DNA of 64,000 nucleotides from Candidatus Caldatribacterium sp. (GTDB lineage Bacteria; Atribacterota; Atribacteria; Atribacterales; Caldatribacteriaceae). Below the pieces are notes generated by a model. That model did not search any database. It had not been told where the DNA came from and saw nothing but the letters and a program-made list of their open reading frames with translations. Both the position numbers and the translations under genes were made by a program. The stretch lies in NCBI RefSeq assembly GCF_025060675.1, contig NZ_JANXBI010000036.1; one strand, written 5' to 3'. Of this stretch, positions 1 to 64,000 are shown piece by piece. Position 1 is the first letter of the stretch. Each line of letters begins with the position of its first letter.

Positions 1-1
1 G

Positions 2-1258
2 GAGGACCCCTTTGAGCACTTCGGCCTCATCGCTCCCCAGGGGTTGCGGCCAGACCCTCTGCCTTTCGATGCCAAGGTCATCCTCATTGGTGATGAGTAC
101 GTCTATCGGATTCTCACGCTCTTTGACGAGGATTTCCGGGACCTCTTTAAGGTCAAGGTGGAGTTCGACTACGAAGTCCGCAAGGACGAAAGCATCGTGA
201 CTTCCTTTGCCTGTTTTGTGCGACGGATCTGCCTTGAGGAGAAACTCTTGCCCTTTGACCGTACTGGGGTGGCAAAGCTTTTAGAGTACGCCTCTCGCCT
301 TGTTTCCCACAAGGAAAAGCTGAGCACCCGCTTTGGGTTTTTGCGAGATATCCTGTGCGAGGCTGATTTTTGGGCAAGGCAGGATGGAGCAACGAGGGTG
401 TACGACCGCCATGTGGTGAAGGCGGTAGAGTCCCGAAGGAAGCGCTTGAGCCTCCTTGCCGAGAAAATCGACGAGTTCATCAAGGAAGATGTTCTTCTCA
501 TCGACACTGAAGGGGCGGTGGTGGGTCAGGTCAACGGCCTTGCGGTGTACGACCTTGGCGACTTCAGCTTCGGTCGGCCTTCCCGCATCACTGCCCGAAC
601 TTACCTTGGCCGGCAAGGTGTTGTGAACATCGAGCGGGAGTCGCGCCTGAGTGGCCGCATCCACGACAAAGGTGTCCTCATCATGAGTGGGTACCTGGGG
701 TACCGCTACGCTCAGGACAAACCCCTGTCGATTTCGGCAAGCATCTGCTTTGAGCAGTCCTACGAGGGGGTTGAGGGGGATAGCGCCTCCCTTGCGGAGA
801 CTTGTGCGATTCTCTCTGACCTTGCGGGAGTCCCCATTCGTCAGGACATTGCCGTCACCGGGTCCATCAACCAAAAGGGGGAGGTCCAGGCAGTCGGGGG
901 TGTGAACCAGAAGATTGAGGGGTTTTTCCGGGCTTGTAAGATGAAGGGGTTCACCGGGACGCAGGGGGTGATCATCCCAAGGAGCAACGTCCAAAACCTC
1001 ATGCTCGATGAAGAGGTCGTTCAGGCGGTCCGGGAGGGGAAGTTCCACATCTACGCGGTCTCTTCGGTCGATGAGGCCATGGAGATTCTCACCGGTCTCC
1101 CAGCAGGGAAACGGAAGGAGGATGGGAAGTTTGAGGAGGGGACGGTCAACGACCTCGTCGACCGGAAGCTCCGCAAGGCGTTAGAGCTCTTGCAACACTT
1201 TGAGGAGAAGAGGGAAGAAAAGCCTAAAGGGGAAAGGGAGAACGAGAACGCTCAATAA
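2..1258 (+). CDS. Lon-like ATP-dependent protease, C-terminal part (5' end lies outside the window)
   Basis: The reading frame is open from the window edge. It has an S16 Lon proteolytic domain: GQVNGLAV, HDKGVLIMSGYL, EGDSASLAE (catalytic Ser context) and GGVNQKIEGF (catalytic Lys context). It resembles LonB/YcbZ-type Lon homologues. Confidence 0.8.
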   Translation, partial: EDPFEHFGLIAPQGLRPDPLPFDAKVILIGDEYVYRILTLFDEDFRDLFKVKVEFDYEVRKDESIVTSFACFVRRICLEEKLLPFDRTGVAKLLEYASRLVSHKEKLSTRFGFLRDILCEADFWARQDGATRVYDRHVVKAVESRRKRLSLLAEKIDEFIKEDVLLIDTEGAVVGQVNGLAVYDLGDFSFGRPSRITARTYLGRQGVVNIERESRLSGRIHDKGVLIMSGYLGYRYAQDKPLSISASICFEQSYEGVEGDSASLAETCAILSDLAGVPIRQDIAVTGSINQKGEVQAVGGVNQKIEGFFRACKMKGFTGTQGVIIPRSNVQNLMLDEEVVQAVREGKFHIYAVSSVDEAMEILTGLPAGKRKEDGKFEEGTVNDLVDRKLRKALELLQHFEEKREEKPKGERENENAQ

Positions 1259-1261
1259 TTC

Positions 1262-2626
1262 ATGTCTCTCCTTCTGAGCGAGGATGTTGCTTCACGCATA
1301 GAGGATTCGAAGCTACGCGAGGACCTCAAATTCGTTACCCTTGGTATTTGTTTTGGCATCGTTTTTGTCAACGTTACCACAGGTGCTCCGGTGGCTGGCT
1401 TTGCCCGGGTGCTCGGATTTGGGGATTTCCTCTATGCGGTTCTCCTTGCCCTGCCAGTTTTGGGCGGAGCGTTCCAGATTTTTGCCTCCTTTGTCCTTGA
1501 GCGGACGGGGAAACGGAAGCTTGCCTTCCTCCTTGGGGGTTTGGCCAATCGCGTTCCCTGGCTTTTCGTGGCCCTTTTGCCCTTGTGGGTGCAGCACACA
1601 AGAGTGCTCCTTGGGCCTTTTACAGGGCTTCTTCTCACCACTGCCATCGGTGGGGCTTTCCTTGCGGTGAGTTTCATGTCCTGGATGGCGGACCTTGTGC
1701 CCTTGGAGCTCCGGGGACGGTTCTTTGGGCACCGAAGCCTCCTTGGAACGGTGGCTTCTCTGGGGAGTGGCCTCTGCATCGGGTGGTTTTTGGACGTTTT
1801 CAGGAGTATCACCGGTTTTTCTGTGATTCTTGCTGTAGCGGCCCTCCTTGGGGTCGGTGACATCCTCTGTTTTCTCCGGGTGCAGGACCCCCCTATGGAG
1901 CGGGATACGGGATTTCGAGGGGACATCGTTCGTTTCTTCCGGGAGGTTCTCGGGCATCCAACCTTTTCCCGATTCCTTGTCTTTGCCGTTTTCTGGTACT
2001 TCGCCTTTAACGTTGCCTCGCCCTTCTTCAACCTCTACATGATTCGAGACCTTGGAATGAGCTTTTTCCAAATTGCCCTCTACGTTCAGGCGGTGGCGAA
2101 CTGTACGACCCTTTTCTCCATTCGCCTCTTTGGCCGTCTCACCGACCGCTTTGGGAACCTCCCCATAACCTTTGTGGCGACGTCTGTGGCTTCGTTCCTT
2201 CCGGTGCTTTGGTGCTTCACTAACGAGGTGAACTGGCGGGGTGTTGTCCTAGTCATTCAGATTCTTGCGGGGATTTTCTGGCCGGCTATTGACCTTGCGG
2301 TGAACAACCTCGCTTTGAAGCTTTCGCCGGATCTCCACCGCTCTTTCTACATTGCGGTTTTCAACCTCTTCCTTGGGGTTTTTGGGAATGCCCTGGGGTA
2401 CCTTGTGGGGGGAGCGATTCTTGAGTCGGTGGCACCGTACCTTGCCCGTGTGGTGACGGGGTTGGGTCTCCGGTTTTCCCCATACTTTGTCGTCTTCCTC
2501 CTCTCTGCTCTCCTTCGGGCGGTTGCGGTTTTCCTTCTCCTCCCCAAGGTGCGGGAGGAGAGGGCGCTCTCGGTGCAGGAAGTGTGTGCGCTGGTTGCTA
2601 AAGTTCTGCGGAAAAACGCCGATTAA
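1262..2626 (+). CDS. MFS-type transporter
   Basis: 454 aa and very hydrophobic, with about 12 predicted TM segments. It has a basic inter-helix loop (ERTGKRK) typical of the MFS motif A region. The substrate is unknown. Confidence 0.7.
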   Translation: MSLLLSEDVASRIEDSKLREDLKFVTLGICFGIVFVNVTTGAPVAGFARVLGFGDFLYAVLLALPVLGGAFQIFASFVLERTGKRKLAFLLGGLANRVPWLFVALLPLWVQHTRVLLGPFTGLLLTTAIGGAFLAVSFMSWMADLVPLELRGRFFGHRSLLGTVASLGSGLCIGWFLDVFRSITGFSVILAVAALLGVGDILCFLRVQDPPMERDTGFRGDIVRFFREVLGHPTFSRFLVFAVFWYFAFNVASPFFNLYMIRDLGMSFFQIALYVQAVANCTTLFSIRLFGRLTDRFGNLPITFVATSVASFLPVLWCFTNEVNWRGVVLVIQILAGIFWPAIDLAVNNLALKLSPDLHRSFYIAVFNLFLGVFGNALGYLVGGAILESVAPYLARVVTGLGLRFSPYFVVFLLSALLRAVAVFLLLPKVREERALSVQEVCALVAKVLRKNAD

Positions 2627-2665
2627 GAGGTTAAGGAGGTCAAGAAAAAGAGGGGAGAGAGGTGT

Positions 2666-4768
2666 ATGCGCAGGAGTCTTCAAGGGAAGCTCATGGCGTG
2701 GTTTCTCGTTTTCTCCCTTATTCCTCTTGCCTTTCTTGCCCTGTATGGTCTTGCGGCGTTCCAGCGATCGCTCTCCCAAGCGTACGAGGGACAGCTTCTG
2801 GCCATTGCCGATGCAGCAGCCTTTGGCATTAACCTCTGGATTGAGACGAAGTTAGCAGGCATCCGGGAAACGGGAAAGGACCCGCAGGCCGAGTGGGGGT
2901 ATTGGGTGGATTTGAGTGGTGTTGCGACAAGTGCCCTAGGGAAGGAGGCGGACTTAAGCAACGAGCCAGCCTTTCGGCAGCTCCTTGAAACTCAGAAGGA
3001 GGCGGTTTCTCAGGTCTTCATCTCCCCCGATACGGGGAAGCGGGTTGTGCATTTGCTCCTCCCGAAATTTGTCGGAGAAAAACTCATCGGGGCAACGGGG
3101 AACCAAATTCCTGTCGAGGATCTCGACAAGCTCATCGCGACCATTAAAATAGGGGAAACCGGTTATGGGTACCTTGTCGACCAGTCTGGAGCCATCGTTT
3201 CCCATCCCAATCCAGAAAAAGTCCTCAAAGAGAACGTGCTCTCTGGCTCTTCTGAGGCGCTCAACGCCTTTGGGAAGGAGATGTTTGCCAAAAGCCGGGG
3301 TGTAGCCCACTACACCTACGAAGGGGTACCAAAGGTAGCGGCTTTTGCTCCTGTTCCGGTAGCTGGGTGGTATGTTGTCGCCACTGCGCCAGATGCTGAA
3401 ATCTACGCCCCCATTTTGGCCATGCGGAACCTCATCATCCTCGTCATTGCCGTAGTCGGGGCAACCGTGGGGTACCTCTCAAGGTACATTGCCCGGCGCA
3501 TTGCTTCTGGGGTGAGAAAGGTTACCGGGATTGTGGAGGAGGTGGCCCGGGGGAACCTGGGTGTGGACACCACCGCAGTGGCGCAAATCGGTGAGCGTAG
3601 CAAGGATGAGGTTGGGACCCTTGCTCGGGCGTTTACGGAAATGGTGGCTAACCTCCGAACCCTTGTGCAGGAGATTTTCCAGGGAGCTTCCTTTTTGTCC
3701 TCTTCGAGCACAGAGCTTTTCACCTCCATTGAAGAGGTGGCCAAGGCGACTCAGGAGATTGCCCACACCGTTGCTCAAGTGGCCCAGGGGTCCACTCGCC
3801 AGAGTGAGGACTTGCAGGGGATCGCGGATCGGGCGAATCGGGTCCGGGAACGGGCGGAGAACCTCCGCAGGGCGACGGAGCGCAACGTGAAGCTGTTGCA
3901 GGAGATGGAAGAGCGCTTCCGGGAGAGCCTTGAGGCGCTGAAGCGTATTGCCTCGGGGATCCAGGCGGTATCGGAGGAAGGGAGAAAAACCGAAAGGGAG
4001 GCTCGACAGGGGCAGCAAGTGCTTGCCCTCCTTCGGGAAAGCGTCCTCTCCCTTTCCCAGGTCTCCCGGGAGGTGGCCGAAAGCATTGAAACTCTAGAGA
4101 ACCGTTCCCAGGAGATTGGGAAAATCGTTGACCTCATCACCGGGATTGCTGAGCAGACGAACCTCCTTGCCCTGAACGCGGCGATTGAGGCTGCTCGAGC
4201 AGGAGAAGCAGGACGGGGCTTTGCCGTGGTGGCAGAGGAGGTTCGCAAACTTGCCGAGAGCTCTGCCCAAGCGGCTCAGCAGATTGCCAACCTCGTCCGT
4301 GAAATCCAAGGCGACACCCGGAAAGCCGTGGAGCGAATGGAGAAAGCTGAGTCGCAGGTGGCGGCTGGTGTTGCCCAGACGGATGAGGCCGTAAAGAGCT
4401 TCTCCACCATTCTCTCCGCCATGCAGGGTGTGCTCACCGAGACAGAGTCTTTAGTCGCTTCCTTTGATGTGGCACAGAAAGCCCAAGAGGCGACGAAAAA
4501 GAGCGAGGAGGAAGTGCTTGCCCTCTCCCTTGACAACGCGAAGCTCATCGAAGACATCGCCCAGGACATCAGCAGCATCTCAGACAGCCTCTCCTCCATC
4601 GCTGCGGTGGCCGAAGAGAATGCCACCTCAAGTGAAGAGGTGTCGGCTTCCACCGAGGAGCAGAGTGCTTCGTTAGAAGAAATCCGCTCAGCTGTTGAAG
4701 AGCTCATGCGTCTTGCCGGGAATCTTGAGGCGCTCATCCGGAGGTTCCGTCTGGAAAAAAGTTCGTGA
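2666..4768 (+). CDS. Methyl-accepting chemotaxis protein (Cache-type sensor, HAMP, MCP signalling domain)
   Basis: An N-terminal TM helix is followed by a periplasmic Cache-like region ([16 protein letters not shown]), a second TM helix and a HAMP domain. The conserved MCP hairpin is present: [35 protein letters not shown]. An SD-like sequence (gaggggagagaggtg) sits upstream. Confidence 0.9.
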
Positions 4769-4851
4769 CGGGGAATTGTTCTCCGGAAAATGGGGTAAAA
4801 TATGGGGGAAGGTGTGAAGACGAACACCATCACATAGAGGGAGGAAGTGTT

Positions 4852-5823
4852 ATGCCAGTACACTACACGGAACTGGGCCTTGTGAATACGAAGGAGCTGT
4901 TCCAGAAGGCAAACGAAGGGAAGTACGCCATTCCGGGGTTTAACTTCAACAACATGGAGCAGCTCCAGGCGATCATTATGGCCTGTGTAGAGTGTAATTC
5001 GCCGGTGATTCTCCAAATCTCGAAGGGCGCTCGGCAGTACGCCAACCAGACGCTGCTCCGGTACATGGTGCCAGGAGCGGTGCAGATGGCCCGGGAGATG
5101 GGGAGCAATATCCCTATCGTCCTCAACCTCGACCACGGGGATTCTTTCGAGCTCTGCAAGGCGTGCATCGACAACGGTTTCTCCAACGTCATGATTGACG
5201 GGTCGCACTTGCCCTATGAGGAGAACGTGGCGCTCACAAGGAAAGTTGTGGAGTACGCCCATGCCCATGGGGTCACCGTGGAGGGGGAGCTCGGCGTTCT
5301 TGCTGGGATTGAGGAACACGTGTCGGCTGAGAAGAGCCACTACACCCGCCCGGAGGAGGTTGAGGACTTCGTTGCTCGAACAGGCGTTGATAGCCTTGCC
5401 ATCTCCATTGGGACGTCCCATGGGGCGTACAAGTTCAAGCTGAAGCCTGGGGAACCTTTCCCGGAGCTTCGCTTCGATATCCTTGAAGAGGTGCAGCGCC
5501 GCCTTCCCGGATTCCCCATCGTGCTCCATGGGGCTTCTTCGGTGCTCCAGGAGTACGTGGACATCATCAACAGGTACGGTGGGAAGCTCGAGAACACCGC
5601 AGGGGTTCCGGAGGACCAGATTCGCAAGGCGATTCAGCTTGGGGTGCGGAAGGTGAACATCGACTCCGATGGTCGGCTTGTTTTCACCGCCATGGTTCGC
5701 AAATACCTTGCGGAGCACCCTGAGGAGTTTGACCCACGCAAGTACCTTGGACCTGCCCGGGAAGAGCTCAAGAAGATGTACGTTGAGAAGTGCAAGCTCC
5801 TTGGGAGCGCTGGGAAAGCCTAA
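4852..5823 (+). CDS. fba: Class II fructose-1,6-bisphosphate aldolase
   Basis: The sequence [17 protein letters not shown]...[15 protein letters not shown]...LDHG...GELG...HGAS is typical of the FbaA/TBP aldolase family. The ATG at 4852 is preceded by gagggaggaag. The upstream part of the track ORF (4765-4851) has no homology-like features. Confidence 0.9.
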
Positions 5824-5826
5824 GGG

Positions 5827-5854
5827 AAGGCCCGGGGTACCCCGGGCCTTTTTG
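5827..5854 (+). terminator. Rho-independent terminator or attenuator after fba
   Basis: A perfect 24-nt GC-rich palindrome, aaggcccggggtaccccgggcctt (5827-5850), is followed by a T run. Confidence 0.75.
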
Positions 5855-5873
5855 CTTTCTGAGGGGTGGGAGC

Positions 5874-6527
5874 ATGAAAATCTTCCTTGATACGGCGCAG
5901 GTTGATGAAATCAAAAAGGCGCTCGATTTGGGCATTCTCGATGGGGTGACGACGAACCCGACCCTTGTGGCGAAAACCGGTCGAGGGTTTCGGGAGGTCA
6001 TCCTCGACATCTGCCGCCTCGTTCCTGGTCCGGTTTCGGCGGAGGTGGTGAGCACCACTGCCGAGGGAATGGTTCGGGAAGGAAGGGAGCTCGCCTCCTG
6101 GGCGTCGAATATTGTGGTGAAGATTCCCCTGACGGAAGAGGGATTGAAGGCTATTCGGGTCCTTGCGGGAGAGGGAATCAAGGTGAACACGACGCTCATC
6201 TTCCAGCCCCTTCAGGCGCTCCTTGCGGCAAAGGCAGGGGCAGCGTACGTAAGTCCCTTTGTCGGTCGGCTTGACGATGTGGCGAGCGAAGGCCTGCGCC
6301 TTGTGGCCGATATCCTAACAATCCTTCGCAACTACCACTACCAGACGGAAGTCATTGTCGCTTCGGTTCGGCACCCAGGGCATGTCCTTGAGGCTGCCCG
6401 TCTTGGTGCCCATATCGTCACCATGCCCTTTGCGGTGCTCCAGCAGCTTGTGAAACACCCCTTCACCGATGTGGGGTTGCAGCGGTTTCTCGCCGATTGG
6501 GAGAAGGTGCCGGAGAAACCCTTTTAG
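5874..6527 (+). CDS. tal: Short-form transaldolase / fructose-6-phosphate aldolase family protein
   Basis: [31 protein letters not shown]...VVKIP (Schiff-base Lys context)...TLIF...SPFVGR. The size of about 217 aa fits the TalC/Fsa subfamily. The ATG at 5874 is preceded by gaggggtggg. Confidence 0.9.
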
Positions 6528-7126
6528 CGCCTCCTCTTTCCCATGAGGTTTCCCGCAAAGAACTCCATGGCTTCTTGCCAAGAACGGGCTTCCTGGGGTT
6601 CTACGGGGAGCCCGCTTTTGTGGTAGTCGAACTTCGTGATGAATGCCAAGAGGTGGTCGGCAATTCGTCTGAGGGTCTTTCGGGTTTGGTTGGCGAGTGC
6701 CCCTTTCAGGGGCTCGGGAAGCCGGGCAAGATGCGGGAGGCAGAGGAAGGTTTCCTCACCCCATGCGGGGGTAAGGTCCTCAAAGTGGGTGGTGAGAAGG
6801 TGAATGAGGTGAGCCAGATGCTCCTCCCAGTCCTGACACACCAGGCAACGTTGTGGGTTTGGTACCTCGTGGGAAGCGAGGTACTGTTCCAAGAGGTCCT
6901 GGTACACGATGGCGATCCCAAGAATCGAAGGACGGAGGAGGAAAAGCCGCTCTGTGTGGGTTTTGCAGAATCCCCCAGAACGGATTTTCTCCCGTACGCC
7001 ACAGTCGGTGACGAACTCGTAAAAGAGGGTATCGAGGAACCGCCTTGTGTGGTCTTCCTCGAGCCGGCAGAGGAAACATCCTGGTTCACTGAGCGCTTCC
7101 CGAAGCTCAAACAATGTTCGGTCCAT
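6524..7126 (-). CDS. Cys-rich hypothetical protein (DUF6062-like)
   Basis: 200 aa with N-terminal CFLC...C...CKTH and a central CLVC...H pattern, which recalls the DUF6062 family. The call is from memory of that family's pattern only. Confidence 0.45.
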
Positions 7127-7187
7127 GGTTTGCCTCCCTTGCAGAACGTGTTGTCCTCCCTATTCTACCTGAAAGGGGGGAGAAGGG

Positions 7188-7883
7188 ATGCGGAAAAGGG
7201 GCGTCATCGTGGTGGTTGGCGGGGAAAAACGGGTCGCGCAGTTTGCCCTTGCCTTGAGTCGGCTCCTGAAAGCTCGGTGTGTGTTCTGTGAGGCTGCTTC
7301 CGGGGAACCTTTTCTTGTGGGGAAGAGGGTTGCTTTAGCTCTTGTGCCAAAGGTCTTTGCGTATCCTTTCTTTTGCATCGCGCAGGACCACGCATTCACG
7401 GGAGGGTTCGTGGCAGGTTTGGTACGGTCCCTCTCCCTTTTCCCGTACCTTTTTGTTCTTGACGCCCATCTTGACCTTTTCTCCTTACCGACTCCCTCTT
7501 TTCCAGTCCACCGGGGGAATTTCCTGGCGTATCTCCTGGAACGGGAACGATTCCCAGAGGATCGCCTTTTCGTGTGTTCGGATGGAGCCACCTTCCGCGA
7601 GCTCGGGAAGCGGATTGCTACCCTTCCCCCTGGATTGTTCTACCTCTCCTGGGACGTGGACTTTGGGTTCCCTGAGGTGGCGTACTTTCCAGGGAAGGTG
7701 CCCTGTGCCTGCCTTGAGGAGCTCTTCGCCAACTTTGCGGCATGCTGTCGGGAGAGGAAGTTCCGTTTCCTTGGAGGGGACCTTGTGGAGCTCAACCCCA
7801 AGAGCATTCGGGATCCCCTCGGGTTTGCGTTTCGGGTGTCTCGCTGCCTTGCGCCATTTTTCATGGAGGAGGAAAACGTATGA
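7188..7883 (+). CDS. Short arginase/agmatinase-fold (ureohydrolase family) protein
   Basis: Family metal-binding motifs occur in the canonical order: AQDHAF (in place of GGDHS), LDAHLD, HRGNF, SWDVDFG and GGDLVELNP. At 231 aa it is shorter than typical members. Confidence 0.5.
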   Translation: MRKRGVIVVVGGEKRVAQFALALSRLLKARCVFCEAASGEPFLVGKRVALALVPKVFAYPFFCIAQDHAFTGGFVAGLVRSLSLFPYLFVLDAHLDLFSLPTPSFPVHRGNFLAYLLERERFPEDRLFVCSDGATFRELGKRIATLPPGLFYLSWDVDFGFPEVAYFPGKVPCACLEELFANFAACCRERKFRFLGGDLVELNPKSIRDPLGFAFRVSRCLAPFFMEEENV

Positions 7884-8947
7884 AGGTTTTCGTTTCCGTC
7901 CTTTGCGGTGTGGTGCTTCTTCTTTCCTGGACTTGTGGGGCCTTTCCCCTTGACCCCCTTGACCAGGCACAGCTTTTCCTGGAAGCGGGGAATGTCGACC
8001 AGGCCATAGCGCTCCTTGAGCCTCTTGTGGAACAGGATGCCGACCCAGAATACCTTGGTGACGTGGTGGAGCTTTTGGATTCCCTTTTTATGGAAAAGGG
8101 GGAAGTGGAAAAAGCCCTTGCCGTACTGCAGAAGTACGTCGCTCGCTTCCCCCATGCTTCCCGGTCGTACCTTTTCCGGTACTGGATGGCCAAACACGAA
8201 GAAGAGCTTGGGAGGGATGACAGGGCTCTTGCGCTCCTTGAGGAGCTCATGCGCCTCCTCCCCCCAGAGGACCCCTTTGCCCTTCGAGTGCAGGTGGCTG
8301 CAGACCTTGCCTACCTATTCCGGTACAAGAAGAAGGATCCTCAAAAGGCGCTTGCGATGTACAAGGAGGTTATGGAGCTTTCGGACAATCCTGAGGAGAA
8401 GCTCCAGGCCAAGATGTCCTCTGGGTTGTGCTACGAAGACCTTGGGGAAGTGGAGCAAGCGCTTGCGCTCTACAGAGAGATGGTGCAAGAGGCTCCAGGG
8501 TCATTCTTTGAGCGCTTTGCCCGTCTGCGGATTGTGTACCTTACCAATCCCCCGGAGAGGCGCTTTGCGAGCCAAGAAGAACTTGTCCGAGAACTCCGAG
8601 AGGCTCTCCAGGCGAAGGACTTGAATCGTCTGAAACGTCTCGCCAAAAAGGGGGATTTTTGGAGTGGTGTGAACTTCAGTGAATTCGATGTGGATGACGC
8701 CTCAGCAGTCCTTGAGTACTTTGCCCGGTACTTGCCTCAAGCTTCCCACCTTGTGATTGCCGAAAAACCTAAGGAACACGACGATTCGTGGGTCCTACGG
8801 GTTGAAGGATGGAGCGATCCGGAGTACAATATCTTGTACCTTGTGCTTGCAGAGGGTCGCTACGGGTGGGAGTGGAAGGGCGTCATCCTCTCGAGCACGA
8901 CCCTTGAAGCCTGCCAGGAAAGCAGTGAGGTGCCCCATGGATATTGA
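7880..8947 (+). CDS. Secreted TPR-repeat protein with an uncharacterised C-terminal domain
   Basis: The ATG at 7880 overlaps the stop of the preceding gene. It has a signal-peptide-like N-terminus (MKVFVSVLCGVVLLLSWTCGAF) and several TPR-like helical repeats (A..Y......G....A). Confidence 0.6.
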   Translation: MKVFVSVLCGVVLLLSWTCGAFPLDPLDQAQLFLEAGNVDQAIALLEPLVEQDADPEYLGDVVELLDSLFMEKGEVEKALAVLQKYVARFPHASRSYLFRYWMAKHEEELGRDDRALALLEELMRLLPPEDPFALRVQVAADLAYLFRYKKKDPQKALAMYKEVMELSDNPEEKLQAKMSSGLCYEDLGEVEQALALYREMVQEAPGSFFERFARLRIVYLTNPPERRFASQEELVRELREALQAKDLNRLKRLAKKGDFWSGVNFSEFDVDDASAVLEYFARYLPQASHLVIAEKPKEHDDSWVLRVEGWSDPEYNILYLVLAEGRYGWEWKGVILSSTTLEACQESSEVPHGY

Positions 8948-10304
8948 GGTTGTGCGGGAAGATATTGCCCCTTTTGCAGAGCGGATTGTGGGCCTTCTTG
9001 AGGAAGGTCGCTACAACGAGGTGAAACAGGAGGTCAACGTCCTCCATCCGGCAGATATTGCCGAACTCATGGGACTTGTGGATTCCCAGAAGCAGGTCAT
9101 GCTCTTCCGACTTTTGAAGAAAGACCTTGCCATTGCCGTTTTCGAGCAGCTCGACTTTGAGCACCAGGAAAACCTCCTCCGCCACTTTACCGATGAGAAA
9201 GTCGCGGAAATCCTCAACCAGATGTCTCCGGATGACCGCATGGAGCTTTTTGATGAACTCCCGGCGAAGGTGGTGAAGAAGCTCCTCAACCTCCTTGAGC
9301 CGGCACAGCGCGACATTGCCGCAAGCATGCTCGGATACCCCGAGAACAGCGCTGGACGCATCATGAACCCCCGGGTGGTGGACCTTAAGGAGTACTACAC
9401 GGTGGAGCAGGCCCTGAAACGTTTCCGCCGGCTCAACCCTCCTGAAGAACTCTCGTACACTGCCTACGTCACCGATGCCCAAAGGCGCCTGCTTGGGCAG
9501 GTATCCCTGCGGGACCTCGTCCTTGCCGACCCGGAAAGCCAAATCGGGGAGATTATGAACCGGGAGGTGATATTCGTTTCCACCGATGACGACCAGGAGA
9601 AGGTTGCCCAAATCATCCAAAAGTACGACCTTGTGGCTGTTCCGGTGGTCGATCGGGAAGGACGCCTTGTTGGGGCGGTAACGGTTGACGATGCTATCGA
9701 TATCATCGAGGCAGAGGCCACCGAGGATATTCATCGCTTGGCGGCTATCCGCACCACCGAGGATGAGTACCTCCGTGCCCCGCTTTGGAGGAAAATCAAA
9801 AACCGCTTCATCTGGCTTGCGGTGCTCCTCATTATGGGGACGCTTACAAGCTTCGTCATGCAAGGGTTTTCGAGCATCATTCAGGCGGTTGTAGCCCTCT
9901 CCTTCTTCGTTCCCATGCTCATCGATACGGGGGGGAATGTGGGGAGCCAGTCGACAACCGTGGTGGTTCGAGGTCTGGCGGTTGGGGAGCTTGAGGGGAA
10001 GACCCTGTGGAAAGTGGTGCTCGCCGAAACCCTCATTGGGGGGATTCTGGGGATTCTCCTTGGCGTCATTGGTGTCATTCGGGTTGTCTTCTTGAGGGAA
10101 TCCCCCCTCATCGGGCTTGTGGTGGGATGCTCCATTTTCGTCATCGTCTTTGTCTCCAACCTCATTGGGGTTTTCCTTCCGGTGCTCTTCAAGAAGATGC
10201 GCCTTGACCCAGCCATTGCCGCCACCCCGGTCATCACGACCATTGTGGATATCATCGGCGTTCTCATCTACTTCCGTATCGCTCAGGCCTTCCTTCGCTT
10301 TTGA
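8937..10304 (+). CDS. mgtE: Magnesium transporter MgtE
   Basis: It has the N-domain, tandem CBS domains (VPVVDREGRLVGAVTVDD) and a C-terminal 5-TM domain with PMLIDTGGNVGSQS. The ATG at 8937 overlaps the end of the TPR gene by 11 nt. Confidence 0.9.
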   Translation: MDIEVVREDIAPFAERIVGLLEEGRYNEVKQEVNVLHPADIAELMGLVDSQKQVMLFRLLKKDLAIAVFEQLDFEHQENLLRHFTDEKVAEILNQMSPDDRMELFDELPAKVVKKLLNLLEPAQRDIAASMLGYPENSAGRIMNPRVVDLKEYYTVEQALKRFRRLNPPEELSYTAYVTDAQRRLLGQVSLRDLVLADPESQIGEIMNREVIFVSTDDDQEKVAQIIQKYDLVAVPVVDREGRLVGAVTVDDAIDIIEAEATEDIHRLAAIRTTEDEYLRAPLWRKIKNRFIWLAVLLIMGTLTSFVMQGFSSIIQAVVALSFFVPMLIDTGGNVGSQSTTVVVRGLAVGELEGKTLWKVVLAETLIGGILGILLGVIGVIRVVFLRESPLIGLVVGCSIFVIVFVSNLIGVFLPVLFKKMRLDPAIAATPVITTIVDIIGVLIYFRIAQAFLRF

Positions 10305-10314
10305 GCTTCCTCGG

Positions 10315-10343
10315 TTGACACCGGAGGGGGCTTCTGGTACTCT
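10315..10343 (+). promoter_or_regulatory. Candidate sigma-70-type promoter for the lipoprotein pair
   Basis: TTGACA (10315-10320), a 17-nt spacer, then TACTCT (10338-10343), located directly after the mgtE stop. Confidence 0.4.
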
Positions 10344-10372
10344 CCCTGTAGAACGTGGTGAGGAGGGAGAGG

Positions 10373-10678
10373 ATGAGAAGGTTCCTCATTCCTGGGATGC
10401 TCTTGGGTGCACTCCTTTGCCTTTCGGGCTGCACATTCACCGCGATTATTCCCGTCGCCTATGGTACAGCTCAGATTTGTTCAGGGAGCCCGAGTGTGTA
10501 CGGTGAGCTCTACGTCGATGGGCGGTACGTTGGGTACCTCGAGCCGAACGAGTGCCTTTTTGTGGACGACCTTCTCCTTGGGGAAGAGCACATCGCCCGG
10601 GTTTACCACCCCTGGGGTGGTGTCTACTCTCAGCGATTCTACCTGAGCGCTTCGGGACAGATTGTGACGATTGACTGA
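10373..10678 (+). CDS. Small lipoprotein, PEGA-like
   Basis: It has a lipobox (LLCLSGC) and the motif YVDGRYVGYLEP...LLLGEEHIARV, which resembles a PEGA domain. The ATG at 10373 is preceded by gaggagggagagg. The track ORF starts at a GTG at 10355. Confidence 0.55.
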   Translation: MRRFLIPGMLLGALLCLSGCTFTAIIPVAYGTAQICSGSPSVYGELYVDGRYVGYLEPNECLFVDDLLLGEEHIARVYHPWGGVYSQRFYLSASGQIVTID

Positions 10679-10685
10679 GCGGACG

Positions 10686-11039
10686 ATGGGACGGTTGCAG
10701 CTGCTTTTTGCGCTTTTCCCGTGTCTTCTCCTTGCGGGATGTCGCATCGGCGTAGAGGTTGGCCTTGAGGTTCGCCTTGGGTATGTGACCTTCCGCTCTC
10801 TTGATGCGGCTCTTTCTGGACCTTTTCTCCTTGATGGAAAAAGGGTTGGGTACCTGCCCCCTCTTGGAGCGTTACGCTGCCTTGTGACCCTTGATTTCCC
10901 CCACGAGGTGCGGGTCCTTGCTCCCGCTTGTCCCTCGGGAGTCTGTGTTTTCCGTATCGAGCCACCGCTCCGTTCGGGTGAGGTTATCGAATTGCGTCTT
11001 GCTGAGGCACTCCCCGGCGCTCGCAGAAGGACGCAATAG
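10686..11039 (+). CDS. Small lipoprotein, paralogue of the preceding gene
   Basis: It has a lipobox (LLLAGC) and LLDGKRVGYLPP, which parallels the upstream gene. Its 3' end overlaps the convergent nth gene by 56 nt, so the C-terminus is uncertain. Confidence 0.45.
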   Translation: MGRLQLLFALFPCLLLAGCRIGVEVGLEVRLGYVTFRSLDAALSGPFLLDGKRVGYLPPLGALRCLVTLDFPHEVRVLAPACPSGVCVFRIEPPLRSGEVIELRLAEALPGARRRTQ

Positions 11040-11637
11040 GGCATGTTCCGCAGCGAGGGCGACGAGGAAGGCACACGTTCTGTCCGAAGAGGACGAGGAG
11101 TTTGTTGACCTTCCCCCAGAGGTCTTCGGGGAGAATGGCTTTGAGGGCTTGCTCAGTTGCTTCAGGGGTTTTCGTGGTCACAAGACCCAGGCGGTTGGTG
11201 ATGCGATGCACATGGGTGTCGACACAAATCGCCGGTTTCCCAAAGGCAAGGCTCAGGACAAGGTTCGCTGTTTTCCGTCCTACTCCAGGGAGGGCAAGGA
11301 GGGCTTCTTCGGTTTCGGGAACGTGACCCCCGTGGTGTTCAAGGAGAACACGGGCGATTTCCCGAAGCCTTTTTGCCTTCTCCCGGTAAAACCCCACGGG
11401 GTAGATGAGGCGTGCAAGGTCTTCCTCTGAGAGGGCAAGAAGGTCCTTTGGCCCGCGGATGACTTGGCGAAGGCGCAAGAGAACCCGGTGGGTAGTGGTG
11501 TCCTTGGTGCGGTGGCTCAAGACGCCCCCAAGGAGGACGAAGAAAGGGTCACGGCTCACTTTCCCCACCGTTTCATCTTGCCACTTTTTCGCTTCTTCCT
11601 GTAGAATACGAAAGATGTGGTCGATACGACGTTCCAT
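10984..11637 (-). CDS. nth: Endonuclease III (HhH-GPD DNA glycosylase with Fe-S cluster)
   Basis: It has the HhH motif (LLALPGVGRKTANLVL), the catalytic-Asp region (VDTHVHR) and a C-terminal C-x6-C-x2-C-x5-C motif (CLPRRPRCGTCPIASFC). Confidence 0.9.
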   Translation of the reverse strand: MERRIDHIFRILQEEAKKWQDETVGKVSRDPFFVLLGGVLSHRTKDTTTHRVLLRLRQVIRGPKDLLALSEEDLARLIYPVGFYREKAKRLREIARVLLEHHGGHVPETEEALLALPGVGRKTANLVLSLAFGKPAICVDTHVHRITNRLGLVTTKTPEATEQALKAILPEDLWGKVNKLLVLFGQNVCLPRRPRCGTCPIASFCERRGVPQQDAIR

Positions 11638-11672
11638 GGCTTTATGATACGCAAGGGAAGGGGAGAGGACAA

Positions 11673-13109
11673 GTGAAAGCGCTCGTTTTGGTGGTCTACG
11701 TTGTGGGAATGCTCGCTTTAGGGTGCCTTGCCTCCCGGAGGACGAAAAACCTTGGGGATTTCTTTTTGGCCGGTCGCAACCTCGGCCCCTGGATTTCAGC
11801 CTTTGCCTATGGGACGACGTACTTCAGCGCCGTCCTCTTCATCGGGTATGCGGGGCGTATCGGCTGGGGATTTGGCCTCTCTAGTCTTTCCATTGTCCTT
11901 GGCAACACCCTGGTGGGGTCGCTTCTTGCCTGGGTTGTCCTTGCCCGAAGGACAAGGAAGCTCACCGAAGCTCTGGGGGCTATGACCATGCCAGAGTTTT
12001 TGGAGGCTCGCTACGGGAGCCCGGCGCTTCGTGTTCTTGCCGCTTTCATCATTTTCGTTTTCCTCGTCCCGTACTCTGCTTCGGTGTACATGGGCTTGAG
12101 TTACCTCTTTGACGCGGTGCTTGGTATCCCATACCGGTATGCCCTGGCCTTCATGGCCCTGCTCACTGGTGTGTACCTCCTCATGGGTGGGTACTTGGCG
12201 GTGAACTTTACCGATGCGGTTCAGGGGATGATTATGCTCTTTGGGTCCTTTTTCCTTGTGGGGTACCTCTTGGCCCGTCCTGAGGTTGGGGGGATAGGTG
12301 GGGCCATCACGAAGCTGGCACATCTTGACCCTCGCTTGGTGAGTGCTGTAGGTCCTCCAGGGTTTTGGCCCCTTTTTGGTCTTGTGGTCCTCACAAGCCT
12401 TGGTCCTTGGGGACTACCACAGATGGTCCAGAAGTTCTACGCCATTCGGAATGAGAAGGTGGTGAAGACGGCAACGGTTGTTGCCACCATCTTTGCCTTC
12501 GTCTGCACTTTTGGGGCGTACTTTTCCGGAAGCCTGACGCGCCTTTTCTTTACGGCGCCACCCCTTTCCCCCGAGGGGAAGCCCGATTTGGACCTCCTTA
12601 TGCCCCACCTTGTGGCTTCCGTGATGCCCTCGTCCTTTGCCCTTGTCTTTCTCCTCCTTGTCTTTTCCGCCTCAATGTCCACCCTCTCTTCCCTTGTTCT
12701 TGTCTCCTCTTCGGCGGTCGTTATTGACCTTGTGCCTCCCACAAGCCGCTTGAGGTCGCTCCTTTTCATGCGGGTCCTCTGCGGGCTTTTTGTGGCTTTA
12801 TCCCTCCTTCTTGCCTTGTACCGGGTCTCCTTCATCGTGAACCTCATGTCCATTTCCTGGGGAACGGTGGCAGGGAGTTTCATCGCCCCGTACCTCTGGG
12901 GATTGTACTGGAAGAGGGGAAATAGGTGGGGAGCGTTCGTGAGTCTCCTCACGGGGCTTGGAGTGAGCCTTTTTGGGTCATTCGCTTTAGGGTTTCGGTC
13001 CGCTGCCCTTCCCCTTGTGGGGTCTTTGGCCATGATTGTGCCCCTTGGGGTTTATCCTCTCGTGTCGATACTTACAGGAGGCGAAGAACATGCGAGCGTG
13101 CGTTTTTGA
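11673..13109 (+). CDS. Sodium:solute symporter family (SSF) transporter
   Basis: 478 aa with about 13 TM segments and a GTG start. SSF-like N-terminus: DFFLAGRNLGPWISAFAYGTTYFSAV. The substrate is unknown. Confidence 0.8.
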   Translation: MKALVLVVYVVGMLALGCLASRRTKNLGDFFLAGRNLGPWISAFAYGTTYFSAVLFIGYAGRIGWGFGLSSLSIVLGNTLVGSLLAWVVLARRTRKLTEALGAMTMPEFLEARYGSPALRVLAAFIIFVFLVPYSASVYMGLSYLFDAVLGIPYRYALAFMALLTGVYLLMGGYLAVNFTDAVQGMIMLFGSFFLVGYLLARPEVGGIGGAITKLAHLDPRLVSAVGPPGFWPLFGLVVLTSLGPWGLPQMVQKFYAIRNEKVVKTATVVATIFAFVCTFGAYFSGSLTRLFFTAPPLSPEGKPDLDLLMPHLVASVMPSSFALVFLLLVFSASMSTLSSLVLVSSSAVVIDLVPPTSRLRSLLFMRVLCGLFVALSLLLALYRVSFIVNLMSISWGTVAGSFIAPYLWGLYWKRGNRWGAFVSLLTGLGVSLFGSFALGFRSAALPLVGSLAMIVPLGVYPLVSILTGGEEHASVRF

Positions 13110-14106
13110 GGCAAAGGGTCGCTTCAGCATTCGGGAAGTTCCCACACCCTCCCCAGGTCCTGGGGAAGTGCTCGTTCGGGTAAAGGTTGCGGGAATCTGT
13201 GGTACCGATGTCCACATCCTTCGTGGAGAGTACTTTCAGGACTTTCCCATCGTTGCTGGGCACGAGTTCGCAGGGGAAGTGGTTGCCCTGGGGGAAGGGG
13301 TGGAAGGGTTTTCGGTCGGGGAACGGGTCACGGCGGATCCGAACATTTTCTGTGACCGATGCTACTTCTGCAAAATCAACAAGAACAACCACTGCGTGAA
13401 CTTCGCCGCTTTGGGGGTGACCCGAGATGGGGCCTTTGCCGAGTACGTCACCGTTCCGGCGAAGTGCCTTTTCCCCTTACCCGAAGGGTTGAGCTTTGCC
13501 GAAGGCGCCCTGGCGGAACCTCTGGCCTGTGCGGTCTATGGGGTGCAGCGGAGCCACATACGGCCGGGAGAAAAGGTCCTCATCTTCGGCGCTGGGCCCA
13601 TTGGGCTTTTGCTCCTTTCCCTCTTTCGGGTTTCTGGGGCGTCGCAGGTTGTGGTGGTGGACATAAGCGAGAAAAAGCTTGAGCTGGCCATGAAGCGTGG
13701 TGCCAGTGACGCCCTCCTTGCCGATGGGAAGGAAGGGAAACGTCTCAAGGAAATCGCTCCGTTTGGTTTTGAGGTTGTCGTCGATGCCACAGGTGTTCCT
13801 GAGGTCATGGAGAAAGCCCTTGGGTACGTCGAGCCGGATGGCACCTTCCTCCTTTTTGGCGTGGCGCCTCGGGGGGCTTCCATGCGCCTTGAGCCCTATG
13901 AGGTTTTCCGAAGGGACCTCCGCATTGTGGGGTCTTTTGCGGTGAAAAAGACCATGCAGTATGCCCTGAACCTTTTGGGGAGTGGGGCAGTTGCGGTTCG
14001 AGACCTTGTCTCGTCCCAGTATCCCCTGGAACGCTTTGGGGACGCCTTAGAGGAAGTGCTTACCGGGAAGGATCGTCTGAAGGTCCAGATTGTCTGTGAG
14101 CCTTGA
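13090..14106 (+). CDS. Zn-dependent alcohol/polyol dehydrogenase (threonine/sorbitol dehydrogenase-like MDR)
   Basis: GICGTDVH, GHEFAGEV, a structural-zinc Cys cluster (CDRCYFCKINKNNHC) and a Rossmann motif (IFGAGPIGLL). The ATG at 13090 is preceded by aggagg and overlaps the end of the symporter gene. Confidence 0.85.
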   Translation: MRACVFEAKGRFSIREVPTPSPGPGEVLVRVKVAGICGTDVHILRGEYFQDFPIVAGHEFAGEVVALGEGVEGFSVGERVTADPNIFCDRCYFCKINKNNHCVNFAALGVTRDGAFAEYVTVPAKCLFPLPEGLSFAEGALAEPLACAVYGVQRSHIRPGEKVLIFGAGPIGLLLLSLFRVSGASQVVVVDISEKKLELAMKRGASDALLADGKEGKRLKEIAPFGFEVVVDATGVPEVMEKALGYVEPDGTFLLFGVAPRGASMRLEPYEVFRRDLRIVGSFAVKKTMQYALNLLGSGAVAVRDLVSSQYPLERFGDALEEVLTGKDRLKVQIVCEP

Positions 14107-15106
14107 TTTCCAGTGGCACATCACGAATCGCTGTAACCTCCGGTGCCGTCACTGCTACCAGGAGACCTTCCGGGATGAGGAGCCTCAGAGGCTTTTTCTG
14201 GTGGCTGAGCGGCTCCTTCAGGACCTCAAGGACCTTGGGTACTGGAGTGTCCTCAATGTTACCGGTGGTGAGCCGCTCCTTCTTGGGGAGGACCTCTTTC
14301 GCCTTCTTGAGGTGCTCACCGCACACCCGAGTGTTCTTGAAGTCATGCTCATCACCAACGCTTTGGAGATTCGCCAAAGTACGGTGGTCCAGCTTGCCTC
14401 CTTCCCAAAGCTCACCACCGTAAAGGTTTCCCTTGAGGGCCTGGAGGGGACAAATGACGCCATCCGGGGGAAGGGGGTGTTTCGGAAGGTTCTGCGCGTC
14501 CTCGAGAACCTCTGCGCAAGCCCTCTCCGGGTCGTCCTCATGGTCACCCTCCACAAGGGGAACCTTGGGGAAATCCCAGCCTTTTTCACCTTCTTTCGGG
14601 AGTTTGGAGTGGATGGCATCATTTTTGAGCGGTTCGTCCCTGAGGGTGTGGGCAAGGGTATGGAGCAGGAGGTTCTTGACAAAGACAAATGGCGGGAGTT
14701 CTTGGAGATGCTCTGTAGTCTTTGTGACATGGACCTCCCTCTTGAGGCGCTTCTCCCTTACAAGGCTTTCTGGGTTGAGTTCACAGATGGCGTAAGCCTC
14801 CTTGGAGCACCCTGTAGCCTCGGCGAATCCTTCTGTCTCATGCCCGATGGGACGCTCTTTCCCTGTCGGCGCTTACCCATTCCCCTTGGGAATATCCTCA
14901 GCGAAGGCCTTCGTGGTCTTTTCTCTCATCCGCTCCTTGGGAAGCTCAAGGACCGCCGCTGCCTCAAGGGGAAGTGCGGTGTCTGCACTGTGGGAGGGTG
15001 CCTGGGGTGTCGGGCGATGGCCTATGCGGTCTTTGGGAATCCCTTTGAGGAGGATCCCCAGTGCTTCCTTCAGGAGGTGCGGATTTCAACGACGTCCTTG
15101 TCTTGA
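14090..15106 (+). CDS. Radical SAM enzyme with SPASM/twitch-type C-terminal Cys cluster
   Basis: CNLRCRHCY (CX3CX2C) sits near the N-terminus, with GGEPLL following. The C-terminus carries PDGTLFPC...CGVCTVGGCLGC. It overlaps the ADH stop, with a TTG/GTG start at 14090/14096. Confidence 0.8.
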   Translation: MSVSLDFQWHITNRCNLRCRHCYQETFRDEEPQRLFLVAERLLQDLKDLGYWSVLNVTGGEPLLLGEDLFRLLEVLTAHPSVLEVMLITNALEIRQSTVVQLASFPKLTTVKVSLEGLEGTNDAIRGKGVFRKVLRVLENLCASPLRVVLMVTLHKGNLGEIPAFFTFFREFGVDGIIFERFVPEGVGKGMEQEVLDKDKWREFLEMLCSLCDMDLPLEALLPYKAFWVEFTDGVSLLGAPCSLGESFCLMPDGTLFPCRRLPIPLGNILSEGLRGLFSHPLLGKLKDRRCLKGKCGVCTVGGCLGCRAMAYAVFGNPFEEDPQCFLQEVRISTTSLS

Positions 15107-16104
15107 AGGACGTAGTCAGGTGGAACGAGTTGCCCTGGGAACTTCGTTGACCCCCAAACCCGTGCCCCTCGAAGGTGCGCGAGGAGATCTTTGTGGATAG
15201 CCCCAGCAAGGTCGGCAACCGTGCTCCCCTTCTTGAGGACGAACGGACGCGAGAAATCTGGAGGCTTTCCAGGAGGTTTACTGTAGATACGGATGACCCC
15301 ACTTATGCGGAATAGAGCTGCTTTCACCTTGTCCCGGTGTGGGGCAAAATCCCGTAGGGACACCCCAAGAACGTCGAAACGGTCCCCGTAGAGCTCGGCG
15401 ACTATGGAGAGCTGCTCCTCCGCCTCTTTGTTCTCTACCTTGGAGAGGATAAGGAAAGCAGGAAGAAAATGCCAGGAAGGTGAAGGGAGGGGGAGGGGTT
15501 GCGTTCCGGGGAGGATTTTCCCCTGGGAGAAGAGGTGCAAGGTGTTTTCGATGTCCTCAAGGAGGGTATTGCTTTGGGCGTCGAAGAGGATGACCGCCCC
15601 GTTGCTCCTTCGGAAAGCACTCGCCATGGGACCTTCAAGGGTTGTGCCACTTAAGGGTGGGAAGTCCACAAGCTGAATCTGGATGTCCTCGTAGTCCATC
15701 ATCCCTGGGGTGGGGTAAAAGGTTGTGAAGGGGTACTCGGCGATTTCTGGGCGGGCATTCGTGAGAAGCGAAAGGAGCGTCGATTTCCCAGTGTTTGGAG
15801 GACCGCAGATGATGATTTGCGCAGCACCGCTTTTCTCGATGAGGAAGGGGTCGTGGGCTGCGCCTTTCCGCTTCTCCTGGGCTTGGGCTTTCCGGAGTTT
15901 GGCGATTTTCTGCTTGATTTCAGCCTGGAGCTTTTCCGTCCCCTTGTGCTTGGGGATGACGGCAAGCATTTCCTCCAAGGCCTCGAGTTTCTCCTCAGGT
16001 GTTTTGGCCGCCCGATACCTTGCCTCCACCTCAAAGTACTGTGGTGGGAGATTCGCCGGCATACTCCTCGCCCCTTTTTCATTGTACTCGAAATGTGCTA
16101 TCAT
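15070..16104 (-). CDS. DRG/Rbg-like Obg-family GTPase with C-terminal TGS domain
   Basis: It has an N-terminal helical segment (KHKGTEKLQAEIKQKIAKLRK), G1 (GPPNTGKST), G2 (YPFTT) and a TGS region (IRIYSKPPGKPPDFSRPFVL...IHKDL...ARVWG). An alternative start is the ATG at 16062 (MPANL...). Confidence 0.75.
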   Translation of the reverse strand: MIAHFEYNEKGARSMPANLPPQYFEVEARYRAAKTPEEKLEALEEMLAVIPKHKGTEKLQAEIKQKIAKLRKAQAQEKRKGAAHDPFLIEKSGAAQIIICGPPNTGKSTLLSLLTNARPEIAEYPFTTFYPTPGMMDYEDIQIQLVDFPPLSGTTLEGPMASAFRRSNGAVILFDAQSNTLLEDIENTLHLFSQGKILPGTQPLPLPSPSWHFLPAFLILSKVENKEAEEQLSIVAELYGDRFDVLGVSLRDFAPHRDKVKAALFRISGVIRIYSKPPGKPPDFSRPFVLKKGSTVADLAGAIHKDLLAHLRGARVWGSTKFPGQLVPPDYVLQDKDVVEIRTS

Positions 16105-16162
16105 TAAAAGAAGAAAGCGGAGTCAACAGGGGTTGTGTTTTTTTGGTGTTCGGGGAGGACTT

Positions 16163-16969
16163 ATGAGAATCATTGCTATTGCGAATCAAAAAGGAGGGGT
16201 GGCAAAGACTACAACGTGTATTAACTTGGGAGCGTCACTGGCGTATCATGCCCGGCAGGTGCTCATTATTGATATGGACCCCCAGGCCCACTCGACTCTC
16301 GGCCTTGGGTTTGAGCCCAACGAATTCGACAAGACCATCTTGAACGTCCTTGAGCCCCCAAAAAGCCCGTACCGTTTAGAGCTCAAAGATGTCATCATCC
16401 CCACCCGAACCCCGAATCTCTACCTTGCTCCGGCGAACATCGACCTTGCTGGTGCGGAGTATCGCCTCATTGACAAAATCGGCCGGGAGGATTTCTTGAA
16501 TAGCAGCATCCAGCGAGCGAACCTCTCTTTCGACTACATCCTCATCGACTGCCCACCGTCTTTGGGCATTCTCACCATCAACGCCCTAAAGGCCTGTCGC
16601 GAGGTCATCATTACCATCCAGCCGCACTACTTTGCCCTCCGGGGGATTGAGGAGTTCATGGAGACCTTGGAGCTCATGCGGGAGAACTTAAGACACGACC
16701 CTGAGGTGTACGTCCTCATCACCATTGCCGATACCCGCACCAACCTCTACCGGGAGGTCATTGAGGAGGTCCGGGAGTACTTTGGGGATCGGATGTTTGA
16801 GACAATCATCCATCGGAATATCGCCCTTGCCGAGGCGACGAGTCACGGTATGCCGGTCATTGAGTATGAACCTACGTCCGTGGGGGCTCAGAATTACCTT
16901 GCCTTGGCCAAGGAGGTGATTCGACTTGAAAAAGAAAAGCCTAAAAAGAGGCTTTTCCGAAAGACTTGA
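16163..16969 (+). CDS. ParA/Soj/MinD-superfamily ATPase (orphan, no parB nearby)
   Basis: MRIIAIANQKGGVAKTTT (deviant Walker A), IIDMDPQ and LIDCPPSLG. The upstream part of the track ORF (15725-16162) is antisense to the GTPase gene and was discarded. Confidence 0.85.
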   Translation: MRIIAIANQKGGVAKTTTCINLGASLAYHARQVLIIDMDPQAHSTLGLGFEPNEFDKTILNVLEPPKSPYRLELKDVIIPTRTPNLYLAPANIDLAGAEYRLIDKIGREDFLNSSIQRANLSFDYILIDCPPSLGILTINALKACREVIITIQPHYFALRGIEEFMETLELMRENLRHDPEVYVLITIADTRTNLYREVIEEVREYFGDRMFETIIHRNIALAEATSHGMPVIEYEPTSVGAQNYLALAKEVIRLEKEKPKKRLFRKT

Positions 16970-18221
16970 TTTTAAAAGGGAACTCATTCGAGACACCACA
17001 AAGGGCTTGGATGAGGACGACACGAGCGCCTCTCCCCCAAAGGCTGCAAAGAGCGCTAAGTCAACCCCCAAAAAACCCTCTGAAAAACCCAGAGAACGGA
17101 AGGCTGAAGAGCGCATCGCTACCATTAAAGTTATCGGTGTTGGCGGCGGAGGGAACAACGCCATCAACCATATGATTGAAGCGGGCCTCAACGGTGTGGA
17201 CCTTGTGGCGGTGAACACCGATGTGCAGTCCCTGAAGCGGTCTCTCGCCCCTGAGAAAATCCAGATCGGTTTCAACCTCACCCGTGGTCTAGGCACAGGA
17301 GGGGATCCTCGAATTGGTGAGGAAGCCGCAAAGCAAGACCGGGACAAGCTCCTCCAGGTGGTGGAAGATGCTGATCTCGTCTTCATTGCGGCGTGCATGG
17401 GAGGAGGAACAGGTACCGGTGCCGCACCGGTTATCGCTTCGTTGGCCAAAGAGGCGGGGGCTCTCACCATTGGGGTGGTCACAAAGCCCTTTGGCTTTGA
17501 GGGGGTCAGGCGACGGAATCAGGCTGAAGAGGGCATTCGTAAACTCCAAGAGGTTGTGGATGCCTTAATCGTCATTCCCAACGAACGTCTCCTTGAGGTG
17601 GCAAAAAAGGATACCTCGCTCCAGGAGGCTTTTAAGGTTGCTGATCATGTCCTGTACCAGGCGGTACGGGGCATCACGGACCTCATCACCTCACCTCAAG
17701 ACATCAACCTCGACCTTGCGGATTTGCGTACGGTCCTCAGTGGAGCGGGTATGGTGCTCATCGGGATTGGGAGTGGCCGGGGAAGGGAGAAGGCAAGACA
17801 AGCGGCAGAGGAGGCCATCAACAGCCCCCTCCTTGAAATTTCCGTGAAAGGAGCTCGATCCATCATCCTCAACGTCACCGGTGGTCCTGATATGACCCTC
17901 AACGAGGTCACCGAGATTGTGAATTTCGTCAAGAACGCGGCAGGGACAGAGGTGGATATCCTGTGGGGGTGCAAGGTGGACGAGGCCCTCTCGAACGAAA
18001 TCACTGTAACGGTCATTGCTACCCGCTTTGAGGCGGAAAAGCACGATGAGGAGGCTATACCTCTTTTTGGGGAGAAGGAGGAAGGTATTGAGAGCCGCAT
18101 CATTATCGAAGACGACATCGACATCCCTGCCTTCCTCCGGGAGACGGCCCGAAGAGGCGCTTCTCAGGAACGTCGAGGAGGCGATGGTTTCCCATTTTTT
18201 CGGAAGATGAGGGGGGAGTGA
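16926..18221 (+). CDS. ftsZ: Cell division protein FtsZ with an N-terminal extension of about 65 aa, Lys/Pro/Glu-rich
   Basis: GVGGGGNNAINHM, the tubulin signature GGGTGTGAAPVIA, and the C-terminal peptide DIDIPAFLRE. No in-frame ATG precedes the core. The TTG at 16926 has a consensus SD (aaggaggtga, 16910-16919) inside the 3' end of parA. Confidence 0.9.
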   Translation: MKKKSLKRGFSERLDFKRELIRDTTKGLDEDDTSASPPKAAKSAKSTPKKPSEKPRERKAEERIATIKVIGVGGGGNNAINHMIEAGLNGVDLVAVNTDVQSLKRSLAPEKIQIGFNLTRGLGTGGDPRIGEEAAKQDRDKLLQVVEDADLVFIAACMGGGTGTGAAPVIASLAKEAGALTIGVVTKPFGFEGVRRRNQAEEGIRKLQEVVDALIVIPNERLLEVAKKDTSLQEAFKVADHVLYQAVRGITDLITSPQDINLDLADLRTVLSGAGMVLIGIGSGRGREKARQAAEEAINSPLLEISVKGARSIILNVTGGPDMTLNEVTEIVNFVKNAAGTEVDILWGCKVDEALSNEITVTVIATRFEAEKHDEEAIPLFGEKEEGIESRIIIEDDIDIPAFLRETARRGASQERRGGDGFPFFRKMRGE

Positions 18222-18222
18222 C

Positions 18223-19317
18223 GTGGCAACGCTCTTTGGGAAGCAGATGACCCGTGAAGAGATCTTGAAGCGTGTTGGGGATATCTCTCAGCTTGGAGGG
18301 GTTCGTGTCGCCGAGCTCTTGGACGGTCTTGAGCGGGGCGTGCGGGTTGCCGAGGTGAACACAGGGAGTGGGCTTTGGTACACCGTCCTCCTCGATCGGG
18401 GGATGGACATCGCCTGGACGATGTACAAGGGCATAAGCATTGGGTGGAGGTCGGGGACGCAGAACCTCTCTCCTTTCCTCTTTGAGCCGGAAGGTTTTGG
18501 GTGGCTTCGGGGATTCCATGGGGGGCTCATGAACACCTGTGGCCTCTCCTATGCTGGGGCACCTTGCCGAGACACCTCAACCCTTGTCCACCGCCTTGAG
18601 GAAGAAGACCTGGGGCTCCATGGGCGGGCTTCGTACCTGCCTGCGGGGAACGTGTACGTCGATGGAGCTTGGCAGGGCGATGAGTACCTCATGTGGGTTC
18701 AGGGGAAAATCCGGGAGGCCATCGTCTTCGGCGAGAAGCTCGTCCTCACCCGGAAGATATGGAGTCGCCTCGGGGAAAAGGTCATCCACATTGAGGACCA
18801 GGTGAGCAACGAAGGGCACATCGAGAGCCCCTTCATGATCCTCTACCACATTAACATCGGCTACCCCATCCTTGATGAGGGGAGTCGCCTTCTCCTGCCT
18901 GTGGTGCGAACCGTTCCCCGTGACCATTGGGCGGAGGAAGGTAAAGAGGAATGGGACCGCTTCCATGCTCCCCAGAAGGGGTACTTTGAAAAGGTCTACC
19001 TCCATTACCCAAAGACCATGGAAGACGGCTTTGGGGCCTCTCTGCTCCTCAACGAACAGCTGGGGATTGGGGTGTATGTGAAGTTCGATACCAAAGAACT
19101 CCCTTACTTCACCGAGTGGAAGATGATGGGGGAGGGCGAGTACGTTGTAGGGATGGAACCGGGGAACTGTTTCCCCTTGGGACGGAAGAAGGAGCGGGAG
19201 GAGGGGAGACTCGTCTTCCTGAAACCCGGAGAGGTCCGGAAGATTACCTTGGAGATTGGGATTCTTGAGGGGCCTCAGGAAATCGAGGCCTTCAAAAAGT
19301 ATTTAGGGATGGAGTAG
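18223..19317 (+). CDS. Aldose-1-epimerase-like protein (DUF4432 type)
   Basis: 364 aa. The N-terminal pattern, the overall beta-rich composition and His/Glu positions resemble the DUF4432 / galactose mutarotase-like family. It uses a GTG start 1 nt after the ftsZ stop. Confidence 0.6.
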   Translation: MATLFGKQMTREEILKRVGDISQLGGVRVAELLDGLERGVRVAEVNTGSGLWYTVLLDRGMDIAWTMYKGISIGWRSGTQNLSPFLFEPEGFGWLRGFHGGLMNTCGLSYAGAPCRDTSTLVHRLEEEDLGLHGRASYLPAGNVYVDGAWQGDEYLMWVQGKIREAIVFGEKLVLTRKIWSRLGEKVIHIEDQVSNEGHIESPFMILYHINIGYPILDEGSRLLLPVVRTVPRDHWAEEGKEEWDRFHAPQKGYFEKVYLHYPKTMEDGFGASLLLNEQLGIGVYVKFDTKELPYFTEWKMMGEGEYVVGMEPGNCFPLGRKKEREEGRLVFLKPGEVRKITLEIGILEGPQEIEAFKKYLGME

Positions 19318-21229
19318 CAGTACCCCGGTAGAGGGTCGTGTAGGCGAAGTAGTTGGTGAGGACTTTTTTGACGTAGGTTTTCGTCTCGGCGAAGGGAATG
19401 GATTCCACGAAGGCGTCTTGGTCCGGGGGGAGGCTTTTCCGCCACGCTTCTGCTCTCCCCGGACCAGCGTTGTACCCGCAGAGGGCAAGGATGATGTCTC
19501 CCTCAAACCTCCGGAGGAGATAGGCAAGGTACGCTATCCCAATAGCCAGGTTTTCCCGTGGATTCTTGAGGAGGTTTTCGATGGCGTGAGGGTTCCCCTT
19601 TGGGTTCACCCATCCCTTTTCGATGACCCAAGAGCCTGTTGCGGGCATAACCTGGGCAAGACCTATGGCTCCGGCGGGAGACACAGCCTCCGGATCAAAG
19701 GCGCTCTCGGCATGAACCAGGGCAAGGACAAGGTAAGGGTCAAGGGGAGGGCTCTGCCGAGTGGCGAACTCTTGAATCTCCTTGAAGAAGGCAAGGGGAT
19801 AATAGGCCTTTGCGGCAAACTCTGGGATTTTGCCCTGTTTGGGGAGAAGGCGAAAGGCAAGGCGAATGCTCTCCCGATACGCTCCCTCTCGGGCAAGGAG
19901 TGAGGAAGCTTCCCAAAGGAGTGCGGCATTGTGTGGGTCTTGCAAGAGGAGGGAGAAAAGCTCAATCCTTGCGTTCTTGAGGAAACCCAAGGAGGAGAGC
20001 AAACGGTACCGCTTCCAAGAAGCGGCAAGAGGTTCAGGGAGGGAAAGGGTGGGAGGATGCGCCGCTACAAAGGGTGACGAGGACGTGAGGATTTCGGAAG
20101 CTCTGACGTAGTAGTAGTCAAGGCGAGACTCCTCAAGGATGGTGGCAAGGTAGGATGTGTCCTTTGCGATTTTGAAATTCCAGAAAAGGGCCTGGTTCCG
20201 CCATTCCGGAATCTGGGCAAGGGCGTGGAGGACGTTTTGGGCCCTTGAGAAGTCCTTTGCCCTGTAGAGGGCAAAGAAGAGCTCCGAAAGGAGCGGTCCG
20301 TTGTTTGGGAAAAGGCGTGCCGCCCGCTCTAAGGTTGCGACGTACTCGTCTTGTCGTTCCTGCGTCTTGTACAGGGAGGCGAGGTTCGTCAGAGCGCTCA
20401 GAGCGTATGGGCTTTGGGGGAAACGGGAGAGGAGTCGCTCGTATTGGGTGATGGCCTCGCCATAGCGTGCCATTCGCTGGGCAAGGACGGCTCGGTAGAA
20501 GATGACTTCTGCGGTGTCCTCTCGTCCCTCAAGGAGTTTTTGGAGGGCGGTCAGGTCACCTTTGCGGAGGAAGAGCCGTGCCTTCAAGGAGAAGGCGTCT
20601 TCTAAGGTTGCGGCAAATGCTTCGGCCTTCTCAAGGAAACCCAGGGAGAGGAAGAACTCCGCAAGGGAAAGGCGTAAGGTAGGGGAGAAAGGGGAAGGGG
20701 TAAGGGAAGAGAGGAAGGGAAGGAGCTTTTGCCGAGTCTTTGTCGTCGTCTGGTTGCGGAATTCCCGGTACGTTCGGGCAAGGAGGAGAACTGCCTCGTT
20801 CGAAAACCCCTTCTCTCCAAGGAGCGTGATGAGCGTTTCAAAGGCGGTGAGCTTTTCTTCTTCGCTTCGGGCAAAGCGCAGCGCGCGGATTGCCCAAGAG
20901 AAGGAGTGCTCCTTTTGGGCGCAGAAGATCGCAGCATGGAAGAGAACCGGGGATTCGGGGAAGGTGCGCTCAAGAAGGGCAAAGAGGCGTTCTTTGACCT
21001 CTTGGGGAGGGTTGCGGTGTTCGAGGAAAAGGAGCGCAAGGTGGTCACCTAAGGTTTTCTGCTCTCTGAGGCTTGCCATGACTACCCTTTGGGCAAGAGG
21101 CGTCATGGGGCTTTTGATGAGGGTGGTAGCCAAAAGGAAGTGCCATGGGTCATCTTTCCCCCATGCTCCAAAGGCGAAAAGGAAACCCCACAGCACAAGG
21201 AGGAGGACGGTAGCAATCTTTGCTTTCAT
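19292..21229 (-). CDS. slt: Soluble lytic murein transglycosylase (Slt70-like)
   Basis: It has a signal peptide, a long superhelical repeat region and a C-terminal SLT domain (LVLALVHAESAFDPEAVSPAGAIGLAQVMPATG...YNAGPG). Confidence 0.85.
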   Translation of the reverse strand: MKAKIATVLLLVLWGFLFAFGAWGKDDPWHFLLATTLIKSPMTPLAQRVVMASLREQKTLGDHLALLFLEHRNPPQEVKERLFALLERTFPESPVLFHAAIFCAQKEHSFSWAIRALRFARSEEEKLTAFETLITLLGEKGFSNEAVLLLARTYREFRNQTTTKTRQKLLPFLSSLTPSPFSPTLRLSLAEFFLSLGFLEKAEAFAATLEDAFSLKARLFLRKGDLTALQKLLEGREDTAEVIFYRAVLAQRMARYGEAITQYERLLSRFPQSPYALSALTNLASLYKTQERQDEYVATLERAARLFPNNGPLLSELFFALYRAKDFSRAQNVLHALAQIPEWRNQALFWNFKIAKDTSYLATILEESRLDYYYVRASEILTSSSPFVAAHPPTLSLPEPLAASWKRYRLLSSLGFLKNARIELFSLLLQDPHNAALLWEASSLLAREGAYRESIRLAFRLLPKQGKIPEFAAKAYYPLAFFKEIQEFATRQSPPLDPYLVLALVHAESAFDPEAVSPAGAIGLAQVMPATGSWVIEKGWVNPKGNPHAIENLLKNPRENLAIGIAYLAYLLRRFEGDIILALCGYNAGPGRAEAWRKSLPPDQDAFVESIPFAETKTYVKKVLTNYFAYTTLYRGTATPSLNTF

Positions 21230-21279
21230 TTTGGGTCCATGATAGCATAATGCCGTGGATATGCAAAGGGGGAGAGGGT

Positions 21280-23019
21280 ATGCGGAACCAGGAAGTGGCC
21301 AAAATCCTCCATGACATTGCGGTGCTCCTGGATATTAAGGGGGAGAACCGTTTCCGTGTGGTGGCCTACGAAGAGGCTGCTCGGCGCATAGAGACCTGGC
21401 CCGAGCCAATTGAAGAGGTCTGGAGGAGTGGGAGACTTGAGGATATCCCAGGGATTGGCGCAAGTATTGCTGGGAAAATCGCTGAGTACCTGGCCACTGG
21501 GAAGATGAGCTACTTCGAGGAGCTTACCCGGGAGATTCCCCCCGAACTCATCGAGCTCACGGAGGTTCCGGGGGTTGGCCCAAAGATTGCCAAGCTCCTC
21601 TACGAACAGCTTGGGGTGCGAACCATTGAAGACCTTGAGCGAGCGGTACAAGAGAAGAAGCTCCGCAATCTCCCTCGGCTTGGGCCAAAGAGCGAGGAGA
21701 AAATTGCTAAGGGTCTTGAAATGTTCCGCCGCAAGACTGGTCGCATGCTCCTTGGACAAGCCCTCCCCCTTGTGGAGAGCATCGTGGCTCTCCTTCAGGA
21801 GAGAACAGGTCTTGCTAAGGTGAGTCCTGCTGGGAGTGTCCGGCGAATGAAGGAGACCATCGGCGATATCGATATCCTTGTGGCGGCAAAGGACCCTAAA
21901 CCCGTCATGGACGTTTTCACCACCCTTCCTCAGGTTCGGGAGGTCCTTGCTCGGGGTGATACAAAATCAAGCATTGTGACCCATGAGGGAATCCAGGTGG
22001 ACCTTCGGGTGGTGGAGGAGGAGTGTTTTGGGGCAGCGCTGCAGTACTTCACCGGCTCGAAGGCGCACAACATCAAACTTCGGGAGATTGCCCTCCGGAA
22101 GGGTTTCAAGGTCAACGAGTACGGCATTTTCCGCTTGGACACCAACGAGCGGGTGGGAGGAGAACGCGAGGAGGACATCTACGAGATGCTCGGCATGGAG
22201 TGGATTCCTCCAGAACTCCGAGAAGACCAGGGTGAGATTGAGTACGCTCTGGAGAAGAAGCTCCCCACCCTTGTGACCATGGAGGATATCCGTGGGGACC
22301 TCCATGTCCACTCCCACTGGAGTGATGGCCTGGTCTCCATCGAGGAGATGGCCAGGGCGGCGAAGATGCGGGGATATGAGTACATAGCAGTCTGTGACCA
22401 TACTCAGTCTCTTGCTGTGGCGTCAGGGCTCACTCCTGAAGAAATCCATGAGCGGGAGAGGGAAATCCGCCGTTGGAACGAAAAACACCCCGAGCTTCTC
22501 ATCCTCAACGGTGTTGAAGCGAATATTCTAAGCGATGGGTCCATTGACTTCCCCGATGCCGAACTTGCCCTCCTTGAGGTGGTTGTGGCAGGGTTGCACT
22601 CCGGGCTCACCCAAAAAGAGGAGAAAATCCTCATGCGCCTTGAACGGGCCATGCGTAACCCTTACGTGCAGATTATCAGCCATCCCACGGGTCGCATCAT
22701 TGGCCGGCGTGATGCTTCAGAGATGGATATCGACGCGCTCATTGCTCTGGCCCGGGAAACGTCCACTGTCCTTGAGATGAACGCCCAACCGGAACGTCTG
22801 GACCTTCGGGATGTGGACGCCCGGCGGGCATCCCAAGGTGGGGTGAAGGTGGTCATTTCCACCGACGCTCACGATCCTGGCTCTTTGGATTTCATGCGGT
22901 ATGGTGTTGCGCAGGCTCGACGGGCTTGGCTCCGAAAAGAGGATGTGTTGAACACCCTGAGTCGGGAGGAGCTTTTAGAGTTCCTTGCCCGGAAGCGGAA
23001 GCATTTCCTGGGGGAGTAA
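21280..23019 (+). CDS. polX: Family X DNA polymerase with C-terminal PHP phosphoesterase domain
   Basis: HhH motifs (IPGIGASIAGKI, VPGVGPKIAKLL), the Pol-beta nucleotidyltransferase motif (GSVRRMKETIGDIDILV) and the PHP domain (GDLHVHSHWSDG...CDH...STDAH). The ATG at 21280 is preceded by ggggagaggg. Confidence 0.9.
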   Translation: MRNQEVAKILHDIAVLLDIKGENRFRVVAYEEAARRIETWPEPIEEVWRSGRLEDIPGIGASIAGKIAEYLATGKMSYFEELTREIPPELIELTEVPGVGPKIAKLLYEQLGVRTIEDLERAVQEKKLRNLPRLGPKSEEKIAKGLEMFRRKTGRMLLGQALPLVESIVALLQERTGLAKVSPAGSVRRMKETIGDIDILVAAKDPKPVMDVFTTLPQVREVLARGDTKSSIVTHEGIQVDLRVVEEECFGAALQYFTGSKAHNIKLREIALRKGFKVNEYGIFRLDTNERVGGEREEDIYEMLGMEWIPPELREDQGEIEYALEKKLPTLVTMEDIRGDLHVHSHWSDGLVSIEEMARAAKMRGYEYIAVCDHTQSLAVASGLTPEEIHEREREIRRWNEKHPELLILNGVEANILSDGSIDFPDAELALLEVVVAGLHSGLTQKEEKILMRLERAMRNPYVQIISHPTGRIIGRRDASEMDIDALIALARETSTVLEMNAQPERLDLRDVDARRASQGGVKVVISTDAHDPGSLDFMRYGVAQARRAWLRKEDVLNTLSREELLEFLARKRKHFLGE

Positions 23020-23727
23020 GGTGGCTGGGAGTCTCCTTTTGTGCGCGCTCTTCTTGTAGAGGGTGAGGATTTTCTGGCGGTCCTCATCCCCCACGGGATT
23101 CCCAAGGAGGAAGCCATCGAGCGTCTCGTAGGTGAGGCCCATCTCACCTTCGTCGGTCTGCCCGGGCCAGAGACCGGCAGAAGGGGGCTTTGTGATGATT
23201 CGTTCGGGAATGCCCAAGAATGCGGCGACTTCCCGAACCTCTCTTTTGGTGAGGTGGGCAAGCGGGGCGATGTCTACGCCACCATCTCCGTACTTTGTGA
23301 AGTACCCAACGGTGAGTTCGCTTCGGTTCGCCGCCCCACAGACGAGGTAGTTCAGGGTGTTGGCAAAAAAGTACAGAACACTCATACGGAGGCGAGGCTT
23401 GAGATTCGCTTGGGGGAGACTTTGGGGACGAGGCGTCTCTCCAAGCACCTCAAGGAGGGCGTCGAAGGGTTTTTCGAGAGGAACTATCCGATAGGGAATG
23501 CCAAAGGTTGTGGCGACAAGGCGTGCGTCTTCGAGGTCTTCGGGATTGCTGTAGCACGGCATCATGACTCCAAGGATGTGCTCTCCACAGGATTTCTGGG
23601 CTAAGACGGCAACGACTGAGGAGTCGATGCCTCCGCTCATGCCAAAAACCAGCCCCTGAGCACCCGCTTCCTGAACCCTTTCCCGTATCCAGAGGACGAT
23701 GCGTTCGACTTCTTTTTGGGGATTCAT
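22975..23727 (-). CDS. nadE: NH3-dependent NAD+ synthetase
   Basis: It has the PP-loop GMSGGIDSSVVA, and the length and motif order match NadE. It converges on polX and overlaps it by 45 nt. Confidence 0.9.
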   Translation of the reverse strand: MNPQKEVERIVLWIRERVQEAGAQGLVFGMSGGIDSSVVAVLAQKSCGEHILGVMMPCYSNPEDLEDARLVATTFGIPYRIVPLEKPFDALLEVLGETPRPQSLPQANLKPRLRMSVLYFFANTLNYLVCGAANRSELTVGYFTKYGDGGVDIAPLAHLTKREVREVAAFLGIPERIITKPPSAGLWPGQTDEGEMGLTYETLDGFLLGNPVGDEDRQKILTLYKKSAHKRRLPATLLPQEMLPLPGKEL

Positions 23728-23745
23728 GGAGTGCTCCTCCTCTCG

Positions 23746-23775
23746 TTGACTTTCCTTTTTTCGGTAATGTATTAT
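23746..23775 (+). promoter_or_regulatory. Candidate sigma-70-type promoter for the leuCD-glyA-nfu unit
   Basis: TTGACT (23746-23751), an 18-nt spacer, then TATTAT (23770-23775), in the divergent nadE/leuC intergenic region. Confidence 0.5.
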
Positions 23776-23811
23776 TTTGCCAACACTACGTCAAGGAAGC
23801 GGGGAAGTTGC

Positions 23812-25068
23812 ATGGGAAAGACAATGGCTGAGAAAATCTTCGAACGCAAGGTCGGAAGACCTGTCCGTCCTGGAGACATTGTGGTTGCTCCAGTCGACTG
23901 GGCGATGGGCCAGGATGGGACTACTCCCCTTGCCATCCAGTCGTTTGAAGAGATGAACGGCAAATCGGTATTCCGTCCGGAGAGGATTGTTTTCGTCATC
24001 GACCATAATGCCCCAAGCCCCCTTGAGTCGGTATCACGCCTCCATGACCTTATGCGTTCTTTTGCGAGGCGCTTTGGCATTCGGGTTTTCGAGGTCGGAG
24101 AGGGTGTATGCCATGAGCTCATGATGAGCCGTGGCCTTGTGGTTCCGGGGGACCTGGTGGTGGGAGCCGATTCCCACACCTGTACGTATGGAGCTATCGG
24201 GGCGTTCGCAACAGGCATTGGGAGCACCGAACTTGCCGTGGTCATGATGACCGGTAAGCTCTGGTTCAAGGTTCCCGAGTCCATCTGCATACGTCTTCTT
24301 GGGGAGCTCCAAAGGGGGGTGTACGCTAAAGACGTCATTCTCCATGTGGCTGCCCTTCTGGGGGCTGATGGAGCGACGTACCAATCCATTGAGTTCCATG
24401 GGCCGGTGGTGGAACGCCTTTCGGTGGAGGAACGGGCAACCATCACCAACATGGCTGTTGAGGTTGGAGCCAAAGCCGGTCTTGTGCCTCCTGACGAGAA
24501 AACGGTGGCCTGGGTACGAGCACGTACTGACCGTCCTTTCGAGGTGGTGCTTCCTGACCCTGATGCGACGTACGCCAAGGTTCTTGAGATTGACTGCACG
24601 CACCTCGAACCCCAGGTTGCTTTCCCGCACCGAGTTGATACGGCGCGGAGCGTCAAGGAAGCGGAGGGCATCCCTATTCAGGAGGCCTTTATTGGGACGT
24701 GTACGAATGGGCGTATCCCTGATTTAGAGGTGGCGGCGCAGATTCTCCGTGGCCGAAGGGTCCATCCTGATGTGCGGCTCATTGTGGCTCCTGCTTCTCG
24801 GGAGACTCTGCTTTTTGCTCTCGAGAAGGGATGGGTGGAGGATATTGTGAAAGCTGGAGGGGTCTTCGTACCACCTGGGTGTGGACCTTGTGTGGGGACG
24901 CACCAGGGTGTTCCTGGAGACGGATGGAATGTCATCTCCACGGCAAACCGGAATTTCCGAGGGCGAATGGGGAATCGGGAGGCCTCCATTTACCTTGCCT
25001 CTCCAGCAACGGTGGCTGCTTCAGCGCTCGAAGGGAAGATTACCGATCCGAGGAAATACCTGGGGTGA
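23812..25068 (+). CDS. leuC: 3-isopropylmalate / homoaconitate dehydratase large subunit (short, archaeal-type aconitase-family enzyme)
   Basis: MAEKIF...DGT...IDHNAP...GADSHTCTYGA...GTCTNGR...PGCGPCVG are the aconitase-family Fe-S ligand motifs. The protein is about 418 aa. The substrate (IPM versus homoaconitate or citramalate) cannot be told from the sequence alone. Confidence 0.8.
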   Translation: MGKTMAEKIFERKVGRPVRPGDIVVAPVDWAMGQDGTTPLAIQSFEEMNGKSVFRPERIVFVIDHNAPSPLESVSRLHDLMRSFARRFGIRVFEVGEGVCHELMMSRGLVVPGDLVVGADSHTCTYGAIGAFATGIGSTELAVVMMTGKLWFKVPESICIRLLGELQRGVYAKDVILHVAALLGADGATYQSIEFHGPVVERLSVEERATITNMAVEVGAKAGLVPPDEKTVAWVRARTDRPFEVVLPDPDATYAKVLEIDCTHLEPQVAFPHRVDTARSVKEAEGIPIQEAFIGTCTNGRIPDLEVAAQILRGRRVHPDVRLIVAPASRETLLFALEKGWVEDIVKAGGVFVPPGCGPCVGTHQGVPGDGWNVISTANRNFRGRMGNREASIYLASPATVAASALEGKITDPRKYLG

Positions 25069-25073
25069 GAGGG

Positions 25074-25574
25074 ATGCGTTTGACCGGGCGTATTCACAAG
25101 TTTGGCGATGACATCAACACGGATTACATTATCTCGGGAAAGTACAAGTTCAAAACCCTCGACATGCAAGAGCTTGCCAAACACGTCATGGAGGATATCG
25201 ATCCAGAGTTTGCCCGTCGCGTACAGCCTGGGGATTTCATCGCTGCGGGGAAGAACTTCGGTTGCGGATCGTCGAGGGAGCAGGCTCCACGGGCGCTTCT
25301 TGCCGCCGGTATTCGGGGGGTTCTTGCCAAGTCGTTTGCCCGAATCTTCTTCCGGAATGCTATCAACTGTGGGCTTTTTGTGGTGGAGTGTGATACTGAC
25401 CACTTCGCCACAGGGGATGAGGTGACCGTTGACCTTGGGGAGGGCAAGGTCATCAACCACACGAAGGGGATTGAGCTTGCTGTTCCACCCCTCCCACAGG
25501 TGATGATTGAGATTCTCAGGGAGGGGGGACTTGTGAACTACTTCAAAAAGTACGGGTCATTCGAGCGAGTTTAG
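25074..25574 (+). CDS. leuD: 3-isopropylmalate / homoaconitate dehydratase small subunit
   Basis: [14 protein letters not shown]...[14 protein letters not shown] is the swivel-domain signature. 166 aa. The ATG at 25074 lies 5 nt after the leuC stop. Confidence 0.8.
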
Positions 25575-25584
25575 GAGAGGTGCC

Positions 25585-26835
25585 ATGTGGGAACGCCTGA
25601 AAACTCAGGATCCTGAGGTGTACCGCTGCATCATCGGTGAGCTCACCCGGGAACGGAATACTTTAGAGCTCATCGCTTCGGAGAACTTCACAAGCCTTGC
25701 CGTTATGGAGGCCCAAGGTTCACCCCTCACGAACAAGTACGCCGAAGGGTATCCGGGACGACGCTACTACGGAGGGTGCGAGTACGTTGACGAGGCGGAG
25801 CGGTTGGCCATCGAACGGGCAAAGGCGGTTTTTGGTGCAGAACACGCCAATGTCCAGCCTCACTCGGGGTCTCAGGCGAATATGGCGGTGTACTTTGCGG
25901 TGCTCCGACCTGGGGACGTGGTGATGGGGATGGACCTGGCCCATGGGGGACACCTCACCCACGGGAGCCGGGTGAACTTTTCGGGGATGCTTTACAACTT
26001 TGTTCCGTACGGGGTGAGCCGGGAGACGGAGACCATCGACTACGACGCTTTGGAGAAACAGGCTCTTGAAGTCCGTCCAAAGCTCATTGTGGCGGGAGGG
26101 AGTGCCTATCCCCGGATTATCGACTTTGTGAGAATGCGAGCCATTTGCGACAAGGTTGGAGCGTACCTCATGGTGGACATGGCTCACTTTGCTGGCCTTG
26201 TGGCGGCAGGGATTCACCCGAATCCTGTACCCTATGCGCACTTTGTCACCACCACAACGCACAAGACCCTGCGGGGGCCGCGGGGAGGCATTGTCCTCTG
26301 CAAAAAGGAATTCGCTCAGGCAATCGATAAAGCCCTCTTCCCAGGGATTCAGGGTGGGCCGCTTATGCACGTCATTGCGGCTAAGGCGGTGGCACTGCGG
26401 GAAGCCCAGACACCTGCGTTCTCCGCTTACCAGAAACAGGTTGTTCGCAATGCCCAAGCGCTTGCCGAAGCTCTGCAGGAGCGGGGGTATCGTCTCGTCT
26501 CTGGGGGAACGGATACCCACCTCCTCCTTGTGGACCTCAGGAATTTTGGCCTCACTGGGAAGGAGGCTGAAACCATCCTTGACCAGGTGGGGATAACGGT
26601 GAACAAAAACGTCATCCCCTTCGATCCCCAAAAACCTATGGTCACAAGCGGTATTCGTCTTGGGACACCAGCCTGTACCACCCGGGGTATGAAGGAAGAG
26701 GAAATGCGTCGCATTGCTGAGCTCATCGACATGGCTCTCCGGAACCGTGAAAACCCCTCGGTTCTTGAGAGGGTCCGCAAGGCGGTTCGAGATCTTTGTG
26801 CTGCCTTCCCCCTTTACCCGGAGGTTGGGGAATAG
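25585..26835 (+). CDS. glyA: Serine hydroxymethyltransferase
   Basis: [26 protein letters not shown] and [14 protein letters not shown] (PLP Lys). Confidence 0.95.
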
Positions 26836-26887
26836 GCTTGAGGTTTTTGGGTTATCATGGGAAAACTCTTTCTTTGGAGGGACGAAA

Positions 26888-27109
26888 ATGCGCGAGAAAG
26901 TTGAACGGGCTTTGGAGAAAGTTCGAGGGTATCTCCAGTACGAGGGTGGCGACGTGGAACTTGTGGACATCGTTGATGGGGTGGTGAAGGTTCGCCTGAA
27001 AGGCATGTGCAGCGCTTGTCCTATGTCCATGATTACCCTAAAAGACGGCATTGAGCGGATTCTCAAAGAGGAAGTTCCGGAAGTAAAGGCTGTTGAGCAA
27101 GTCTTCTGA
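26888..27109 (+). CDS. NifU C-terminal-domain (Nfu-type) Fe-S cluster carrier
   Basis: 73 aa. GGDVELVDIVDGVVKVRLKGMCSACPMS carries the CxxC motif. Confidence 0.8.
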   Translation: MREKVERALEKVRGYLQYEGGDVELVDIVDGVVKVRLKGMCSACPMSMITLKDGIERILKEEVPEVKAVEQVF

Positions 27110-27348
27110 GAGAGGTCAGCGCAGTTTCTCTCCCCGAGTGCCCTCAGGAGTTCTGGAAGCTGTTGTGCTTTTCCCTTGGAATCCTGAGGGTGTTTTCTCC
27201 TGGAAGAGCGGAGCCCTGGACATTTTTAACTGAAGTACGTAATTGAGAGGTACCCTTCCTTCACAGGATTTTCTAAAAAGAGTTATGGATTTCCCCCAGC
27301 ACCTCTGGTACAATTGGAGAGGAAACCGGCGGAGAGGGAGGGCTCAGA

Positions 27349-27990
27349 ATGGCGGAAATTCTTGAACAGATTTCCCGGGAACTCTTTGCGGGGAACGCGA
27401 AAGCAGTGGCGGAGCTTGTGGAAAAGGCTCTGCACGAAGGGTTTTCACCGCAGGAGATTCTCAACAACGGCCTTATCAAGGGCATGAACGAGGTGGGTGT
27501 GAAGTTCAAAGCGAACGAGATTTACGTTCCAGAGGTGCTCATCGCGGCGCGGGCGATGAAGGCGGGGATGGAAATCCTTCGGCCAAAACTCGTCGAGACA
27601 GGGGTTGAACCGGTGGCCAAGATGGTTATCGGGACGGTCAAGGGTGACCTCCATGACATTGGGAAGAATCTCGTTGCTATGATGATGGAAGGGGCGGGAT
27701 TCCAGGTCATTGACCTGGGTATTGATGTTCCCGCCGAGAAGTTCATCCAGGCGGTGAGGGAACACAAGCCGCAACTTGTCGGTATGTCTGCGCTTTTGAC
27801 CACCACCATGATTCAGATTCGGGAGAACATCAAGGCTTTCAAGGAAGCTGGTATTCGGGATGCGGTGAAAATCATGGTCGGCGGTGCCCCGGTGACCCAG
27901 AAATTCGCCGATGAGGTTGGGGCTGATGGGTACGCACCGGATGCGGCTTCTGCTGTGGACAAGGCAAAGGAACTCCTTGGGCTCAACTGA
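27349..27990 (+). CDS. Corrinoid (cobalamin-binding) methyltransfer protein, MtaC/MtbC/MttC-like
   Basis: An N-terminal B12-binding_2 helical cap is followed by a Rossmann B12 domain with the DxHxxG motif (GDLHDIGKN), SALLTTT and MVGGAP. Confidence 0.85.
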   Translation: MAEILEQISRELFAGNAKAVAELVEKALHEGFSPQEILNNGLIKGMNEVGVKFKANEIYVPEVLIAARAMKAGMEILRPKLVETGVEPVAKMVIGTVKGDLHDIGKNLVAMMMEGAGFQVIDLGIDVPAEKFIQAVREHKPQLVGMSALLTTTMIQIRENIKAFKEAGIRDAVKIMVGGAPVTQKFADEVGADGYAPDAASAVDKAKELLGLN

Positions 27991-28010
27991 AGGGGCGGAT
28001 GCCCCTTTTT
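27991..28010 (+). terminator. Rho-independent terminator after the corrinoid protein gene
   Basis: The hairpin ggggc-ggat-gcccc is followed by T6. Confidence 0.7.
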
Positions 28011-28077
28011 TCTCTTCCCTTACTTAAAAAAATGAATTATGCTCTAATTCACAGAGCTATTTTGGAGGGGGAGAAGA

Positions 28078-29772
28078 ATGCTCACCGACCTTGAAATCGC
28101 CCAGAGTGCCCACTTAAAGCCCATTACGGAAATTGCTAAAGACCTTGGTCTTGGTGAGGACGATATCGAGCTGTATGGGAAGTACAAGGCGAAAGTATCG
28201 CTTCAAGTGCTTGACAAGCTCAAGAATCGACCACTTGGCAAGTACATTGATGTTACTGCTATCACTCCTACGCCCCTTGGAGAGGGGAAAACGGTCACCA
28301 CTATTGGCCTCTCCATGGCCCTCAACCGAATCGGGAAAAAGAGCATCGTCTGCATTCGCCAGCCATCTCTTGGGCCGGTGTTTGGCATCAAAGGTGGCGC
28401 GGCAGGAGGTGGGTACGCTCAAGTCGTCCCCATGGAAGATTTCAACCTCCATCTCACCGGGGATACCCACGCGGTGGCCTTGGCCCACAACCTCCTTGCG
28501 GCGTTCATCGATAACCACCTCTACCATGGGAATGCCCTCCGCATCGACCCTTTCACCATCAGCTGGCCACGGGTTGTGGACGTGAGTGACCGGGCGCTCC
28601 GGAAGATTATCATCGGACTTGGGGGAAAGGAGAACGGCATCCCTCGAGAATCAGGCTTTGATATTGCGGTAGCTTCGGAGGTTATGGCGATTCTTGCCCT
28701 CACCACGGGCATGAGGGATTTGCGGGAGCGCCTCGGCCGGATTGTTATTGGATACAACGTGGAGAAAAAGCCGGTAACAGCCGAGGACTTGCGATGTGCT
28801 GGGGCCATGGCGGTGCTTTTGAAAGATGCGATCAAGCCGAATCTCCTCCAGACCCTTGAGAATACCCCTTGCTTTGTCCACACAGGACCCTTTGCCAACA
28901 TTGCCCATGGGAACAGTTCCATTCTTGCCGACTACATTGCCCTCCGCCTCAGCGAGTATGTGGTGACTGAAAGTGGCTTTGGTGCCGACTGTGGCATGGA
29001 GAAGTTCATGAACATCAAATGCCGCTACAGTGGCCTTACCCCTGACTGCGTGGTCATGGTGTGCTCGGTTCGGGCCCTAAAAATGCACAGCGGCAAGTAC
29101 AAGGTGGTGCCTGGGAAACCCCTTGACCCAGCCTTGCAGGAAGAGGATGTCGCTGCGGTGGAGCAAGGCGCAGAAAACCTTGTGAAACAGATAGAGAACG
29201 CTCGCCTTTTTGGGGTACCTGTTGTGGTGGCCGTGAACCTCTTCACCACCGATACCGACCGGGAAATCCGGGCGATTGAGCGAATTGCCCTCGACAGTGG
29301 GGCATACGCCTGTGTCGTCTCGGAGGTGTGGGCAAAGGGAGGCGAAGGGGGACGAGAGCTCGCTGAGGCAGTGGTCCGTGCTTGTGAGGAACCTAAGCAT
29401 TTCCGTTTCCTCTACCCCCTTGACATCCCGATAAAAGAGAAGATTGCAATCATTGCGACCCAAATCTATGGGGCTGATGGTGTGGTGTATGATGAAGGTG
29501 TGGAGGAGAAAATAAAGCGTTTCACCGAGTTCGGTTGGGGGAACCTCCCCATCTGTATGGCGAAAACCCACCTTTCCCTCTCCCACGACCCAAAGCTCAA
29601 AGGACGACCTCGAGGGTTCAAGCTCCCTGTAAAGGACATTCGCCCAGCCATTGGAGCAGGGTTCCTCTATCCGCTTTGCGGGGAAATCCGTACCATGCCT
29701 GGGTTGCCTTCAGAGCCTGCAGGGAATAAGGTGGATATCGATGCAGAAGGACGGATTGTGGGGCTTTTCTGA
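28078..29772 (+). CDS. fhs: Formate--tetrahydrofolate ligase
   Basis: TPTPLGEGKTTTTIGL-type P-loop (here TPTPLGEGKTVTTIGL), GIKGGAAGGGYAQV and HGPFANIAHG. 564 aa. Confidence 0.95.
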   Translation: MLTDLEIAQSAHLKPITEIAKDLGLGEDDIELYGKYKAKVSLQVLDKLKNRPLGKYIDVTAITPTPLGEGKTVTTIGLSMALNRIGKKSIVCIRQPSLGPVFGIKGGAAGGGYAQVVPMEDFNLHLTGDTHAVALAHNLLAAFIDNHLYHGNALRIDPFTISWPRVVDVSDRALRKIIIGLGGKENGIPRESGFDIAVASEVMAILALTTGMRDLRERLGRIVIGYNVEKKPVTAEDLRCAGAMAVLLKDAIKPNLLQTLENTPCFVHTGPFANIAHGNSSILADYIALRLSEYVVTESGFGADCGMEKFMNIKCRYSGLTPDCVVMVCSVRALKMHSGKYKVVPGKPLDPALQEEDVAAVEQGAENLVKQIENARLFGVPVVVAVNLFTTDTDREIRAIERIALDSGAYACVVSEVWAKGGEGGRELAEAVVRACEEPKHFRFLYPLDIPIKEKIAIIATQIYGADGVVYDEGVEEKIKRFTEFGWGNLPICMAKTHLSLSHDPKLKGRPRGFKLPVKDIRPAIGAGFLYPLCGEIRTMPGLPSEPAGNKVDIDAEGRIVGLF

Positions 29773-30773
29773 TGGAAAGTGTTGATGTCCTCGTGGTTGG
29801 CGGAGGGGTGGCAGGACTTGCCGTAGCCTCCGCCCTCTGGGAAAAGTACAACGTCGTGCTCCTTGAGGAAAAAGAGTCCTTGGGAGGCCTGGCGCAAGAG
29901 CTCTCTTGTAAGGCAACGGACCGGTGCCTCCGCTGTGGGGTGTGTCGAGCGGTGCATCTTTTGCGGAAAGCTGCTTTCGGTGTGCGTAGCATTCTGGGAG
30001 AACCCCTGAAGGCTGTGGTTTGGGAAAAGAAGGGTTTTCACGTCGCAACGCCTCGCCACGAGTTCCTTGCTCGCTCTATTGTCCTTGCAACTGGGGCGGT
30101 TCCCTTTCCGGTGGAGCGACTCCCTCAATACCTCCGGGGGAGGAAACGGCGCATTTTCACCGGCTTTGAGCTTGAGAAAAAGCTCAAAAGCACCACTCTT
30201 GATGAGCTTGCCGCTTTTTCGTCCTTTGCCTTCGTACAGTGTGTTGGGTCCCGGAATGCGAGGGAAAAGCGAGGGTACTGCTCTCAGGTGTGTTGCCGTT
30301 ACGCATTGCGGCTCATCGAGAATCTCCGCTTTCGACTGCCCCATGCCTTGTTCCATGTCTACTTCATGGACCTCCAGATTCTTGGCGATGGCGAGAATGA
30401 CCTCCGCACCACCGCATCTTCGGTATCTCTGTATCGCTTGATGCCCTCTGCGCTTGCGGAGGATTCCTCGGGGGTCACCGTTACCGTTGAGGCGGATGGA
30501 AAGGTGACCAAGCGGCGTTACGATGCGGTGGTGCTTTCAGTTGGTCTTGTGCCTTCTCCTGGGACGGAACGCGTGGCTGAATTCTTCCGTCTTTCGCGGA
30601 AAGATGGGGGGTTTCTTGTCCCCCGCCCCGAAGACGGCGTTTTCGCCTGTGGCACAGCCACAGGACCAAAGGATATCCTTGGCACCATTTCCGAGGCTGA
30701 AAGGGTTGTGAGTGACCTTGTGGGGTTCCTTGGGGGATCATACCGTGGTTTGGGTGTGCCTGCTCTGTCCTGA
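29772..30773 (+). CDS. Short HdrA-like FAD/Fe-S oxidoreductase (single thioredoxin-reductase-like unit)
   Basis: VLVVGGGVAGLA (FAD GxGxxG), a Cys cluster (CKATDRCLRCGVC), the HdrA signature FVQCVGSRNAREKRGYCSQVCC, and the C-terminal FAD motif VFACGTATGPKDI. The ATG overlaps the fhs stop (TGATG). Confidence 0.7.
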   Translation: MESVDVLVVGGGVAGLAVASALWEKYNVVLLEEKESLGGLAQELSCKATDRCLRCGVCRAVHLLRKAAFGVRSILGEPLKAVVWEKKGFHVATPRHEFLARSIVLATGAVPFPVERLPQYLRGRKRRIFTGFELEKKLKSTTLDELAAFSSFAFVQCVGSRNAREKRGYCSQVCCRYALRLIENLRFRLPHALFHVYFMDLQILGDGENDLRTTASSVSLYRLMPSALAEDSSGVTVTVEADGKVTKRRYDAVVLSVGLVPSPGTERVAEFFRLSRKDGGFLVPRPEDGVFACGTATGPKDILGTISEAERVVSDLVGFLGGSYRGLGVPALS

Positions 30774-32088
30774 TGGTGTGAGCCCACCGGCGTGGGTGAC
30801 TGAAGAGCTCAGAACGTGCGGTTTTTCCTTTGAGGTCGCTTCCTTGTCGCAGCCGAAAGCTCTTCCACCTGCGTCCCTCTTTGTGGTCCTTGGGAACTCC
30901 CTGTGGACGGAGGATGAGGGTACTGCACTTGCCGTGCAGCTTGGTGTGAACCCTCTTGCCGTTTTCGTTTTCCCCTATGATGAGGTGTGTCCGCTTCCTG
31001 ACGCAAAACGCCGGATGCTTTGGCGGAGCTTTCTTGCTTCTCTTGCCCCTCCCACAAGGACCGTTATTCCTTTTCCGGTCATCCCGACTCGGAGGGTCCT
31101 CCTCTATCCTGAGGATCATGGTGTGCTCCGCGAAGCCTTAGCCCGGGTGGATATTCCTGTGGTCTTTTTCCCCTCCTTTACCCTTGTCCGGAGAGGGGTA
31201 GACTTCTACGTGAGGCCGTACGATGTCTTCGTTGGGGCTTGCATCCTCATTCCTTCCTTCCGGGAAGAACCACCTCTTCCCATTCCCCAAGAGGTCCTGG
31301 AAACGAGGAGGGTGGTTGACCTTGTCCACCTTCCCCAGGTTCTTGGGATTTCTCCGGTACGGCGGAAACGCCTCGTTGTCCTTGTCCCTGCCCCGCATCC
31401 GTATCCGGAAGACTGGGAGAGGATTTTTGCCCTTATGTCCCTACCCGCTCAAGGAATGGAGGTTGTGGTCCTTGCGGAAGACATTTTCGTCGCCCGTGAG
31501 GGGTTTGAGGAGGCTTTCCGGAAGGCCCGGGAAAGCGGGGTCATCTTCGAGAAGCTCTCCCTTTCCCGCGTCACCCTCTCACCAAGTCCGGATATGCGTC
31601 GCATCATCGTCCAATACGTTCCGGAGAACGATCCTATCCCGGTGCGTCTTGAGGCCCATTTCCTTGTCCCGGTGGCGCGGAAAACCCTTACTCTCCCACC
31701 CTTTGAGACAGTCTTCATGAGTGACCGAGAGGTTTCCCTTGAGATTCCTGAGAATCCCCAGTTCCCACCCTGTGCCACAAACATCCCTGGGGTTTTTGTC
31801 GCCCGAGGTGACGTTGCCGACCTTGTGGCGGCTGTTACCTCTTACCTCAGGGAGAAGAGGGTGGCTGGAGAAGGACGGGTGGTAGTTGACACAGACCGTT
31901 GCGCCTTGTGTTTGACGTGCCTTCGGAGCTGTCCTGTGGGGGCGATTGTCCTCTCTGGGGAGCTCAAGCGGTGCATCGCGGTGAATGCGGCGCTCTGCGT
32001 GCGATGTGGCGTTTGTGCTGGGCTTTGTCCGGCAAAAGCTTTGCGCTTTGAGGTGGTCCGTGGTGTCCTTGGGCATTATCGGTTGTGA
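30712..32088 (+). CDS. Degenerate HdrA-like protein (no GxGxxG) with C-terminal 2x[4Fe-4S] ferredoxin domain
   Basis: It is co-linear with residues of about 925-1473 of the large Hdr fusion downstream: VVWVCLLCPDG matches IGVFVCRCGVNI, and GVNPLAVFVF matches GLNPYLFAMA. However, the FAD motif and the CVGSR...CC cluster are absent. The C-terminus carries CALCLTCLRSCP and CVRCGVCAGLCP. The start is uncertain (GTG at 30712 or downstream). Confidence 0.5.
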   Translation: MTLWGSLGDHTVVWVCLLCPDGVSPPAWVTEELRTCGFSFEVASLSQPKALPPASLFVVLGNSLWTEDEGTALAVQLGVNPLAVFVFPYDEVCPLPDAKRRMLWRSFLASLAPPTRTVIPFPVIPTRRVLLYPEDHGVLREALARVDIPVVFFPSFTLVRRGVDFYVRPYDVFVGACILIPSFREEPPLPIPQEVLETRRVVDLVHLPQVLGISPVRRKRLVVLVPAPHPYPEDWERIFALMSLPAQGMEVVVLAEDIFVAREGFEEAFRKARESGVIFEKLSLSRVTLSPSPDMRRIIVQYVPENDPIPVRLEAHFLVPVARKTLTLPPFETVFMSDREVSLEIPENPQFPPCATNIPGVFVARGDVADLVAAVTSYLREKRVAGEGRVVVDTDRCALCLTCLRSCPVGAIVLSGELKRCIAVNAALCVRCGVCAGLCPAKALRFEVVRGVLGHYRL

Positions 32089-32410
32089 GCGGAGTGGGTT
32101 CCCAGCGCTCTGTGTCCTGGGAAAGGAGAACCCAGAAGTCTGGGAGGGTATTGTTGCGGCTATTCCTGTTCCTTGTCTTGGAGGGGTCGAGGAGGAGATG
32201 ATGCTTGAAGTGCTCCTCCGATGCGATCGGTTGCTCCTTGTGGGTTGTCCTCCCTTGAGTTGCCGGGGGGTGCAGGGGAGCGTCCTTGCGGAGAAACGGG
32301 TGGCACGGGTATCCCAGCTCCTTGCGGAAGCTGGGATACCTAAAGAGGTCCAGTGTGTTTTCGCTCACGTGCATCGCCTGGGAGAACTCAAAGCGAGGGT
32401 CCTTGCGTGA
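32060..32410 (+). CDS. Divergent MvhD/FlpD-like small Fe-S protein
   Basis: IIGCERSG...PVPCLGGV...LVGCPPLSCRG is co-linear with the canonical copy at 38817 (FLCHWCSY...RVPCSGSV...VSGCHPGDCHY). The GTG starts at 32060/32063 are preceded by gaggtgg. Confidence 0.5.
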   Translation: MVSLGIIGCERSGFPALCVLGKENPEVWEGIVAAIPVPCLGGVEEEMMLEVLLRCDRLLLVGCPPLSCRGVQGSVLAEKRVARVSQLLAEAGIPKEVQCVFAHVHRLGELKARVLA

Positions 32411-33057
32411 TTGTTGGAGAACGGAAACCCCTCAAGGAGGTTCTTGAGCTCCTTTCCCCCCACCGGAAGGTTCTCGTTGTGGGTTGTGGGGCGTGTGTGA
32501 CGGTGTGTCTTGCGGGGGGTGAGCGGGAAGCCCGGGAACTTGCGCTGCTTCTGCGGCTTAAGGGTTTTGAGACTGAGGCAACATCGGTTGAGCGGCAATG
32601 TGAGCGGGAGTTCCTTGTGCCCCTCCGGGAGAGCATCCGTACTTTCTCTGCAGTGCTTTCTCTCGCCTGTGGCGTGGGGGTACAGGTGGTAAGCGATACC
32701 GTCCCAGAGGTTCCCGTTTTTCCTGGCCTCAACACGAGTTTCATGGGTGCGCCTCTTGCTGTGGGAGTCTTTGAAGAGCGATGCATTGGGTGCGGCGAGT
32801 GCATCGTGCATCGTTTTGGGAATATCTGTCCGGTGGCCCGGTGTGCGAAAAGCCTCCTCAACGGTCCCTGCGGAGGGTCAAGAGGTGGAAAGTGTGAGGT
32901 TCGACCTGAACGGGATTGCGCGTGGCAACTCATTTACGAGCGGATGCGAGCCCTTGGAAGGGTTGAGGAACTCTTCGCCATTCAGCCTCCCAAGAATTGG
33001 GCACCTTCTCGCTTTGGGGCTCAAAGGAGGGTTGTGCGGGAGGATGTTCGGCAATGA
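32407..33057 (+). CDS. metV: MetV (methylenetetrahydrofolate reductase C-terminal-domain Fe-S/Zn protein)
   Basis: VVGCGACVTVCLAGGE...CIGCGECIV...CPVARCAKSLLNGPCGGS is typical of acetogen MetV. It has a GTGA start/stop overlap with the preceding gene. Confidence 0.8.
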   Translation: MIVGERKPLKEVLELLSPHRKVLVVGCGACVTVCLAGGEREARELALLLRLKGFETEATSVERQCEREFLVPLRESIRTFSAVLSLACGVGVQVVSDTVPEVPVFPGLNTSFMGAPLAVGVFEERCIGCGECIVHRFGNICPVARCAKSLLNGPCGGSRGGKCEVRPERDCAWQLIYERMRALGRVEELFAIQPPKNWAPSRFGAQRRVVREDVRQ

Positions 33058-33980
33058 GCGTGCTCCAAGAGCTCCTCAAGCAAGGGGTCTTTGTGGTGAC
33101 CGCTGAGGTTGGTCCCCCAAAAGGGGTGGACCAAGAGGGTTTTCGGAAGAAGTGTGCCCAAGTGAAGGGATACGTGGATGCGGTGAATGTCACGGATAAC
33201 CAGACAGCGGTTGTGCGCCTCTCTAGCTTTGCCAGTTGCCTTATTGTGCGCACCATGGGTCTTGAGCCGGTTATGCAGCTTGCCTGTCGAGACAGGAATC
33301 GTATCGCGTTGCAGAGTGACTTCCTTGGAGCCTGTGCGCTGGGGATTGAGAACTTCCTCTGCATTACGGGTGACCACCAAAGCCTTGGGAACCATCCTGA
33401 CGCGAAGAGCGTATTCGACATCGACTCAATACAGCTCCTCTCTATCTTCCGGAGACTCCGGGATGAAGGGATTTTGGCCAATGGGGAGAAGGTGAGGGGA
33501 GACATTCGGGCATTCCTTGGAGCCGGGGAAAATCCCTTTGCCGATCCCCTGGAGTTTCGTGTTTTCCGTTTGGCCAAGAAGGTGGAAGCAGGAGCCCAAT
33601 TCATCCAAACGCAGGCCGTCTTCGACCTTGAGGTGTTCTCTCGATGGATGGAGGAGGTTCGCCGCCTCAAACTCCATGAGAGGGTCCATATCCTTGCGGG
33701 GGTTATTCCGCTAAAGTCTCTACAGGCGCTCCGCTACATGAAGGAAGAGGTGCCGGGAATGGTCATCCCGCGTTGGGTTGAAGAGCGGATGGAGCGCGCT
33801 CAGGATCCGAAGGAAGAAGGGGTACGGATTGCCGTTGAGATTATCGAGGCGCTCCGCAAAATGGAAGGAGTGCGGGGGGTGCACATTATGGCGGTGGCGT
33901 GGGAGAGCATCGTTCCTGAAATTGTCCAACAATCAGGCCTTTTCCCCCGTCCGGCACAGGGGGTGGTTGAGGGTGTATGA
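33054..33980 (+). CDS. metF: 5,10-methylenetetrahydrofolate reductase
   Basis: VTAEVGPPKG, VNVTDNQ, CRDRNRIALQSD, ITGD and the TIM-barrel MetF pattern. It has an ATGA overlap with metV. Confidence 0.9.
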   Translation: MSVLQELLKQGVFVVTAEVGPPKGVDQEGFRKKCAQVKGYVDAVNVTDNQTAVVRLSSFASCLIVRTMGLEPVMQLACRDRNRIALQSDFLGACALGIENFLCITGDHQSLGNHPDAKSVFDIDSIQLLSIFRRLRDEGILANGEKVRGDIRAFLGAGENPFADPLEFRVFRLAKKVEAGAQFIQTQAVFDLEVFSRWMEEVRRLKLHERVHILAGVIPLKSLQALRYMKEEVPGMVIPRWVEERMERAQDPKEEGVRIAVEIIEALRKMEGVRGVHIMAVAWESIVPEIVQQSGLFPRPAQGVVEGV

Positions 33981-34431
33981 TGCCGCTTTCCGATACGAGG
34001 TTGCCCATCGTCCGGGAGGAGAGGGACTTTTCCTCTGCTTTTCCTGCGGGGTATGTACAGCGACCTGTCCGGTAGCCGAGGTGGATGAGGATTTCAATCC
34101 TCGTCGAATCATCCACAGCGTCCTCCTTGGGGATCGGAGCGTTCTCTCCTCTCGGAGTATTTGGATGTGTGCCGCCTGTTTTCGCTGTGTTGCCCATTGC
34201 CCTCAGGGAGTGGAGTTCGCCAACGTTCTCCAGGTTCTTCGAGAGATGGCTGTTGCAGAGGGTCATGTTCCGGAGGAAGTCCGACGGATCATCGAACACC
34301 TTGATGCCCGAACCCAGAAGCTTCGTCGGGACTTCATCGCGCTCCTCTTTGAGAGGAGGGCGTTCTCGTTTCCAGAGTATGAAGACCTCTGGAAGCGTTA
34401 CTTAGGAGGGGGAACGCATGGAACGTCGTAA
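33973..34431 (+). CDS. HdrC-like 2x[4Fe-4S] protein
   Basis: Two CxxCxxCxxxCP motifs (CFSCGVCTATCP and CAACFRCVAHCP) are spaced as in heterodisulfide reductase subunit C. The GTG at 33973 overlaps the metF stop. Confidence 0.7.
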   Translation: MYDAAFRYEVAHRPGGEGLFLCFSCGVCTATCPVAEVDEDFNPRRIIHSVLLGDRSVLSSRSIWMCAACFRCVAHCPQGVEFANVLQVLREMAVAEGHVPEEVRRIIEHLDARTQKLRRDFIALLFERRAFSFPEYEDLWKRYLGGGTHGTS

Positions 34432-37400
34432 CCCCCTTGGAACGGTGCTTGTTGTCGGTGGTGGTATCGCAGGTATTGAGGCAGCCTTGGACCTTGCTGA
34501 GGCAGGATTTTTCGTGCACCTCGTTGAGAAGTCCTCAAGCATTGGAGGTCTCATGGCGCGCTTAGATAAGACCTTTCCCACGAACGATTGCGCCATGTGT
34601 ATCCTCTCGCCAAAGCTCGTTGAGTGTGGCCGCCACCTCAACATTGCCGTGCATACCCTTTCGGAGGTTGTGGATGTCTCAGGAGAGCCAGGGCATTTTG
34701 TGGTTACCATCCTTGAGAACCCTCGCTACGTTGATGTTGCCTCCTGCACCGGGTGTGGGGACTGTGCGAGCGTCTGCCCAGTGGATGTGCCAAACGACTT
34801 TGAAGGGGGACTGAGCCTTCGGAAGGCGGTCTTCCGCCTCTTCCCCCAGGCATTCCCTGGGGCATTCCAGATTCACAAAAAGGGGGTACCAAACTGCCAA
34901 GCGGCTTGTCCCCTCGAGCAAAAAGCCCAGGGGTACATTGCCCTTCTCCGACAAGGGCGCTTTGCGGAAGCCGTGCAGGTCGTGCGGATGGATAACCCCT
35001 TTCCAGGTATTTGTGGCCGAGCATGCCACCATCCCTGCATGGACCAATGCCAAAGGGGTATGTTCGATGCTCCTCTCCGCATCCCCTTCCTCAAACGGTT
35101 TCTCGCCGATTGGGAACGGAACTCTGGAAAGGTCCTGCTTCCTCAAATCCGAGGGGAACGCCCAGAACGGGTTGCTGTTGTTGGTGCAGGACCAAGCGGC
35201 TTAAGTTGCGCATACTTCCTGCGTCTTCTCGGGTACCGTGTGGTGGTTTTCGAAGCACAGAACCAGCCTGGGGGGATGATGCGCTTTGGGATTCCTCCGT
35301 ACCGTCTCCCCCGAGAAGTTGTGGAATGGGAAATTGCTGCCTTAGAGCAACTTGGTGTAGAGATTCGCTGTGGGACCAGCTGGGGAAGGGATTTCACGCT
35401 TGCTGACCTCTTTGCCTGGGGATACTCTGCGGTGTACCTTGCCTGTGGGGCCTGGAAGGGGGCAAAGCTCGGTGTTGAGGGAGAAGACCATCCTCAGGTC
35501 ATCGATGGTCTGGCGTATCTTCTAAGCTGTTCCCGTTGCGAAGATGTCCCCAAAGCCGAACGGATTGCCGTTATCGGTGGTGGCAATGTGGCCATTGACT
35601 GTGCCCGTACTGCCCTCCGCCAAGGGGCGAAAGAGGTCACCATCTACTACCGTCGTTCTTTCGATGAGATGCCAGCTCGCCCGGAGGAAGTTGAAGAGGC
35701 CAGAGAGGAGGGTGTAGAGTTCGTTTTCTGTGCGGCGCCAAAGCGCTTCATCGAGAGGGATGGACGGCTCTTCTTGGAGATGCTTGGTGTCCGACTCTGT
35801 GCTCCTGACGAATCTGGGAGGCGACGGCCTGAGGTTGTCCCAGGAAGTGAGTTCACCGTCTCAGCGGACCTCTACATCGTGGCCACGGGACAAAAGATTG
35901 CCATCCCCAAGGATGAAGGGCTTGAGCTCACCCCTTGGGGGACGGTCAGAGTTGACCGAAACCTTGCAACTTCAATACCTCGGGTGTTCGCTGGCGGAGA
36001 TCTCGTCCTTGGGCCGGCAACCCTTGTTGAGGCTATTGCCCACGGGAAGAGAGCTGCCTACGCCATCGATGCTCTTTTCCGTGGTCAATCCTTTGGGGAG
36101 GACCCCCGTTCGCCTGCGCCCCTTGCGCTCCCTTGGGGCACCGCAAGGAATCCTGGGGAGCAACCTCGAAGACTTGAAGTCGCGAAGCGTCTTTTGGGAT
36201 TCTCCGAGGTCGTCTCTGGGTACACCGAGGAGGAGGCACGAAAAGAAGCTGCAAGGTGTCTCTCCTGTGGAGGATGCGCAGAGTGCCTGCGGTGCGTGGA
36301 GGCATGTCAGAGAGGCGCCATACGCCACGGGGACGAGCCTCGTCTTCGCCAGCTTGAGGTTGGAGCAATCATCTACGCTCAGGGGACTGAGGTGTTGCGT
36401 CCCAAGGAAGTGCTCCGGGAACTTGGTCTTGGACGGTGCCCCAATGTCATTACGAGTCTGGATTTTGAACGGATTCTCAATGCCTCCGGACCCACGAAGG
36501 GGCAGGTTGTTCGGCCCTCGGATGGCAAAGTCCCTCGCAGGATTGCCTTTGTCCAGTGCGTGGGATCCCGTGATGTGAAACGCGGTCACTCCTACTGTTC
36601 CTCGGTGTGCTGCATGTACGCTATCAAAGAGGCACTCGTTGCCCAAGAGCATCTCCGTGTGGAGGGGGACAGTGCTCCTTTTGAGGTCACCGTATTCCTC
36701 ATCGACATGCGTGCCTTTGGGAAAGATTTCGAGCGGTACTATGAGCGAGCGAAAGCGCAGGGGATTCGCTTTGTCCGAGGGCGGGTGAGTCATGTCCTCC
36801 CACAGGAGAACGGCGATGTTGTGGTGTTCTCCGTTGATGAGGGAGGGAACAAAAGGAGCGAGGTTTACGACCTTGTGGTGCTCTCTGTGGGGCTTTGTGT
36901 CCCTGAGGAAGAGCGAAAACGCCTCAGGGAATTGGGGATTCCCCTTGACCCGGAGGGCTTTCCGTACACTGCCGCCTTCGGGACGCGGATGGTACGGCCT
37001 GGGATTTTCGTGTGCGGGAGCCTTGCCGGTCCCAAGGACATCCCAGGAACGGTGGTTGAAGCAGGTGCTGTTGCTTGTGAAGTAGGGGCATTGCTTGCGC
37101 CATCCCGTCGGCAGCATGTTCGGGAGAAAACGTACCCGAAAGAACGAGAGGTGCGTTCTGAGCCGCTGCGCATTGGGGTTTTCGTGTGTCGCTGCGGAGT
37201 GAACATTGCTGGAGTTGTGGACACTGGAGCAGTTGCGGCTTGGGCAAGGGAACTCCCTGGGGTGGTGTACGTTGAGGAGAATCTCTACACCTGTTCTCAG
37301 GACACGCAGGAACGGATAAAGGAAAAGATAGCCGAATACCGCCTCAATCGAGTGGTCGTTGCCTCCTGTTCCCCACGGACCCATGAACCCCTTTTCCGAG

Positions 37401-38839
37401 AAACCTTGCGGGAAGCGGGTCTCAATCCGTACCTTTTTGCTATGGCCAACATCCGTGACCAGTGCTCCTGGGTCCACCAGGGGGAGAAGGAGGAGGCCAC
37501 CGAAAAGGCAAAAGACCTCGTGGCCATGGCGGTGGCTCGGGCCGCCCTTCTTGAGCCCCTCACGCCTTTTCCCGTTCCCGTCGAGAAGGCGGTGCTTGTT
37601 GTTGGTGGAGGTCTTGCGGGAATGACGGCGGCTCTTGAAGCAGCGCGGCAGGGACTCTCTGTGTACCTTGTGGAACGGGAAAAGGACCTTGGTGGGCAGG
37701 ACCTTGCGTACACCCTTGAGGGGGTCCATCTTGCCAAGCTTCGGGAAGAGCTCAAAAAGGATATCGCGGCCCGCCCAAGCATTCAGGTGTTTACCGAGGC
37801 GAAACTCCTTGAGGTCAGTGGTTTTGTGGGGAATTTCGAAAGCCTCGTGGAGCAGCGGGGAACTCTCCATACCCTCAAGCACGGAGGGATTATCGTTGCT
37901 ACGGGTGGGAGAGAGTACCGTCCCGAAAGAGGAGTCTTCCTCTACGGAGAAGACCCGAGAGTCCTCACCCAGAGGGAGCTTGAACGGAGGATGCACCAAG
38001 GGAACTTCATACCCCCAAAACGGGTGGTCATGGTTCAGTGTGTCGGCTCTCGCAACGCGGCGCATCCGTACTGTAGCCGCGTCTGCTGCGTACAGGCGGT
38101 TAAAAACGCCCTGCGTCTTAAAGAGATTGCAAAGGATACGGAGATTGTGGTGCTCTACCAGGATATGCGAACCTATGGGCTGCATGAGCGGTACTACCAG
38201 GAGGCCAGAGCAAAGGGAGTATTCTTTGTGCGGTTTGGGGATGGGACAACGCCTGTGGTGGAAAAGCAGGGTGAGGATCTCCTGGTGCGGTTCTTTGACC
38301 CGCTCCTTGGAGCGGTAGTGGTAATACCTGCGGATTTTGTCGTTTTGAGTACCGGCGTCGTTCCCCAAGAGGACGCTCCAGCGCTTTCGAAACTCCTCAA
38401 AGTCCCTCTCACCCAGGATGGGTTTTTCCTTGAGGCCCATGTGAAACTTCGCCCGGTGGACTTTGCCACTGAAGGTATCTACGTCTGTGGGCTGGCCCAT
38501 GGTCCGAAACTCGCTGAGGAGAGCATTCTGCAAGCAAAGGCCGCCGTTGCCCGTCTCATGACGGTGTTGAGCAAAGACACCATACTCTCCGAGGCGCAAA
38601 TCGCCGCCGTGGATGAGAGGAAATGCGTCGCCTGTGGGGACTGCGAGCGGGTGTGCCAGTACCGGGCCATCCAGGTGGATTGGGGTAAACGGACTGCGCA
38701 GGTCAATCGAGCGTTGTGCAAGGGATGTGGCTTGTGCAGCGCCACCTGTCGGAGTGGAGCGGTGCAACTTTGTGGTTTCACGAAGGACGCGATTCTTGCC
38801 GAGGTGGAATACCTCTATGAGTGTTCCCTGGGAACCTAA
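34418..38839 (+). CDS. HdrL-type giant fusion: HdrA unit with inserted GltD/NfnB-like NAD(P)H module, plus a second HdrA unit and a ferredoxin domain
   Basis: 1473 aa.
- First HdrA unit: VVGGGIAGIEAA, then TFPTNDCAMCILSPK.
- GltD-like insertion at about nt 34890-36080: NPFPGICGRACHHPCMDQC, VAVVGAGPSGL, VIGGGNVAIDCA, FAGGD.
- First unit resumes: FVQCVGSRDVKRGHSYCSSVCC.
- Second unit from about nt 37620: VVGGGLAGMTAA, MVQCVGSRNAAHPYCSRVCC.
- C-terminus: CVACGDCERVC and CKGCGLCSATC.
- Start: ATG at 34418, preceded by taggaggggg. Confidence 0.85.
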   Translation: MERRNPLGTVLVVGGGIAGIEAALDLAEAGFFVHLVEKSSSIGGLMARLDKTFPTNDCAMCILSPKLVECGRHLNIAVHTLSEVVDVSGEPGHFVVTILENPRYVDVASCTGCGDCASVCPVDVPNDFEGGLSLRKAVFRLFPQAFPGAFQIHKKGVPNCQAACPLEQKAQGYIALLRQGRFAEAVQVVRMDNPFPGICGRACHHPCMDQCQRGMFDAPLRIPFLKRFLADWERNSGKVLLPQIRGERPERVAVVGAGPSGLSCAYFLRLLGYRVVVFEAQNQPGGMMRFGIPPYRLPREVVEWEIAALEQLGVEIRCGTSWGRDFTLADLFAWGYSAVYLACGAWKGAKLGVEGEDHPQVIDGLAYLLSCSRCEDVPKAERIAVIGGGNVAIDCARTALRQGAKEVTIYYRRSFDEMPARPEEVEEAREEGVEFVFCAAPKRFIERDGRLFLEMLGVRLCAPDESGRRRPEVVPGSEFTVSADLYIVATGQKIAIPKDEGLELTPWGTVRVDRNLATSIPRVFAGGDLVLGPATLVEAIAHGKRAAYAIDALFRGQSFGEDPRSPAPLALPWGTARNPGEQPRRLEVAKRLLGFSEVVSGYTEEEARKEAARCLSCGGCAECLRCVEACQRGAIRHGDEPRLRQLEVGAIIYAQGTEVLRPKEVLRELGLGRCPNVITSLDFERILNASGPTKGQVVRPSDGKVPRRIAFVQCVGSRDVKRGHSYCSSVCCMYAIKEALVAQEHLRVEGDSAPFEVTVFLIDMRAFGKDFERYYERAKAQGIRFVRGRVSHVLPQENGDVVVFSVDEGGNKRSEVYDLVVLSVGLCVPEEERKRLRELGIPLDPEGFPYTAAFGTRMVRPGIFVCGSLAGPKDIPGTVVEAGAVACEVGALLAPSRRQHVREKTYPKEREVRSEPLRIGVFVCRCGVNIAGVVDTGAVAAWARELPGVVYVEENLYTCSQDTQERIKEKIAEYRLNRVVVASCSPRTHEPLFRETLREAGLNPYLFAMANIRDQCSWVHQGEKEEATEKAKDLVAMAVARAALLEPLTPFPVPVEKAVLVVGGGLAGMTAALEAARQGLSVYLVEREKDLGGQDLAYTLEGVHLAKLREELKKDIAARPSIQVFTEAKLLEVSGFVGNFESLVEQRGTLHTLKHGGIIVATGGREYRPERGVFLYGEDPRVLTQRELERRMHQGNFIPPKRVVMVQCVGSRNAAHPYCSRVCCVQAVKNALRLKEIAKDTEIVVLYQDMRTYGLHERYYQEARAKGVFFVRFGDGTTPVVEKQGEDLLVRFFDPLLGAVVVIPADFVVLSTGVVPQEDAPALSKLLKVPLTQDGFFLEAHVKLRPVDFATEGIYVCGLAHGPKLAEESILQAKAAVARLMTVLSKDTILSEAQIAAVDERKCVACGDCERVCQYRAIQVDWGKRTAQVNRALCKGCGLCSATCRSGAVQLCGFTKDAILAEVEYLYECSLGT

Positions 38840-39251
38840 AATCGTTGCCTTTCTCTGCCACTGGTGTAGTTACGCGGGGGCGGATCTTGCTGGGGTGAGC
38901 CGGATGCAGTACCCTCCGAATATCCGGGTCATTCGAGTCCCGTGCTCAGGGAGCGTTGACCCTCTCTCCATTCTCAAGGCACTCCGAGACGGAGCTGATG
39001 GGGTGCTCGTCTCAGGATGTCATCCGGGAGACTGCCACTACCTGAGCGGGAATTACTTTGCTCGGCGGAAGTTCCTCGTGTTGCATGAGCTTTTTAGGTT
39101 CCTCGGCCTTGAAGGGCGAGTGCACTTTTCCTGGATTTCGGCCTCAGAGGGGCAACGTTTCGCCGAAGTGGTGGATGCTGTTGTTGAGGCGGTTCGGGGT
39201 CTCGGTCCGAATCCCCTGGTGAGGGAGTGGAGGTCTCATGACGCTCCGTGA
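38817..39251 (+). CDS. mvhD: MvhD/FlxD-type [2Fe-2S] protein (methyl-viologen-reducing hydrogenase delta subunit family)
   Basis: KIVAFLCHWCSYAGADLAGVSRMQYPPNIRVIRVPCSGSVDP...GADGVLVSGCHPGDCHY is a near-consensus MvhD sequence. Confidence 0.9.
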   Translation: MSVPWEPKIVAFLCHWCSYAGADLAGVSRMQYPPNIRVIRVPCSGSVDPLSILKALRDGADGVLVSGCHPGDCHYLSGNYFARRKFLVLHELFRFLGLEGRVHFSWISASEGQRFAEVVDAVVEAVRGLGPNPLVREWRSHDAP

Positions 39252-40161
39252 GGTTGCTCGAAAGCTCCTTGAGGAAGGGACTGTTCAGGCCGTCTTGGGG
39301 TATCGGCAAGGATCGTTGCCCTTTCGTGTTCGCCCTTCTCTTTTCCGGAGCCCCGAAGATGTGAGAGAACTCATCTTCACCCCTTTCTGTGGGGTGAATC
39401 TGGCAAAGTACCTTTTCCACCTTCCCCAAAAGGGTGAGAGGGTGGCCATCGTCGCCAAAGGGTGTGATGGTCGCTCCCTTGTGGTCCTCATGCAAGAGCA
39501 CCAGGTTCGGCGGGAGGACCTCTACATCCTTGGGGTACGCTGTCCGGGAATGGTGGACTGGAGGAAGCTCTCCGAAACGTGGAAGGACCTGAAGGAGCAG
39601 GAGGTGTGCTTTGAGGGGGAGAGGCTTATTGTGCGAGGAACTGCGTACCCTCTTTCGTCTTTCCTTGAGGCATCGTGCAAGCGATGTCGCTATCGGAGCC
39701 CCCTTGTGTACGACGTGCTTTTGGGTGAGGAACCCCCTCCTTTCCCCTTTGTGGATACTTTGCGTGAGCTTTGGCAGCTCCTTCCCGAGAAGCGGTGGGC
39801 ATTCTTCGCCCAAGAATTCTCTCGTTGCATTCGTTGCTACGCCTGTCGGAATGCCTGCCCGATGTGTTACTGCAAGGAGTGCTTTGCCGAAAGCCACAGG
39901 CCCTTTTTCCTCCATCCCTCTCCGACGCTTCGAGATACGTTCGTGTTCCACCTGGGTCGGGCCATGCACCTTGCGGGGAGATGCGTCGGTTGTGGTGCCT
40001 GTGAGCGTGCTTGTCCTTTGAGAATACCTATCGCCACGCTCTTTTTCGCCGTCTCGGAGACAGTGCGAGAAGCGTTTGCCTTTGAGGCTGGGGTGGATAC
40101 CACGGCTTCAGCACCCTTTGTGACCTACCGGGAGGATGATCCTGATGCGTTTATCCGGTGA
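39238..40161 (+). CDS. Fe-S protein, FlxC / FrhB-like
   Basis: CIRCYACRNACPMCYCKEC and CVGCGACERACP match the CxxCxxCxxxCPxCxC pattern shared with the AsrA/HydB/Flx Fe-S subunits. The exact family assignment is uncertain. Confidence 0.55.
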   Translation: MTLREVARKLLEEGTVQAVLGYRQGSLPFRVRPSLFRSPEDVRELIFTPFCGVNLAKYLFHLPQKGERVAIVAKGCDGRSLVVLMQEHQVRREDLYILGVRCPGMVDWRKLSETWKDLKEQEVCFEGERLIVRGTAYPLSSFLEASCKRCRYRSPLVYDVLLGEEPPPFPFVDTLRELWQLLPEKRWAFFAQEFSRCIRCYACRNACPMCYCKECFAESHRPFFLHPSPTLRDTFVFHLGRAMHLAGRCVGCGACERACPLRIPIATLFFAVSETVREAFAFEAGVDTTASAPFVTYREDDPDAFIR

Positions 40162-41101
40162 AGGTCGTGTCGTATCGTATGAGGCATTCCTCAAGTGGTT
40201 CGAAGGGAAAAAGGTTTTCGTGACAGAAACGGTTCATAGCCGTTTCCCCCTTCCTTTCCCCTCTCTTCCCACCCCCAAGAGTCTCCTCCTCCCCCAGAGG
40301 GAGGTATTGTACCGCTTTTTCTGGGCAAAGAGGACATGGAACATCCTCTCCCTCCCCCCCTCCTCAGAGGAGGTCTTCTTGCTCTGTGCTCCCTGTGAGG
40401 CAAGAGCCGTGGTTGAAGTCCTTGATACGGTCTTTCTCCAGAGTGCTCCCACGGATACCTCGTATGCGGAAAGGCGCAAGAACCTCACCCTTGTGGTTGT
40501 GGGATGCACCTTCTTTGCAGCCACCTGTTTCTGCACGAACGTTGGTGGGCATCCCCTCTCTTGGAAGGGGGCGAAGGGTTTCGCCCTCCCCTTTGCGTTT
40601 TTGGTGTACCTAGAAGGAGAGGGACCAGAAGGTCGGCCTCTAGAGCCTCAAGAGGAGCAAGAGCTTGAGATGCTCGTCGAACGCCTGGAGCACGATGCCC
40701 TGCCACCCCTTCCTGAGGAGACGCCTGAACGCCTCTTGAGGGCTTTTGAAGGGGCTGCCTGGGAGGAGGTCACCTGGGGGTGCTTGAACTGTGGGGCCTG
40801 TACGTTTCTCTGCCCGACGTGCTTTTGCTTTGACCTTGTGCCAGAGGGAAAGCTCCGTGGGGCAATGGTTCGGACCTGGGACAGCTGCATGTTCCCAAAG
40901 TTTACCCTCCATGCCTCTTCCCATAACCCAAGACCCCATCCGATGCAGCGGGTTCGCCAGAGAATCCTCCACAAGTTCTCGTATTTCCCCCTTCGGAAAG
41001 GGGTGTTTGGTTGCGTAGGATGTGGGCGATGTGCGCTCCTTTGTCCGGTCAACTGGGACATCCAGGAGGCTTTAGGGAAGGTGATGTCCAGTGCGCCATG
41101 A
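40136..41101 (+). CDS. Fe-S protein, sulfhydrogenase beta (HydB/ShyB) / AsrA / FlxB-like
   Basis: CLNCGACTFLCPTCFCFD...WDSCMF...CVGCGRCALLCP is typical of the anaerobic sulfite reductase A / sulfhydrogenase beta family. Confidence 0.7.
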   Translation: MILMRLSGEGRVVSYEAFLKWFEGKKVFVTETVHSRFPLPFPSLPTPKSLLLPQREVLYRFFWAKRTWNILSLPPSSEEVFLLCAPCEARAVVEVLDTVFLQSAPTDTSYAERRKNLTLVVVGCTFFAATCFCTNVGGHPLSWKGAKGFALPFAFLVYLEGEGPEGRPLEPQEEQELEMLVERLEHDALPPLPEETPERLLRAFEGAAWEEVTWGCLNCGACTFLCPTCFCFDLVPEGKLRGAMVRTWDSCMFPKFTLHASSHNPRPHPMQRVRQRILHKFSYFPLRKGVFGCVGCGRCALLCPVNWDIQEALGKVMSSAP

Positions 41102-41918
41102 AGGGATTTACACTCCTTGCCTTCTCCCCATAGAGGAGATTCTTGAGGAGACCCCTGACATTAAGACGTTTCGGGTTCGCCGCCCAGAGGGCTTTGCCTA
41201 CCTCCCAGGGCAGTTTGTGGCGATTTTCGTGCCTGGGGTTGGAGAAGCGCCCTTTTCCATTGCTTCGTCACCGACGGAGGAGAGATTCCTTGAGTTCAGC
41301 GTGAAGCGCTTGGGTTCAGTCACAAGCGCCCTCCATCGCCTCAACCCTGGAGATGTCGTTGGTCTTCGAGGGCCTTACGGCAATGGGTTCCCCCTTGGAG
41401 CATTGATTGGGAAAAACCTCCTCTTTGTGGGTGGGGGCATTGGTCTTGCGCCACTGCGCTCTCTCATTACCTATGTCCTCTCCCCGGAACACCGACCATC
41501 TTTCGGAGAAGTGTACATTCTCTATGGGGCCCGCACGCCGCAAGACCTTGTTTTCCGGTGGGAACTTTCTCACTGGGAGAGGCGAAACGACCTCACCCTT
41601 TGCCTCACCGTTGATGAGGGGGATGCCACCTGGAGCGGCAGGGTGGGGCTTGTGCCCAACGTGCTTCGAGAGGTCTTCTCCTTCCCCAGCGACAACTGGG
41701 TGAGTATTGTCTGTGGCCCCCCGATTATGATAAAGTTTACCATCAAAGCACTTCGGGAAATGGGTTTCATGGCTAGAAACGTCCTCACAACCCTTGAGAT
41801 GAAAATGAAGTGCGGCCTTGGTAAGTGTGGACGATGCAACATCGGTCCGTACTACGTGTGTCATGATGGGCCGGTGTTCTCGTACGAGATGCTTCTGACA
41901 ATGCCTGAGGAGTACTGA
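41091..41918 (+). CDS. FAD/NAD(P)H oxidoreductase with C-terminal [2Fe-2S], sulfhydrogenase gamma (HydG/ShyC) / AsrB / FlxA / PyrK-like
   Basis: It has an FNR-like fold (GQFVAIFVPGVGEAPFSI, FVGGGIGLAPL) and a C-terminal CGLGKCGRCNIG...VCHDGPVF. It uses a GTG start overlapping the upstream stop. Confidence 0.8.
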   Translation: MRHEGIYTPCLLPIEEILEETPDIKTFRVRRPEGFAYLPGQFVAIFVPGVGEAPFSIASSPTEERFLEFSVKRLGSVTSALHRLNPGDVVGLRGPYGNGFPLGALIGKNLLFVGGGIGLAPLRSLITYVLSPEHRPSFGEVYILYGARTPQDLVFRWELSHWERRNDLTLCLTVDEGDATWSGRVGLVPNVLREVFSFPSDNWVSIVCGPPIMIKFTIKALREMGFMARNVLTTLEMKMKCGLGKCGRCNIGPYYVCHDGPVFSYEMLLTMPEEY

Positions 41919-41920
41919 CC

Positions 41921-43258
41921 ATGGAGTATCGAGAGGCTTTAGAATACCTTTTTGGGCTTATCAACTATGAGAAGACGAACATTCCCTACACCGACCTCAA
42001 ACTTGAGCGGATGCGGGAGTTTATGGCCCGCCTTGGGAATCCCGAGCGCCATCTCCCCACCGTCCTTATCGCGGGGACCAAAGGGAAAGGGAGCACTTCT
42101 TACCTCCTCCACCGCCTCTTTGGTGGGTTCCGTTTCCGCTGTGGTCTCTACTCTAAGCCTCACCTATTCACCTTCCGAGAACGTATCCGTATAAACGATG
42201 AGCTCATTACGCCGAAGGAGCTTGCCAACCTCGTTGCTGAGGTCCGTCCTGTTGTGGAACGCATGGGGTGGGAATCACCTTGGGGGAAACCGACTTACTT
42301 TGAGGCCTCAGTTGGTCTTGCTATGCTGTACTTTGTGGAGCGTAAGGTTGATGTGGCGGTTGTGGAAGTTGGCCTTGGGGGGAGACTCGATGCGACAAAC
42401 GTCACCGAACCCTGTGTGACCGTTATCACCCCAATAAGCTTTGACCACATGGAGGTTCTTGGGAATACTTTGACGGCCATCGCCCGTGAGAAAGCTGGGA
42501 TTCTCCGTCCTTCTGTCCCCCTTGTCCTTGCTCCTCAGGAGGATGAAGCGCGAAGGACTATCCTTGAGGAGGCTCAAAAAAAGGGTGCACCAGTTTTTGA
42601 GGTTGCTCACCTTGCCAGGGTGGAGATTCGAGAGAGGAGCCGAGAAGGTTCTCGATTCTCCTTTTCCATCCCGCAATGGGGAGAGGGGGAGGTTGGGCTT
42701 CCACTCCTTGGGGACCACCAGGTGACGAATGCGCTCTCAGCACTCTTTGCGCTTTCCCTTTTTGACCTTCCCTTTGACCTTTCCCGCGTGAGAGAGGCGT
42801 TCACCTCTTTCTCTTTCCGGGGACGGGTGGATGTCCTTCTGCAGAATCCGCTTGTCGTCTTTGACGTTGCCCACAACCAAGCGTCGTTTCGGGCACTCCG
42901 CAGAGCTTTGCAGGAATACCTTGGAGTGGAGAAGGCCATCTACCTTCTTGGGTTCCTTGAGGGGAAGGATTGTGCGGGAATTGCCCAAGAGCTCCAAGGC
43001 GCCGCGGCACATCTTGTGCTCACAGAGCCTCTCCATCCAAAGGCTTTGCCTGCTGTGAGAGCCCTGACGTACTTTGAGGCGTTCCCGGTTCCTAAGGAAG
43101 TTGTTCCCGATGCGTGTCGAGCAAAGGAGAGAGCTCTTGCTCTTGCAGAGTCCTTGGGTCTCCCCCTTGTGGTTGCTGGGTCTTTCTACCTTGCTCGACC
43201 TTTCCAGGAGGAGTTTCGAGTGCGGGATGTCCTCGAAGAGGAGGTGGAACTGTGCTGA
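41921..43258 (+). CDS. folC: Folylpolyglutamate synthase / dihydrofolate synthase
   Basis: P-loop IAGTKGKGST and the Mur-ligase motifs (VVEVGLGGRLDATN, HQVTNA). Confidence 0.9.
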   Translation: MEYREALEYLFGLINYEKTNIPYTDLKLERMREFMARLGNPERHLPTVLIAGTKGKGSTSYLLHRLFGGFRFRCGLYSKPHLFTFRERIRINDELITPKELANLVAEVRPVVERMGWESPWGKPTYFEASVGLAMLYFVERKVDVAVVEVGLGGRLDATNVTEPCVTVITPISFDHMEVLGNTLTAIAREKAGILRPSVPLVLAPQEDEARRTILEEAQKKGAPVFEVAHLARVEIRERSREGSRFSFSIPQWGEGEVGLPLLGDHQVTNALSALFALSLFDLPFDLSRVREAFTSFSFRGRVDVLLQNPLVVFDVAHNQASFRALRRALQEYLGVEKAIYLLGFLEGKDCAGIAQELQGAAAHLVLTEPLHPKALPAVRALTYFEAFPVPKEVVPDACRAKERALALAESLGLPLVVAGSFYLARPFQEEFRVRDVLEEEVELC

Positions 43259-44052
43259 TTGTGGCCGAACGTATTAATGCGGCGAGAAAGCCTATTCGAG
43301 AAGCCCTGGAGCGCAAAGATGTGGCTTTGCTCCTTGAGGAGGCAAAAAAGCAAGAGGCGGCAGGAGCCCATTTCCTTGATGTGAACGCAGGAACAGAGGC
43401 AGAGGAGGAAATCGCTAACCTTCCTTGGCTTGTGGAACTCCTCCAGGAGGAGGTTGCCATCCCCCTCTGTCTTGACACGGCCAACGATCAAGCCCTGGAG
43501 CGGGCTTTGGCAGTGTACAAGAAGAAAGAGGTCATGATTAACTCTTTCACCGCTGAACCCCACCGCATCGCGGGGGTGTTGCCCCTTGCCAAGGCCTATG
43601 GTGCGTACGTTGTAGGGCTGGCGATGGGTACTGGGGGTATCCCCGAATCCGTTGCCGATCGTCTACGACTTGTGGAACAGCTTGTTCGTGCCGCTTCTGA
43701 CTATGGTATTCCCGAAGAACGCCTTTTCATTGATCCCCTTGTTGTACCTATCGGTACCGACCAGAGGCAAGGGAGGGTATTTCTTGAGACCCTCAAAGAG
43801 ATTAAGGAAGAGTTCCCTGGTGTCCGAACCATCTGTGGTTTGAGCAACATCTCCTTTGGAATGCCCAATCGTCGTCTTCTCAACCGGACGTTTCTTGCCT
43901 TGTGTGCTGGGTACGGTCTTGATGCGGCTATTATTGATCCCCTCGATCGGGAACTCATGTCGGTGCTTTACGCTGCTCTTGCGCTTTTGGGACAGGATGA
44001 ATTCTGTATGAACTACATTGCCGCCTATCGGGCGGGGAAGTTGTGTCCGTGA
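43252..44052 (+). CDS. Methyltetrahydrofolate:corrinoid methyltransferase (pterin-binding, AcsE/MeTr/MtrH-like)
   Basis: ERINAARK...FLDVNAG...LCLDTAN...INSFT...GLSNISFGMPNR is the pterin-binding TIM-barrel pattern. The GTG at 43252 is preceded by gaggaggtgg and overlaps the folC stop. Confidence 0.8.
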   Translation: MLIVAERINAARKPIREALERKDVALLLEEAKKQEAAGAHFLDVNAGTEAEEEIANLPWLVELLQEEVAIPLCLDTANDQALERALAVYKKKEVMINSFTAEPHRIAGVLPLAKAYGAYVVGLAMGTGGIPESVADRLRLVEQLVRAASDYGIPEERLFIDPLVVPIGTDQRQGRVFLETLKEIKEEFPGVRTICGLSNISFGMPNRRLLNRTFLALCAGYGLDAAIIDPLDRELMSVLYAALALLGQDEFCMNYIAAYRAGKLCP

Positions 44053-44064
44053 CAGGTTTGCGGT

Positions 44065-44913
44065 ATGATTGGATGGGTGACAGAGGTGCGAAGGGGTTGC
44101 TTTGTCCTCCTTCTTTTGGGTTTCCTCTTTGGGATTGCGCAGGGTGCTTCTGCGCTCCGTGTCCTGGACTGGGCCCTGTGTCGGGGCCTTGACAAGGATG
44201 GCCTTCCCCTTGACCGGATTGATAAGTTCAGCACCGAAGACCAGGCGGTGGTCTTTTGGGTCTTCCTTGAGGGTGCACAAAAGGGAGACGAATGCCACTT
44301 CGTGTTTGTCCCCCCTTCTGGAACCCCTTTTGAGAGTTTCCTCATCCTTGAAGACGTTGGGGAGTACATAGGTGTCAAGGGGGAACTCCCCCTTGCCGGG
44401 CGATCGTTGCCTGCGGGACGATGGACAGCTCGCCTTTTCATCCGTGGGGAGCAGCTCCTTGAGGCCTCATTCACCCTTGTTGAGAGTAGCATCGTGGCGA
44501 GTGCCTCACAGGATGAAGCAGTGCGGCGTACCGCTTCTCTTCTTGCAGAGTTTGGTTATACGGTTTTTGATGTGGGGTTCCTTGCGGAAGAGAATCAAGC
44601 GTACATCCGTATGGAGATGGCAACCCGTTCCCTTGACCAGGCGCTATGGAACCAAATTGGAGTGGGATTTGACTCTCTCAAGCGGCTTTTCCCTGGAGCC
44701 GCCTGGCTTGTGGTCCAGCTCCTTATGGACAAAGAGTACGTTTTGAGCTTCCAGGTCAAGACGTACGATTTTGATATCTGGCGACGAGGGTATTTGAGCT
44801 CTGATGAGTTCTGGAAGAAGCGGGTTCTCAGGTATGTTTATAATATACGGAAACGAGAAGAGGTGAAGGACGTCAAGGGCTTTTACGCTGAAAAGTTTGG
44901 TGTGGTTTTCTGA
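44065..44913 (+). CDS. Hypothetical secreted or membrane-anchored protein
   Basis: 282 aa with an N-terminal hydrophobic signal/anchor (CFVLLLLGFLFGIAQGASA). Codon usage is consistent with its neighbours. I recognised no family. Confidence 0.45.
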   Translation: MIGWVTEVRRGCFVLLLLGFLFGIAQGASALRVLDWALCRGLDKDGLPLDRIDKFSTEDQAVVFWVFLEGAQKGDECHFVFVPPSGTPFESFLILEDVGEYIGVKGELPLAGRSLPAGRWTARLFIRGEQLLEASFTLVESSIVASASQDEAVRRTASLLAEFGYTVFDVGFLAEENQAYIRMEMATRSLDQALWNQIGVGFDSLKRLFPGAAWLVVQLLMDKEYVLSFQVKTYDFDIWRRGYLSSDEFWKKRVLRYVYNIRKREEVKDVKGFYAEKFGVVF

Positions 44914-44916
44914 GGA

Positions 44917-45747
44917 GTGAGGCGAGTGCGGAGGATTTTCGAGAAATTCACTCCTTCAGATTTCCGGTTTCTTGCGGAAACCCTCTGTCGAGGAGGGGAG
45001 GAAAAGGCCTTTTTGTCCCTGGTCACTCAAGACCACGATACCCTCAACGCTGTCCTCGAAAACGACCTTCTCTTTAACCGCGTTGCCCAGGATACTGGCC
45101 TTTTCGTCCAGGTGAGTCCTTACCTCTACTTTGAACTCCTGCTGCGGCGAGCCATCCGGGACATTGAGCGAGAATCGTACACCCTGGAGCGGATTGGGTA
45201 CCGTACGGTCGTTCCCGTCTTTGACGGGAAGAAGGTCCTTGAGGTCTTTGCTCGAGATGCGCTCCGGGATTACCTTGTGGAGCTCCTTGTGTCCTTCATT
45301 CGCATCAACAACATTACCGTGTACATCCGGCGGGGTCATGGTGTCTACTTCAAGAAGACCCTCTCGGACTTTGACCTTGATCTCCTTGCCGAGCTCAGCG
45401 AGCGGGTGGATGAACCGTACCGTTTCATCTTCCTCAAGCGAGCAGGGGACATTGCGCTCTTTGTGAGTGGTATCTTCCCGGAGCAGCTTTTTGGTGAGCT
45501 CCATGCCTCCTTTGCGAAGCGTACTTGGCTTCGGAACTTCAGAGGAAGAGGCGAAGAGCTTGAAGAACGAGGTATTGCCCTCTACCGGAAGGCGAGTGAA
45601 AGCGCCGTAGCGAAAGAATACCAGCTTGATACGCTCCTTTCGTACATTGCCGAGAACTTCCGCTTCACGAAGAAACCCTTGAACGTTATGACCGACCGGT
45701 ACCTGACTTTCCGCAAGTACAACATTTTCGAGGCCCTTTTCAACTGA
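44917..45747 (+). CDS. Hypothetical cytoplasmic protein
   Basis: 276 aa, with a GTG start 3 nt after the preceding stop. It is helical and charged, and I recognised no family. Confidence 0.45.
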   Translation: MRRVRRIFEKFTPSDFRFLAETLCRGGEEKAFLSLVTQDHDTLNAVLENDLLFNRVAQDTGLFVQVSPYLYFELLLRRAIRDIERESYTLERIGYRTVVPVFDGKKVLEVFARDALRDYLVELLVSFIRINNITVYIRRGHGVYFKKTLSDFDLDLLAELSERVDEPYRFIFLKRAGDIALFVSGIFPEQLFGELHASFAKRTWLRNFRGRGEELEERGIALYRKASESAVAKEYQLDTLLSYIAENFRFTKKPLNVMTDRYLTFRKYNIFEALFN

Positions 45748-45749
45748 AG

Positions 45750-47003
45750 CTACAGACTCCAGCGTCCCCCGATTTTCCGAAAGAGCGGCGAAATCGTCTC
45801 GTTCTTCAAAAAGGCCATCTCAGGGAAGACCTCAAGCGCCCTGGGGAAGAGGCCGTGGAGGTACGCAATGAGGACACCGTAGTTCGTTATCGGGACCCCT
45901 ACCCGGGAAGCTTCCCCAATGCGGAAGAGCATCTCCTTGGGGTTAATCATACATCCTCCGCAGTGGATGATGAGCTTGTAGTCCCAAAGAGGCACAGAGA
46001 GGGAAGGGCCAGCGATGACCTCACAGTGCACCTCAAAACCCAAGTATTGCCTGAGCCATCGGGGGATTTTCACCCGCCCAATGTCATCGGGGAGCGGGTG
46101 GTGCGTGCAAGCCTCAAGAATGAGAATCCGGTCTCCTGGTTTGAGGTGCTCAACCGCTTTCACCCCTGCGACAAATGTCTGCAAATCCCCTTTGTGACGG
46201 GCAAAGAGGATGGAGAAACTCGTTATGGGGACCGATGGAGGTACCGCCCCAGCGACTTTGTGGAAGACTTGGGAGTCGGTGACCACAAGACGAGGTGGGT
46301 TTTTCAAGCGTTCCAGAGCTTCGCTGAGCTCTCGTTCCTTCACCACAAGGCTCATGGCATCGGCATCGAGAATCTCCCGGATGGTCTGCACCTGGGGGAG
46401 GATGAGACGCCCTTTTGGAGCTCCCAGGTCTATGGGAACGACAAGGACAACGAGGTCTCCTGGGTGGAGGAGGTCTCGGATGAGCGGTTTTTCCTGGATG
46501 CCTCTTTGGAGGAGATGGATGAGGGTGGTTTTCAGCTCAAGGATTCCCTGGCCAGTTTTGGCGCTCGTCGGGAAAACGGGGATGTTGAAGTCTTCAGGGA
46601 GAGAAGGGGGTTCGTGCGTTTCGTCGATTTTGTTGGCGACGCCAAGCACAAGGACACCTCGTTCTCGAAGAAGAGCGAGGATTTCCCGTTCCAGGGAAAA
46701 GTCTGTCCTTCCGTCGAAGACAAGGAGAGCCACGTCACAACGTCGGAGAATCTCCAGGGATTTCTGCTTGCGGAGCTCCCCCAGGAACCCCTCATCGTCG
46801 AGCCCTGCGGTATCAATGAGCACCACTGGCCCAAAGGGTAGAAGTTCAATGGGCTTGAAAACAGGGTCGGTGGTCGTCCCAGGGACGTCGGAGACAATAG
46901 CCACCTCCTGCCCCACCAGAGCGTTGATGAGGGAGGATTTCCCCACGTTCCGCCGCCCAAATATGCCGATGTGTGGTCGGAGACTACGAGGTGTTCCCTG
47001 CAT
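45750..47003 (-). CDS. hydF: [FeFe]-hydrogenase maturation GTPase HydF
   Basis: MQGTPRSLRPHIGIFGRRNVGKSSLINAL, DVPGTTTD and DTAG. The C-terminal Fe-S ligands follow the CxH...HCxxC pattern (EACTHH...IIHCGGCMIN). The track ORF begins 60 nt further upstream, at 47063. Confidence 0.85.
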   Translation of the reverse strand: MQGTPRSLRPHIGIFGRRNVGKSSLINALVGQEVAIVSDVPGTTTDPVFKPIELLPFGPVVLIDTAGLDDEGFLGELRKQKSLEILRRCDVALLVFDGRTDFSLEREILALLRERGVLVLGVANKIDETHEPPSLPEDFNIPVFPTSAKTGQGILELKTTLIHLLQRGIQEKPLIRDLLHPGDLVVLVVPIDLGAPKGRLILPQVQTIREILDADAMSLVVKERELSEALERLKNPPRLVVTDSQVFHKVAGAVPPSVPITSFSILFARHKGDLQTFVAGVKAVEHLKPGDRILILEACTHHPLPDDIGRVKIPRWLRQYLGFEVHCEVIAGPSLSVPLWDYKLIIHCGGCMINPKEMLFRIGEASRVGVPITNYGVLIAYLHGLFPRALEVFPEMAFLKNETISPLFRKIGGRWSL

Positions 47004-48414
47004 CGCCTTTTCTGATTTTCCCAAGACCAGGTATTCCTGGTTTTGATAACTCGGTAGGGTCAAGAATTATTTCCAGCTCCTCTTGCGTGAAAAGCCCTTT
47101 CTCAAGGAGGACTTCTCGGAGATCCTTCCCTGTTTTGAGGCACTCTTTAACAAGCTCTGAAGTGACCTCATGCCCCAGATATGGCACAAGACACGTGGCG
47201 AACGCAAAGCTCTTCTCAAGGAGTTCCCGACACCGTGTGGTGTCTGCCTGGATGGAGGGAATGTAGCGCTCGGCAAGAACGGTACAGGCGATGCGGAGCT
47301 CTTCAATCATGGTGAGGAGGAAATAGGCAACGAAAGGCAAGAGGTGGTTGAGCTCAAGTTGCCCGCTTGAGGCGGCAAAGGAGAGTGCAAGGTCTTTCCC
47401 AAAAACGTCAAGGGCAATGCCTTCAACGTACTCGCAAAGTACCGGATTCACCTTTCCGGGCATAATGGAGGAGCCCTCTTGCAAAGGTGGAAGGAGGATT
47501 TCCCCAATACCTGCCCGTGGACCCATGGCAAGGAGTCGGAGGTCGTTGGTCATTTTCCTGAGGTTGACCGCTAAGGCTCGAAGGAGTCCCGAGACCTCGG
47601 CAAAGACATCAAGGTTTTGAGTGTTCTCGAAAGTGTTCATGGCTTTTGCCACCGGAAGGCGGGTGACCTCGTTGAGGTAAGCTATGGCTCGGGCAATGTA
47701 GCGGGGATGGGCGTTGAGACCGGTACCTACTGCTGTTCCTCCCAAGTTCACCTCTTTGAGCCGTTCTTTCACCTTCCAGAGTCGCCAGCGGTCCCGCCCT
47801 ATAGCCTCGGCCCAGGCACCAAATTCCATCCCCAGCGTCACTGGGACAGCGTCTTGGAGTTCCGTGCGACCAACTTTGAGGACGGAGGCGAATTCCTTCT
47901 CCTTCTTCTGGAGGGCGTCTTGGAGCTTGACGATTGCCATCTCAAGGTCAGCCAGTTCCCATAGAGCCGCTACCCGGAGTGCGGTGGGGAAAACGTCATT
48001 TGTGGACTGGCTGAGATTGACCGTATCAAAGGGATTGACCACATCGTAGCGGCCTTTGTCGTATCCAAGGATTTCCAGGGCACGGTTCGCGATGACCTCG
48101 TTCACGTTCATGTTGAGGGAGGTGCCTGCTCCTCCCTGGAAGAGGGGAACGATGATTTCGTCGTTCCATTTCCCCTCCATACCCTCTTCGCAGGCGCGAA
48201 GGATGGCTGAGGCTATCGGTTCCTCAAGGAGACCAATGTCCCGGTTTGCCGCCGCACAGGCCCATTTGACGGCAAAGAATGCCCGGATAAGGGAAGAGGG
48301 CACGGGGACCGGGAGGGGGAAATTCTCCCGGGCCCGTGCCGCGTGGATGCCAAAGTAGCGGTCCTCGGGAACGTCGAGTTCCCCGAGAAAATCCCTTTCT
48401 CGTCGCATCGCCAT
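46984..48414 (-). CDS. aspA: Aspartate ammonia-lyase (fumarase/aspartase superfamily)
   Basis: RERDFLGELDVPEDRYFGIHAARA..., TNDVFPT, GSSIMPGKVNP (SS-loop signature) and QLELN. The start ATG at 48414 overlaps the purH stop (TGATG). Aspartase versus class II fumarase was judged only from N-terminal and SS-loop similarity. Confidence 0.8.
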   Translation of the reverse strand: MAMRRERDFLGELDVPEDRYFGIHAARARENFPLPVPVPSSLIRAFFAVKWACAAANRDIGLLEEPIASAILRACEEGMEGKWNDEIIVPLFQGGAGTSLNMNVNEVIANRALEILGYDKGRYDVVNPFDTVNLSQSTNDVFPTALRVAALWELADLEMAIVKLQDALQKKEKEFASVLKVGRTELQDAVPVTLGMEFGAWAEAIGRDRWRLWKVKERLKEVNLGGTAVGTGLNAHPRYIARAIAYLNEVTRLPVAKAMNTFENTQNLDVFAEVSGLLRALAVNLRKMTNDLRLLAMGPRAGIGEILLPPLQEGSSIMPGKVNPVLCEYVEGIALDVFGKDLALSFAASSGQLELNHLLPFVAYFLLTMIEELRIACTVLAERYIPSIQADTTRCRELLEKSFAFATCLVPYLGHEVTSELVKECLKTGKDLREVLLEKGLFTQEELEIILDPTELSKPGIPGLGKIRKGDAGNTS

Positions 48415-49964
48415 CAGTGTCGGAAGTGCCGCATCCCCGTAAAGACCATGGCAATCCCCAGACGGTTGCAAGCGGCGATAGAATCAGCATCGCGGATTGA
48501 GCCACCAGGCTGGATTATGGCCCGAATACCTGCTTTTCCCGCCTCTTCTACGACGTCGCTAAAGGGGAAGAAGGCGTCTGAAGCGAGCACGGCGCCTTTT
48601 TCCCTTCCCTGGGCTTTCGCTATGGCTATCCGCAGGGCATCGATGCGGCTCATCTGCCCTGCGCCAATGCCAACCGTTCTTTCTCCCTTCGCAAGGACAA
48701 TGGCGTTTGATTTCACGTACTTGGCAACGGTAAAGGCAAAGACAAGGTCGTTGAGCTCTGCAGCGGTGGGTTTTTCCTCGGTCACAAACTGGAGTGCTTC
48801 GTTCCGGAAGAGTTCAGTGTCGTTGTCCTGGAGAAGGAAACCGCCATCGATTTTTTTCAGGTCAAAGCGTGGGGGAGGAAGGAGGGGTGCAGCAAGGATG
48901 CGAAGGTTCTTACGTTTCCTGAGGAGTTCTAAGGCCTCTGGTTCGTAAGAGGGAGCGATGAAGACCTCAAGGAAGAGGTTGCCAAAGACCGCAACGCTTT
49001 CTTTTGTGACCGTTCGGTTCATGGCCACAATTCCACCGAAAGCCGAAACTGGGTCAGACTCCAAGGCACCCCTGGCTGCCTCGGCAAGGTCCTTGTGCAT
49101 GGCAGCACCACAGGGGTTGTTGTGCTTTACGATGACCACCGCAGGGTCTTTGAACTCCCGAACAAGGCTATATGCTGCTTGAACATCGTAGAGGTTATTG
49201 AAGGAAAGCTCTTTTCCTTCGGCAAGCACCTCAAGGTGTTTGAAAAAGCCATCACCGTCCAGAGCAAGGTCCTCGTAGAGAGCGCCTCGCTGGTGGGGAT
49301 TTTCGCCGTAACGGAGATCCGTTGTCTTTTTAAGGTGGATGGCAAGGTATCGAGGGAAGGTCTCTTGCGTCCAAACGGTGTCGAGGTATGTAGCGATGGA
49401 GCTATCGTATCGGGAAGTTCGGGCAAAGGCTTCAAGAGCCCAGAGGAAAGACTTTTCTTCAGGGAAGCCGCCGTTACGTTTGAGCTCCTCAAGGAGTTCG
49501 CCGTACTGCGTGGGAGAGGAAACGACCACGACGTACTTCCAGTTTTTTGCCGCTGCCCGGAGGAGGGTCACACCCCCAATGTCGATTTCCTCAACGAGCA
49601 CCTCGAGGTTCTTTTCACCCTCGGCGATTTTCCTCTCAAAGGGGTAGAGGTTACACACCACAAGGTCGATTAAGGGGATGCCATGTTTTTTGAGGTCCTC
49701 CACGTCTTCGGGTTTGTCCCGGCGGGCAAGGATGCCGCCAGCAATGACTGGGTGAAGGGTTTTTACTCTACCCCCGAGGATTTCCGGAAATCCTGTAACT
49801 TCGGCAACCTCCCGTACCGGGATGCCAAGGTCCCGAATGTACCGTGCCGTTCCTCCTGTTGAGAGCAGCTGTACCCCCAGCTCGTGGAGGCCACGAGCGA
49901 GGTCTCCGAGGCCGGTTTTATCCGAGACGCTGAGGAGTGCGGCGCGAATTGGGATCATTTCCAT
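48414..49964 (-). CDS. purH: Bifunctional AICAR transformylase / IMP cyclohydrolase
   Basis: ALLSVSDKTGL, GGRVKTLHP, VVCNLYPF, VKHNNPCG and IQPGGSIRD. Confidence 0.95.
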   Translation of the reverse strand: MEMIPIRAALLSVSDKTGLGDLARGLHELGVQLLSTGGTARYIRDLGIPVREVAEVTGFPEILGGRVKTLHPVIAGGILARRDKPEDVEDLKKHGIPLIDLVVCNLYPFERKIAEGEKNLEVLVEEIDIGGVTLLRAAAKNWKYVVVVSSPTQYGELLEELKRNGGFPEEKSFLWALEAFARTSRYDSSIATYLDTVWTQETFPRYLAIHLKKTTDLRYGENPHQRGALYEDLALDGDGFFKHLEVLAEGKELSFNNLYDVQAAYSLVREFKDPAVVIVKHNNPCGAAMHKDLAEAARGALESDPVSAFGGIVAMNRTVTKESVAVFGNLFLEVFIAPSYEPEALELLRKRKNLRILAAPLLPPPRFDLKKIDGGFLLQDNDTELFRNEALQFVTEEKPTAAELNDLVFAFTVAKYVKSNAIVLAKGERTVGIGAGQMSRIDALRIAIAKAQGREKGAVLASDAFFPFSDVVEEAGKAGIRAIIQPGGSIRDADSIAACNRLGIAMVFTGMRHFRH

Positions 49965-50021
49965 CCCTCCTCATTCCTTTCCTCCATTGTACCCAAGGAC
50001 AGGGGTCCTGAGAAGGAGATG

Positions 50022-50030
50022 TGATACAAT
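50022..50030 (+). promoter_or_regulatory. Candidate extended -10 promoter element for rbsK-mgtC-hisS-aspS
   Basis: TGATACAAT (TGn + TACAAT) lies 35 nt upstream of the rbsK ATG. The -35 element is poor. Confidence 0.4.
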
Positions 50031-50064
50031 ACCCAGGGGTTTTTAAGCGGGGCGAAAGAGGTGG

Positions 50065-51027
50065 ATGCTTGTGGGGAGAGCGAAAGTTCTTGTTATCGGA
50101 AGCCTCAACATGGACATGGTTTTGAAGGTTGAGCGGATGCCTGAGGTTGGAGAGAACCTCTTCGTTCGAGAGTTCTCCATGTTCCCGGGTGGAAAGGGCA
50201 ATAATCAAGCGATAGCCTGTGCCCGTCTTGGGGCAATCGTGAGCATGATTGGGAAGGTGGGAGACGACGACTTTGGGGCGAGACTCCTTTTGAATCTTGA
50301 ACAGGAGAACGTGGATTACGCTTTCGTAACGAAACAACCCCTCACCCACACGGGCCTTGCCTTTATCTTCATCGACGAGCGCGGGGAAAACCGGATTCTC
50401 GTTGCTCCCGGAGCGAATATGAAGCTCTCTGTTCGGGATATCGAGAACGCTATGGAGCTCTTTAAGTCGTGCGATTTCCTCCTCCTTCAACTGGAAATTC
50501 CCCATGAGGTGGTCCATCGGGCAATTGAGGTGGCCCACCGCTTTGGCATGACGGTGATTCTCAATCCTGCACCGGCGCAGGAGTTCCCTATTGAGGTTTT
50601 GACGGCCAATGATATAATGACTCCAAACAAGTACGAAGCGGAAGTCTTGAGCGGGATTTCCATTACCCATCGTGATGATGCGGTGCGAGCGCTCCGGGTG
50701 CTTCGGAAACGCTCCCGGGCCCGTACGGTTATCACCCTTGGAGAGCAAGGGGCTATAGCGACTCTTGGGGATGAGCGCTGCGTGTACCTGCCACCTCGGA
50801 AAGTCCCCGTTGAAGACACCACCGCCGCCGGCGATGCTTTCAACGCGGGGCTTCTTGTGGGGATTGCCCAGGGTCGGAGCTTCCTTGATGCCCTGAAGCT
50901 TGCCAACACCGCAGGGGCCATTGCCTGCACCAAAGTTGGTGCCCAGAGCGCTTTGCCCTACATGCGTGACCTGGAGCGTTTCATCGCCGAACACGGGGAA
51001 GGAGAAGTGGAGTTTCTCGATGCTTGA
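50065..51027 (+). CDS. rbsK: Ribokinase (PfkB family)
   Basis: VIGSLNMDMV, GGKGNNQA and DTTAAGDAFNAG (the PfkB anion-hole motif). Confidence 0.85.
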   Translation: MLVGRAKVLVIGSLNMDMVLKVERMPEVGENLFVREFSMFPGGKGNNQAIACARLGAIVSMIGKVGDDDFGARLLLNLEQENVDYAFVTKQPLTHTGLAFIFIDERGENRILVAPGANMKLSVRDIENAMELFKSCDFLLLQLEIPHEVVHRAIEVAHRFGMTVILNPAPAQEFPIEVLTANDIMTPNKYEAEVLSGISITHRDDAVRALRVLRKRSRARTVITLGEQGAIATLGDERCVYLPPRKVPVEDTTAAGDAFNAGLLVGIAQGRSFLDALKLANTAGAIACTKVGAQSALPYMRDLERFIAEHGEGEVEFLDA

Positions 51028-51655
51028 GGTGACGATACTGCTCCGGCTTGTCGCTGCCTTTGTGGCAGGAGGGGTCATTGGCTGGCAGAGGGAACGGGCG
51101 GAGAAACCTGCTGGGCTGAGGACACACATTCTCGTCTGTCTTGGTTCGGCGCTCATGACTATGGTTTCGGTGTTCTTTTTCGCCTCGGACCCTGCCCGCA
51201 TTACGGCGCAGATTGTGAGTGGCATCGGGTTCCTTGGAGCAGGGACGATTTTCCGTTACGGTGCAACCGTCGCTGGTCTCACGACTGCGGCAAGTCTCTG
51301 GGCCACCTGTGGGGTGGGTATCGCCATGGGTGTGGGGATGTTCTTCTTGGGGTTTGCTGGGGTCGGCTTCATTCTCCTTGTCCTCTGGTTGTTGGAGTAC
51401 TTTGAGGGGCATTTCCTGCGGACCAAGGGTGGGCATGCTCTTGAGCTTCTCCTTGAGGACGAACCGGGAGCCCTTGGCAGAGTGGGTCTCGCCCTTGGGG
51501 AGCTTGGGGTGAACATCGATGCTGCTCGGTTGCGGAAGGAGGAGGGAAAGACTCGGTGTGTGCTCTTTGTGCATGTCCCAAAGCCAAGGAATATCATAGA
51601 CATAGCTTCTGCCTTGCGAAAACTCGACGTGGTGCACGACCTTGAGATTCGGTGA
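51020..51655 (+). CDS. mgtC: MgtC/SapB family membrane protein with C-terminal ACT-like domain
   Basis: LRLVAAFVAGGVIGWQRE...AGLRTHILVCLGSA...ITAQIVSGIGFLGAG. The ATG at 51020 overlaps the 3' end of rbsK. Confidence 0.8.
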   Translation: MLEVTILLRLVAAFVAGGVIGWQRERAEKPAGLRTHILVCLGSALMTMVSVFFFASDPARITAQIVSGIGFLGAGTIFRYGATVAGLTTAASLWATCGVGIAMGVGMFFLGFAGVGFILLVLWLLEYFEGHFLRTKGGHALELLLEDEPGALGRVGLALGELGVNIDAARLRKEEGKTRCVLFVHVPKPRNIIDIASALRKLDVVHDLEIR

Positions 51656-52941
51656 GGAGAGGATGGTCTGGAGTGGAGGGCATCAAGGCACCGCGAGGAA
51701 CACGGGATATTTTAGGTGAAGAGGTGCTCCTTTGGCAGCACTTAGAGGACGTGGTGCGCAAGATAGCGCTCCTTTTCGGATACGAGGAGGTCCGCACGCC
51801 TATTTTTGAGCACACTGAGCTCTTCACCCGAGGGGTGGGAGAGGAAACGGACATCGTGCAAAAGGAGATGTACACCTTCACCGATAAGGGCGGACGGAGC
51901 CTTACCTTGCGTCCAGAGGGTACGGCACCGGTGGTGCGGGCGTACTTGGAACATGGGTTTCCTGTGCATGAACCGCGGGTGAAGTGGTACTACATCGGTC
52001 CGATGTTCCGGTACGAACGTCCTCAGGCGGGGCGCATGCGGCAATTCCACCAGTTTGGTTTTGAAGCTTTGGGCTTTGGTGAACCGGCATGTGATGCAGA
52101 GGTCATCCAGCTTGCCTGGACAATTTACCAGGAACTTGGTCTCTCTGACCTCTCTCTTGAGGTGAATAGCATCGGTTGCCCCCTTTGCAAGCCGCAGTAC
52201 GTTGCTAAACTCCGCGAGTACCTTATGCCTCGCAGGGAGAGGCTCTGTGTAAACTGCCTGCGGCGTCTTGAGAGCAATCCTTTGCGAGTTTTGGACTGCA
52301 AAGTGGAGCGTTGCCAAGAGGTTTTTAGTGAGGAGGGTTTTCCTCGAATTCACGATTCACTCTGTACTCTGTGCCGCGAGCACGAGGAGACGCTCTTTAC
52401 CCTCCTTGAGGACCTTCGTATCCCTTTTGTTGTCAATCACCGCCTCGTCCGAGGGCTTGACTACTATACTCGCACGGTCTTTGAGGTCAAAGTGCGACAC
52501 CTCGGGGCGCAGGACGCCATAGGTGGCGGGGGGAGGTATGATGGTCTTGCCCAAGCCATCGGAGGGCCCGATATTCCTGGGGTTGGTTTTGCGGCGGGGA
52601 TGGAACGCATCGTTCTCCTCCTTGGGAGAGAAGCAAAGCCCACGTTGCCTTTCCGAGTGTACCTTGCACCCCAGGATGCACCTGCTGAGAGGGTGCTCCT
52701 CTCCTTGAGCCGAGAGCTTGCTGCCCAGGGTATTCCCTTTCACCTTGATTTTGCCACAAAAAGCCTCAAATACCACCTGAAACATGCTCAGAGGATGCAT
52801 GTCCGATTCGTGGTGATTGTTGGCGAGAGGGAGCGAGAAGCAGGGGTTTTCGCCCTTAAGGATCTCACCTCGGGAGAGCAGGTCTCCCTCTCCCTGACAG
52901 AGCTTGTGGCGCGGCTGCGAAAGGAGCGGGAGCTATGCTGA
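51652..52941 (+). CDS. hisS: Histidyl-tRNA synthetase
   Basis: [23 protein letters not shown] (motif 2), GGGRYD (motif 3) and an anticodon-binding C-terminus. The start is either GTG at 51652 or, perhaps more likely, GTG at 51673. Confidence 0.9.
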
Positions 52942-54677
52942 GGACGCACACCTGTGGGGAGCTTCGGAAAACCGACGCGGGAAAGGAAGTCGTTCTTGCT
53001 GGATGGGTGCATCGTGTCCGGGACCATGGAGGCATTGTGTTCTTTGACCTTCGGGATAGGTGGGGTATCACGCAAGTGGTGGTGGACTCAAAGCATGCCC
53101 AAGCTTACGCACTTGCCTCTTTGCTCCGACCTGAGTACGTGGTGCAAGTGCAGGGAGTGGTGATGGAACGCCCTGAGGGGCTTGTGAATCCCCGTTTGGC
53201 CACTGGAGACATTGAGGTGCACGCGGTCTCCTTGACCATTCTCTCTCCTTCGGAGCTTCCCCCCTTTGAAATCGAGGGGAAAAAGGAGGTGGACGAATCC
53301 CTCCGTCTCCGGTATCGGTATCTCGACCTGCGACGTCGTAAAATGCAGGAGAACCTCCTCTTACGTCACCGGGCGGCTCAGGTCATTCGCCGCTTCCTCG
53401 ACTCCCGTGGTTTCATAGAGGTGGAAACGCCTTTCCTCACGAAGAGTACTCCCGAGGGTGCCCGAGACTTCCTCGTGCCGAGCCGCCTCAACCCTGGATC
53501 GTTTTATGCCCTTCCTCAGTCACCGCAGCTTTTCAAGCAAATCCTCATGATTGCTGGGTTTGACCGCTATTTCCAGATTGTTCGCTGTTTCCGCGACGAG
53601 GATCTTCGGGCCGACCGGCAACCTGAATTCACCCAGGTGGACATCGAGATGTCTTTCGTGGATCGAGAGGATATCCTCTCCCTTGTGGAGGAGCTCATGC
53701 AGGTTCTCTTTCATGAGGTCCTTGGGGTGTCCATCTCTGTCCCCTTCCCTCGCCTTTCTTACGAGGAGGCCATGAAGCGGTACGGAACGGACAAACCTGA
53801 CCTTCGTTTTGGCTTGCCGATTGAGGACCTCACCCCCCTTTTCTTGGAAGAAGGGAAGGAGCTCTTTTCAGGGTCGGTCGCCGTCCGAGGTCTCTTTGTC
53901 CCGGGGGACCACGGGTTCTCCCGGAAGCAGCTCGATGCTTTTGCCGGGGAGGCAAGGGAGAGGCACCTTGCCCTCTCTTGGATTCGGAAAAGCCAGGGAG
54001 AGTTTACCTCACCTCTCAAAGGGAAGGTTTCTGAACCCCTTTTCCAGCGCCTCGTGGCCCAATATCCTTTTGGAGAGGGGTCGGTGCTCTTCGTCCTTTG
54101 GGGGAAAGAGGAGACACTCCAAGAGTTCCTTGGCGAGCTTCGGGTGCGTATCGGGAGAGGTTTTCCGGAAAAAGAGCGTTTTGCCTTCACATGGGTCTTG
54201 GATTTCCCCCTCCTTGAGTGGAGTAAGGAGGAGAACCGTTGGGTTTCTGTCCATCATCCTTTCACTGCGCCCTTTGACGAGGATATCCCCCTCCTCAGCA
54301 CCGATCCGGGGAAGGTCAGGGCCAAGGCCTATGACCTTGTCCTCAACGGTTACGAGGTTGGGGGAGGGAGTATTCGGATTCACCGCCGAGACCTCCAAGA
54401 ACAGGTGTTTGCCCTTCTGCGCCTGAGCGAGGAGGAAGTCCGGGAGAAATTTGGCTTTTTCGTTGAGGCGCTTCAGTTTGGTTGTCCTCCTCATGGTGGC
54501 ATTGCTCTGGGTTTTGACCGGCTGGTGATGCTCCTCTGCGGCGAGGATTCGATTCGAGAGGTCATCGCCTTCCCGAAGACGCAAAAGGGTGTATGCCTTC
54601 TCACCGGAGCCCCCGCTCCGGTTACAAAGGAGCAGCTTGATGTCCTTGGGATTACCCTTGCGAAGGGGCAAAAGTAG
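52935..54677 (+). CDS. aspS: Aspartyl-tRNA synthetase (bacterial type, with GAD insertion)
   Basis: [32 protein letters not shown], the bacterial insertion domain and GGGSIRIH...[13 protein letters not shown]. Confidence 0.95.
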
Positions 54678-54683
54678 CTGTCA

Positions 54684-54712
54684 TTGCAAAAGGGGACGGC
54701 TTGTGCTATTAT
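54684..54712 (+). promoter_or_regulatory. Strong sigma-70-type promoter (near-consensus, with extended -10)
   Basis: TTGCAA (54684-54689), a 17-nt spacer, then TGcTATTAT (54704-54712). Confidence 0.6.
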
Positions 54713-54719
54713 CTTCTCT

Positions 54720-54911
54720 GAGGAAGAAGTCTCGGTTTGTGACCCTGCCCTGCCCGTGATGTCAAAAGAGGCTTTGACCCAACACCCTTGTCCAGGGAGC
54801 CCGGACTTCGGAGGGGCTGAGGTTTCTCCGAGAGGGCACCCACCTTTTGGAGGACGAGGATCAAAGCGGTTGACACACGACAGCGGCGGGGTCACACTGT
54901 GAGGAAGGAGT
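54720..54911 (+). promoter_or_regulatory. Candidate structured 5' leader or small RNA upstream of rpsA
   Basis: An 11-bp closing helix, GUGACCCUGCC (54739-54749) with GGCGGGGUCAC (54885-54895), includes one G-U pair. Inside it are a GUCAAA/UUUGAC hairpin (54761-54778) and an AGCCC...cUUCGg...GGGCU hairpin (about 54798-54818). I recognised no Rfam family by eye. Confidence 0.35.
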
Positions 54912-56858
54912 GTGTTGGGTGTGGAACATGAGAGGAACATGGAGCTGCTCCACGAAAACCTCGAACAAATCCGCATCGTACGCCCCGGTGATCTCATCAA
55001 AGGCAGGGTCATCAAAAAAGGTGATGAGGGGTATTTTGTGAACATCAACTACAAAGCGGAGGGTATTCTTCCCTTCCGGGAGCGGGCTCAGGGTCGGGAA
55101 GGAGAAGTGGAGCATGATCTCAGAGAAGGTGAAGAGGTCTGGGTTATGGTGACCCGGATTGATGACCAGGGGTACGTGTGGCTGTCCCGGGAGCAGGCCC
55201 GCTACCAGGGAGCTTGGATTGACATAGAGGAGAGTAAGGAAAAAGGCAAAGTTCTCACGGCTAAAGTGAAGCGGAAGGTCAAAGGTGGGCTCATCGTGGA
55301 CATTGGGGTGAATGCCTTCCTTCCTGCGTCTTGTGTTGATGTGGTGCCTCGCAACCTCGATGAGCTCATTGACCAGACGATTGAGGTCAAGGTTATCGAA
55401 GCGGACCGCAAAACTCGCAATGTCATCGTTTCCCGCCGGGCGGTGATTGAGGAGGAGCTCGCTCGCCGCCGTCAGGAGACCATCGCTTCTCTTGAGGTCG
55501 GCCAGGTCCGTAAGGGCATCGTCAAGAACATTACGAATTTTGGTGTTTTCGTGGACCTTGGTGGTATTGATGGACTCCTCCATATTTCCGAGGTTTCCTG
55601 GGGTAAGGTGGGGAAGCTTGAGGACCTCTTCAAGAAGGGTGATGAAATCGAGGTCAAAGTCATTGCTTGGAATCCGGAAAAAGAGGAAGTTAGCCTGAGC
55701 GTGAAACGTCTCACCCCTGACCCGTGGGAGTGTTTCGCCAAGGAGGTTAAGGTTGGCGACATCGTCAAGGGGAAAGTTGTCTCTCTCAAGGACTTTGGCG
55801 TTTTTGTGGAGCTTGCCGAAGGCGTTGAAGGGCTCATCCACATTTCTGACCTTTCCTGGGGGTACGTGAAGCACCCACGGGAGGTCGTGAAGGTTGGGGA
55901 GATTGTCGAAGCTAAGGTCCTTGAGCTTGATCCCGAACGTCGGAGGATTTCTCTGGGACTCAAGCAGGTTTTCCCCGATCCTTGGGAGAACATTGAGGAG
56001 AAGTACCCGATAGGGAGCACCGTTCGGGTCCGGGTGAATAAGGTGAATGCCCGAGGGGCGCTTGTAGAGATTGAAGAGGGTGTTGAGGGGCGCATTCCCC
56101 TTGAGGAGCTCTCCTGGAAGCGAGTAACCCGGGTGAGCGATATTGTCCGGCGGAACCAGCTCGTTGAGGCGAAGGTCATCGCCCTCGACCGGGAGAGTCG
56201 CCAAGTGACCTTGAGCTTGCGCCAGCTCCGCCCCAACCCTTGGGAAAGCATCGCTTCGAAATGGAAAGTTGGCGACGTGGTGGAAGGGAAGATTCAGCGA
56301 CTTATGAACTTTGGGGCTTTTGTGGAGATTGCCCCTGAGATTGAGGCGCTTCTGCCGCTTTCGGAAATTGCTTGGGAACCGGTGAAGCACCCAAGCCAGG
56401 TTTTCAAAAAGGGGCAAACCACTTCTTTGAAGATTATCGAGCTCAAGCCTGAGGAGCAGCGCATCGTGGTGAGTCGAAAGGCGCTCCTCCCTGACCCTTG
56501 GGAGATTATCAAGACGCGGTATCCCCTCGGGAGTATCCATGAGGGAAAGGTCGTCCGGATTGTGGATTTTGGGGCCTTTGTGGAGCTTGAAGAAGGCTGG
56601 GATGGTCTAGTGCACATCTCAGAGATTGCCGAAGAGCGCATCAGCTCTCCTCGAGACGTTCTCAAAGAAGGCGACGTGGTCAAGGTGAAAATCATTAAAC
56701 TCGACGATGCAGAGCGGAAAATCGGTTTGAGCATCAAGCAGGCCCTGAAGGAGGAAGAAGAAAAGGCCAGGAAAGAACAGGCCCAGGACGGCCGTATCAC
56801 CCTGGGTGATGTTATCGGAGAAAAACTCGCCACCATTCTCCATAACCTGAAAAAATGA
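54912..56858 (+). CDS. rpsA: 30S ribosomal protein S1 with seven S1 (OB-fold) repeats
   Basis: There are seven tandem repeats of the G-x-(V/I)-x-G-x-V...FG-(A/V)-FV-(E/D)...G-(L/R)-(I/L/V)-(H/P)-(I/L)-S-(E/D) pattern. The start is ambiguous (GTG 54912, TTG 54915, GTG 54921 or ATG 54939) after the SD gaggaaggag. Confidence 0.9.
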   Translation: MLGVEHERNMELLHENLEQIRIVRPGDLIKGRVIKKGDEGYFVNINYKAEGILPFRERAQGREGEVEHDLREGEEVWVMVTRIDDQGYVWLSREQARYQGAWIDIEESKEKGKVLTAKVKRKVKGGLIVDIGVNAFLPASCVDVVPRNLDELIDQTIEVKVIEADRKTRNVIVSRRAVIEEELARRRQETIASLEVGQVRKGIVKNITNFGVFVDLGGIDGLLHISEVSWGKVGKLEDLFKKGDEIEVKVIAWNPEKEEVSLSVKRLTPDPWECFAKEVKVGDIVKGKVVSLKDFGVFVELAEGVEGLIHISDLSWGYVKHPREVVKVGEIVEAKVLELDPERRRISLGLKQVFPDPWENIEEKYPIGSTVRVRVNKVNARGALVEIEEGVEGRIPLEELSWKRVTRVSDIVRRNQLVEAKVIALDRESRQVTLSLRQLRPNPWESIASKWKVGDVVEGKIQRLMNFGAFVEIAPEIEALLPLSEIAWEPVKHPSQVFKKGQTTSLKIIELKPEEQRIVVSRKALLPDPWEIIKTRYPLGSIHEGKVVRIVDFGAFVELEEGWDGLVHISEIAEERISSPRDVLKEGDVVKVKIIKLDDAERKIGLSIKQALKEEEEKARKEQAQDGRITLGDVIGEKLATILHNLKK

Positions 56859-57844
56859 ACGTTCCACTGGAGAAAGCCTCGCTTGTATACGCCACCATCC
56901 TTGAGGAAATTCGAAGCGTTGCTTCCCGTTTCCGCAGGGTGGTGGTCGCTTTTTCAGGAGGGATGGATAGTACCGTTGCCCTCTTCCTCACCCTTGAGGC
57001 TCTTGGGCGCTCGAGGGTCTGTGCTGTGACCGTTGACTGGGGTCCTTACCTTCCTGAAAAGGCGAGAGAGAACATCGCCTTCTTTGTGGCACACTTTGGT
57101 GTGGAACACGTGTACATCCCGGGGCAGAGTGCCTTGGAGGATGTAGCGCGGGGTGGCCCGTCGTGCAACTTGTGCACGAAAAGGGCAAAGCTTGGTCGTA
57201 TCCGGGAGCACTTTGGGGAGGGTACGCTCATCATTGGTGGGGCAAACAAAAGCGACAGCTGGGGCCATCGGGGCATGAAGTTCCTTGGGGACACCTTTTC
57301 CCCTCTCTTTGACCTGACGAAGGACGACATTGCCCTCCTTGCGAGTTACCTTGGGATTCCCATCCGTCGCATCGGAGAGAACCGGGTCCGAGAAGGGTGT
57401 TACCTCAAGCATCTCTTGAAGCCGCTTGCTGTCCCTGCGTACCATGGGAAAGCGGTTGTTGAGGCGAATGCTCTGCTTTTGCGCCTTCTTGATGAGGTTG
57501 CCTATCCAAGGGACATCGCCAACGTTGTGGTCATCGGGCCGCTTGCTGAGAACATTGCCTTGGTCAATGTTGCCCCCCTTCCCGATGCTTCTTTGCGGGA
57601 ACGTATCGTTCGGCATTTGTCGACTATCCCGGAGCTTTCTCAGGTTGTCATTGTCGACGCTCCTCTTGCCCTTTTTGTCCGTGCCAATCCTGGGATTTAT
57701 CGGAATGACCTCTCGCGTTTTTGGCTTGCGCAGGGACGGATACAGCCTGAGTTCGCCTTTCCAGTCACCTGCGTCTTTTTGCCTTCGAGCAATCGGAGAC
57801 TGCGGACCTTCCAGGTGGTGGCGTACCGTGTTGGAGAGTCGTGA
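56855..57844 (+). CDS. PP-loop ATP pyrophosphatase, LarE/TIGR00268-like
   Basis: AFSGGMDSTV (PP-loop), CNLCTK, SPLFDLTKDDI...YLGIP and EGCYLKH are co-linear with the LarE-type sulfur transferase family. It has an ATGA overlap with rpsA. Confidence 0.6.
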   Translation: MNVPLEKASLVYATILEEIRSVASRFRRVVVAFSGGMDSTVALFLTLEALGRSRVCAVTVDWGPYLPEKARENIAFFVAHFGVEHVYIPGQSALEDVARGGPSCNLCTKRAKLGRIREHFGEGTLIIGGANKSDSWGHRGMKFLGDTFSPLFDLTKDDIALLASYLGIPIRRIGENRVREGCYLKHLLKPLAVPAYHGKAVVEANALLLRLLDEVAYPRDIANVVVIGPLAENIALVNVAPLPDASLRERIVRHLSTIPELSQVVIVDAPLALFVRANPGIYRNDLSRFWLAQGRIQPEFAFPVTCVFLPSSNRRLRTFQVVAYRVGES

Positions 57845-60455
57845 TATTCGACGTCTTTTCCTCGCCTTTTTTGAGAAACGTGGACACACCTCCCTTCCCA
57901 GCGCCTCCCTCATCCCCTCTGACCCGACGCTTCTTCTTACCATTGCTGGCATGGTTCCTTTCAAGCCCATATTCCTTGGGCAGGTGAAGCCTACTTTCCG
58001 GCGCGTTTGCACCGTTCAGAAGTGCGTCCGGGTGAGCGACCTTGAGAAGGTCGGCTACACCCCACGGCATCACACTTTCTTTGAAATGCTTGGGAACTTC
58101 TCGTTCGGTGATTACTTCAAAAAAGAGGCTTGCCTGTGGGCGTGGGAATTCCTCACCGAAGAGCTTCGCCTTCCTGTGGAACGTCTTGCCGTTTCGGTCC
58201 ATGAGAGAGACGAAGAGGCATTCCTTGTGTGGCGTGATGTGGTGGGTCTTCCAGAGGAGAAAATCGTCTTCCTTGGGGATGAGGACAACTTCTGGGCTTC
58301 AGGGCCTGTCGGGCCATGTGGGTACTGCTCGGAGATTTACTACGACACGGGGGCTGAACGGGGTTGTGGGGAGGAGACTTGCCGTCCAGGTTGTGCGTGC
58401 GACCGCTTCCTTGAAGTCTGGAATTTGGTCTTCATGGAGTTCGATCGCCAATCTGATGGGACTCTCAGGGAGCTCCCCAGCAAAAACATTGACACCGGCA
58501 TGGGTCTTGAACGCATCAGTGCGGTGGTTCAAAATGCAGAGTCAAATTTTGAAACCGACCTCTTCCTTCCCCTTATTCGAACCCTTGAGGACTTGAGTGG
58601 GGTGGCCTACGCAAGTGCGAAACCGGTCTTTCGCCTCATTGCCGATCATTCTCGTGCTGTGGCCTTTCTCATTGCCGATGGGGTGTATCCGGCCAATGAA
58701 GGACGAGGGTATGTGCTTCGTCGGCTCATCCGTCGGGCACACCGGTTTGGGAAAAAGATTGGTCTGCAGAAGCCCTTCCTCCATGAACTCACCGCGGCCG
58801 TAGTGACCCTGATGGGTGATGTGTATCCAGAACTCCGCACCAAGGAGACAACCATTGCCCAGGTGACTTTCCAAGAGGAGAAGCGTTTCGAGGACACTCT
58901 GGCCTTGGGTTTTGCCCGTCTTGAAGAGCTCATTGCCGAAGCCAGGGCAAAGAAAGAGCGGGTGATCTCGGGGAAAGAGGTTTTCACCCTGTACGACACC
59001 TATGGTTTCCCGGTGGATTTTGCTGAAGAAGTCCTCAAAGAAGAGGGGCTCTCCTTCTCTCAAGAGGAGTTTGCCGCAGAGATGGAAGCACAGAGAACCC
59101 GGGCTCGAAGGGCCCAAGAAGAGAAGGTTTCCGGTCTCAGAGGACAGAAGAAAGAGGAAGAGCTCTTTTCTGGTTTCCGCTCAACCTTTGTGGGTTACGA
59201 TACCCTCCTTGCGGAAGCAACGCTTTGCGCGCTCTCAGATGGGGAGAAGCTCCTTTCTGAGGCCCGGGAAGGGACCGAGGTCCTCTTTGTCCTTGATGTT
59301 ACCCCCTTCTATGCGGAGAAGGGAGGGCAAGAGTGGGATACTGGGTACTTTGAGACCCCCTCGGGGAAAGTCGAAGTGCTCCGAGTGAGTAGCCCTGCGT
59401 CTTCTCTCTCGGTCCATCGTGGTATTGTCCGGGCAGGAAAGGTTGTGGTTGGTGAGCGAGGGAAGGCCCAGGTCAATGCAAAGCGGCGGAGAAGCCTTGA
59501 GGCGCACCATACGGTGACGCACCTCCTGCACCGAGTGCTCCGGGAAGTCCTTGGTGAGCAAGTGCATCAAGCAGGGTCCTGGGTCGGAGAAGAGGGTTTG
59601 CGTTTTGACTTCACCCATTTTGCCCCGCTTTCGTCAGAAGAACTCGAGGCGGTGGAAGCGCGGGTGAACGAGAAAATCCTCGAGGACCTTCCTGTGTACG
59701 TGAGCTTTGGTTCCCTTGAGGAAGCCCAGAAACTTGGTGTTATTGCCCTTTTCGGGGAAAAGTATGAGTTCCCGGTTCGTATCGTCCGGGTGGGGAACTA
59801 CACCGCAGAACTCTGTGGCGGAACGCACCTTCGCCGCACAGGCGAAGCTGGTGCCTTTGTGATTCTCTCTGAGTCAAGTATTGGTGCGGGAATCCGACGC
59901 ATTGAGGCAGTTGCTGGGGAGCGGGCCTTGACGTTGCTCCGTGCCTCCCGAAGGCTCCTCCAGAGGGTGCGGGAACTTGCCGGTGTTTCTGAAGAACGTC
60001 TTCCGGCCTTTTTAGAGAATCTCCTTGAGGAGAACCATGCGCTCCGGAAGGCTCTCGCTCGGGAGCAGAGGGAACGTTTGCTCTTTGCTTTAGAGAGAGA
60101 ACTCCAAGCTCTTCCTGCGGGATCGCTCCTCTTTGCCCATCTTTTTGCAGACAGTCTTGATATGGACATCCTACGGGAGATTGCCGATGTCCTTGGGGGG
60201 AAGCTCTCCCGAGGCGTCATTGCTCTTGGTGTTGAGGAGGAGGGGAAAGTTCGGGGTATCCTTGCGGGAGTGAAGCTTGCAAAGGATGTGCATCTTGGTG
60301 CATTCCTGCGAGAGGTTTCCCGAAGCATCGGTGGCGGTGGTGGGGGCAAGCCGCATTTTGCCCAGTTTGGAGGCATTCCGAAATCCCGCTGGATGGACTT
60401 TCTCAGACGTCTTGAGGAGTTCGTAAAGCGCCATGAAGCGGGTCATGGCCCTTGA
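57828..60455 (+). CDS. alaS: Alanyl-tRNA synthetase
   Basis: FFEKRGH...PSASLIP...DPTLLLTIAGM, FEMLGNFSFGDYFK, the editing domain HTVTHLL...CGGTH, and a C-terminal DHHA1-like GGGGGKP. The GTG/TTG starts at 57828/57831 overlap the preceding stop. The track ORF's 134 N-terminal residues are rejected. Confidence 0.9.
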   Translation: MLESRDIRRLFLAFFEKRGHTSLPSASLIPSDPTLLLTIAGMVPFKPIFLGQVKPTFRRVCTVQKCVRVSDLEKVGYTPRHHTFFEMLGNFSFGDYFKKEACLWAWEFLTEELRLPVERLAVSVHERDEEAFLVWRDVVGLPEEKIVFLGDEDNFWASGPVGPCGYCSEIYYDTGAERGCGEETCRPGCACDRFLEVWNLVFMEFDRQSDGTLRELPSKNIDTGMGLERISAVVQNAESNFETDLFLPLIRTLEDLSGVAYASAKPVFRLIADHSRAVAFLIADGVYPANEGRGYVLRRLIRRAHRFGKKIGLQKPFLHELTAAVVTLMGDVYPELRTKETTIAQVTFQEEKRFEDTLALGFARLEELIAEARAKKERVISGKEVFTLYDTYGFPVDFAEEVLKEEGLSFSQEEFAAEMEAQRTRARRAQEEKVSGLRGQKKEEELFSGFRSTFVGYDTLLAEATLCALSDGEKLLSEAREGTEVLFVLDVTPFYAEKGGQEWDTGYFETPSGKVEVLRVSSPASSLSVHRGIVRAGKVVVGERGKAQVNAKRRRSLEAHHTVTHLLHRVLREVLGEQVHQAGSWVGEEGLRFDFTHFAPLSSEELEAVEARVNEKILEDLPVYVSFGSLEEAQKLGVIALFGEKYEFPVRIVRVGNYTAELCGGTHLRRTGEAGAFVILSESSIGAGIRRIEAVAGERALTLLRASRRLLQRVRELAGVSEERLPAFLENLLEENHALRKALAREQRERLLFALERELQALPAGSLLFAHLFADSLDMDILREIADVLGGKLSRGVIALGVEEEGKVRGILAGVKLAKDVHLGAFLREVSRSIGGGGGGKPHFAQFGGIPKSRWMDFLRRLEEFVKRHEAGHGP

Positions 60456-60843
60456 TGTGGGGGAGAAGCGTATCGGTGTTGCCCTGAACTGGGGAACCCC
60501 TTTTGCCTTTCCCTATACCGTTCTTCTCCGGAAAGGGAAAACGGATATCGTAGCTGTGCTCTCCCTCGCTCGGGAGTTTGCTGTTGACACCATCGTGGTG
60601 GGGTTTCCCCGTCGTACCGATGGGACCATCGGCAAGGAGGCACAGGCGCTTGAAGAATTTGCCGGGGAACTCCGGAAGCACTTCCCTGGGGAGGTTGTCC
60701 TCTGGGATGAGCGCTTTTCAACCAAAGAAGCTGAGAAGCACCTCATTGCGCTTGATACTTCTCGAGCCCGGCGGAGAAAGCTCATCGACAAAATTGCGGC
60801 ATGTCTCATCCTTGAGGCGTATTTAGCGAGGGAAAGCACGTGA
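60433..60843 (+). CDS. ruvX: Holliday-junction-resolvase-like RNase YqgF/RuvX
   Basis: ALDVGEKRIGVA...VVGFP...DERFST. Confidence 0.85.
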   Translation: MKRVMALDVGEKRIGVALNWGTPFAFPYTVLLRKGKTDIVAVLSLAREFAVDTIVVGFPRRTDGTIGKEAQALEEFAGELRKHFPGEVVLWDERFSTKEAEKHLIALDTSRARRRKLIDKIAACLILEAYLAREST

Positions 60844-61805
60844 AATCCTGGGGTATTTTCGTTCTCGCCCTCTTGTACCTTCTTGCCGTCTTTGGGTACC
60901 TCGCTTTCTTCTTTGACCTCCCTTTTGGGGAGCCGAAACTTGTGGCTATCCCCAGAGGAACCCCACTTTCTGGTATCGCCCGGATTCTTGAACAAGAAGG
61001 CATTACCTCTCGGTTCCGTTTCCTCGCCTTTGCCCTCCTCTCGAAGAGAACCCCCCTCCTTGCGGGATGGTATCGTTTGACCCCCGGTATGTCTCCAGCT
61101 CGCCTTGTCGATATCCTCTCCCAGGGACCACCCCGGGTTCGGGTCACGTTCCCTGAAGGATGTACTGCCGAAGATATGGCAAGGATTCTTGAGGCCCTGG
61201 GGGTTTGTGGGGCCAAGGAGTACCTCACTTTCGTAGAGCACCCAGAGTACTTCCAAAAGCCTTGGCTTGCTCAAGTTCCGACCCTTGAGGGTTTCCTCTT
61301 CCCTGATACCTACTTTTTCCAGGTCCCCACTCCCCCTCAGGAGGTTATCAACGTACAACTTGCCCGCTTCGAAGAACTCGTCCTTCCCCTCTTTGCGGGG
61401 AAGGAAGATAAGCTCAGAGAGACCCTTACCCTTGCCTCCATCGTGGAAAAGGAAACGCGTCTTGAAGAGGAAAAGCCCTTAGTTGCCTCGGTCTTTCGCA
61501 ATCGCTTGAAGGAGAATATGCGTCTTCAGTCCTGTGCGACCGTGGTCTACGCCCTGAAGAGGGAAAGGGGAATCACCGTGTATACCCTTCGAGAGGAAGA
61601 CCTGGGGGTTGATTCCCCTTTCAACACGTACCGAGTCAGTGGTCTTCCACCCCATCCTATCTGTAACCCTGGCCTTTCTTCCATTCGGGCTGCTTTGGAA
61701 CCTGCGGAGACGGACTACCTCTTTTTCGTCCTTCAGGACGATGGCCGTCACGCTTTCGCCCGAACTTACGAGGAACATCTGCGGAACAAGCGAGGTAATC
61801 CATGA
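60840..61805 (+). CDS. mltG: Endolytic murein transglycosylase MltG (YceG family)
   Basis: It has an N-terminal TM helix, then LEGFLFPDTY, ASIVEKE, VFRNRL and SPFNTY. Confidence 0.85.
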   Translation: MKSWGIFVLALLYLLAVFGYLAFFFDLPFGEPKLVAIPRGTPLSGIARILEQEGITSRFRFLAFALLSKRTPLLAGWYRLTPGMSPARLVDILSQGPPRVRVTFPEGCTAEDMARILEALGVCGAKEYLTFVEHPEYFQKPWLAQVPTLEGFLFPDTYFFQVPTPPQEVINVQLARFEELVLPLFAGKEDKLRETLTLASIVEKETRLEEEKPLVASVFRNRLKENMRLQSCATVVYALKRERGITVYTLREEDLGVDSPFNTYRVSGLPPHPICNPGLSSIRAALEPAETDYLFFVLQDDGRHAFARTYEEHLRNKRGNP

Positions 61806-62308
61806 AGGGCATTGTACGGTATTTCTTCCCTTGTCTTTTCGTGGATGCTCTTGAAGATATCGACCTTGCCAGATTGTGGCGTCTTGGTATTCGTGGGCTC
61901 ATCGTGGACCTTGATAACACCCTTGTGGCCTGGAACGCGTACGACCTTCCGGAGCGTATCGCCCGTTGGGTGGCAAAGGCGAAGGAGCAGGGATTTGCCA
62001 TCTGCATTGTTTCCAACGCCCTGGAGGAGAGGGTGGCATACTTTTCAAGACTTCTTGCCATTCCCGGAATCTCTAAGGCGCGGAAGCCTCGCCGAGGAGC
62101 ATTTCGGGTAGCCTTGGAGACTCTGGGTTTACAGAGGAACCAAGTTGCCGTCATCGGTGACCAGGTTTTTACTGATGTCCTTGGAGGGAATCGCCTTGGA
62201 CTTTATACGATTCTTGTCCGCCCCATCTCAAGGCGGGAGTTTTTTCTGACTCGCCTTGGGAGATTCTTTGAACGCCTTGTCCTTCGGAGGTTCACAAGCC
62301 ATGATTGA
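61802..62308 (+). CDS. yqeG: YqeG-family HAD-IIIA phosphatase
   Basis: IVDLDNTLV, VSNA, KPRR and IGDQVFTDVLGGN. Confidence 0.8.
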   Translation: MKGIVRYFFPCLFVDALEDIDLARLWRLGIRGLIVDLDNTLVAWNAYDLPERIARWVAKAKEQGFAICIVSNALEERVAYFSRLLAIPGISKARKPRRGAFRVALETLGLQRNQVAVIGDQVFTDVLGGNRLGLYTILVRPISRREFFLTRLGRFFERLVLRRFTSHD

Positions 62309-63131
62309 TGCTCAAACCGGGCTTTTGGCTCTCATAGGACACCCTGTGGGTCATTCCCTCTCCCCGAAATTCCAAAACGCTGCCCTCCGACACCTTGGCC
62401 TTCCCTTCGTCTACCTTGCCTTTGACATCCCCCCAGAGAATCTCCAAGAAGCGGTGCGGGCCTTTCGAGTCCTTGGTGTGCGGGGTTTTAACGTCACCGT
62501 GCCCCACAAGGAGGCTATCTGCCCTTTGCTCGATGCCCTTGAGGGAGAAGCAGAAACCTTGGAAGCGGTGAACACGGTAGTACACCGTAAGGGAAAGCTT
62601 TTGGGGTACAACACCGATGTGTACGGGTTTTTAGAGAGCTTGCGGCATGAAGGGGTTTCGGTCATGGGGAAGACTTTCCTCCTCCTTGGGGCAGGAGGCG
62701 CGGCAAAGTCGGTGCTCTTTGCCCTTGCTAAGGAGAAGGCTCAGGGTGTCTACCTCATGAACCGCACACGTGAACGGGCCGTGTTCCTCAGTACCTGGGT
62801 GAAGAAGGTTCTCCAGTTCCCCTGCGAGGTGCTGCCATGGGGGACAGAGAGCCTTCCTCCAGTTCATGGTATAATAAACGCGACGTCTCTTGGTCTTGGA
62901 GGGGAAATGCCTCCAATCCCCTGGGAAGCTGTGCCATCCCTTGAAGTGGTCATCGACCTTGTGTACCGAAACGAAGGAACACCTCTCGTGCATGAAGCAC
63001 GAGTTCGAGGCATCCACAGCTTCGACGGGAAACGTATGCTCCTCTACCAGGGGGCCCAGAGTTTCTTCCTCTTCACCGGGGTCCCTGCGCCTCTTGAGGT
63101 TATGGAGAACGCCCTTTTGGGAGGGTCCTAA
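62301..63131 (+). CDS. aroE: Shikimate 5-dehydrogenase
   Basis: LIGHPVGHSLSP, GFNVTVPHK, NTD and LLGAGGAAKSV. The ATG at 62301 overlaps the 3' end of yqeG. Confidence 0.85.
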   Translation: MIDAQTGLLALIGHPVGHSLSPKFQNAALRHLGLPFVYLAFDIPPENLQEAVRAFRVLGVRGFNVTVPHKEAICPLLDALEGEAETLEAVNTVVHRKGKLLGYNTDVYGFLESLRHEGVSVMGKTFLLLGAGGAAKSVLFALAKEKAQGVYLMNRTRERAVFLSTWVKKVLQFPCEVLPWGTESLPPVHGIINATSLGLGGEMPPIPWEAVPSLEVVIDLVYRNEGTPLVHEARVRGIHSFDGKRMLLYQGAQSFFLFTGVPAPLEVMENALLGGS

Positions 63132-64000
63132 TGGAAGAGCGTATGGAGCGTCCAGCCAAACTTGGGGAACTCCTTGTGAAGAAGCAGCGGATCACCCCCG
63201 AGCAGCTTGAGAAAGCCCTTGAGATCCAGAAAAAGACTGGGGAAAAATTGGGAGAAATTCTCCAGAAGATGGGTCTTGTGGGAAGCCGGGAAGTCTACGA
63301 GGTCCTGGCAGAGCAGCTTGGTACCCTTTATGTGGACCTCGATAGCTACGTCATCGACCCAAAGGTTGTGGCCCTCCTTCCTGAAAAGTTCTGCCGGCAG
63401 TACCAGGTTATCCCCGTGGGGGAAGAGGGGAACACCCTCATCCTTGCCATGGCAAACCCTGTGGATGTCATGACCATCGATCGGATACGGCTCATGACCA
63501 AGCGCGAAATTCGGCCAGTTGTAGCCAGTCCGCAGGATATTGAAAAGGCGCTCAATGCCTACTACGGGGTTGGTGAGACTGTTGAGGAGCTCATTCGGGA
63601 GGCGGAAACCAAAGAGGGCATTGTGCTTCCTGAGGAAGAGGAGGAGCTCCGCATCGACCAGCTCAAGGCTCTTGGGGAGGAAGCCCCCATCATCCGGGTG
63701 GTGAACATGATTATCCTCCAGGCGATTCGCTCTGGGGCAAGCGACATCCACATTGAACCCCAGGAGAATGAGGTCCGGATTCGTTTCCGCATCGATGGTA
63801 TCCTCCATGATATCACCTCAACCCCTATCCGGGTGCATCCAGCTATCGTCTCCCGTGTGAAAATCCTCTCTCGGATGAACATCGCAGAGCGGCGCCTGCC
63901 CCAGGATGGCCGCTTTCAAGTCACTGTGGACAACCGTACGGTGGATTTCCGGGTTTCCTCCCTTCCCACGATTTTCGGTGAGAAAATCGTCATGCGGATT
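63131..64000 (+). CDS. Type IV pilus / type II secretion assembly ATPase (PilB/GspE family), N-terminal part; 3' end lies outside the window
   Basis: It is not in the ORF track because no stop lies inside the window. It starts at an ATG overlapping the aroE stop (TAATG). It has the N-terminal T2SSE_N domain (LGELLVKKQRITPEQLEKALEIQKKTGEKLGEIL), APIIRVVN, ASDIHIEP and LPQDGRF. Confidence 0.85.
   Translation, partial: MEERMERPAKLGELLVKKQRITPEQLEKALEIQKKTGEKLGEILQKMGLVGSREVYEVLAEQLGTLYVDLDSYVIDPKVVALLPEKFCRQYQVIPVGEEGNTLILAMANPVDVMTIDRIRLMTKREIRPVVASPQDIEKALNAYYGVGETVEELIREAETKEGIVLPEEEEELRIDQLKALGEEAPIIRVVNMIILQAIRSGASDIHIEPQENEVRIRFRIDGILHDITSTPIRVHPAIVSRVKILSRMNIAERRLPQDGRFQVTVDNRTVDFRVSSLPTIFGEKIVMRI

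Follow-up and report, generated by a model that had tools for sequence, protein, structure and literature searches.

Gene content and organization

The window, as we call the whole 64-kb stretch of DNA analysed, comes from a Caldatribacterium-like member of Atribacterota, which is heat-loving and ferments sugars. Its + strand carries a 16-gene one-carbon/tetrahydrofolate operon (28078-45747); the corrinoid protein gene just upstream is probably a transcription unit of its own. The features flanking the electron-transfer genes are as follows:

27349-27990, +: corrinoid protein with B12-binding cap and B12-binding domain (Pfam PF02607, PF02310)
27989-28008, +: terminator-like hairpin, GGGGCGGATGCCCC, with a T-run (consensus scan, direct reading)
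28078-29772, +: fhs, formate-tetrahydrofolate ligase, full length (Pfam FTHFS, E = 1.8e-263)
41921-43258, +: folC, folylpolyglutamate synthase (NCBIfam TIGR01499, 323.6 bits; cutoff 162.65)
43252-44052, +: pterin-binding methyl-THF:corrinoid methyltransferase (Pfam Pterin_bind; NCBIfam PRK07535, 315.9 bits; cutoff 259); start 43252 or 43261
44065-44913, +: conserved ORF with a hydrophobic N-terminus, continuing the operon (synteny)
44917-45747, +: conserved Atribacterota-specific ORF, last of the chain (homologue clusters)

The original prediction described a 14-gene same-strand chain, and the ORF listing and start-codon analysis do give an unbroken + strand series from fhs to the methyltransferase ending at 44052. 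With the best-supported starts, the successive spacings are -1, -29, -29, -4, -4, -8, -14, -23, -14, -17, -11, +2 and -7 nt, so that no gap exceeds 2 nt, as had been claimed; the three junctions named earlier can be read directly (TGATG at 29770-29774, GTGA at 32407, ATGA at 33054). GGAGG-like motifs precede most starts. These intact, overlapping and co-directional genes may be translationally coupled and share a single transcript; the consensus scan also finds weak hairpins inside the operon (e.g. 30583-30611). Same-strand ORF overlaps are common elsewhere in the window (e.g. 4765-7291, 13036-15106, 15725-19317 and 51652-54677), so tight packing characterises the genome as a whole and does not set this operon apart.

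The upstream hairpin is present too, and an AT-rich spacer of 87 nt lies between it and fhs. At the other end, the 12-nt gap at 44053 had been taken as the 3' limit, wrongly: two conserved ORFs lie beyond it, 3 nt apart, and the chain ends where hydF converges 2 nt past the last stop. Both ORFs keep their position in other Atribacteria. The first, which matches nothing in Pfam or NCBIfam, is syntenic in loci L001, L002, L004 and L006 (50-53% identity). The second has no family match in the same two databases and its AlphaFold model (pLDDT 73) no fold match in the PDB; it has 33 homologue clusters, and all source names given for them are Atribacterota.

The electron-transfer core

Between fhs and folC lie 11 genes, for which domain analysis with Pfam and NCBIfam bears out the proposed identities and every module named in the original prediction:

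29772-30773, +: hdrA1N, short HdrA-like flavoprotein (Pfam Pyr_redox_2; NCBIfam HdrA2, 1.5e-34)
30745-32088, +: hdrA1C, degenerate HdrA-like protein (Pfam Fer4 only)
32060-32410, +: mvhD1, small divergent MvhD/FlpD-like protein (Pfam FlpD, 1.5e-11)
32407-33057, +: metV, Fe-S/Zn small subunit of methylene-THF reductase (Pfam PF12225, 1.1e-35); 65% identical to the homologue in locus L001
33054-33980, +: metF, catalytic subunit of methylene-THF reductase (Pfam MTHFR, 4.8e-38; PDB MTHFR matches)
33973-34431, +: hdrC-like 2x[4Fe-4S] protein, 152 aa (NCBIfam HdrC models, 4e-23); start 33967 or 33973
34418-38839, +: large HdrA ("HdrL"), 1473 aa (Pfam, NCBIfam, PDB)
38817-39251, +: mvhD2, MvhD-type [2Fe-2S] protein equivalent to FlxD (Pfam FlpD, 3.3e-51)
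39238-40161, +: flxC-like protein of the FrhB/FdhB family, 2x[4Fe-4S] (weak Pfam FrhB_FdhB_N/FrhB_FdhB_C, plus Fer4)
40145-41101, +: flxB-like Fe-S protein, AsrA/sulfhydrogenase-beta type (Pfam Fer4_22, 8.7e-32; NCBIfam AsrA, HydB); start 40136 or 40145
41091-41918, +: flxA-like FAD/NAD(P)H/[2Fe-2S] protein, sulfhydrogenase-gamma/AsrB/PyrK type (Pfam FAD_binding_6, NAD_binding_1, DHODB_Fe-S_bind)

Our preferred reading, to which we give a probability of about 0.5, is that these genes (29772-41918) may encode a methylene-THF reductase that belongs to the Moorella type IV lineage and has an HdrB-less Hdr-Flx chassis. That it forms a single bifurcating complex, as originally proposed, is plausible, at about even odds.

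The Flx-like NAD(P)H module consists of MvhD, an FdhB-like protein and sulfhydrogenase beta- and gamma-like proteins. MvhD2 is 56-82% identical to flx-adjacent MvhDs, against 41-51% for metV-adjacent ones. The best PDB homologues of the FlxC-like protein are FdhB subunits of Fdh-Hdr supercomplexes (7bkb_E, 5.4e-31; 9t1s_M; 8rvu_E), structures in which electrons are fed from FdhB through MvhD to HdrA. For FlxB and FlxA, the closest solved homologues come from Pyrococcus sulfhydrogenase I: its beta subunit (9nez_B, 6.3e-23) and its gamma subunit (9nez_C, 1.6e-57), respectively, which together make up the NADPH module of that enzyme. GGGIGLAP, PFSI and four invariant cysteines are conserved in the FlxA-like alignment.

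HdrL contains two HdrA units. The first, thioredoxin-reductase-like (residues 1-154 and 619-900), is split by an inserted GltD/NfnB-like FAD/NAD(P)H/2x[4Fe-4S] module (about 158-626), and the second is complete (915-1467), without an inserted ferredoxin domain. PDB matches include HdrA (5odc_A, 3e-183) and NfnB/GltD, with 5jca_L matching the NfnB-like module (5e-80). In the insert, GxGxxG and GGGNVAxD are invariant across 20 homologues; the GltD-like and FlxA-like parts had been suggested as NAD(P)H entry points, and nucleotide-binding motifs are indeed intact in both. The HdrC-like protein aligns over residues 16-108 with positions 25-116 of the 192-position HdrC model, its ferredoxin-like N-terminal part.

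The Glu/Lys pair that the literature treats as a marker of bifurcating HdrA flavins is retained in both thioredoxin-reductase-like flavin domains of HdrL. The residues, which do not vary across 20 homologues, are E684/K737 and E1189/K1229; both pairs align with HdrA E356/K409. This bears on a different reading, in which Hdr and Flx would do no more than bind NAD(P)H and serve MetFV as an input wire, functionally like the type III RnfC2-MetVF of Acetobacterium woodii. Neither MetF nor MetV has an NADH site, and an input module is required (PMC8760232), HdrA homologues of a non-bifurcating kind exist, and electron transfer from NADH to methylene-THF is already exergonic alone (both PMC9430772). 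We nevertheless regard such a wire as quite improbable, given Glu/Lys signatures at two HdrA flavin sites, invariant across phyla, conserved ferredoxin-type output domains, and at least three flavin sites with around a dozen predicted Fe-S clusters, far beyond the needs of a simple wire.

Comparison with known systems

HdrL has the architecture of the published HdrA of the purified Moorella MetFV-HdrABC-MvhD enzyme, which has 1487 aa and a GltD insert (PMC9430772). "HdrL" and "Moorella-type HdrA" are therefore one architecture, and the three kinds of modules counted in the original prediction are too many by one. MetFV-HdrABC-MvhD was rejected as the identity of the operon product: the domain analysis finds no CCG domain (HdrB) in the operon or anywhere in the window. 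The operon differs from Moorella also in its Flx-like NAD(P)H module and its extra degenerate split HdrA with small MvhD. Moorella HdrA co-purifies with MetFV and is the NADH-oxidising subunit (PMC8760232, PMC9430772); against a bifurcating complex, however, NADH oxidation was not coupled to methylene-THF reduction in the purified enzyme, and ferredoxin involvement was not found (PMC8760232). [quoted passage not shown]

A synteny search shows that the gene set recurs across several lineages and is not unique to the window. The eight-gene order metV-metF-hdrC-hdrL-mvhD-flxC-flxB-flxA is kept at the following loci:

Atribacteria: L001, L002, L004, L006
Other lineages: L003 (Limnochordia), L041 (Bacillota MAG), L050 (termite spirochaete MAG)

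The operon is a variant of known systems, common to a few other bacterial lineages. The neighbourhood was already drawn in a 2026 Caldatribacterium paper (PMC13408713, Fig. 6D), where the Hdr genes were left uninterpreted; as the original prediction supposed, our literature search found no paper that describes or characterises this subunit set.

The missing HdrB can be followed in 41 HdrL loci flanked by 5 kb or more on each side. A CCG protein is lacking in all seven where a single hdrL is accompanied by both metVF and flx, and present in five of eight flx-only loci; by Pfam, L007 has HdrB, and L081 an HdrCB fusion with a DsrC-like gene. That HdrL-Flx loci without metVF usually have HdrB suggests that MetFV substitutes for it. 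A published gene table gives hdrB = 0 in 24 genome columns, inferred to be class Atribacteria.

Upstream of metV, the split, degenerate HdrA and small MvhD make up another HdrA/MvhD set, separate from HdrL-MvhD, a point the original prediction did not raise. In the loci compared this second set always adjoins metVF, and it could be MetFV's real partner. The translation of hdrA1N shows a dinucleotide-binding motif at the N-terminus as well as the CVGSR...CC motif of HdrA, retains Glu but has Arg in place of Lys in the signature pair, and matches HdrA residues 316-551 in the PDB (3.4e-29). HdrA1C lacks GxGxxG; it ends in a 2x[4Fe-4S] ferredoxin domain whose eight cysteines are invariant in the alignment, and by sequence matches HdrA residues 418-624 in the PDB (7e-9). 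The top folds for its AlphaFold model (pLDDT 68.6) are HdrA chains 7bkb_A, 5odc_A and 8rvy_A (E = 4e-11 to 5e-10). Its GTG start at 30745 is preferred because homologues have 445-447 aa. The start of mvhD1 is uncertain (31985-32069); the L001 homologue has 128 aa.

This trio raises the alternative of two co-transcribed enzymes, in which MetFV with hdrA1N, hdrA1C and MvhD1 would form a reductase that depends on ferredoxin or is wired through HdrA, and HdrC-HdrL-MvhD2-FlxCBA a self-contained NAD(P)H/ferredoxin oxidoreductase (an Nfn-/Stn-like transhydrogenase or NADH:ferredoxin module) merely supplying the right reductant. The trio follows metVF in L003, L041, L050 and L052; HdrL-MvhD-Flx occurs without metVF, and with no CCG detectable within 9 kb, at L025, L043 and L053; and one Planctomycetota genome has a stand-alone hdrC and 1667-aa HdrL. 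The NfnB-like module also stands alongside a PyrK/NfnA-family FlxA. In Bacillota L085 and L022, HdrABC-MvhD-FlxCBA lies beside HdrL-MvhD-MetVF, each set with its own HdrA and MvhD, so Flx and MetFV modules can sit in separate complexes. In the operon itself, the order of the genes is as compatible with two complexes as with one. Against this, the homologous large HdrA is physically within the Moorella MetFV complex (PMC9430772, PMC8760232), and window-type loci all have hdrC immediately between metF and hdrL and lack HdrB, which leaves MetV/MetF as the only obvious partner of HdrC. The trio is also poorly conserved (32-40% identity to L001, versus 60-82% for hdrL and mvhD2), and hdrA1C has lost its dinucleotide-binding motif. 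We consider two enzymes less likely than a single complex, though a serious competitor and the most credible of the alternatives.

Proposed electron path and physiological role

For the single bifurcating complex, we infer an electron path through the FlxA-to-HdrA chain, using cofactor and domain assignments made at sequence level. NAD(P)H would be oxidised by the FlxA-like flavoprotein (sulfhydrogenase-gamma type), by HdrL through its GltD/NfnB-like insert, or by both. From FlxA, electrons would pass to the FlxB-like protein (sulfhydrogenase-beta type), the FlxC-like protein (FdhB type), the [2Fe-2S] MvhD and then an HdrA flavin with the Glu/Lys signature, where the pair would split. The high-potential electron would move through the HdrC-like dicluster protein and MetV to the MetF flavin, reducing methylene-THF (E0' about -200 mV), and the low-potential one through the HdrA ferredoxin domains to ferredoxin; MetFV would take the position that HdrB has in Flx-HdrABC complexes. 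The net reaction would be

2 NAD(P)H + methylene-THF + oxidised ferredoxin -> 2 NAD(P)+ + methyl-THF + reduced ferredoxin

and should lie near equilibrium and be reversible; the redox potentials are quoted in PMC9430772.

The same assembly might run in reverse as a confurcating methyl-THF oxidase, with methylated substrates feeding methyl-THF through the corrinoid methyltransferase system, its oxidation with NAD(P)+ plus reduced ferredoxin, and formate leaving with ATP made via Fhs. The operon begins with fhs, NAD+ alone would be uphill for methyl-THF oxidation (-200 versus -320 mV; PMC9430772), and in Thermatribacter-type loci glyA and the gene for the corrinoid protein flank a formate/nitrite-family transporter. 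The corrinoid protein, whose position is kept in other Atribacteria (84-88% identity), is nearest the cognate proteins of methylamine/glycine-betaine methyltransferases (MtgC/MtbC type; NCBIfam TIGR02370, 214.1 against a cutoff of 215.3). The scanned ORFs of the window, however, include no methyltransferase of MttB, MtaB or O-demethylase type, Caldatribacterium takes up little or no 13C-formate, and its genomes lack formate dehydrogenase. A JS1 Atribacterota bin clusters a similar methyltransferase and corrinoid protein with metF and a methionine-synthase activation domain, suggesting methionine synthesis. The oxidative direction is accordingly improbable, if a little less so than the simple wire.

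The likeliest role is reductive, providing methyl-THF for the methyltransferase encoded in the operon and the corrinoid protein encoded next to it: the host has no CODH/ACS, and the function is therefore probably methyl-THF supply to this methyl-transfer pair. The NCBIfam AcsE model scores 156 on the methyltransferase, below its cutoff of 370. For the folC product, FPGS-only activity is argued in PMC13408713. A big multi-subunit enzyme looks costly for a low-flux biosynthetic reaction, a point against the complex. The methyltransferase and adjacent corrinoid protein look like components of a split methionine synthase.

Extent and gene content of the operon

An ORF listing combined with start-codon analysis bears out an unbroken chain of 14 genes on the + strand from fhs at 28078. 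With starts placed by homologue lengths and Shine-Dalgarno-like motifs, none of the 13 junctions of these 14 genes has an overlap above 29 nt or a gap above 2 nt, and the junctions named in the original prediction are all present in the sequence (TGATG at 29770-29774, GTGA at 32407 and ATGA at 33054). The hairpin reported upstream is also present, at 27989-28008 (GGGGCGGATGCCCC and a T-run), and an AT-rich spacer of 87 nt comes after it. The downstream end has to be moved: a 12-nt gap at 44053 had been taken as the end of the operon, but two further ORFs (44065-44913 and 44917-45747) continue the chain after gaps of 12 and 3 nt, and both occur at the same position in other Atribacteria. Thus, the operon has 16 genes, at 28078-45747, and the chain terminates only at the convergent hydF. 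Same-strand ORF overlaps are frequent elsewhere in the window too; tight gene packing is a habit of this genome. Co-transcription of the operon is inferred. The genes are as follows.

Genes of the operon
fhs, from 28078, + strand: formate-THF ligase; first gene
hdrA1N, + strand: short HdrA-like flavoprotein
hdrA1C, 30745-32088, + strand: degenerate HdrA-like protein
mvhD1, + strand: small, divergent MvhD
metV and metF, + strand: methylene-THF reductase subunits (Pfam PF12225 1.1e-35, MTHFR 4.8e-38)
hdrC-like, + strand: 152-aa short form with 2x[4Fe-4S]; HdrC match 4e-23
hdrL, + strand: 1473-aa HdrA
mvhD2, + strand: typical MvhD (3.3e-51); overlaps the 3' end of hdrL by 23 nt
flxC-like, + strand: FrhB/FdhB-family Fe-S protein
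flxB-like, + strand: Fer4_22 protein; closest solved structure Pyrococcus sulfhydrogenase I beta (9nez_B, 6e-23)
flxA-like, 41091-41918, + strand: FAD/NAD(P)H/[2Fe-2S] protein; closest solved structure Pyrococcus sulfhydrogenase I gamma (9nez_C, 1.6e-57)
folC, + strand: folylpolyglutamate synthase
methyltransferase gene, + strand: methyl-THF:corrinoid methyltransferase; above the PRK07535 cutoff, below the AcsE cutoff
ORF, 44065-44913, + strand: no family match; hydrophobic, signal-like N-terminus
ORF, 44917-45747, + strand: no family match; last gene

These assignments correct the annotation, in which the source names include ‘FAD-dependent oxidoreductase’, ‘NAD(P)-binding protein’ and ‘homotetrameric NADPH-dependent glutamate synthase’. 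metV and metF overlap by 4 nt, and among solved structures the FlxC-like protein is closest to FdhB of the methanogen Fdh-Hdr supercomplexes (7bkb_E, 5e-31). The family of the last ORF comprises 33 clusters, found in Atribacterota only, and Foldseek returned no PDB match for its AlphaFold model (pLDDT 73; best E = 1.1). Beyond the upstream hairpin lies a cognate-type corrinoid protein gene, with a NifU-like gene and glyA farther upstream; downstream, the opposite strand carries hydF, a gene for a lyase of the fumarase/aspartase family, and purH. The last operon ORF and hydF, which encodes the [FeFe]-hydrogenase maturase, end 2 nt apart (45747-45750), leaving no space for separate terminators.

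The large HdrA and the split HdrA

In matches to solved structures, residues 10-154 and 619-799 of HdrL, the large HdrA of the operon, are parts of one thioredoxin-reductase-like HdrA unit. Between them, residues 158-626 give an NfnB/GltD-type match with FAD, NAD(P)H and two [4Fe-4S] clusters (5jca_L at 5e-80), and residues 915-1467 form a second complete HdrA unit without the inserted ferredoxin domain. The Glu/Lys pair of bifurcating HdrA (E356/K409 in 5odc) aligns with both E684/K737 and E1189/K1229 of HdrL; when 20 homologues from several phyla are aligned, these four positions never vary. The HdrA of the MetFV-HdrABC-MvhD complex of Moorella thermoacetica (1487 aa, 162.8 kDa) has an equal layout, with Glu/Lys pairs at E696/K750 and E1204/K1246 (Kremp et al., PMC9430772); the comparison uses published residue numbers and domain descriptions, as Moorella falls outside the best 80 loci of the scan described below. 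By layout, HdrL and the Moorella-type HdrA are one kind of protein. Three kinds of modules had been counted in the operon, and their parts are indeed all present; however, since HdrL is the Moorella-type HdrA, one module was counted twice.

The name HdrL was coined for Desulfobacterium autotrophicum (PMC2702500). A match of the window protein in a public assembly is 99% identical, matches from Candidatus Caldatribacterium are about 79-80% identical, and identity is 60-63% in other Atribacteria, including the complete genome CP121689.1 (Thermatribacter velox). The window hdrL has no in-frame TGA and so encodes no selenocysteine.

Upstream of metV, hdrA1N, hdrA1C and mvhD1 make up a split HdrA with its own small MvhD. 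hdrA1N keeps the Glu of the signature pair, and the Lys is replaced by Arg. hdrA1C has lost both dinucleotide-binding motifs while its eight ferredoxin-domain cysteines are invariant, and it therefore looks like a pseudo-enzyme scaffold. Its fold is predicted to be HdrA/thioredoxin-reductase-like: the best matches of the AlphaFold model (pLDDT 68.6) are HdrA chains (E = 4e-11 to 5e-10). At 32% identity to Thermatribacter, hdrA1C is conserved less than any other operon gene; a word-indexed search returned Caldatribacterium-like relatives only, and remoter homologues were reached through synteny and tblastn.

Comparison of loci and absence of HdrB

A scan for large HdrA proteins, with one genome per GTDB species, gave at least 599 confirmed loci. 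The window proteins were mapped onto the best 80 of these and onto six further loci. For the tally of HdrB we used the 41 loci with at least 5 kb on both flanks of hdrL, and CCG (HdrB-type domain) proteins were detected with a regular expression, a crude detector whose calls were compared with Pfam for four proteins of L007, L081 and L085.

Gene content of the 41 loci and detection of CCG proteins
metVF without flx (Moorella-like): 16 loci; CCG protein detected in 11
flx without metVF: 8 loci; CCG protein detected in 5
metVF and flx beside one hdrL (window-type): 7 loci; CCG protein detected in 0
all three, with two hdrL copies: 1 locus (L022); CCG protein detected
neither metVF nor flx: 9 loci; CCG protein detected in 6

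The synteny search that the original prediction called for thus finds the set in several lineages, with seven window-type loci among the 41 tallied: four in Atribacteria (L001, L002, L004 and L006), one in Limnochordia (L003), one in a Bacillota MAG (L041) and one in a termite-gut spirochaete MAG (L050). Pfam finds no CCG domain (PF02754) in any operon protein, and the regular expression finds no CCG motif in the ORFs of the 64-kb window or of the seven window-type loci. In a published presence/absence table, 24 genome columns that, we infer, represent the class Atribacteria have hdrA and hdrC but hdrB = 0. Without HdrB, the second substrate cannot be a disulfide.

Judged by Pfam, loci of the flx-only type encode a putative Flx-Hdr complex with HdrL as its HdrA. 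In a Syntrophales locus (L007) the order is hdrL-mvhD-flxC-hdrC-hdrB-flxB-flxA, and in Candidatus Formimonas warabiya (L081) a DsrC-like gene and an HdrCB fusion gene are followed by hdrL-mvhD-flxCBA. In the latter (L081, 8363-17516) a sigma-54 activator gene precedes the DsrC-like and HdrCB fusion genes; this organism is a dichloromethane fermenter, and we know of no report of sulfate reduction by it. On an Aerophobetes contig the HdrL-MvhD-Flx set adjoins lactate-utilisation genes. This MAG locus (L084, 1-18633) carries two HdrL-type genes, hdrC, hdrB and flxCBA beside LUD-domain, LarA-like and FAD-oxidase genes, which suggests an HdrL-Flx complex linked to lactate oxidation. A Planctomycetota locus (CP070830.1; L086, 8508-14004) has an hdrC-like gene (153 aa) and an HdrL of 1667 aa on their own; separate mvhD, flx, metVF and CCG genes are all absent from the neighbourhood.

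The simplest reading of these neighbourhoods is that HdrL-MvhD-Flx may be a reusable chassis whose terminal acceptor module varies, the attachments across genomes being HdrB with a DsrC-like gene, lactate-utilisation genes, or MetFV. In the window type, MetFV would then stand, by way of the short HdrC, at the place of HdrB. The identities of MvhD2 support the chassis (56-82% to flx-linked MvhDs, compared with 41-51% to MvhDs preceding metV). In a neighbour-joining tree of HdrL, drawn without support values, most window-type proteins lie nearer to flx-linked than to most metVF-only HdrLs, which we take as a hint only.

In Thermatribacter velox (CP121689.1; L002, 14899-16092) an IS110-family transposase gene on the opposite strand lies between mvhD and flxC, a natural separation of the Flx genes from the remaining operon. 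A metagenome contig (L001) and 12 similar contigs, otherwise equivalent, are uninterrupted at this point. The nucleotide motif of FlxA differs among loci in the alignment: it is the canonical GGGIGLAP in the window, L001 and L003, and GGGFAFTT in L007, L081, L084 and L085. This could reflect different nucleotide use by two FlxA subfamilies.

Relation to known systems

The Moorella type IV methylene-THF reductase (Mock et al. 2014, via PMC8760232 and PMC9430772) shares MetF, MetV, HdrC and MvhD with the window operon, as well as the large HdrA in which an extra thioredoxin-reductase-like unit is interrupted by a GltD-type module and both units carry Glu/Lys; in both, the genes are adjacent to and co-oriented with metVF. 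The real differences are the lack of HdrB with its two CCG domains, the three added Flx-like genes with their MvhD, and the extra split, degenerate HdrA with a second small MvhD of its own. The gene order also differs, and the window operon lies outside any acs cluster.

Like the FlxABCD-HdrABC (Hdr-Flox) system of Desulfovibrio vulgaris (Ramos et al. 2015), the window operon encodes an FAD/NAD(P)H/[2Fe-2S] subunit beside HdrA/HdrC, together with candidate counterparts of the two Fe-S subunits and of the MvhD-like one. FlxB, FlxC and FlxD have equivalents in the window at domain level, D. vulgaris being compared by description; FlxA corresponds in domains and motifs and is a putative orthologue of DVU2399. 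The literature treats similarly annotated FAD/NAD(P)-binding oxidoreductase subunits at the hdr loci of Desulfotomaculum reducens as FlxA orthologues. In the window, however, MetFV takes the place of HdrB and the DsrC-like gene, HdrA is the 1473-aa GltD-fused form, and the genes run in the order D-C-B-A. In Hdr-Flox, HdrB is the disulfide-reducing site and DsrC its substrate; the window has no CCG protein, and its scanned ORFs contain no DsrC domain.

As in Desulfobacterium autotrophicum HRM2 (PMC2702500), an HdrA fused to a glutamate-synthase small-subunit-like NAD(P)H module is directly followed by mvhD; contrary to the first view, this family extends well past that species, with at least 599 loci in the GTDB species set. 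The methanogen Fdh-Hdr supercomplexes (PDB 7bkb, 8rvu and 9t1s) share HdrA, MvhD and an FdhB-family subunit with the window and may serve as a structural analogue for a path from donor module to MvhD to HdrA. The window differs in having no FdhA, HdrB or formylmethanofuran dehydrogenase, and on its donor side it has an NAD(P)H module that resembles sulfhydrogenase beta/gamma. Among smaller systems, the HdrL insert resembles NfnB of NfnAB, and FlxA and FlxB resemble the gamma and beta subunits of Pyrococcus sulfhydrogenase I, although in the window these modules are built into, or joined to, an HdrA scaffold, and the operon has no hydrogenase subunits.

The set is best classed with the type IV (Hdr-linked) methylene-THF reductases and with Hdr-Flox as a putative variant, and as a full member of neither, because HdrB is missing. 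Each part belongs to a known family, a published figure shows the neighbourhood (PMC13408713) and the composition recurs in several lineages. The original prediction knew of no characterised enzyme with such subunits; likewise, we found no description or characterisation of the HdrB-less MetFV-HdrC-HdrL-MvhD-Flx set in the searchable literature.

One complex or two

All functional claims for the operon are deductions. In Hdr structures, electrons leave the donor module through MvhD to reach the HdrA flavin, and travel on through HdrC to HdrB. Our main reading is a single supercomplex centred on HdrL. In its most far-reaching form, held tentatively at a probability of about 0.4, this would be an HdrB-less Flx-HdrL-MetFV assembly of 8 to 11 subunits, in which MetFV would replace HdrB as the high-potential arm of an HdrA bifurcation site and NAD(P)H oxidation would be coupled to ferredoxin reduction. 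NAD(P)H would give up its electrons at FlxA, at the GltD insert of HdrL, or at both. Electrons from FlxA would pass through FlxB, FlxC and MvhD2 to the HdrA flavin, where the pair would be split between an arm leading through HdrC, MetV and MetF to methylene-THF and one leading to ferredoxin. The overall reaction would be near equilibrium and thus reversible. What the sequences themselves show are the motifs for cofactors and nucleotides, a gene order that is conserved, and a lack of HdrB; the electron path is our proposal. In Moorella, MetF holds the methylene-THF site and HdrA the NADH site (PMC8760232), and the redox potentials are -200 mV for methylene-THF and -320 mV for NADH (PMC9430772). 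Against bifurcation, the purified Moorella enzyme never showed ferredoxin coupling (PMC8760232), and the Hdr-like proteins of Sporomusa ovata have been proposed to tether MetVF to a membrane electron-transport chain.

The same genes could instead encode two co-transcribed complexes, HdrA1-MvhD1-MetFV and HdrC-HdrL-MvhD2-FlxCBA. A Desulfotomaculales MAG (L085) has the order acsD, acsE-like, hdrA, hdrC, hdrB, MvhD-like, flxC, flxB, flxA, hdrL, mvhD, metV, metF, and L022 is arranged similarly; here a Flx-HdrABC set and an HdrL-MvhD-MetVF set adjoin, each with its own HdrA and MvhD, and may well represent two enzymes. The split HdrA and small MvhD also adjoin metVF in the window, as they do in L003, L041, L050 and L052, and so gene order cannot choose between one complex and two. 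We favour the single supercomplex over two complexes for other reasons: the Moorella MetFV complex physically contains the homologous HdrA (PMC9430772, PMC8760232), HdrC has no other evident partner in the window operon, and the split HdrA trio is degenerate and fast-evolving (32-40% identity to Thermatribacter, compared with 57-82% for hdrC, hdrL and mvhD2).

The electron partner of Hdr-linked methylene-THF reductases has been an open question since the Moorella enzyme was purified, and the energetics of methylene-THF reduction set the ATP yield of many anaerobes. The variant is useful here because it has no HdrB, has an added NAD(P)H module, and occurs in several lineages and in growable isolates (Caldatribacterium and Thermatribacter velox); with the IS110 split in T. 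velox, these features make the wiring testable. If the supercomplex exists, it would be a natural, culturable test case for the second acceptor of these enzymes.

Host and physiological role

Caldatribacterium are thermophilic sugar fermenters and folate auxotrophs without formate dehydrogenase or glycine cleavage genes (PMC13408713, 2026). Across Atribacterota, fhs, folD and metF are present in nearly all genomes and CODH/ACS (acsABCDE) in two only (PMC11227167, 2024); the operon is therefore not an acetogenic methyl branch. If the proposed supercomplex exists, Hdr-linked methylene-THF reductases would operate outside acetogenesis, in fermenters without CODH/ACS.

Two pathway assignments were rejected. 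For the Wood-Ljungdahl methyl branch, the scanned window ORFs contain no CODH/ACS or CFeSP domains and the AcsE score is below its cutoff. For the reductive glycine pathway, they contain no gcv, fdh or folD, and formate dehydrogenase and glycine cleavage are reported to be lacking.

The operon methyltransferase and the adjacent corrinoid protein would transfer methyl groups between methyl-THF and corrinoid. One expressed cluster of a JS1 Atribacterota bin combines a methionine-synthase activation domain, metF, a similar methyltransferase and a ‘trimethylamine corrinoid protein’; by analogy, this suggests that such methyltransferase/corrinoid protein pairs may be pieces of a split methionine synthase. 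Given the JS1 cluster and the nearby glyA, folC, fhs and purH, we favour a biosynthetic role as a ‘folate island’. No homocysteine-binding domain was found near the operon in the scanned window ORFs. We keep open a methyl-oxidising role: the corrinoid protein resembles methylamine and glycine-betaine corrinoid proteins, but no substrate methyltransferase was found in the scanned window ORFs.

Hairpins and RNA elements

The region at 27000-46000 contains 41 terminator-like hairpins, compared with 26.6 ± 4.2 in shuffled sequence; almost all are on the + strand and within coding regions, and the excess is probably an effect of composition (negative AT skew). No riboswitch or other RNA regulator was found upstream of the corrinoid protein gene or of fhs. 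The window has a single Rfam match:

54739-54896, + strand: 6S RNA (RF00013, 68.1 bits against a gathering score of 46.4)

Follow-up and report, generated by a model that had tools for sequence, protein, structure and literature searches.

An HdrL-type iron-sulfur flavoprotein of a Caldatribacterium-like bacterium that probably couples NADP(H) to methylene-tetrahydrofolate reduction

Within a window of 64,000 nucleotides (the whole stretch of DNA that was analysed), we identified an hdrL-type gene of a Caldatribacterium-like (Atribacterota) bacterium from hot springs; its product, an iron-sulfur flavoprotein of about 161 kDa, probably couples NADP(H) to methylene-tetrahydrofolate (methylene-THF) reduction. 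The architecture of the protein is almost certainly as described here (Table 1), and on balance we favour the view that it forms a bifurcating core that depends on MvhD, is linked to MetVF and has an NADP(H) site. What is new is one more member of a known, biochemically uncharacterised family, since the name HdrL dates from 2009 and publications of 2022-2025 already describe HdrAs that are GltD-inserted or fused; we found no biochemistry of any HdrL or GltD-inserted HdrA in the literature, and PMC12054007 states the same.

Table 1. Domains of the HdrL-type protein and neighbouring genes (positions in the window).
Feature	Position	Strand	Size	Basis
hdrL-type ORF	34418..38839	+	1473 aa, about 161 kDa	ORF listing, translation, homologues, metagenome coverage
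HdrA unit 1, first part (aa 1-154)	34418..34879	+		alignment to 5ODC_A 146-290
Circularly permuted NfnB/GltD (NfnL)-like module (aa 155-619)	34880..36274	+		Pfam, NCBIfam, PDB, Foldseek, re-permutation
HdrA unit 1, second part (aa 620-905)	36275..37132	+		alignment to 5ODC_A 293-471
HdrA N-terminal Fe-S domain of unit 2 (aa 916-1050)	37163..37567	+		alignment to 5ODC_A 3-152
HdrA unit 2 thioredoxin-reductase-like FAD domain (aa 1051-1390)	37568..38587	+		unit 1 comparison, AlphaFold/Foldseek
HdrA C-terminal ferredoxin domain (aa 1391-1473)	38588..38836	+		5ODC_A 468-650 alignment, Pfam Fer4_21, Fer4_7
Second, split HdrA-like pair and short FlpD-like ORF	29772..32410	+		domain searches
metV	32353-33057	+		Pfam DUF5981 (MTHFR C-terminal); NCBIfam
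metF (likely ATG 33054)	33054 to 33980	+		Pfam MTHFR; NCBIfam
HdrC-like 2x[4Fe-4S] protein	33922..34431	+		Pfam Fer4_8; HdrC and QmoC models
mvhD (FlpD, [2Fe-2S] adaptor)	38817..39251	+		Pfam FlpD 3e-51; VhuD model
Flx-like: FrhB_N/Fer4 protein	39238-40161	+		domain searches
Flx-like: Fer4_22 AsrA/HydB-like protein	40136-41101	+		domain searches
Flx-like: PyrK/HydG/AsrB-like FAD-NAD(P)H-[2Fe-2S] protein	41091-41918	+	275 aa	domain searches

The reading frame of 1473 codons opens with an ATG, lies 5 nt downstream of a Shine-Dalgarno-like stretch (GGAGGGGG), and has the terminal TAA as its sole stop. A preliminary description of this DNA had proposed a single uninterrupted ORF free of selenocysteine or stop recoding, and this is borne out: the translation has Cys throughout, it contains 14 of the 14 peptide strings quoted at the time in the order claimed, and four hot-spring metagenome runs from three studies (2014-2021; independent assemblies) gave contigs that cover positions 34000-39400 with substitutions only and zero insertions or deletions. 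One homologue is likewise 1473 aa long and 99 % identical, with 12 substitutions; two of the 120 best database clusters are flagged partial, the other 118 being full-length (1456-1697 aa), and the more than 100 full-length homologues, of about 1460-1500 aa, come from many phyla. In an alignment of 119 sequences, every Fe-S cysteine is invariant. That a frameshift or assembly error artefactually joined separate hdrA, gltD and hdrA genes has a negligible probability: neither the metagenome assemblies nor the homologues yielded supporting evidence, the homologues from many phyla are of equal length, and a simple gene join cannot yield a GltD module that is both nested in a domain and permuted. 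The four independent indel-free assemblies effectively rule such a fusion out.

The fusion originally claimed, an HdrA unit split by a GltD/NfnB-like module and followed by a second HdrA-like unit, agrees with HMM, PDB and AlphaFold/Foldseek results, and the models (pLDDT 85.6 and 84.1) match HdrA and NfnB folds in Foldseek. The module was correctly recognised, but its size is about 465 aa rather than "about 400 aa", and the account was incomplete in that the insert sits within the inserted ferredoxin domain of unit 1, between its two cluster motifs, and is permuted. Its Fe-S domain contains C160, C164, C199, C203, C207 and C211 (NPFPGICGRACHHPCMDQC spans aa 193-211), plus C614 and C617 at the distal end; the FAD fold carries GAGPSG (VAVVGAGPSGL, aa 252-262), the predicted NADP(H) fold carries GGGNVA and a YRR motif, both invariant among 119 aligned homologues (VIGGGNVAIDCA, aa 385-396), and FAGGD follows at aa 524-528. 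Searches returned Pfam Fer4_20 and Pyr_redox_2, NCBIfam PRK12771 (519 bits, cutoff 516) and the PDB entries 9BOV_A (4e-114), 5JCA_L and 4YLF_B, which in pairwise alignments have the motif YRR[ST]xxEM in common with the insert. In Foldseek, the insert matches NfnI-L and NfnB at a target-normalised TM of 0.79-0.80, 5JCA being the NADP(H)-bound NfnI entry. The closest solved relatives (9BOV_A, 8OH5_C, 9N5U_A, 5JCA_L and 4YLF_B) are each a subunit of an NADP(H)-linked transhydrogenase, Nfn or Stn (PMC11829005), and motif homology points to a putative NADP(H) specificity of the insert.

The N-terminal segment of NfnB aligns at the end of the insert, and with aa 580-619 placed before aa 158-245, Fer4_20 scored 99.7 bits instead of 64.2 and was covered over profile positions 5-111 instead of 30-111; alignment thus shows the insert as circularly permuted relative to NfnB/GltD. 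Because of this permutation, the two ends of the module would meet at one cluster (C160/C164 with C614/C617), with the first Cys of the following HdrA cluster three residues away. As shown by alignment and modelling, the module is predicted to hold an FAD, an NADP(H) site and two [4Fe-4S] clusters, and to occupy the site where an ordinary HdrA passes low-potential electrons to ferredoxin.

On either side of the insert, residues 10-154 and 620-803 align to 5ODC 146-290 and 293-471, and the unit 1 core spanning the insert matches 8RWN_A and 8RVU_a at a target-normalised TM of 0.91-0.92. The first part comprises an FAD beta-alpha-beta fold with a GGGIAG motif (VVGGGIAGIEAA, aa 12-23), the Cys58/Cys61 pair equivalent to HdrA Cys194/Cys197 (TFPTNDCAMCILSPK, aa 52-66) and, at C110-C120, the first of the two CxxCxxCxxxC motifs in the inserted ferredoxin domain; the second part comprises the second such motif (C620-C630), the thioredoxin-reductase-like domain with its cluster C714/C727/C731/C732 (FVQC...VCC, aa 711-732), Lys737, which corresponds to HdrA Lys409, and a GSLAGPKD FAD motif, with IFVCGSLAGPKDI at aa 863-875. 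The Cys pair, the cysteines of the first motif, Lys737 and the key residues of the second part are invariant in the 119 homologues. Unit 1 has neither the N-terminal nor the C-terminal domain of HdrA.

Both of these domains are found in unit 2. The cysteine-rich segment at aa 916-1050, formerly read as "inserted-domain-like", is instead its HdrA N-terminal Fe-S domain, matching 5ODC residue for residue (query 916-1065 to 5ODC 3-152, 171 bits); with C924, C926, C959, C984 and C1016 (VFVCRCGVNI, aa 921-930; ASCSPR, 982-987; RDQCSW, 1013-1018), it is the family's most conserved block (median identity 71 %). The FAD domain that follows is 32 % identical to the unit 1 core and contains GGGLAG (VVGGGLAGMTAA, aa 1061-1072), the cluster C1208/C1219/C1223/C1224 (MVQC...VCC, aa 1205-1224), Lys1229, kept in 108 of 119 homologues, and IYVCGLAHGPK (aa 1354-1364). 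The four dinucleotide folds counted earlier are thereby all accounted for (GGGIAG at 14, GAGPSG at 256, GGGNVA at 387, GGGLAG at 1063), but unit 2 is not the "complete" or "intact" HdrA then described: it lacks the inserted ferredoxin domain and the equivalents of the Cys194/Cys197 pair. The C-terminal 2x[4Fe-4S] domain, with CxxCxxCxxxC motifs starting at residues 1403 and 1434, exists as claimed; it is, however, no separate module and forms the ordinary HdrA C-terminal domain of unit 2 (query 1287-1467 to 5ODC 468-650). When aa 906-1473 were modelled with AlphaFold, the result matched full-length HdrA (5ODH_A) at a query-normalised TM of 0.87 and a target-normalised TM of 0.76.

Domain losses in the two units are complementary: unit 1 retains an FAD/thioredoxin-reductase domain with Cys58/Cys61, Lys737 and a [4Fe-4S] cluster, and the inserted ferredoxin domain; in unit 2 it is the two terminal domains (N-terminal Fe-S, C-terminal 2x[4Fe-4S]) that remain, together with an FAD domain that has its own cluster and Lys1229. 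Alignment and modelling thus show the chain as a putative pseudo-heterodimer of two anciently diverged HdrA units, fused like BamE and the HdrAs of ANME archaea, in which fused dimers show a Cys197/N-domain complementarity (PMC9012536). Cys61 of unit 1 is predicted to be able to ligate the N-domain cluster of unit 2 inside one chain. In methanogen HdrA, one ligand of the N-domain cluster (Cys197) is supplied by the partner protomer. Since the N5 lysine is present in both units, sequence alone does not pick the bifurcating FAD.

The idea of a "self-contained" wire is not supported by the gene neighbourhood: hdrL nearly always precedes mvhD, and here it stands among HdrC-like, MetVF and Flx-like genes. 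Judged from start-codon candidates, mvhD likely begins at ATG 38817 and overlaps the hdrL 3' end by 23 nt; its start lies within 600 nt downstream of hdrL at 66 of 74 related loci, and MvhD is present at 39 of the 41 loci whose two flanks each extend to at least 5 kb. Among these 41, the HdrC-like gene (here of uncertain start, TTG 33922, TTG 33967 or GTG 33973, and overlapping the hdrL start by 14 nt) occurs at 28, metV and metF (32353..33980), which encode methylene-THF reductase, occur together near hdrL at 23 (about 56 %), at least two of the three Flx-like genes (39238..41918) occur at 15 (about 37 %), and five have neither MetVF nor Flx-like genes; the partners of hdrL therefore vary. 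Synteny of the cluster extends to another Atribacterota genome and to Limnochordia, and the Flx-like trio keeps its gene order in loci L001 and L003. Further upstream, separate genes, as also in loci L001, L002 and L003, encode a second HdrA-like pair: one member is a thioredoxin-reductase-like FAD protein of 333 aa, and the other, of roughly 437 aa, ends in a 2x[4Fe-4S] domain; neither this pair nor the second MvhD-like ORF of the cluster has a place in the scheme proposed below.

In that scheme, NADP(H) is most likely bound where an ordinary HdrA reduces ferredoxin. The FAD of unit 1 would bifurcate, sending the high-potential electron through the unit 1 [4Fe-4S] cluster, the HdrC-like protein and MetVF to methylene-THF, and the low-potential electron through the N-domain cluster, the inserted-ferredoxin clusters and the NfnL-type clusters to the NfnL-type FAD and NADP+. 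The net, reversible reaction would be 2 NADH + CH2-THF + NADP+ <-> 2 NAD+ + CH3-THF + NADPH, a thermodynamic argument that draws on textbook potentials (CH2-THF about -200 mV; in-vivo NADH about -280 mV; NADPH about -370 mV); this specific stoichiometry and direction we put forward as doubtful. For GltD-inserted 'type III' HdrA, a block on ferredoxin access has been proposed (PMC12054007).

It is possible, if rather unlikely, that NADPH is instead the mid-potential donor, entering at the NfnL-like FAD, as in the earlier 'wire' and in the hypothesis for archaeal type III HdrA (PMC12054007). Electrons would pass from that FAD through the module's own clusters, then those of the inserted ferredoxin domain and of the N-domain, to the HdrA FAD. 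Bifurcation there would serve methylene-THF (by way of the HdrC-like protein and MetVF) and ferredoxin as low-potential acceptor, reached via the C-terminal ferredoxin domain and MvhD or the second HdrA-like pair. The anatomy fits this equally well; NADPH at about -370 mV could drive both reductions by bifurcation, many hdrL loci are without Flx-like genes and would need another donor, and the homologous module is the NADPH-oxidising entry of Bfu-type NfnA and StnC (PMC11829005). However, such an input would use what is the low-potential output branch of every solved HdrA-type enzyme (PMC9012536; BamE preprint), a separate Flx-like NAD(P)H dehydrogenase module adjoins mvhD here, the canonical input side, and, if the insert occludes unit 1, no exposed ferredoxin-docking domain is left there (PMC12054007).

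An improbable variant has two bifurcation sites, with the NfnB-like FAD bifurcating too and the PyrK-like 275-aa protein docking as an NfnA-like partner; an Nfn unit grafted onto an Hdr unit has been speculated for ANME-1 (PMC9012536). T. maritima NfnB Arg187, which hydrogen-bonds the bifurcating flavin (PMC6405883), corresponds to the invariant Arg296 here, but the equivalent arginine in the Bfu-type NfnA/StnC module makes it non-discriminating, and it is with this permuted module that the insert is colinear and most similar: in Bfu-type NfnA, the equivalent FAD, at the chain end, does not bifurcate (PMC11829005). The 275-aa protein has the NfnA domain set (FAD_binding_6, NAD_binding_1, DHODB_Fe-S_bind), yet it scores as the HydG/AsrB type (192-226 bits, against 67 bits for NfnA-type PRK06222, cutoff 220) and is paired with the AsrA/HydB-like Fer4_22 protein. 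A genuine heterodisulfide (CoM-S-S-CoB or DsrC) reductase subunit is highly improbable: HdrA2 and HdrA models are the top NCBIfam matches, but all HdrA equivalog scores fall under cutoff (954 vs 1100; 685 vs 1400), no HdrB/CCG homologue was found across the 64-kb window, the surrounding genes belong to folate C1 metabolism (MetVF, Fhs, FolC), and published Caldatribacterium isolates are described as saccharolytic fermenters dependent on co-cultured sulfate reducers, not sulfate reducers themselves (PMC13408713).

By their descriptions, HdrL1-3 of Desulfobacterium autotrophicum HRM2 (Strittmatter et al. 2009; PMC2702500) and Sfum_0824 of Syntrophobacter fumaroxidans, detected by proteomics (PMC5947623), are likewise large soluble 'heterodisulfide reductase/glutamate synthase fusions' with an NAD(P)H-binding module and mvhD directly 3', and full-length homologues in MAGs labelled Desulfobacterium sp. 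and Syntrophobacterales have 46-49 % identity and mvhD downstream. Two of the D. autotrophicum proteins contain selenocysteine, unlike the Caldatribacterium protein, and electron cycling to sulfite or DsrC is the role proposed for those proteins, whereas here the neighbours are MetVF, Fhs and FolC and the host lineage is fermentative and non-sulfate-reducing. ANME-1 HdrA9-11 (PMC9012536), the 'type III HdrA' that includes class A9-TRX-C (PMC12054007), also have an NfnB/GltD-like insertion (about 500 aa) inside the inserted ferredoxin domain, one class having an extra C-terminal thioredoxin-reductase domain, and for them, as for HdrL, an NAD(P)H role and possibly blocked ferredoxin access have been proposed. 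They are archaeal, rare (nine sequences) and thought recently acquired, in contrast to a large bacterial family spanning many phyla, and NADH was argued for them from GxGxxG (PMC12054007), whereas HdrL has GxGxxA followed by YRR, like NADP(H)-binding relatives.

BamE of class II benzoyl-CoA reductase, compared by description, ANME HdrA3/4 (PMC9012536) and HdrL each place two thioredoxin-reductase domains in one chain that is its own dimer partner, although the ANME units stand in reverse order. Cryo-EM of BamE, a fused HdrA dimer, indicates that only the TrxR1 FAD (Lys280, Cys59-Cys62) bifurcates (bioRxiv 10.64898/2026.04.10.717634); the counterparts in HdrL are Lys737 (Lys272 when the 465-aa insert is left out of the numbering) and Cys58/Cys61. 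The BamE system also has an MvhD-type adaptor (BamF), but BamE lacks an NfnB-like insert, and its second FAD, considered structural, has Gln for the Lys that HdrL retains as Lys1229. The insert has its best matches, in sequence and in fold alike, in the NfnL-like domain that forms the middle of Bfu-type NfnA (C. saccharolyticus 9BOV/9BP5; T. sibiricus 9N5U) and of StnC (S. ovata 8OH5), an NADPH-oxidising FAD module whose two [4Fe-4S] clusters feed a longer Fe-S chain. Insert and module are colinear over 469 residues (E 4e-114), including the terminal RCLxCG motif, and share the permuted topology, but the host of that module is an Fdh/NuoG-like subunit in a bifurcating enzyme of the HydBC type (FMN), and the host of the HdrL insert is an HdrA ferredoxin domain.

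The genes 3' of hdrL encode an MvhD-like protein, a pair of Fe-S proteins and a PyrK/HydG-like NAD(P)H flavoprotein, which by domain composition probably correspond to FlxD, FlxC, FlxB and FlxA of Desulfovibrio FlxABCD-HdrABC (Ramos et al. 2015, via PMC10553843 and PMC5947623); in contrast to that system, no HdrB or DsrC target is found here. Secondary accounts of Moorella thermoacetica MetFV-HdrABC-MvhD similarly describe metV and metF in one cluster with mvhD and the genes of an HdrA-type flavoprotein and an HdrC-type protein, for a methylene-THF reductase that is NADH-linked and whose second electron acceptor is unknown (Mock et al. 2014, via PMC5736913 and PMC7325909); compared with the system so described, the present cluster has no HdrB, replaces HdrA by an HdrL with a built-in NADP(H) module, and has extra Flx-like genes and the second, split HdrA-like pair.

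The hdrL gene begins with ATG, contains no internal stop in the ORF listing or the translation, and has the stretch GGAGGGGG just 5' of its start. The preliminary description had taken it for a single uninterrupted ORF, which is borne out by the missing stops, by conserved length and by the lack of indels in four assemblies; each peptide string quoted there also occurs in the translation, in the order stated. Positions 34000-39400 are covered by DNA contigs of four runs on hot-spring metagenomes, from three studies of 2014-2021, with substitutions only and zero indels; a search for RNA runs found none. One protein is 99 % identical and exactly 1473 aa long, with 12 differing positions, and the nearest named relatives are MAG proteins of Candidatus Caldatribacterium (79 %) and Caldatribacteriaceae (70 %). 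Among the 120 best 90 %-identity clusters, 118 are 1456-1697 aa long, and all domains are kept, with per-domain median identities of 45-71 %. Conserved length and four indel-free assemblies thus rule out a frameshift, selenocysteine recoding or an assembly artefact behind the ORF. Three apparent joints in one metagenome run (X2), considered as deletions, had one-sided support of 22-36 nt in short contigs and fall on the highly conserved stretch 37442-37477, which also draws loose ends of other contigs; for these reasons we treat them as cross-matches from paralogous hdrA genes. We found no evidence for a gene in the long ORF antisense to hdrL (Table), which is most likely a by-product of codon bias on the sense strand.

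Table. Positions of hdrL, of segments of its protein and of surrounding genes in the window
Feature	Window, nt (strand)	HdrL, aa	5ODC_A, aa	Remarks
Folate/C1 genes flanking the Hdr genes	25585-29772 and 41921-44052 (+)			SHMT, B12-binding corrinoid protein, formate-THF ligase, FolC, pterin-binding protein (MeTr/DHPS-like)
Genes 5' of hdrL				SHMT, corrinoid protein, Fhs, split HdrA-like pair, short FlpD-like ORF, MetV, MetF
Split HdrA-like set	29772-32410 (+)			5' of metV
Short FlpD-like ORF	within 31985-32410			Pfam E 1.5e-11
hdrL	34418-38839 (+)	1-1473		1473 codons
ORF antisense to hdrL	35972-38767 (-)			931 aa
mvhD (FlpD/VhuD-like)	38817-39251			likely ATG 38817; overlaps hdrL end by 23 nt
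Genes 3' of hdrL, after mvhD				three Flx-like genes, FolC, pterin-binding protein
Flx-like genes	39238-41918 (+)			FrhB_N/Fer4; AsrA/HydB-like Fer4_22; HydG/AsrB/PyrK-like FAD-NAD(P)H-[2Fe-2S]
Two adjacent ORFs	44065-44913 and 44917-45747 (+)			282 and 276 aa; no Pfam match
HydF and fumarase/aspartase-family lyase	45750-48471 (-)			HydF, [FeFe]-hydrogenase maturase
ORF between purH (AICARFT/IMPCHase) and hisS	49918-51225 (-)			435 aa; no Pfam match at E <= 1e-6
Unit 1, first part		10-154	146-290	FAD fold, Cys194/Cys197 pair (= Cys58/Cys61), first half of inserted ferredoxin domain
Insert, Fer4_20 (Pfam)		158-236
Insert, Pyr_redox_2 (Pfam)		251-543
Unit 1, second part		620-803	293-471	second half of inserted ferredoxin domain; TrxR-type domain with CX12CX3CC cluster and Lys409 (= Lys737)
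Unit 2, start		916-1065	3-152	N-terminal Fe-S domain
Unit 2, end		1287-1467	468-650	end of TrxR-type domain, C-terminal ferredoxin domain

Pfam and NCBIfam models match HdrA in four stretches of HdrL and a terminal dicluster ferredoxin domain at its C-terminus, and the crystal-structure HdrA 5ODC_A is matched at E 3e-183. Aligned to this structure, the protein falls into two units: unit 1 carries the thioredoxin-reductase and inserted ferredoxin domains, and unit 2 the N-terminal, thioredoxin-reductase and C-terminal ferredoxin domains. An insert of ~465 aa enters unit 1 within the inserted ferredoxin domain, between HdrA residues 290 and 293, and since its flanks align to precisely these residues, it replaces no part of HdrA. 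Unit 2 (1051-1390) is 32 % identical to the core of unit 1 and lacks both a counterpart of TFPTNDCxxC and the inserted ferredoxin domain. Cys58, Cys61, Lys737 and all proposed Fe-S ligands are invariant in 119 sequences; unit 2 keeps Lys1229 (108 of 119 homologues) but no Cys pair. The highest 19-residue Kyte-Doolittle mean in HdrL, 2.13 at 1297-1315, lies in a region that aligns to a beta-strand stretch of soluble HdrA.

AlphaFold models agree with this map. The model of residues 1-1200 (pLDDT 85.6, pTM 0.77) matched NfnI-L, NfnB and GltD in Foldseek with target-normalised TM scores of 0.78-0.80, and HdrA cores with TM scores of 0.86-0.92 in alignments that cross the insert; the HMM scan and structure comparison proposed earlier thus uphold a GltD/NfnB-like insertion. 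The model of residues 906-1473 (pLDDT 84.1) matched full-length HdrA at a query-normalised TM of 0.87, a target-normalised TM of 0.76 and 37 % identity, and as modelled this part corresponds to an HdrA that lacks the inserted ferredoxin domain. The preliminary interpretation was therefore largely right overall, but its domain-level assignments needed correction: what had been read as an inserted-domain-like Cys segment is the HdrA N-terminal domain, and the supposedly complete second HdrA unit is incomplete, having neither inserted ferredoxin domain nor Cys pair. By the 5ODC_A alignment and the models, unit 1 is likewise incomplete, and the domain losses of the two units are complementary.

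The insert is matched by PRK12771 over HdrL 153-647 (519 bits; cutoff 516), and its internal order is altered. In phmmer alignments residues 15-42 of NfnB and NfnI-L, a segment at the N-terminal end (...EEA..EA.RCLxC), correspond to HdrL 590-617, and the remainder of NfnB aligns onward from residue 160. Placing residues 580-619 ahead of residues 158-245 lifted the match to Fer4_20 from 64.2 bits (profile 30-111) to 99.7 bits (profile 5-111), positions 5-29 of the profile being found at residues 595-619, beyond the flavin domains. By the alignment and the re-permutation test, the module begins behind the first CxxC of its own Fe-S domain and closes with that CxxC. The four invariant cysteines C160, C164, C614 and C617 most probably bind a single [4Fe-4S] cluster at the insertion neck, and C617 stands three residues ahead of C620, the first ligand of an HdrA ferredoxin cluster. 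Because its Fe-S domain is permuted, whereas NfnB and GltD have the canonical Fer4_20 order, the insert is not a canonical NfnB or GltD. Among solved relatives it scores best against the middle, NfnL-like domain of Bfu-type NfnA (9BOV_A, E 4e-114; 9N5U_A) and against StnC (8OH5_C), and these share its permuted, colinear layout. In those enzymes bifurcation takes place elsewhere: the module's FAD terminates an Fe-S chain, where it oxidises NADPH (PMC11829005).

The aligned homologues show no variation in either Rossmann-fold motif of the insert (GAGPSG at 256, GGGNVA at 387) or in its YRR motif (Tyr411-Arg412-Arg413), and two Rossmann folds with a YRR 2'-phosphate motif are likewise features of the NfnB/GltD/NfnL family. 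In the printed alignments, GGGNVA followed by YRRS..EMPA is common to the NADP(H)-binding proteins 9BOV_A, 5JCA_L (NfnI-L) and 4YLF_B (NfnB). From this invariance and from the motif's presence in NADP(H)-binding relatives, we infer, by homology, that the insert binds NADP(H).

The polypeptide had been pictured as a self-contained wire from NAD(P)H to a bifurcating flavin. The gene does not stand by itself: it is overlapped on both sides, by 14 nt at its start by the 3' end of an HdrC-like gene and at its end by mvhD, and it sits within a folate/Hdr cluster (Table). In domain composition the three genes after mvhD resemble FlxC, FlxB and FlxA, and with them the cluster has another site for a pyridine nucleotide in addition to that of the HdrL insert. 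The 275-aa PyrK-like protein among them was considered as a true NfnA, but its scores favour the HydG/AsrB type, as it reaches 67 bits against an NfnA-type model with a cutoff of 220. No gltB was found among the neighbouring genes scanned, and tblastn returned no HdrB homologue in the 64-kb window.

The split HdrA-like set upstream comprises a 333-aa protein, with a minimal thioredoxin-reductase-type domain (GGGVAG, C52/C55, CX12CX3CC, and Arg180 in place of HdrA Lys409), and a protein of ~437 aa with no GxGxxG and a C-terminal 2x[4Fe-4S] domain. The 333-aa and ~437-aa genes are also separate in three related loci (L001-L003). The upstream 333-aa and 458-aa ORFs had been considered as one hdrA split by a frameshift or a TGA-encoded selenocysteine, a reading rejected on their separate, similar-sized counterparts there. 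The set thus resembles a further HdrA heterodimer of complementary halves, accompanied by an MvhD, within this cluster.

Elsewhere, a second Atribacterota genome keeps the entire cluster in synteny, at 60 % identity; a Limnochordia contig holds the same gene set in changed order, and in a Desulfotomaculales contig the set adjoins hdrABC and acetyl-CoA-pathway genes. A scan of species-representative genomes with a 1200-residue query gave at least 600 pattern matches, of which the best 80 loci were used. These best 80 all span nearly the whole query and come from Atribacterota, Desulfobacterota/Syntrophales, Bacillota, Acidobacteriota, Chloroflexota, Nitrospinaceae, Gemmatimonadota, SAR324 and others, so that, judged by the best 80 of at least 600 matches, HdrL-type proteins are widespread in anaerobes of many phyla. 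Extension to HdrL residue 1440 or beyond was seen in 79 of the 85 loci examined. Where at least 5 kb was available on both sides (41 loci), MvhD was near hdrL in 39, an HdrC-like protein in 28, MetV plus MetF in 23, at least two Flx-like genes in 15 and HdrB in 13; the mvhD start lies within 600 nt 3' of hdrL in 66 of 74 loci with enough downstream sequence. In the Atribacterota locus L002 (CP121689.1), an IS110-family transposase on the opposite strand (14899-16092), between mvhD and the first Flx-like gene, interrupts the otherwise contiguous Hdr cluster. A Planctomycetota locus (L004, CP070830.1) encodes a 1667-aa variant of the family (P0088) with ~190 additional residues in the GltD-like region, an HdrC-like gene upstream, and no mvhD, metVF or flx within 8 kb.

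The definition of HdrL dates from 2009 and describes a fusion of HdrA and glutamate synthase followed by mvhD (PMC2702500), and the protein described here has the same features: a large HdrA-homologous polypeptide, a fused NAD(P)H-binding module and mvhD directly downstream. It is not a bona fide HdrA, since its HdrA equivalog scores lie under the curated cutoffs (954 vs 1100, 687 vs 1300, 685 vs 1400), HdrB is absent, and the four domains that methanogen-type HdrA holds in one unit are divided between two; counterparts of the methanogen-type Cys194/Cys197 and of Lys409, which contacts flavin N5, are present in unit 1. The dimer of methanogen HdrA is obligate, because each protomer supplies Cys197 as a ligand to the N-terminal-domain cluster of its partner. 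In tandem or fused HdrAs of ANME archaea Cys197 and the N-terminal domain are complementary, and such proteins have been suggested to serve as their own partners in a heterodimer (PMC9012536). BamE of class II benzoyl-CoA reductase was resolved by cryo-EM as a fused HdrA dimer in which the TrxR1 FAD (Lys280, Cys59-Cys62) bifurcates and a second FAD (Gln768) is structural (bioRxiv 10.64898/2026.04.10.717634). Like BamE and ANME HdrA3/4, HdrL has two thioredoxin-reductase-type FAD domains per chain with complementary Cys197 and N-domain; compared by published description, it shares with BamE the unit order and nearly the numbering (Cys58/Cys61; Lys737 minus 465 = 272), whereas unit 2 keeps Lys1229 where the second BamE FAD has Gln768. 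Insertion of GltD/NfnB into the HdrA ferredoxin domain is known from ANME archaea (PMC9012536), and fused complementary and GltD-inserted HdrAs have been classed as types II and III, including 'A9-TRX-C' (PMC12054007). As in the MetFV-HdrABC-MvhD methylene-THF reductase, metF, metV, mvhD and an HdrA-type gene are clustered here; however, that system has HdrB and HdrC, and this one an HdrC-like protein only. HdrL thus belongs to a known, widespread and biochemically uncharacterised family, our literature search having found no biochemical or structural work on HdrL or a GltD-inserted HdrA.

To the domain map, cofactor-binding motifs, permutation, fold matches and conserved neighbours, which are direct observations, we add electron routes derived from the established wiring of HdrA, which is summarised in PMC9012536 and recurs in BamE (bioRxiv 10.64898/2026.04.10.717634). 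The bifurcating flavin would be the unit 1 FAD, with the high-potential electron passing through the unit 1 cluster and the HdrC-like protein to MetVF and methylene-THF. The low-potential branch would run from the N-domain cluster through the inserted-ferredoxin clusters and then through the two clusters and the FAD of the NfnL-type module, to reach NADP+ in place of the ferredoxin endpoint. With textbook in-vivo potentials, the reaction 2 NADH + CH2-THF + NADP+ <-> 2 NAD+ + CH3-THF + NADPH is near thermoneutral and reversible, and its reverse direction would aid methyl-THF oxidation where the pathway runs backwards. HdrL-MvhD with MetVF, here also with Flx-like subunits, might represent a class of methylene-THF reductase as yet uncharacterised, in which NADP(H) is the second redox partner, bound on an NfnL-type module at HdrA's ferredoxin-reducing site, and which would work as a flavin-based bifurcating transhydrogenase coupled to MTHFR; we offer this as a speculative proposal and consider it improbable. 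If it were true, the HdrL enzyme could drive the difficult oxidation of methyl-THF in the reverse Wood-Ljungdahl pathway of complete-oxidising sulfate reducers and syntrophs.

The main rival reverses the role of the insert: NADPH would be a donor entering through it, as in the wire of the preliminary description, and ferredoxin the low-potential acceptor, a scheme proposed for archaeal type III proteins (PMC12054007). It is doubtful, though a serious possibility, and is the more natural reading for hdrL loci without Flx genes. An arrangement with two bifurcating flavins (PMC9012536) is less likely, since the insert is of the non-bifurcating Bfu-type lineage and the PyrK-like neighbour scores as HydG/AsrB rather than NfnA type.

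In over half of the loci examined hdrL adjoins metVF, and the protein has an NADP(H) module at the ferredoxin-reducing site of HdrA; together these observations give a concrete, testable candidate answer as to which second electron partner serves methylene-THF reductases associated with Hdr, and as to the drive for methyl-THF oxidation in the reverse pathway. Because Caldatribacterium has recently been obtained in pure culture (PMC13408713), a native source of HdrL now exists; the S. fumaroxidans protein is abundant in the presence of sulfate. As a genome feature, hdrL is an ordinary representative of a family that already has a name, and its folate/C1 neighbourhood matches the Caldatribacterium one drawn, with a label 'HDR', in the isolation paper (PMC13408713, Fig. 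6D legend). Under the HdrL name, our literature search found no circular permutation or composite C614-C630 motif, no frequency of MetVF association and no co-occurring second split HdrA-like pair; these are refinements and not a new type of system, in a family whose distribution is ordinary and whose function is unexplored.

Beyond the pterin-binding gene, ORFs similar in size to the adjacent 282- and 276-aa pair are kept at a like position in L001 and L002; the pair is an uncharacterised part of the folate neighbourhood. The HydF and lyase genes lie convergently just past the folate/Hdr cluster, an arrangement also seen in both of these loci.
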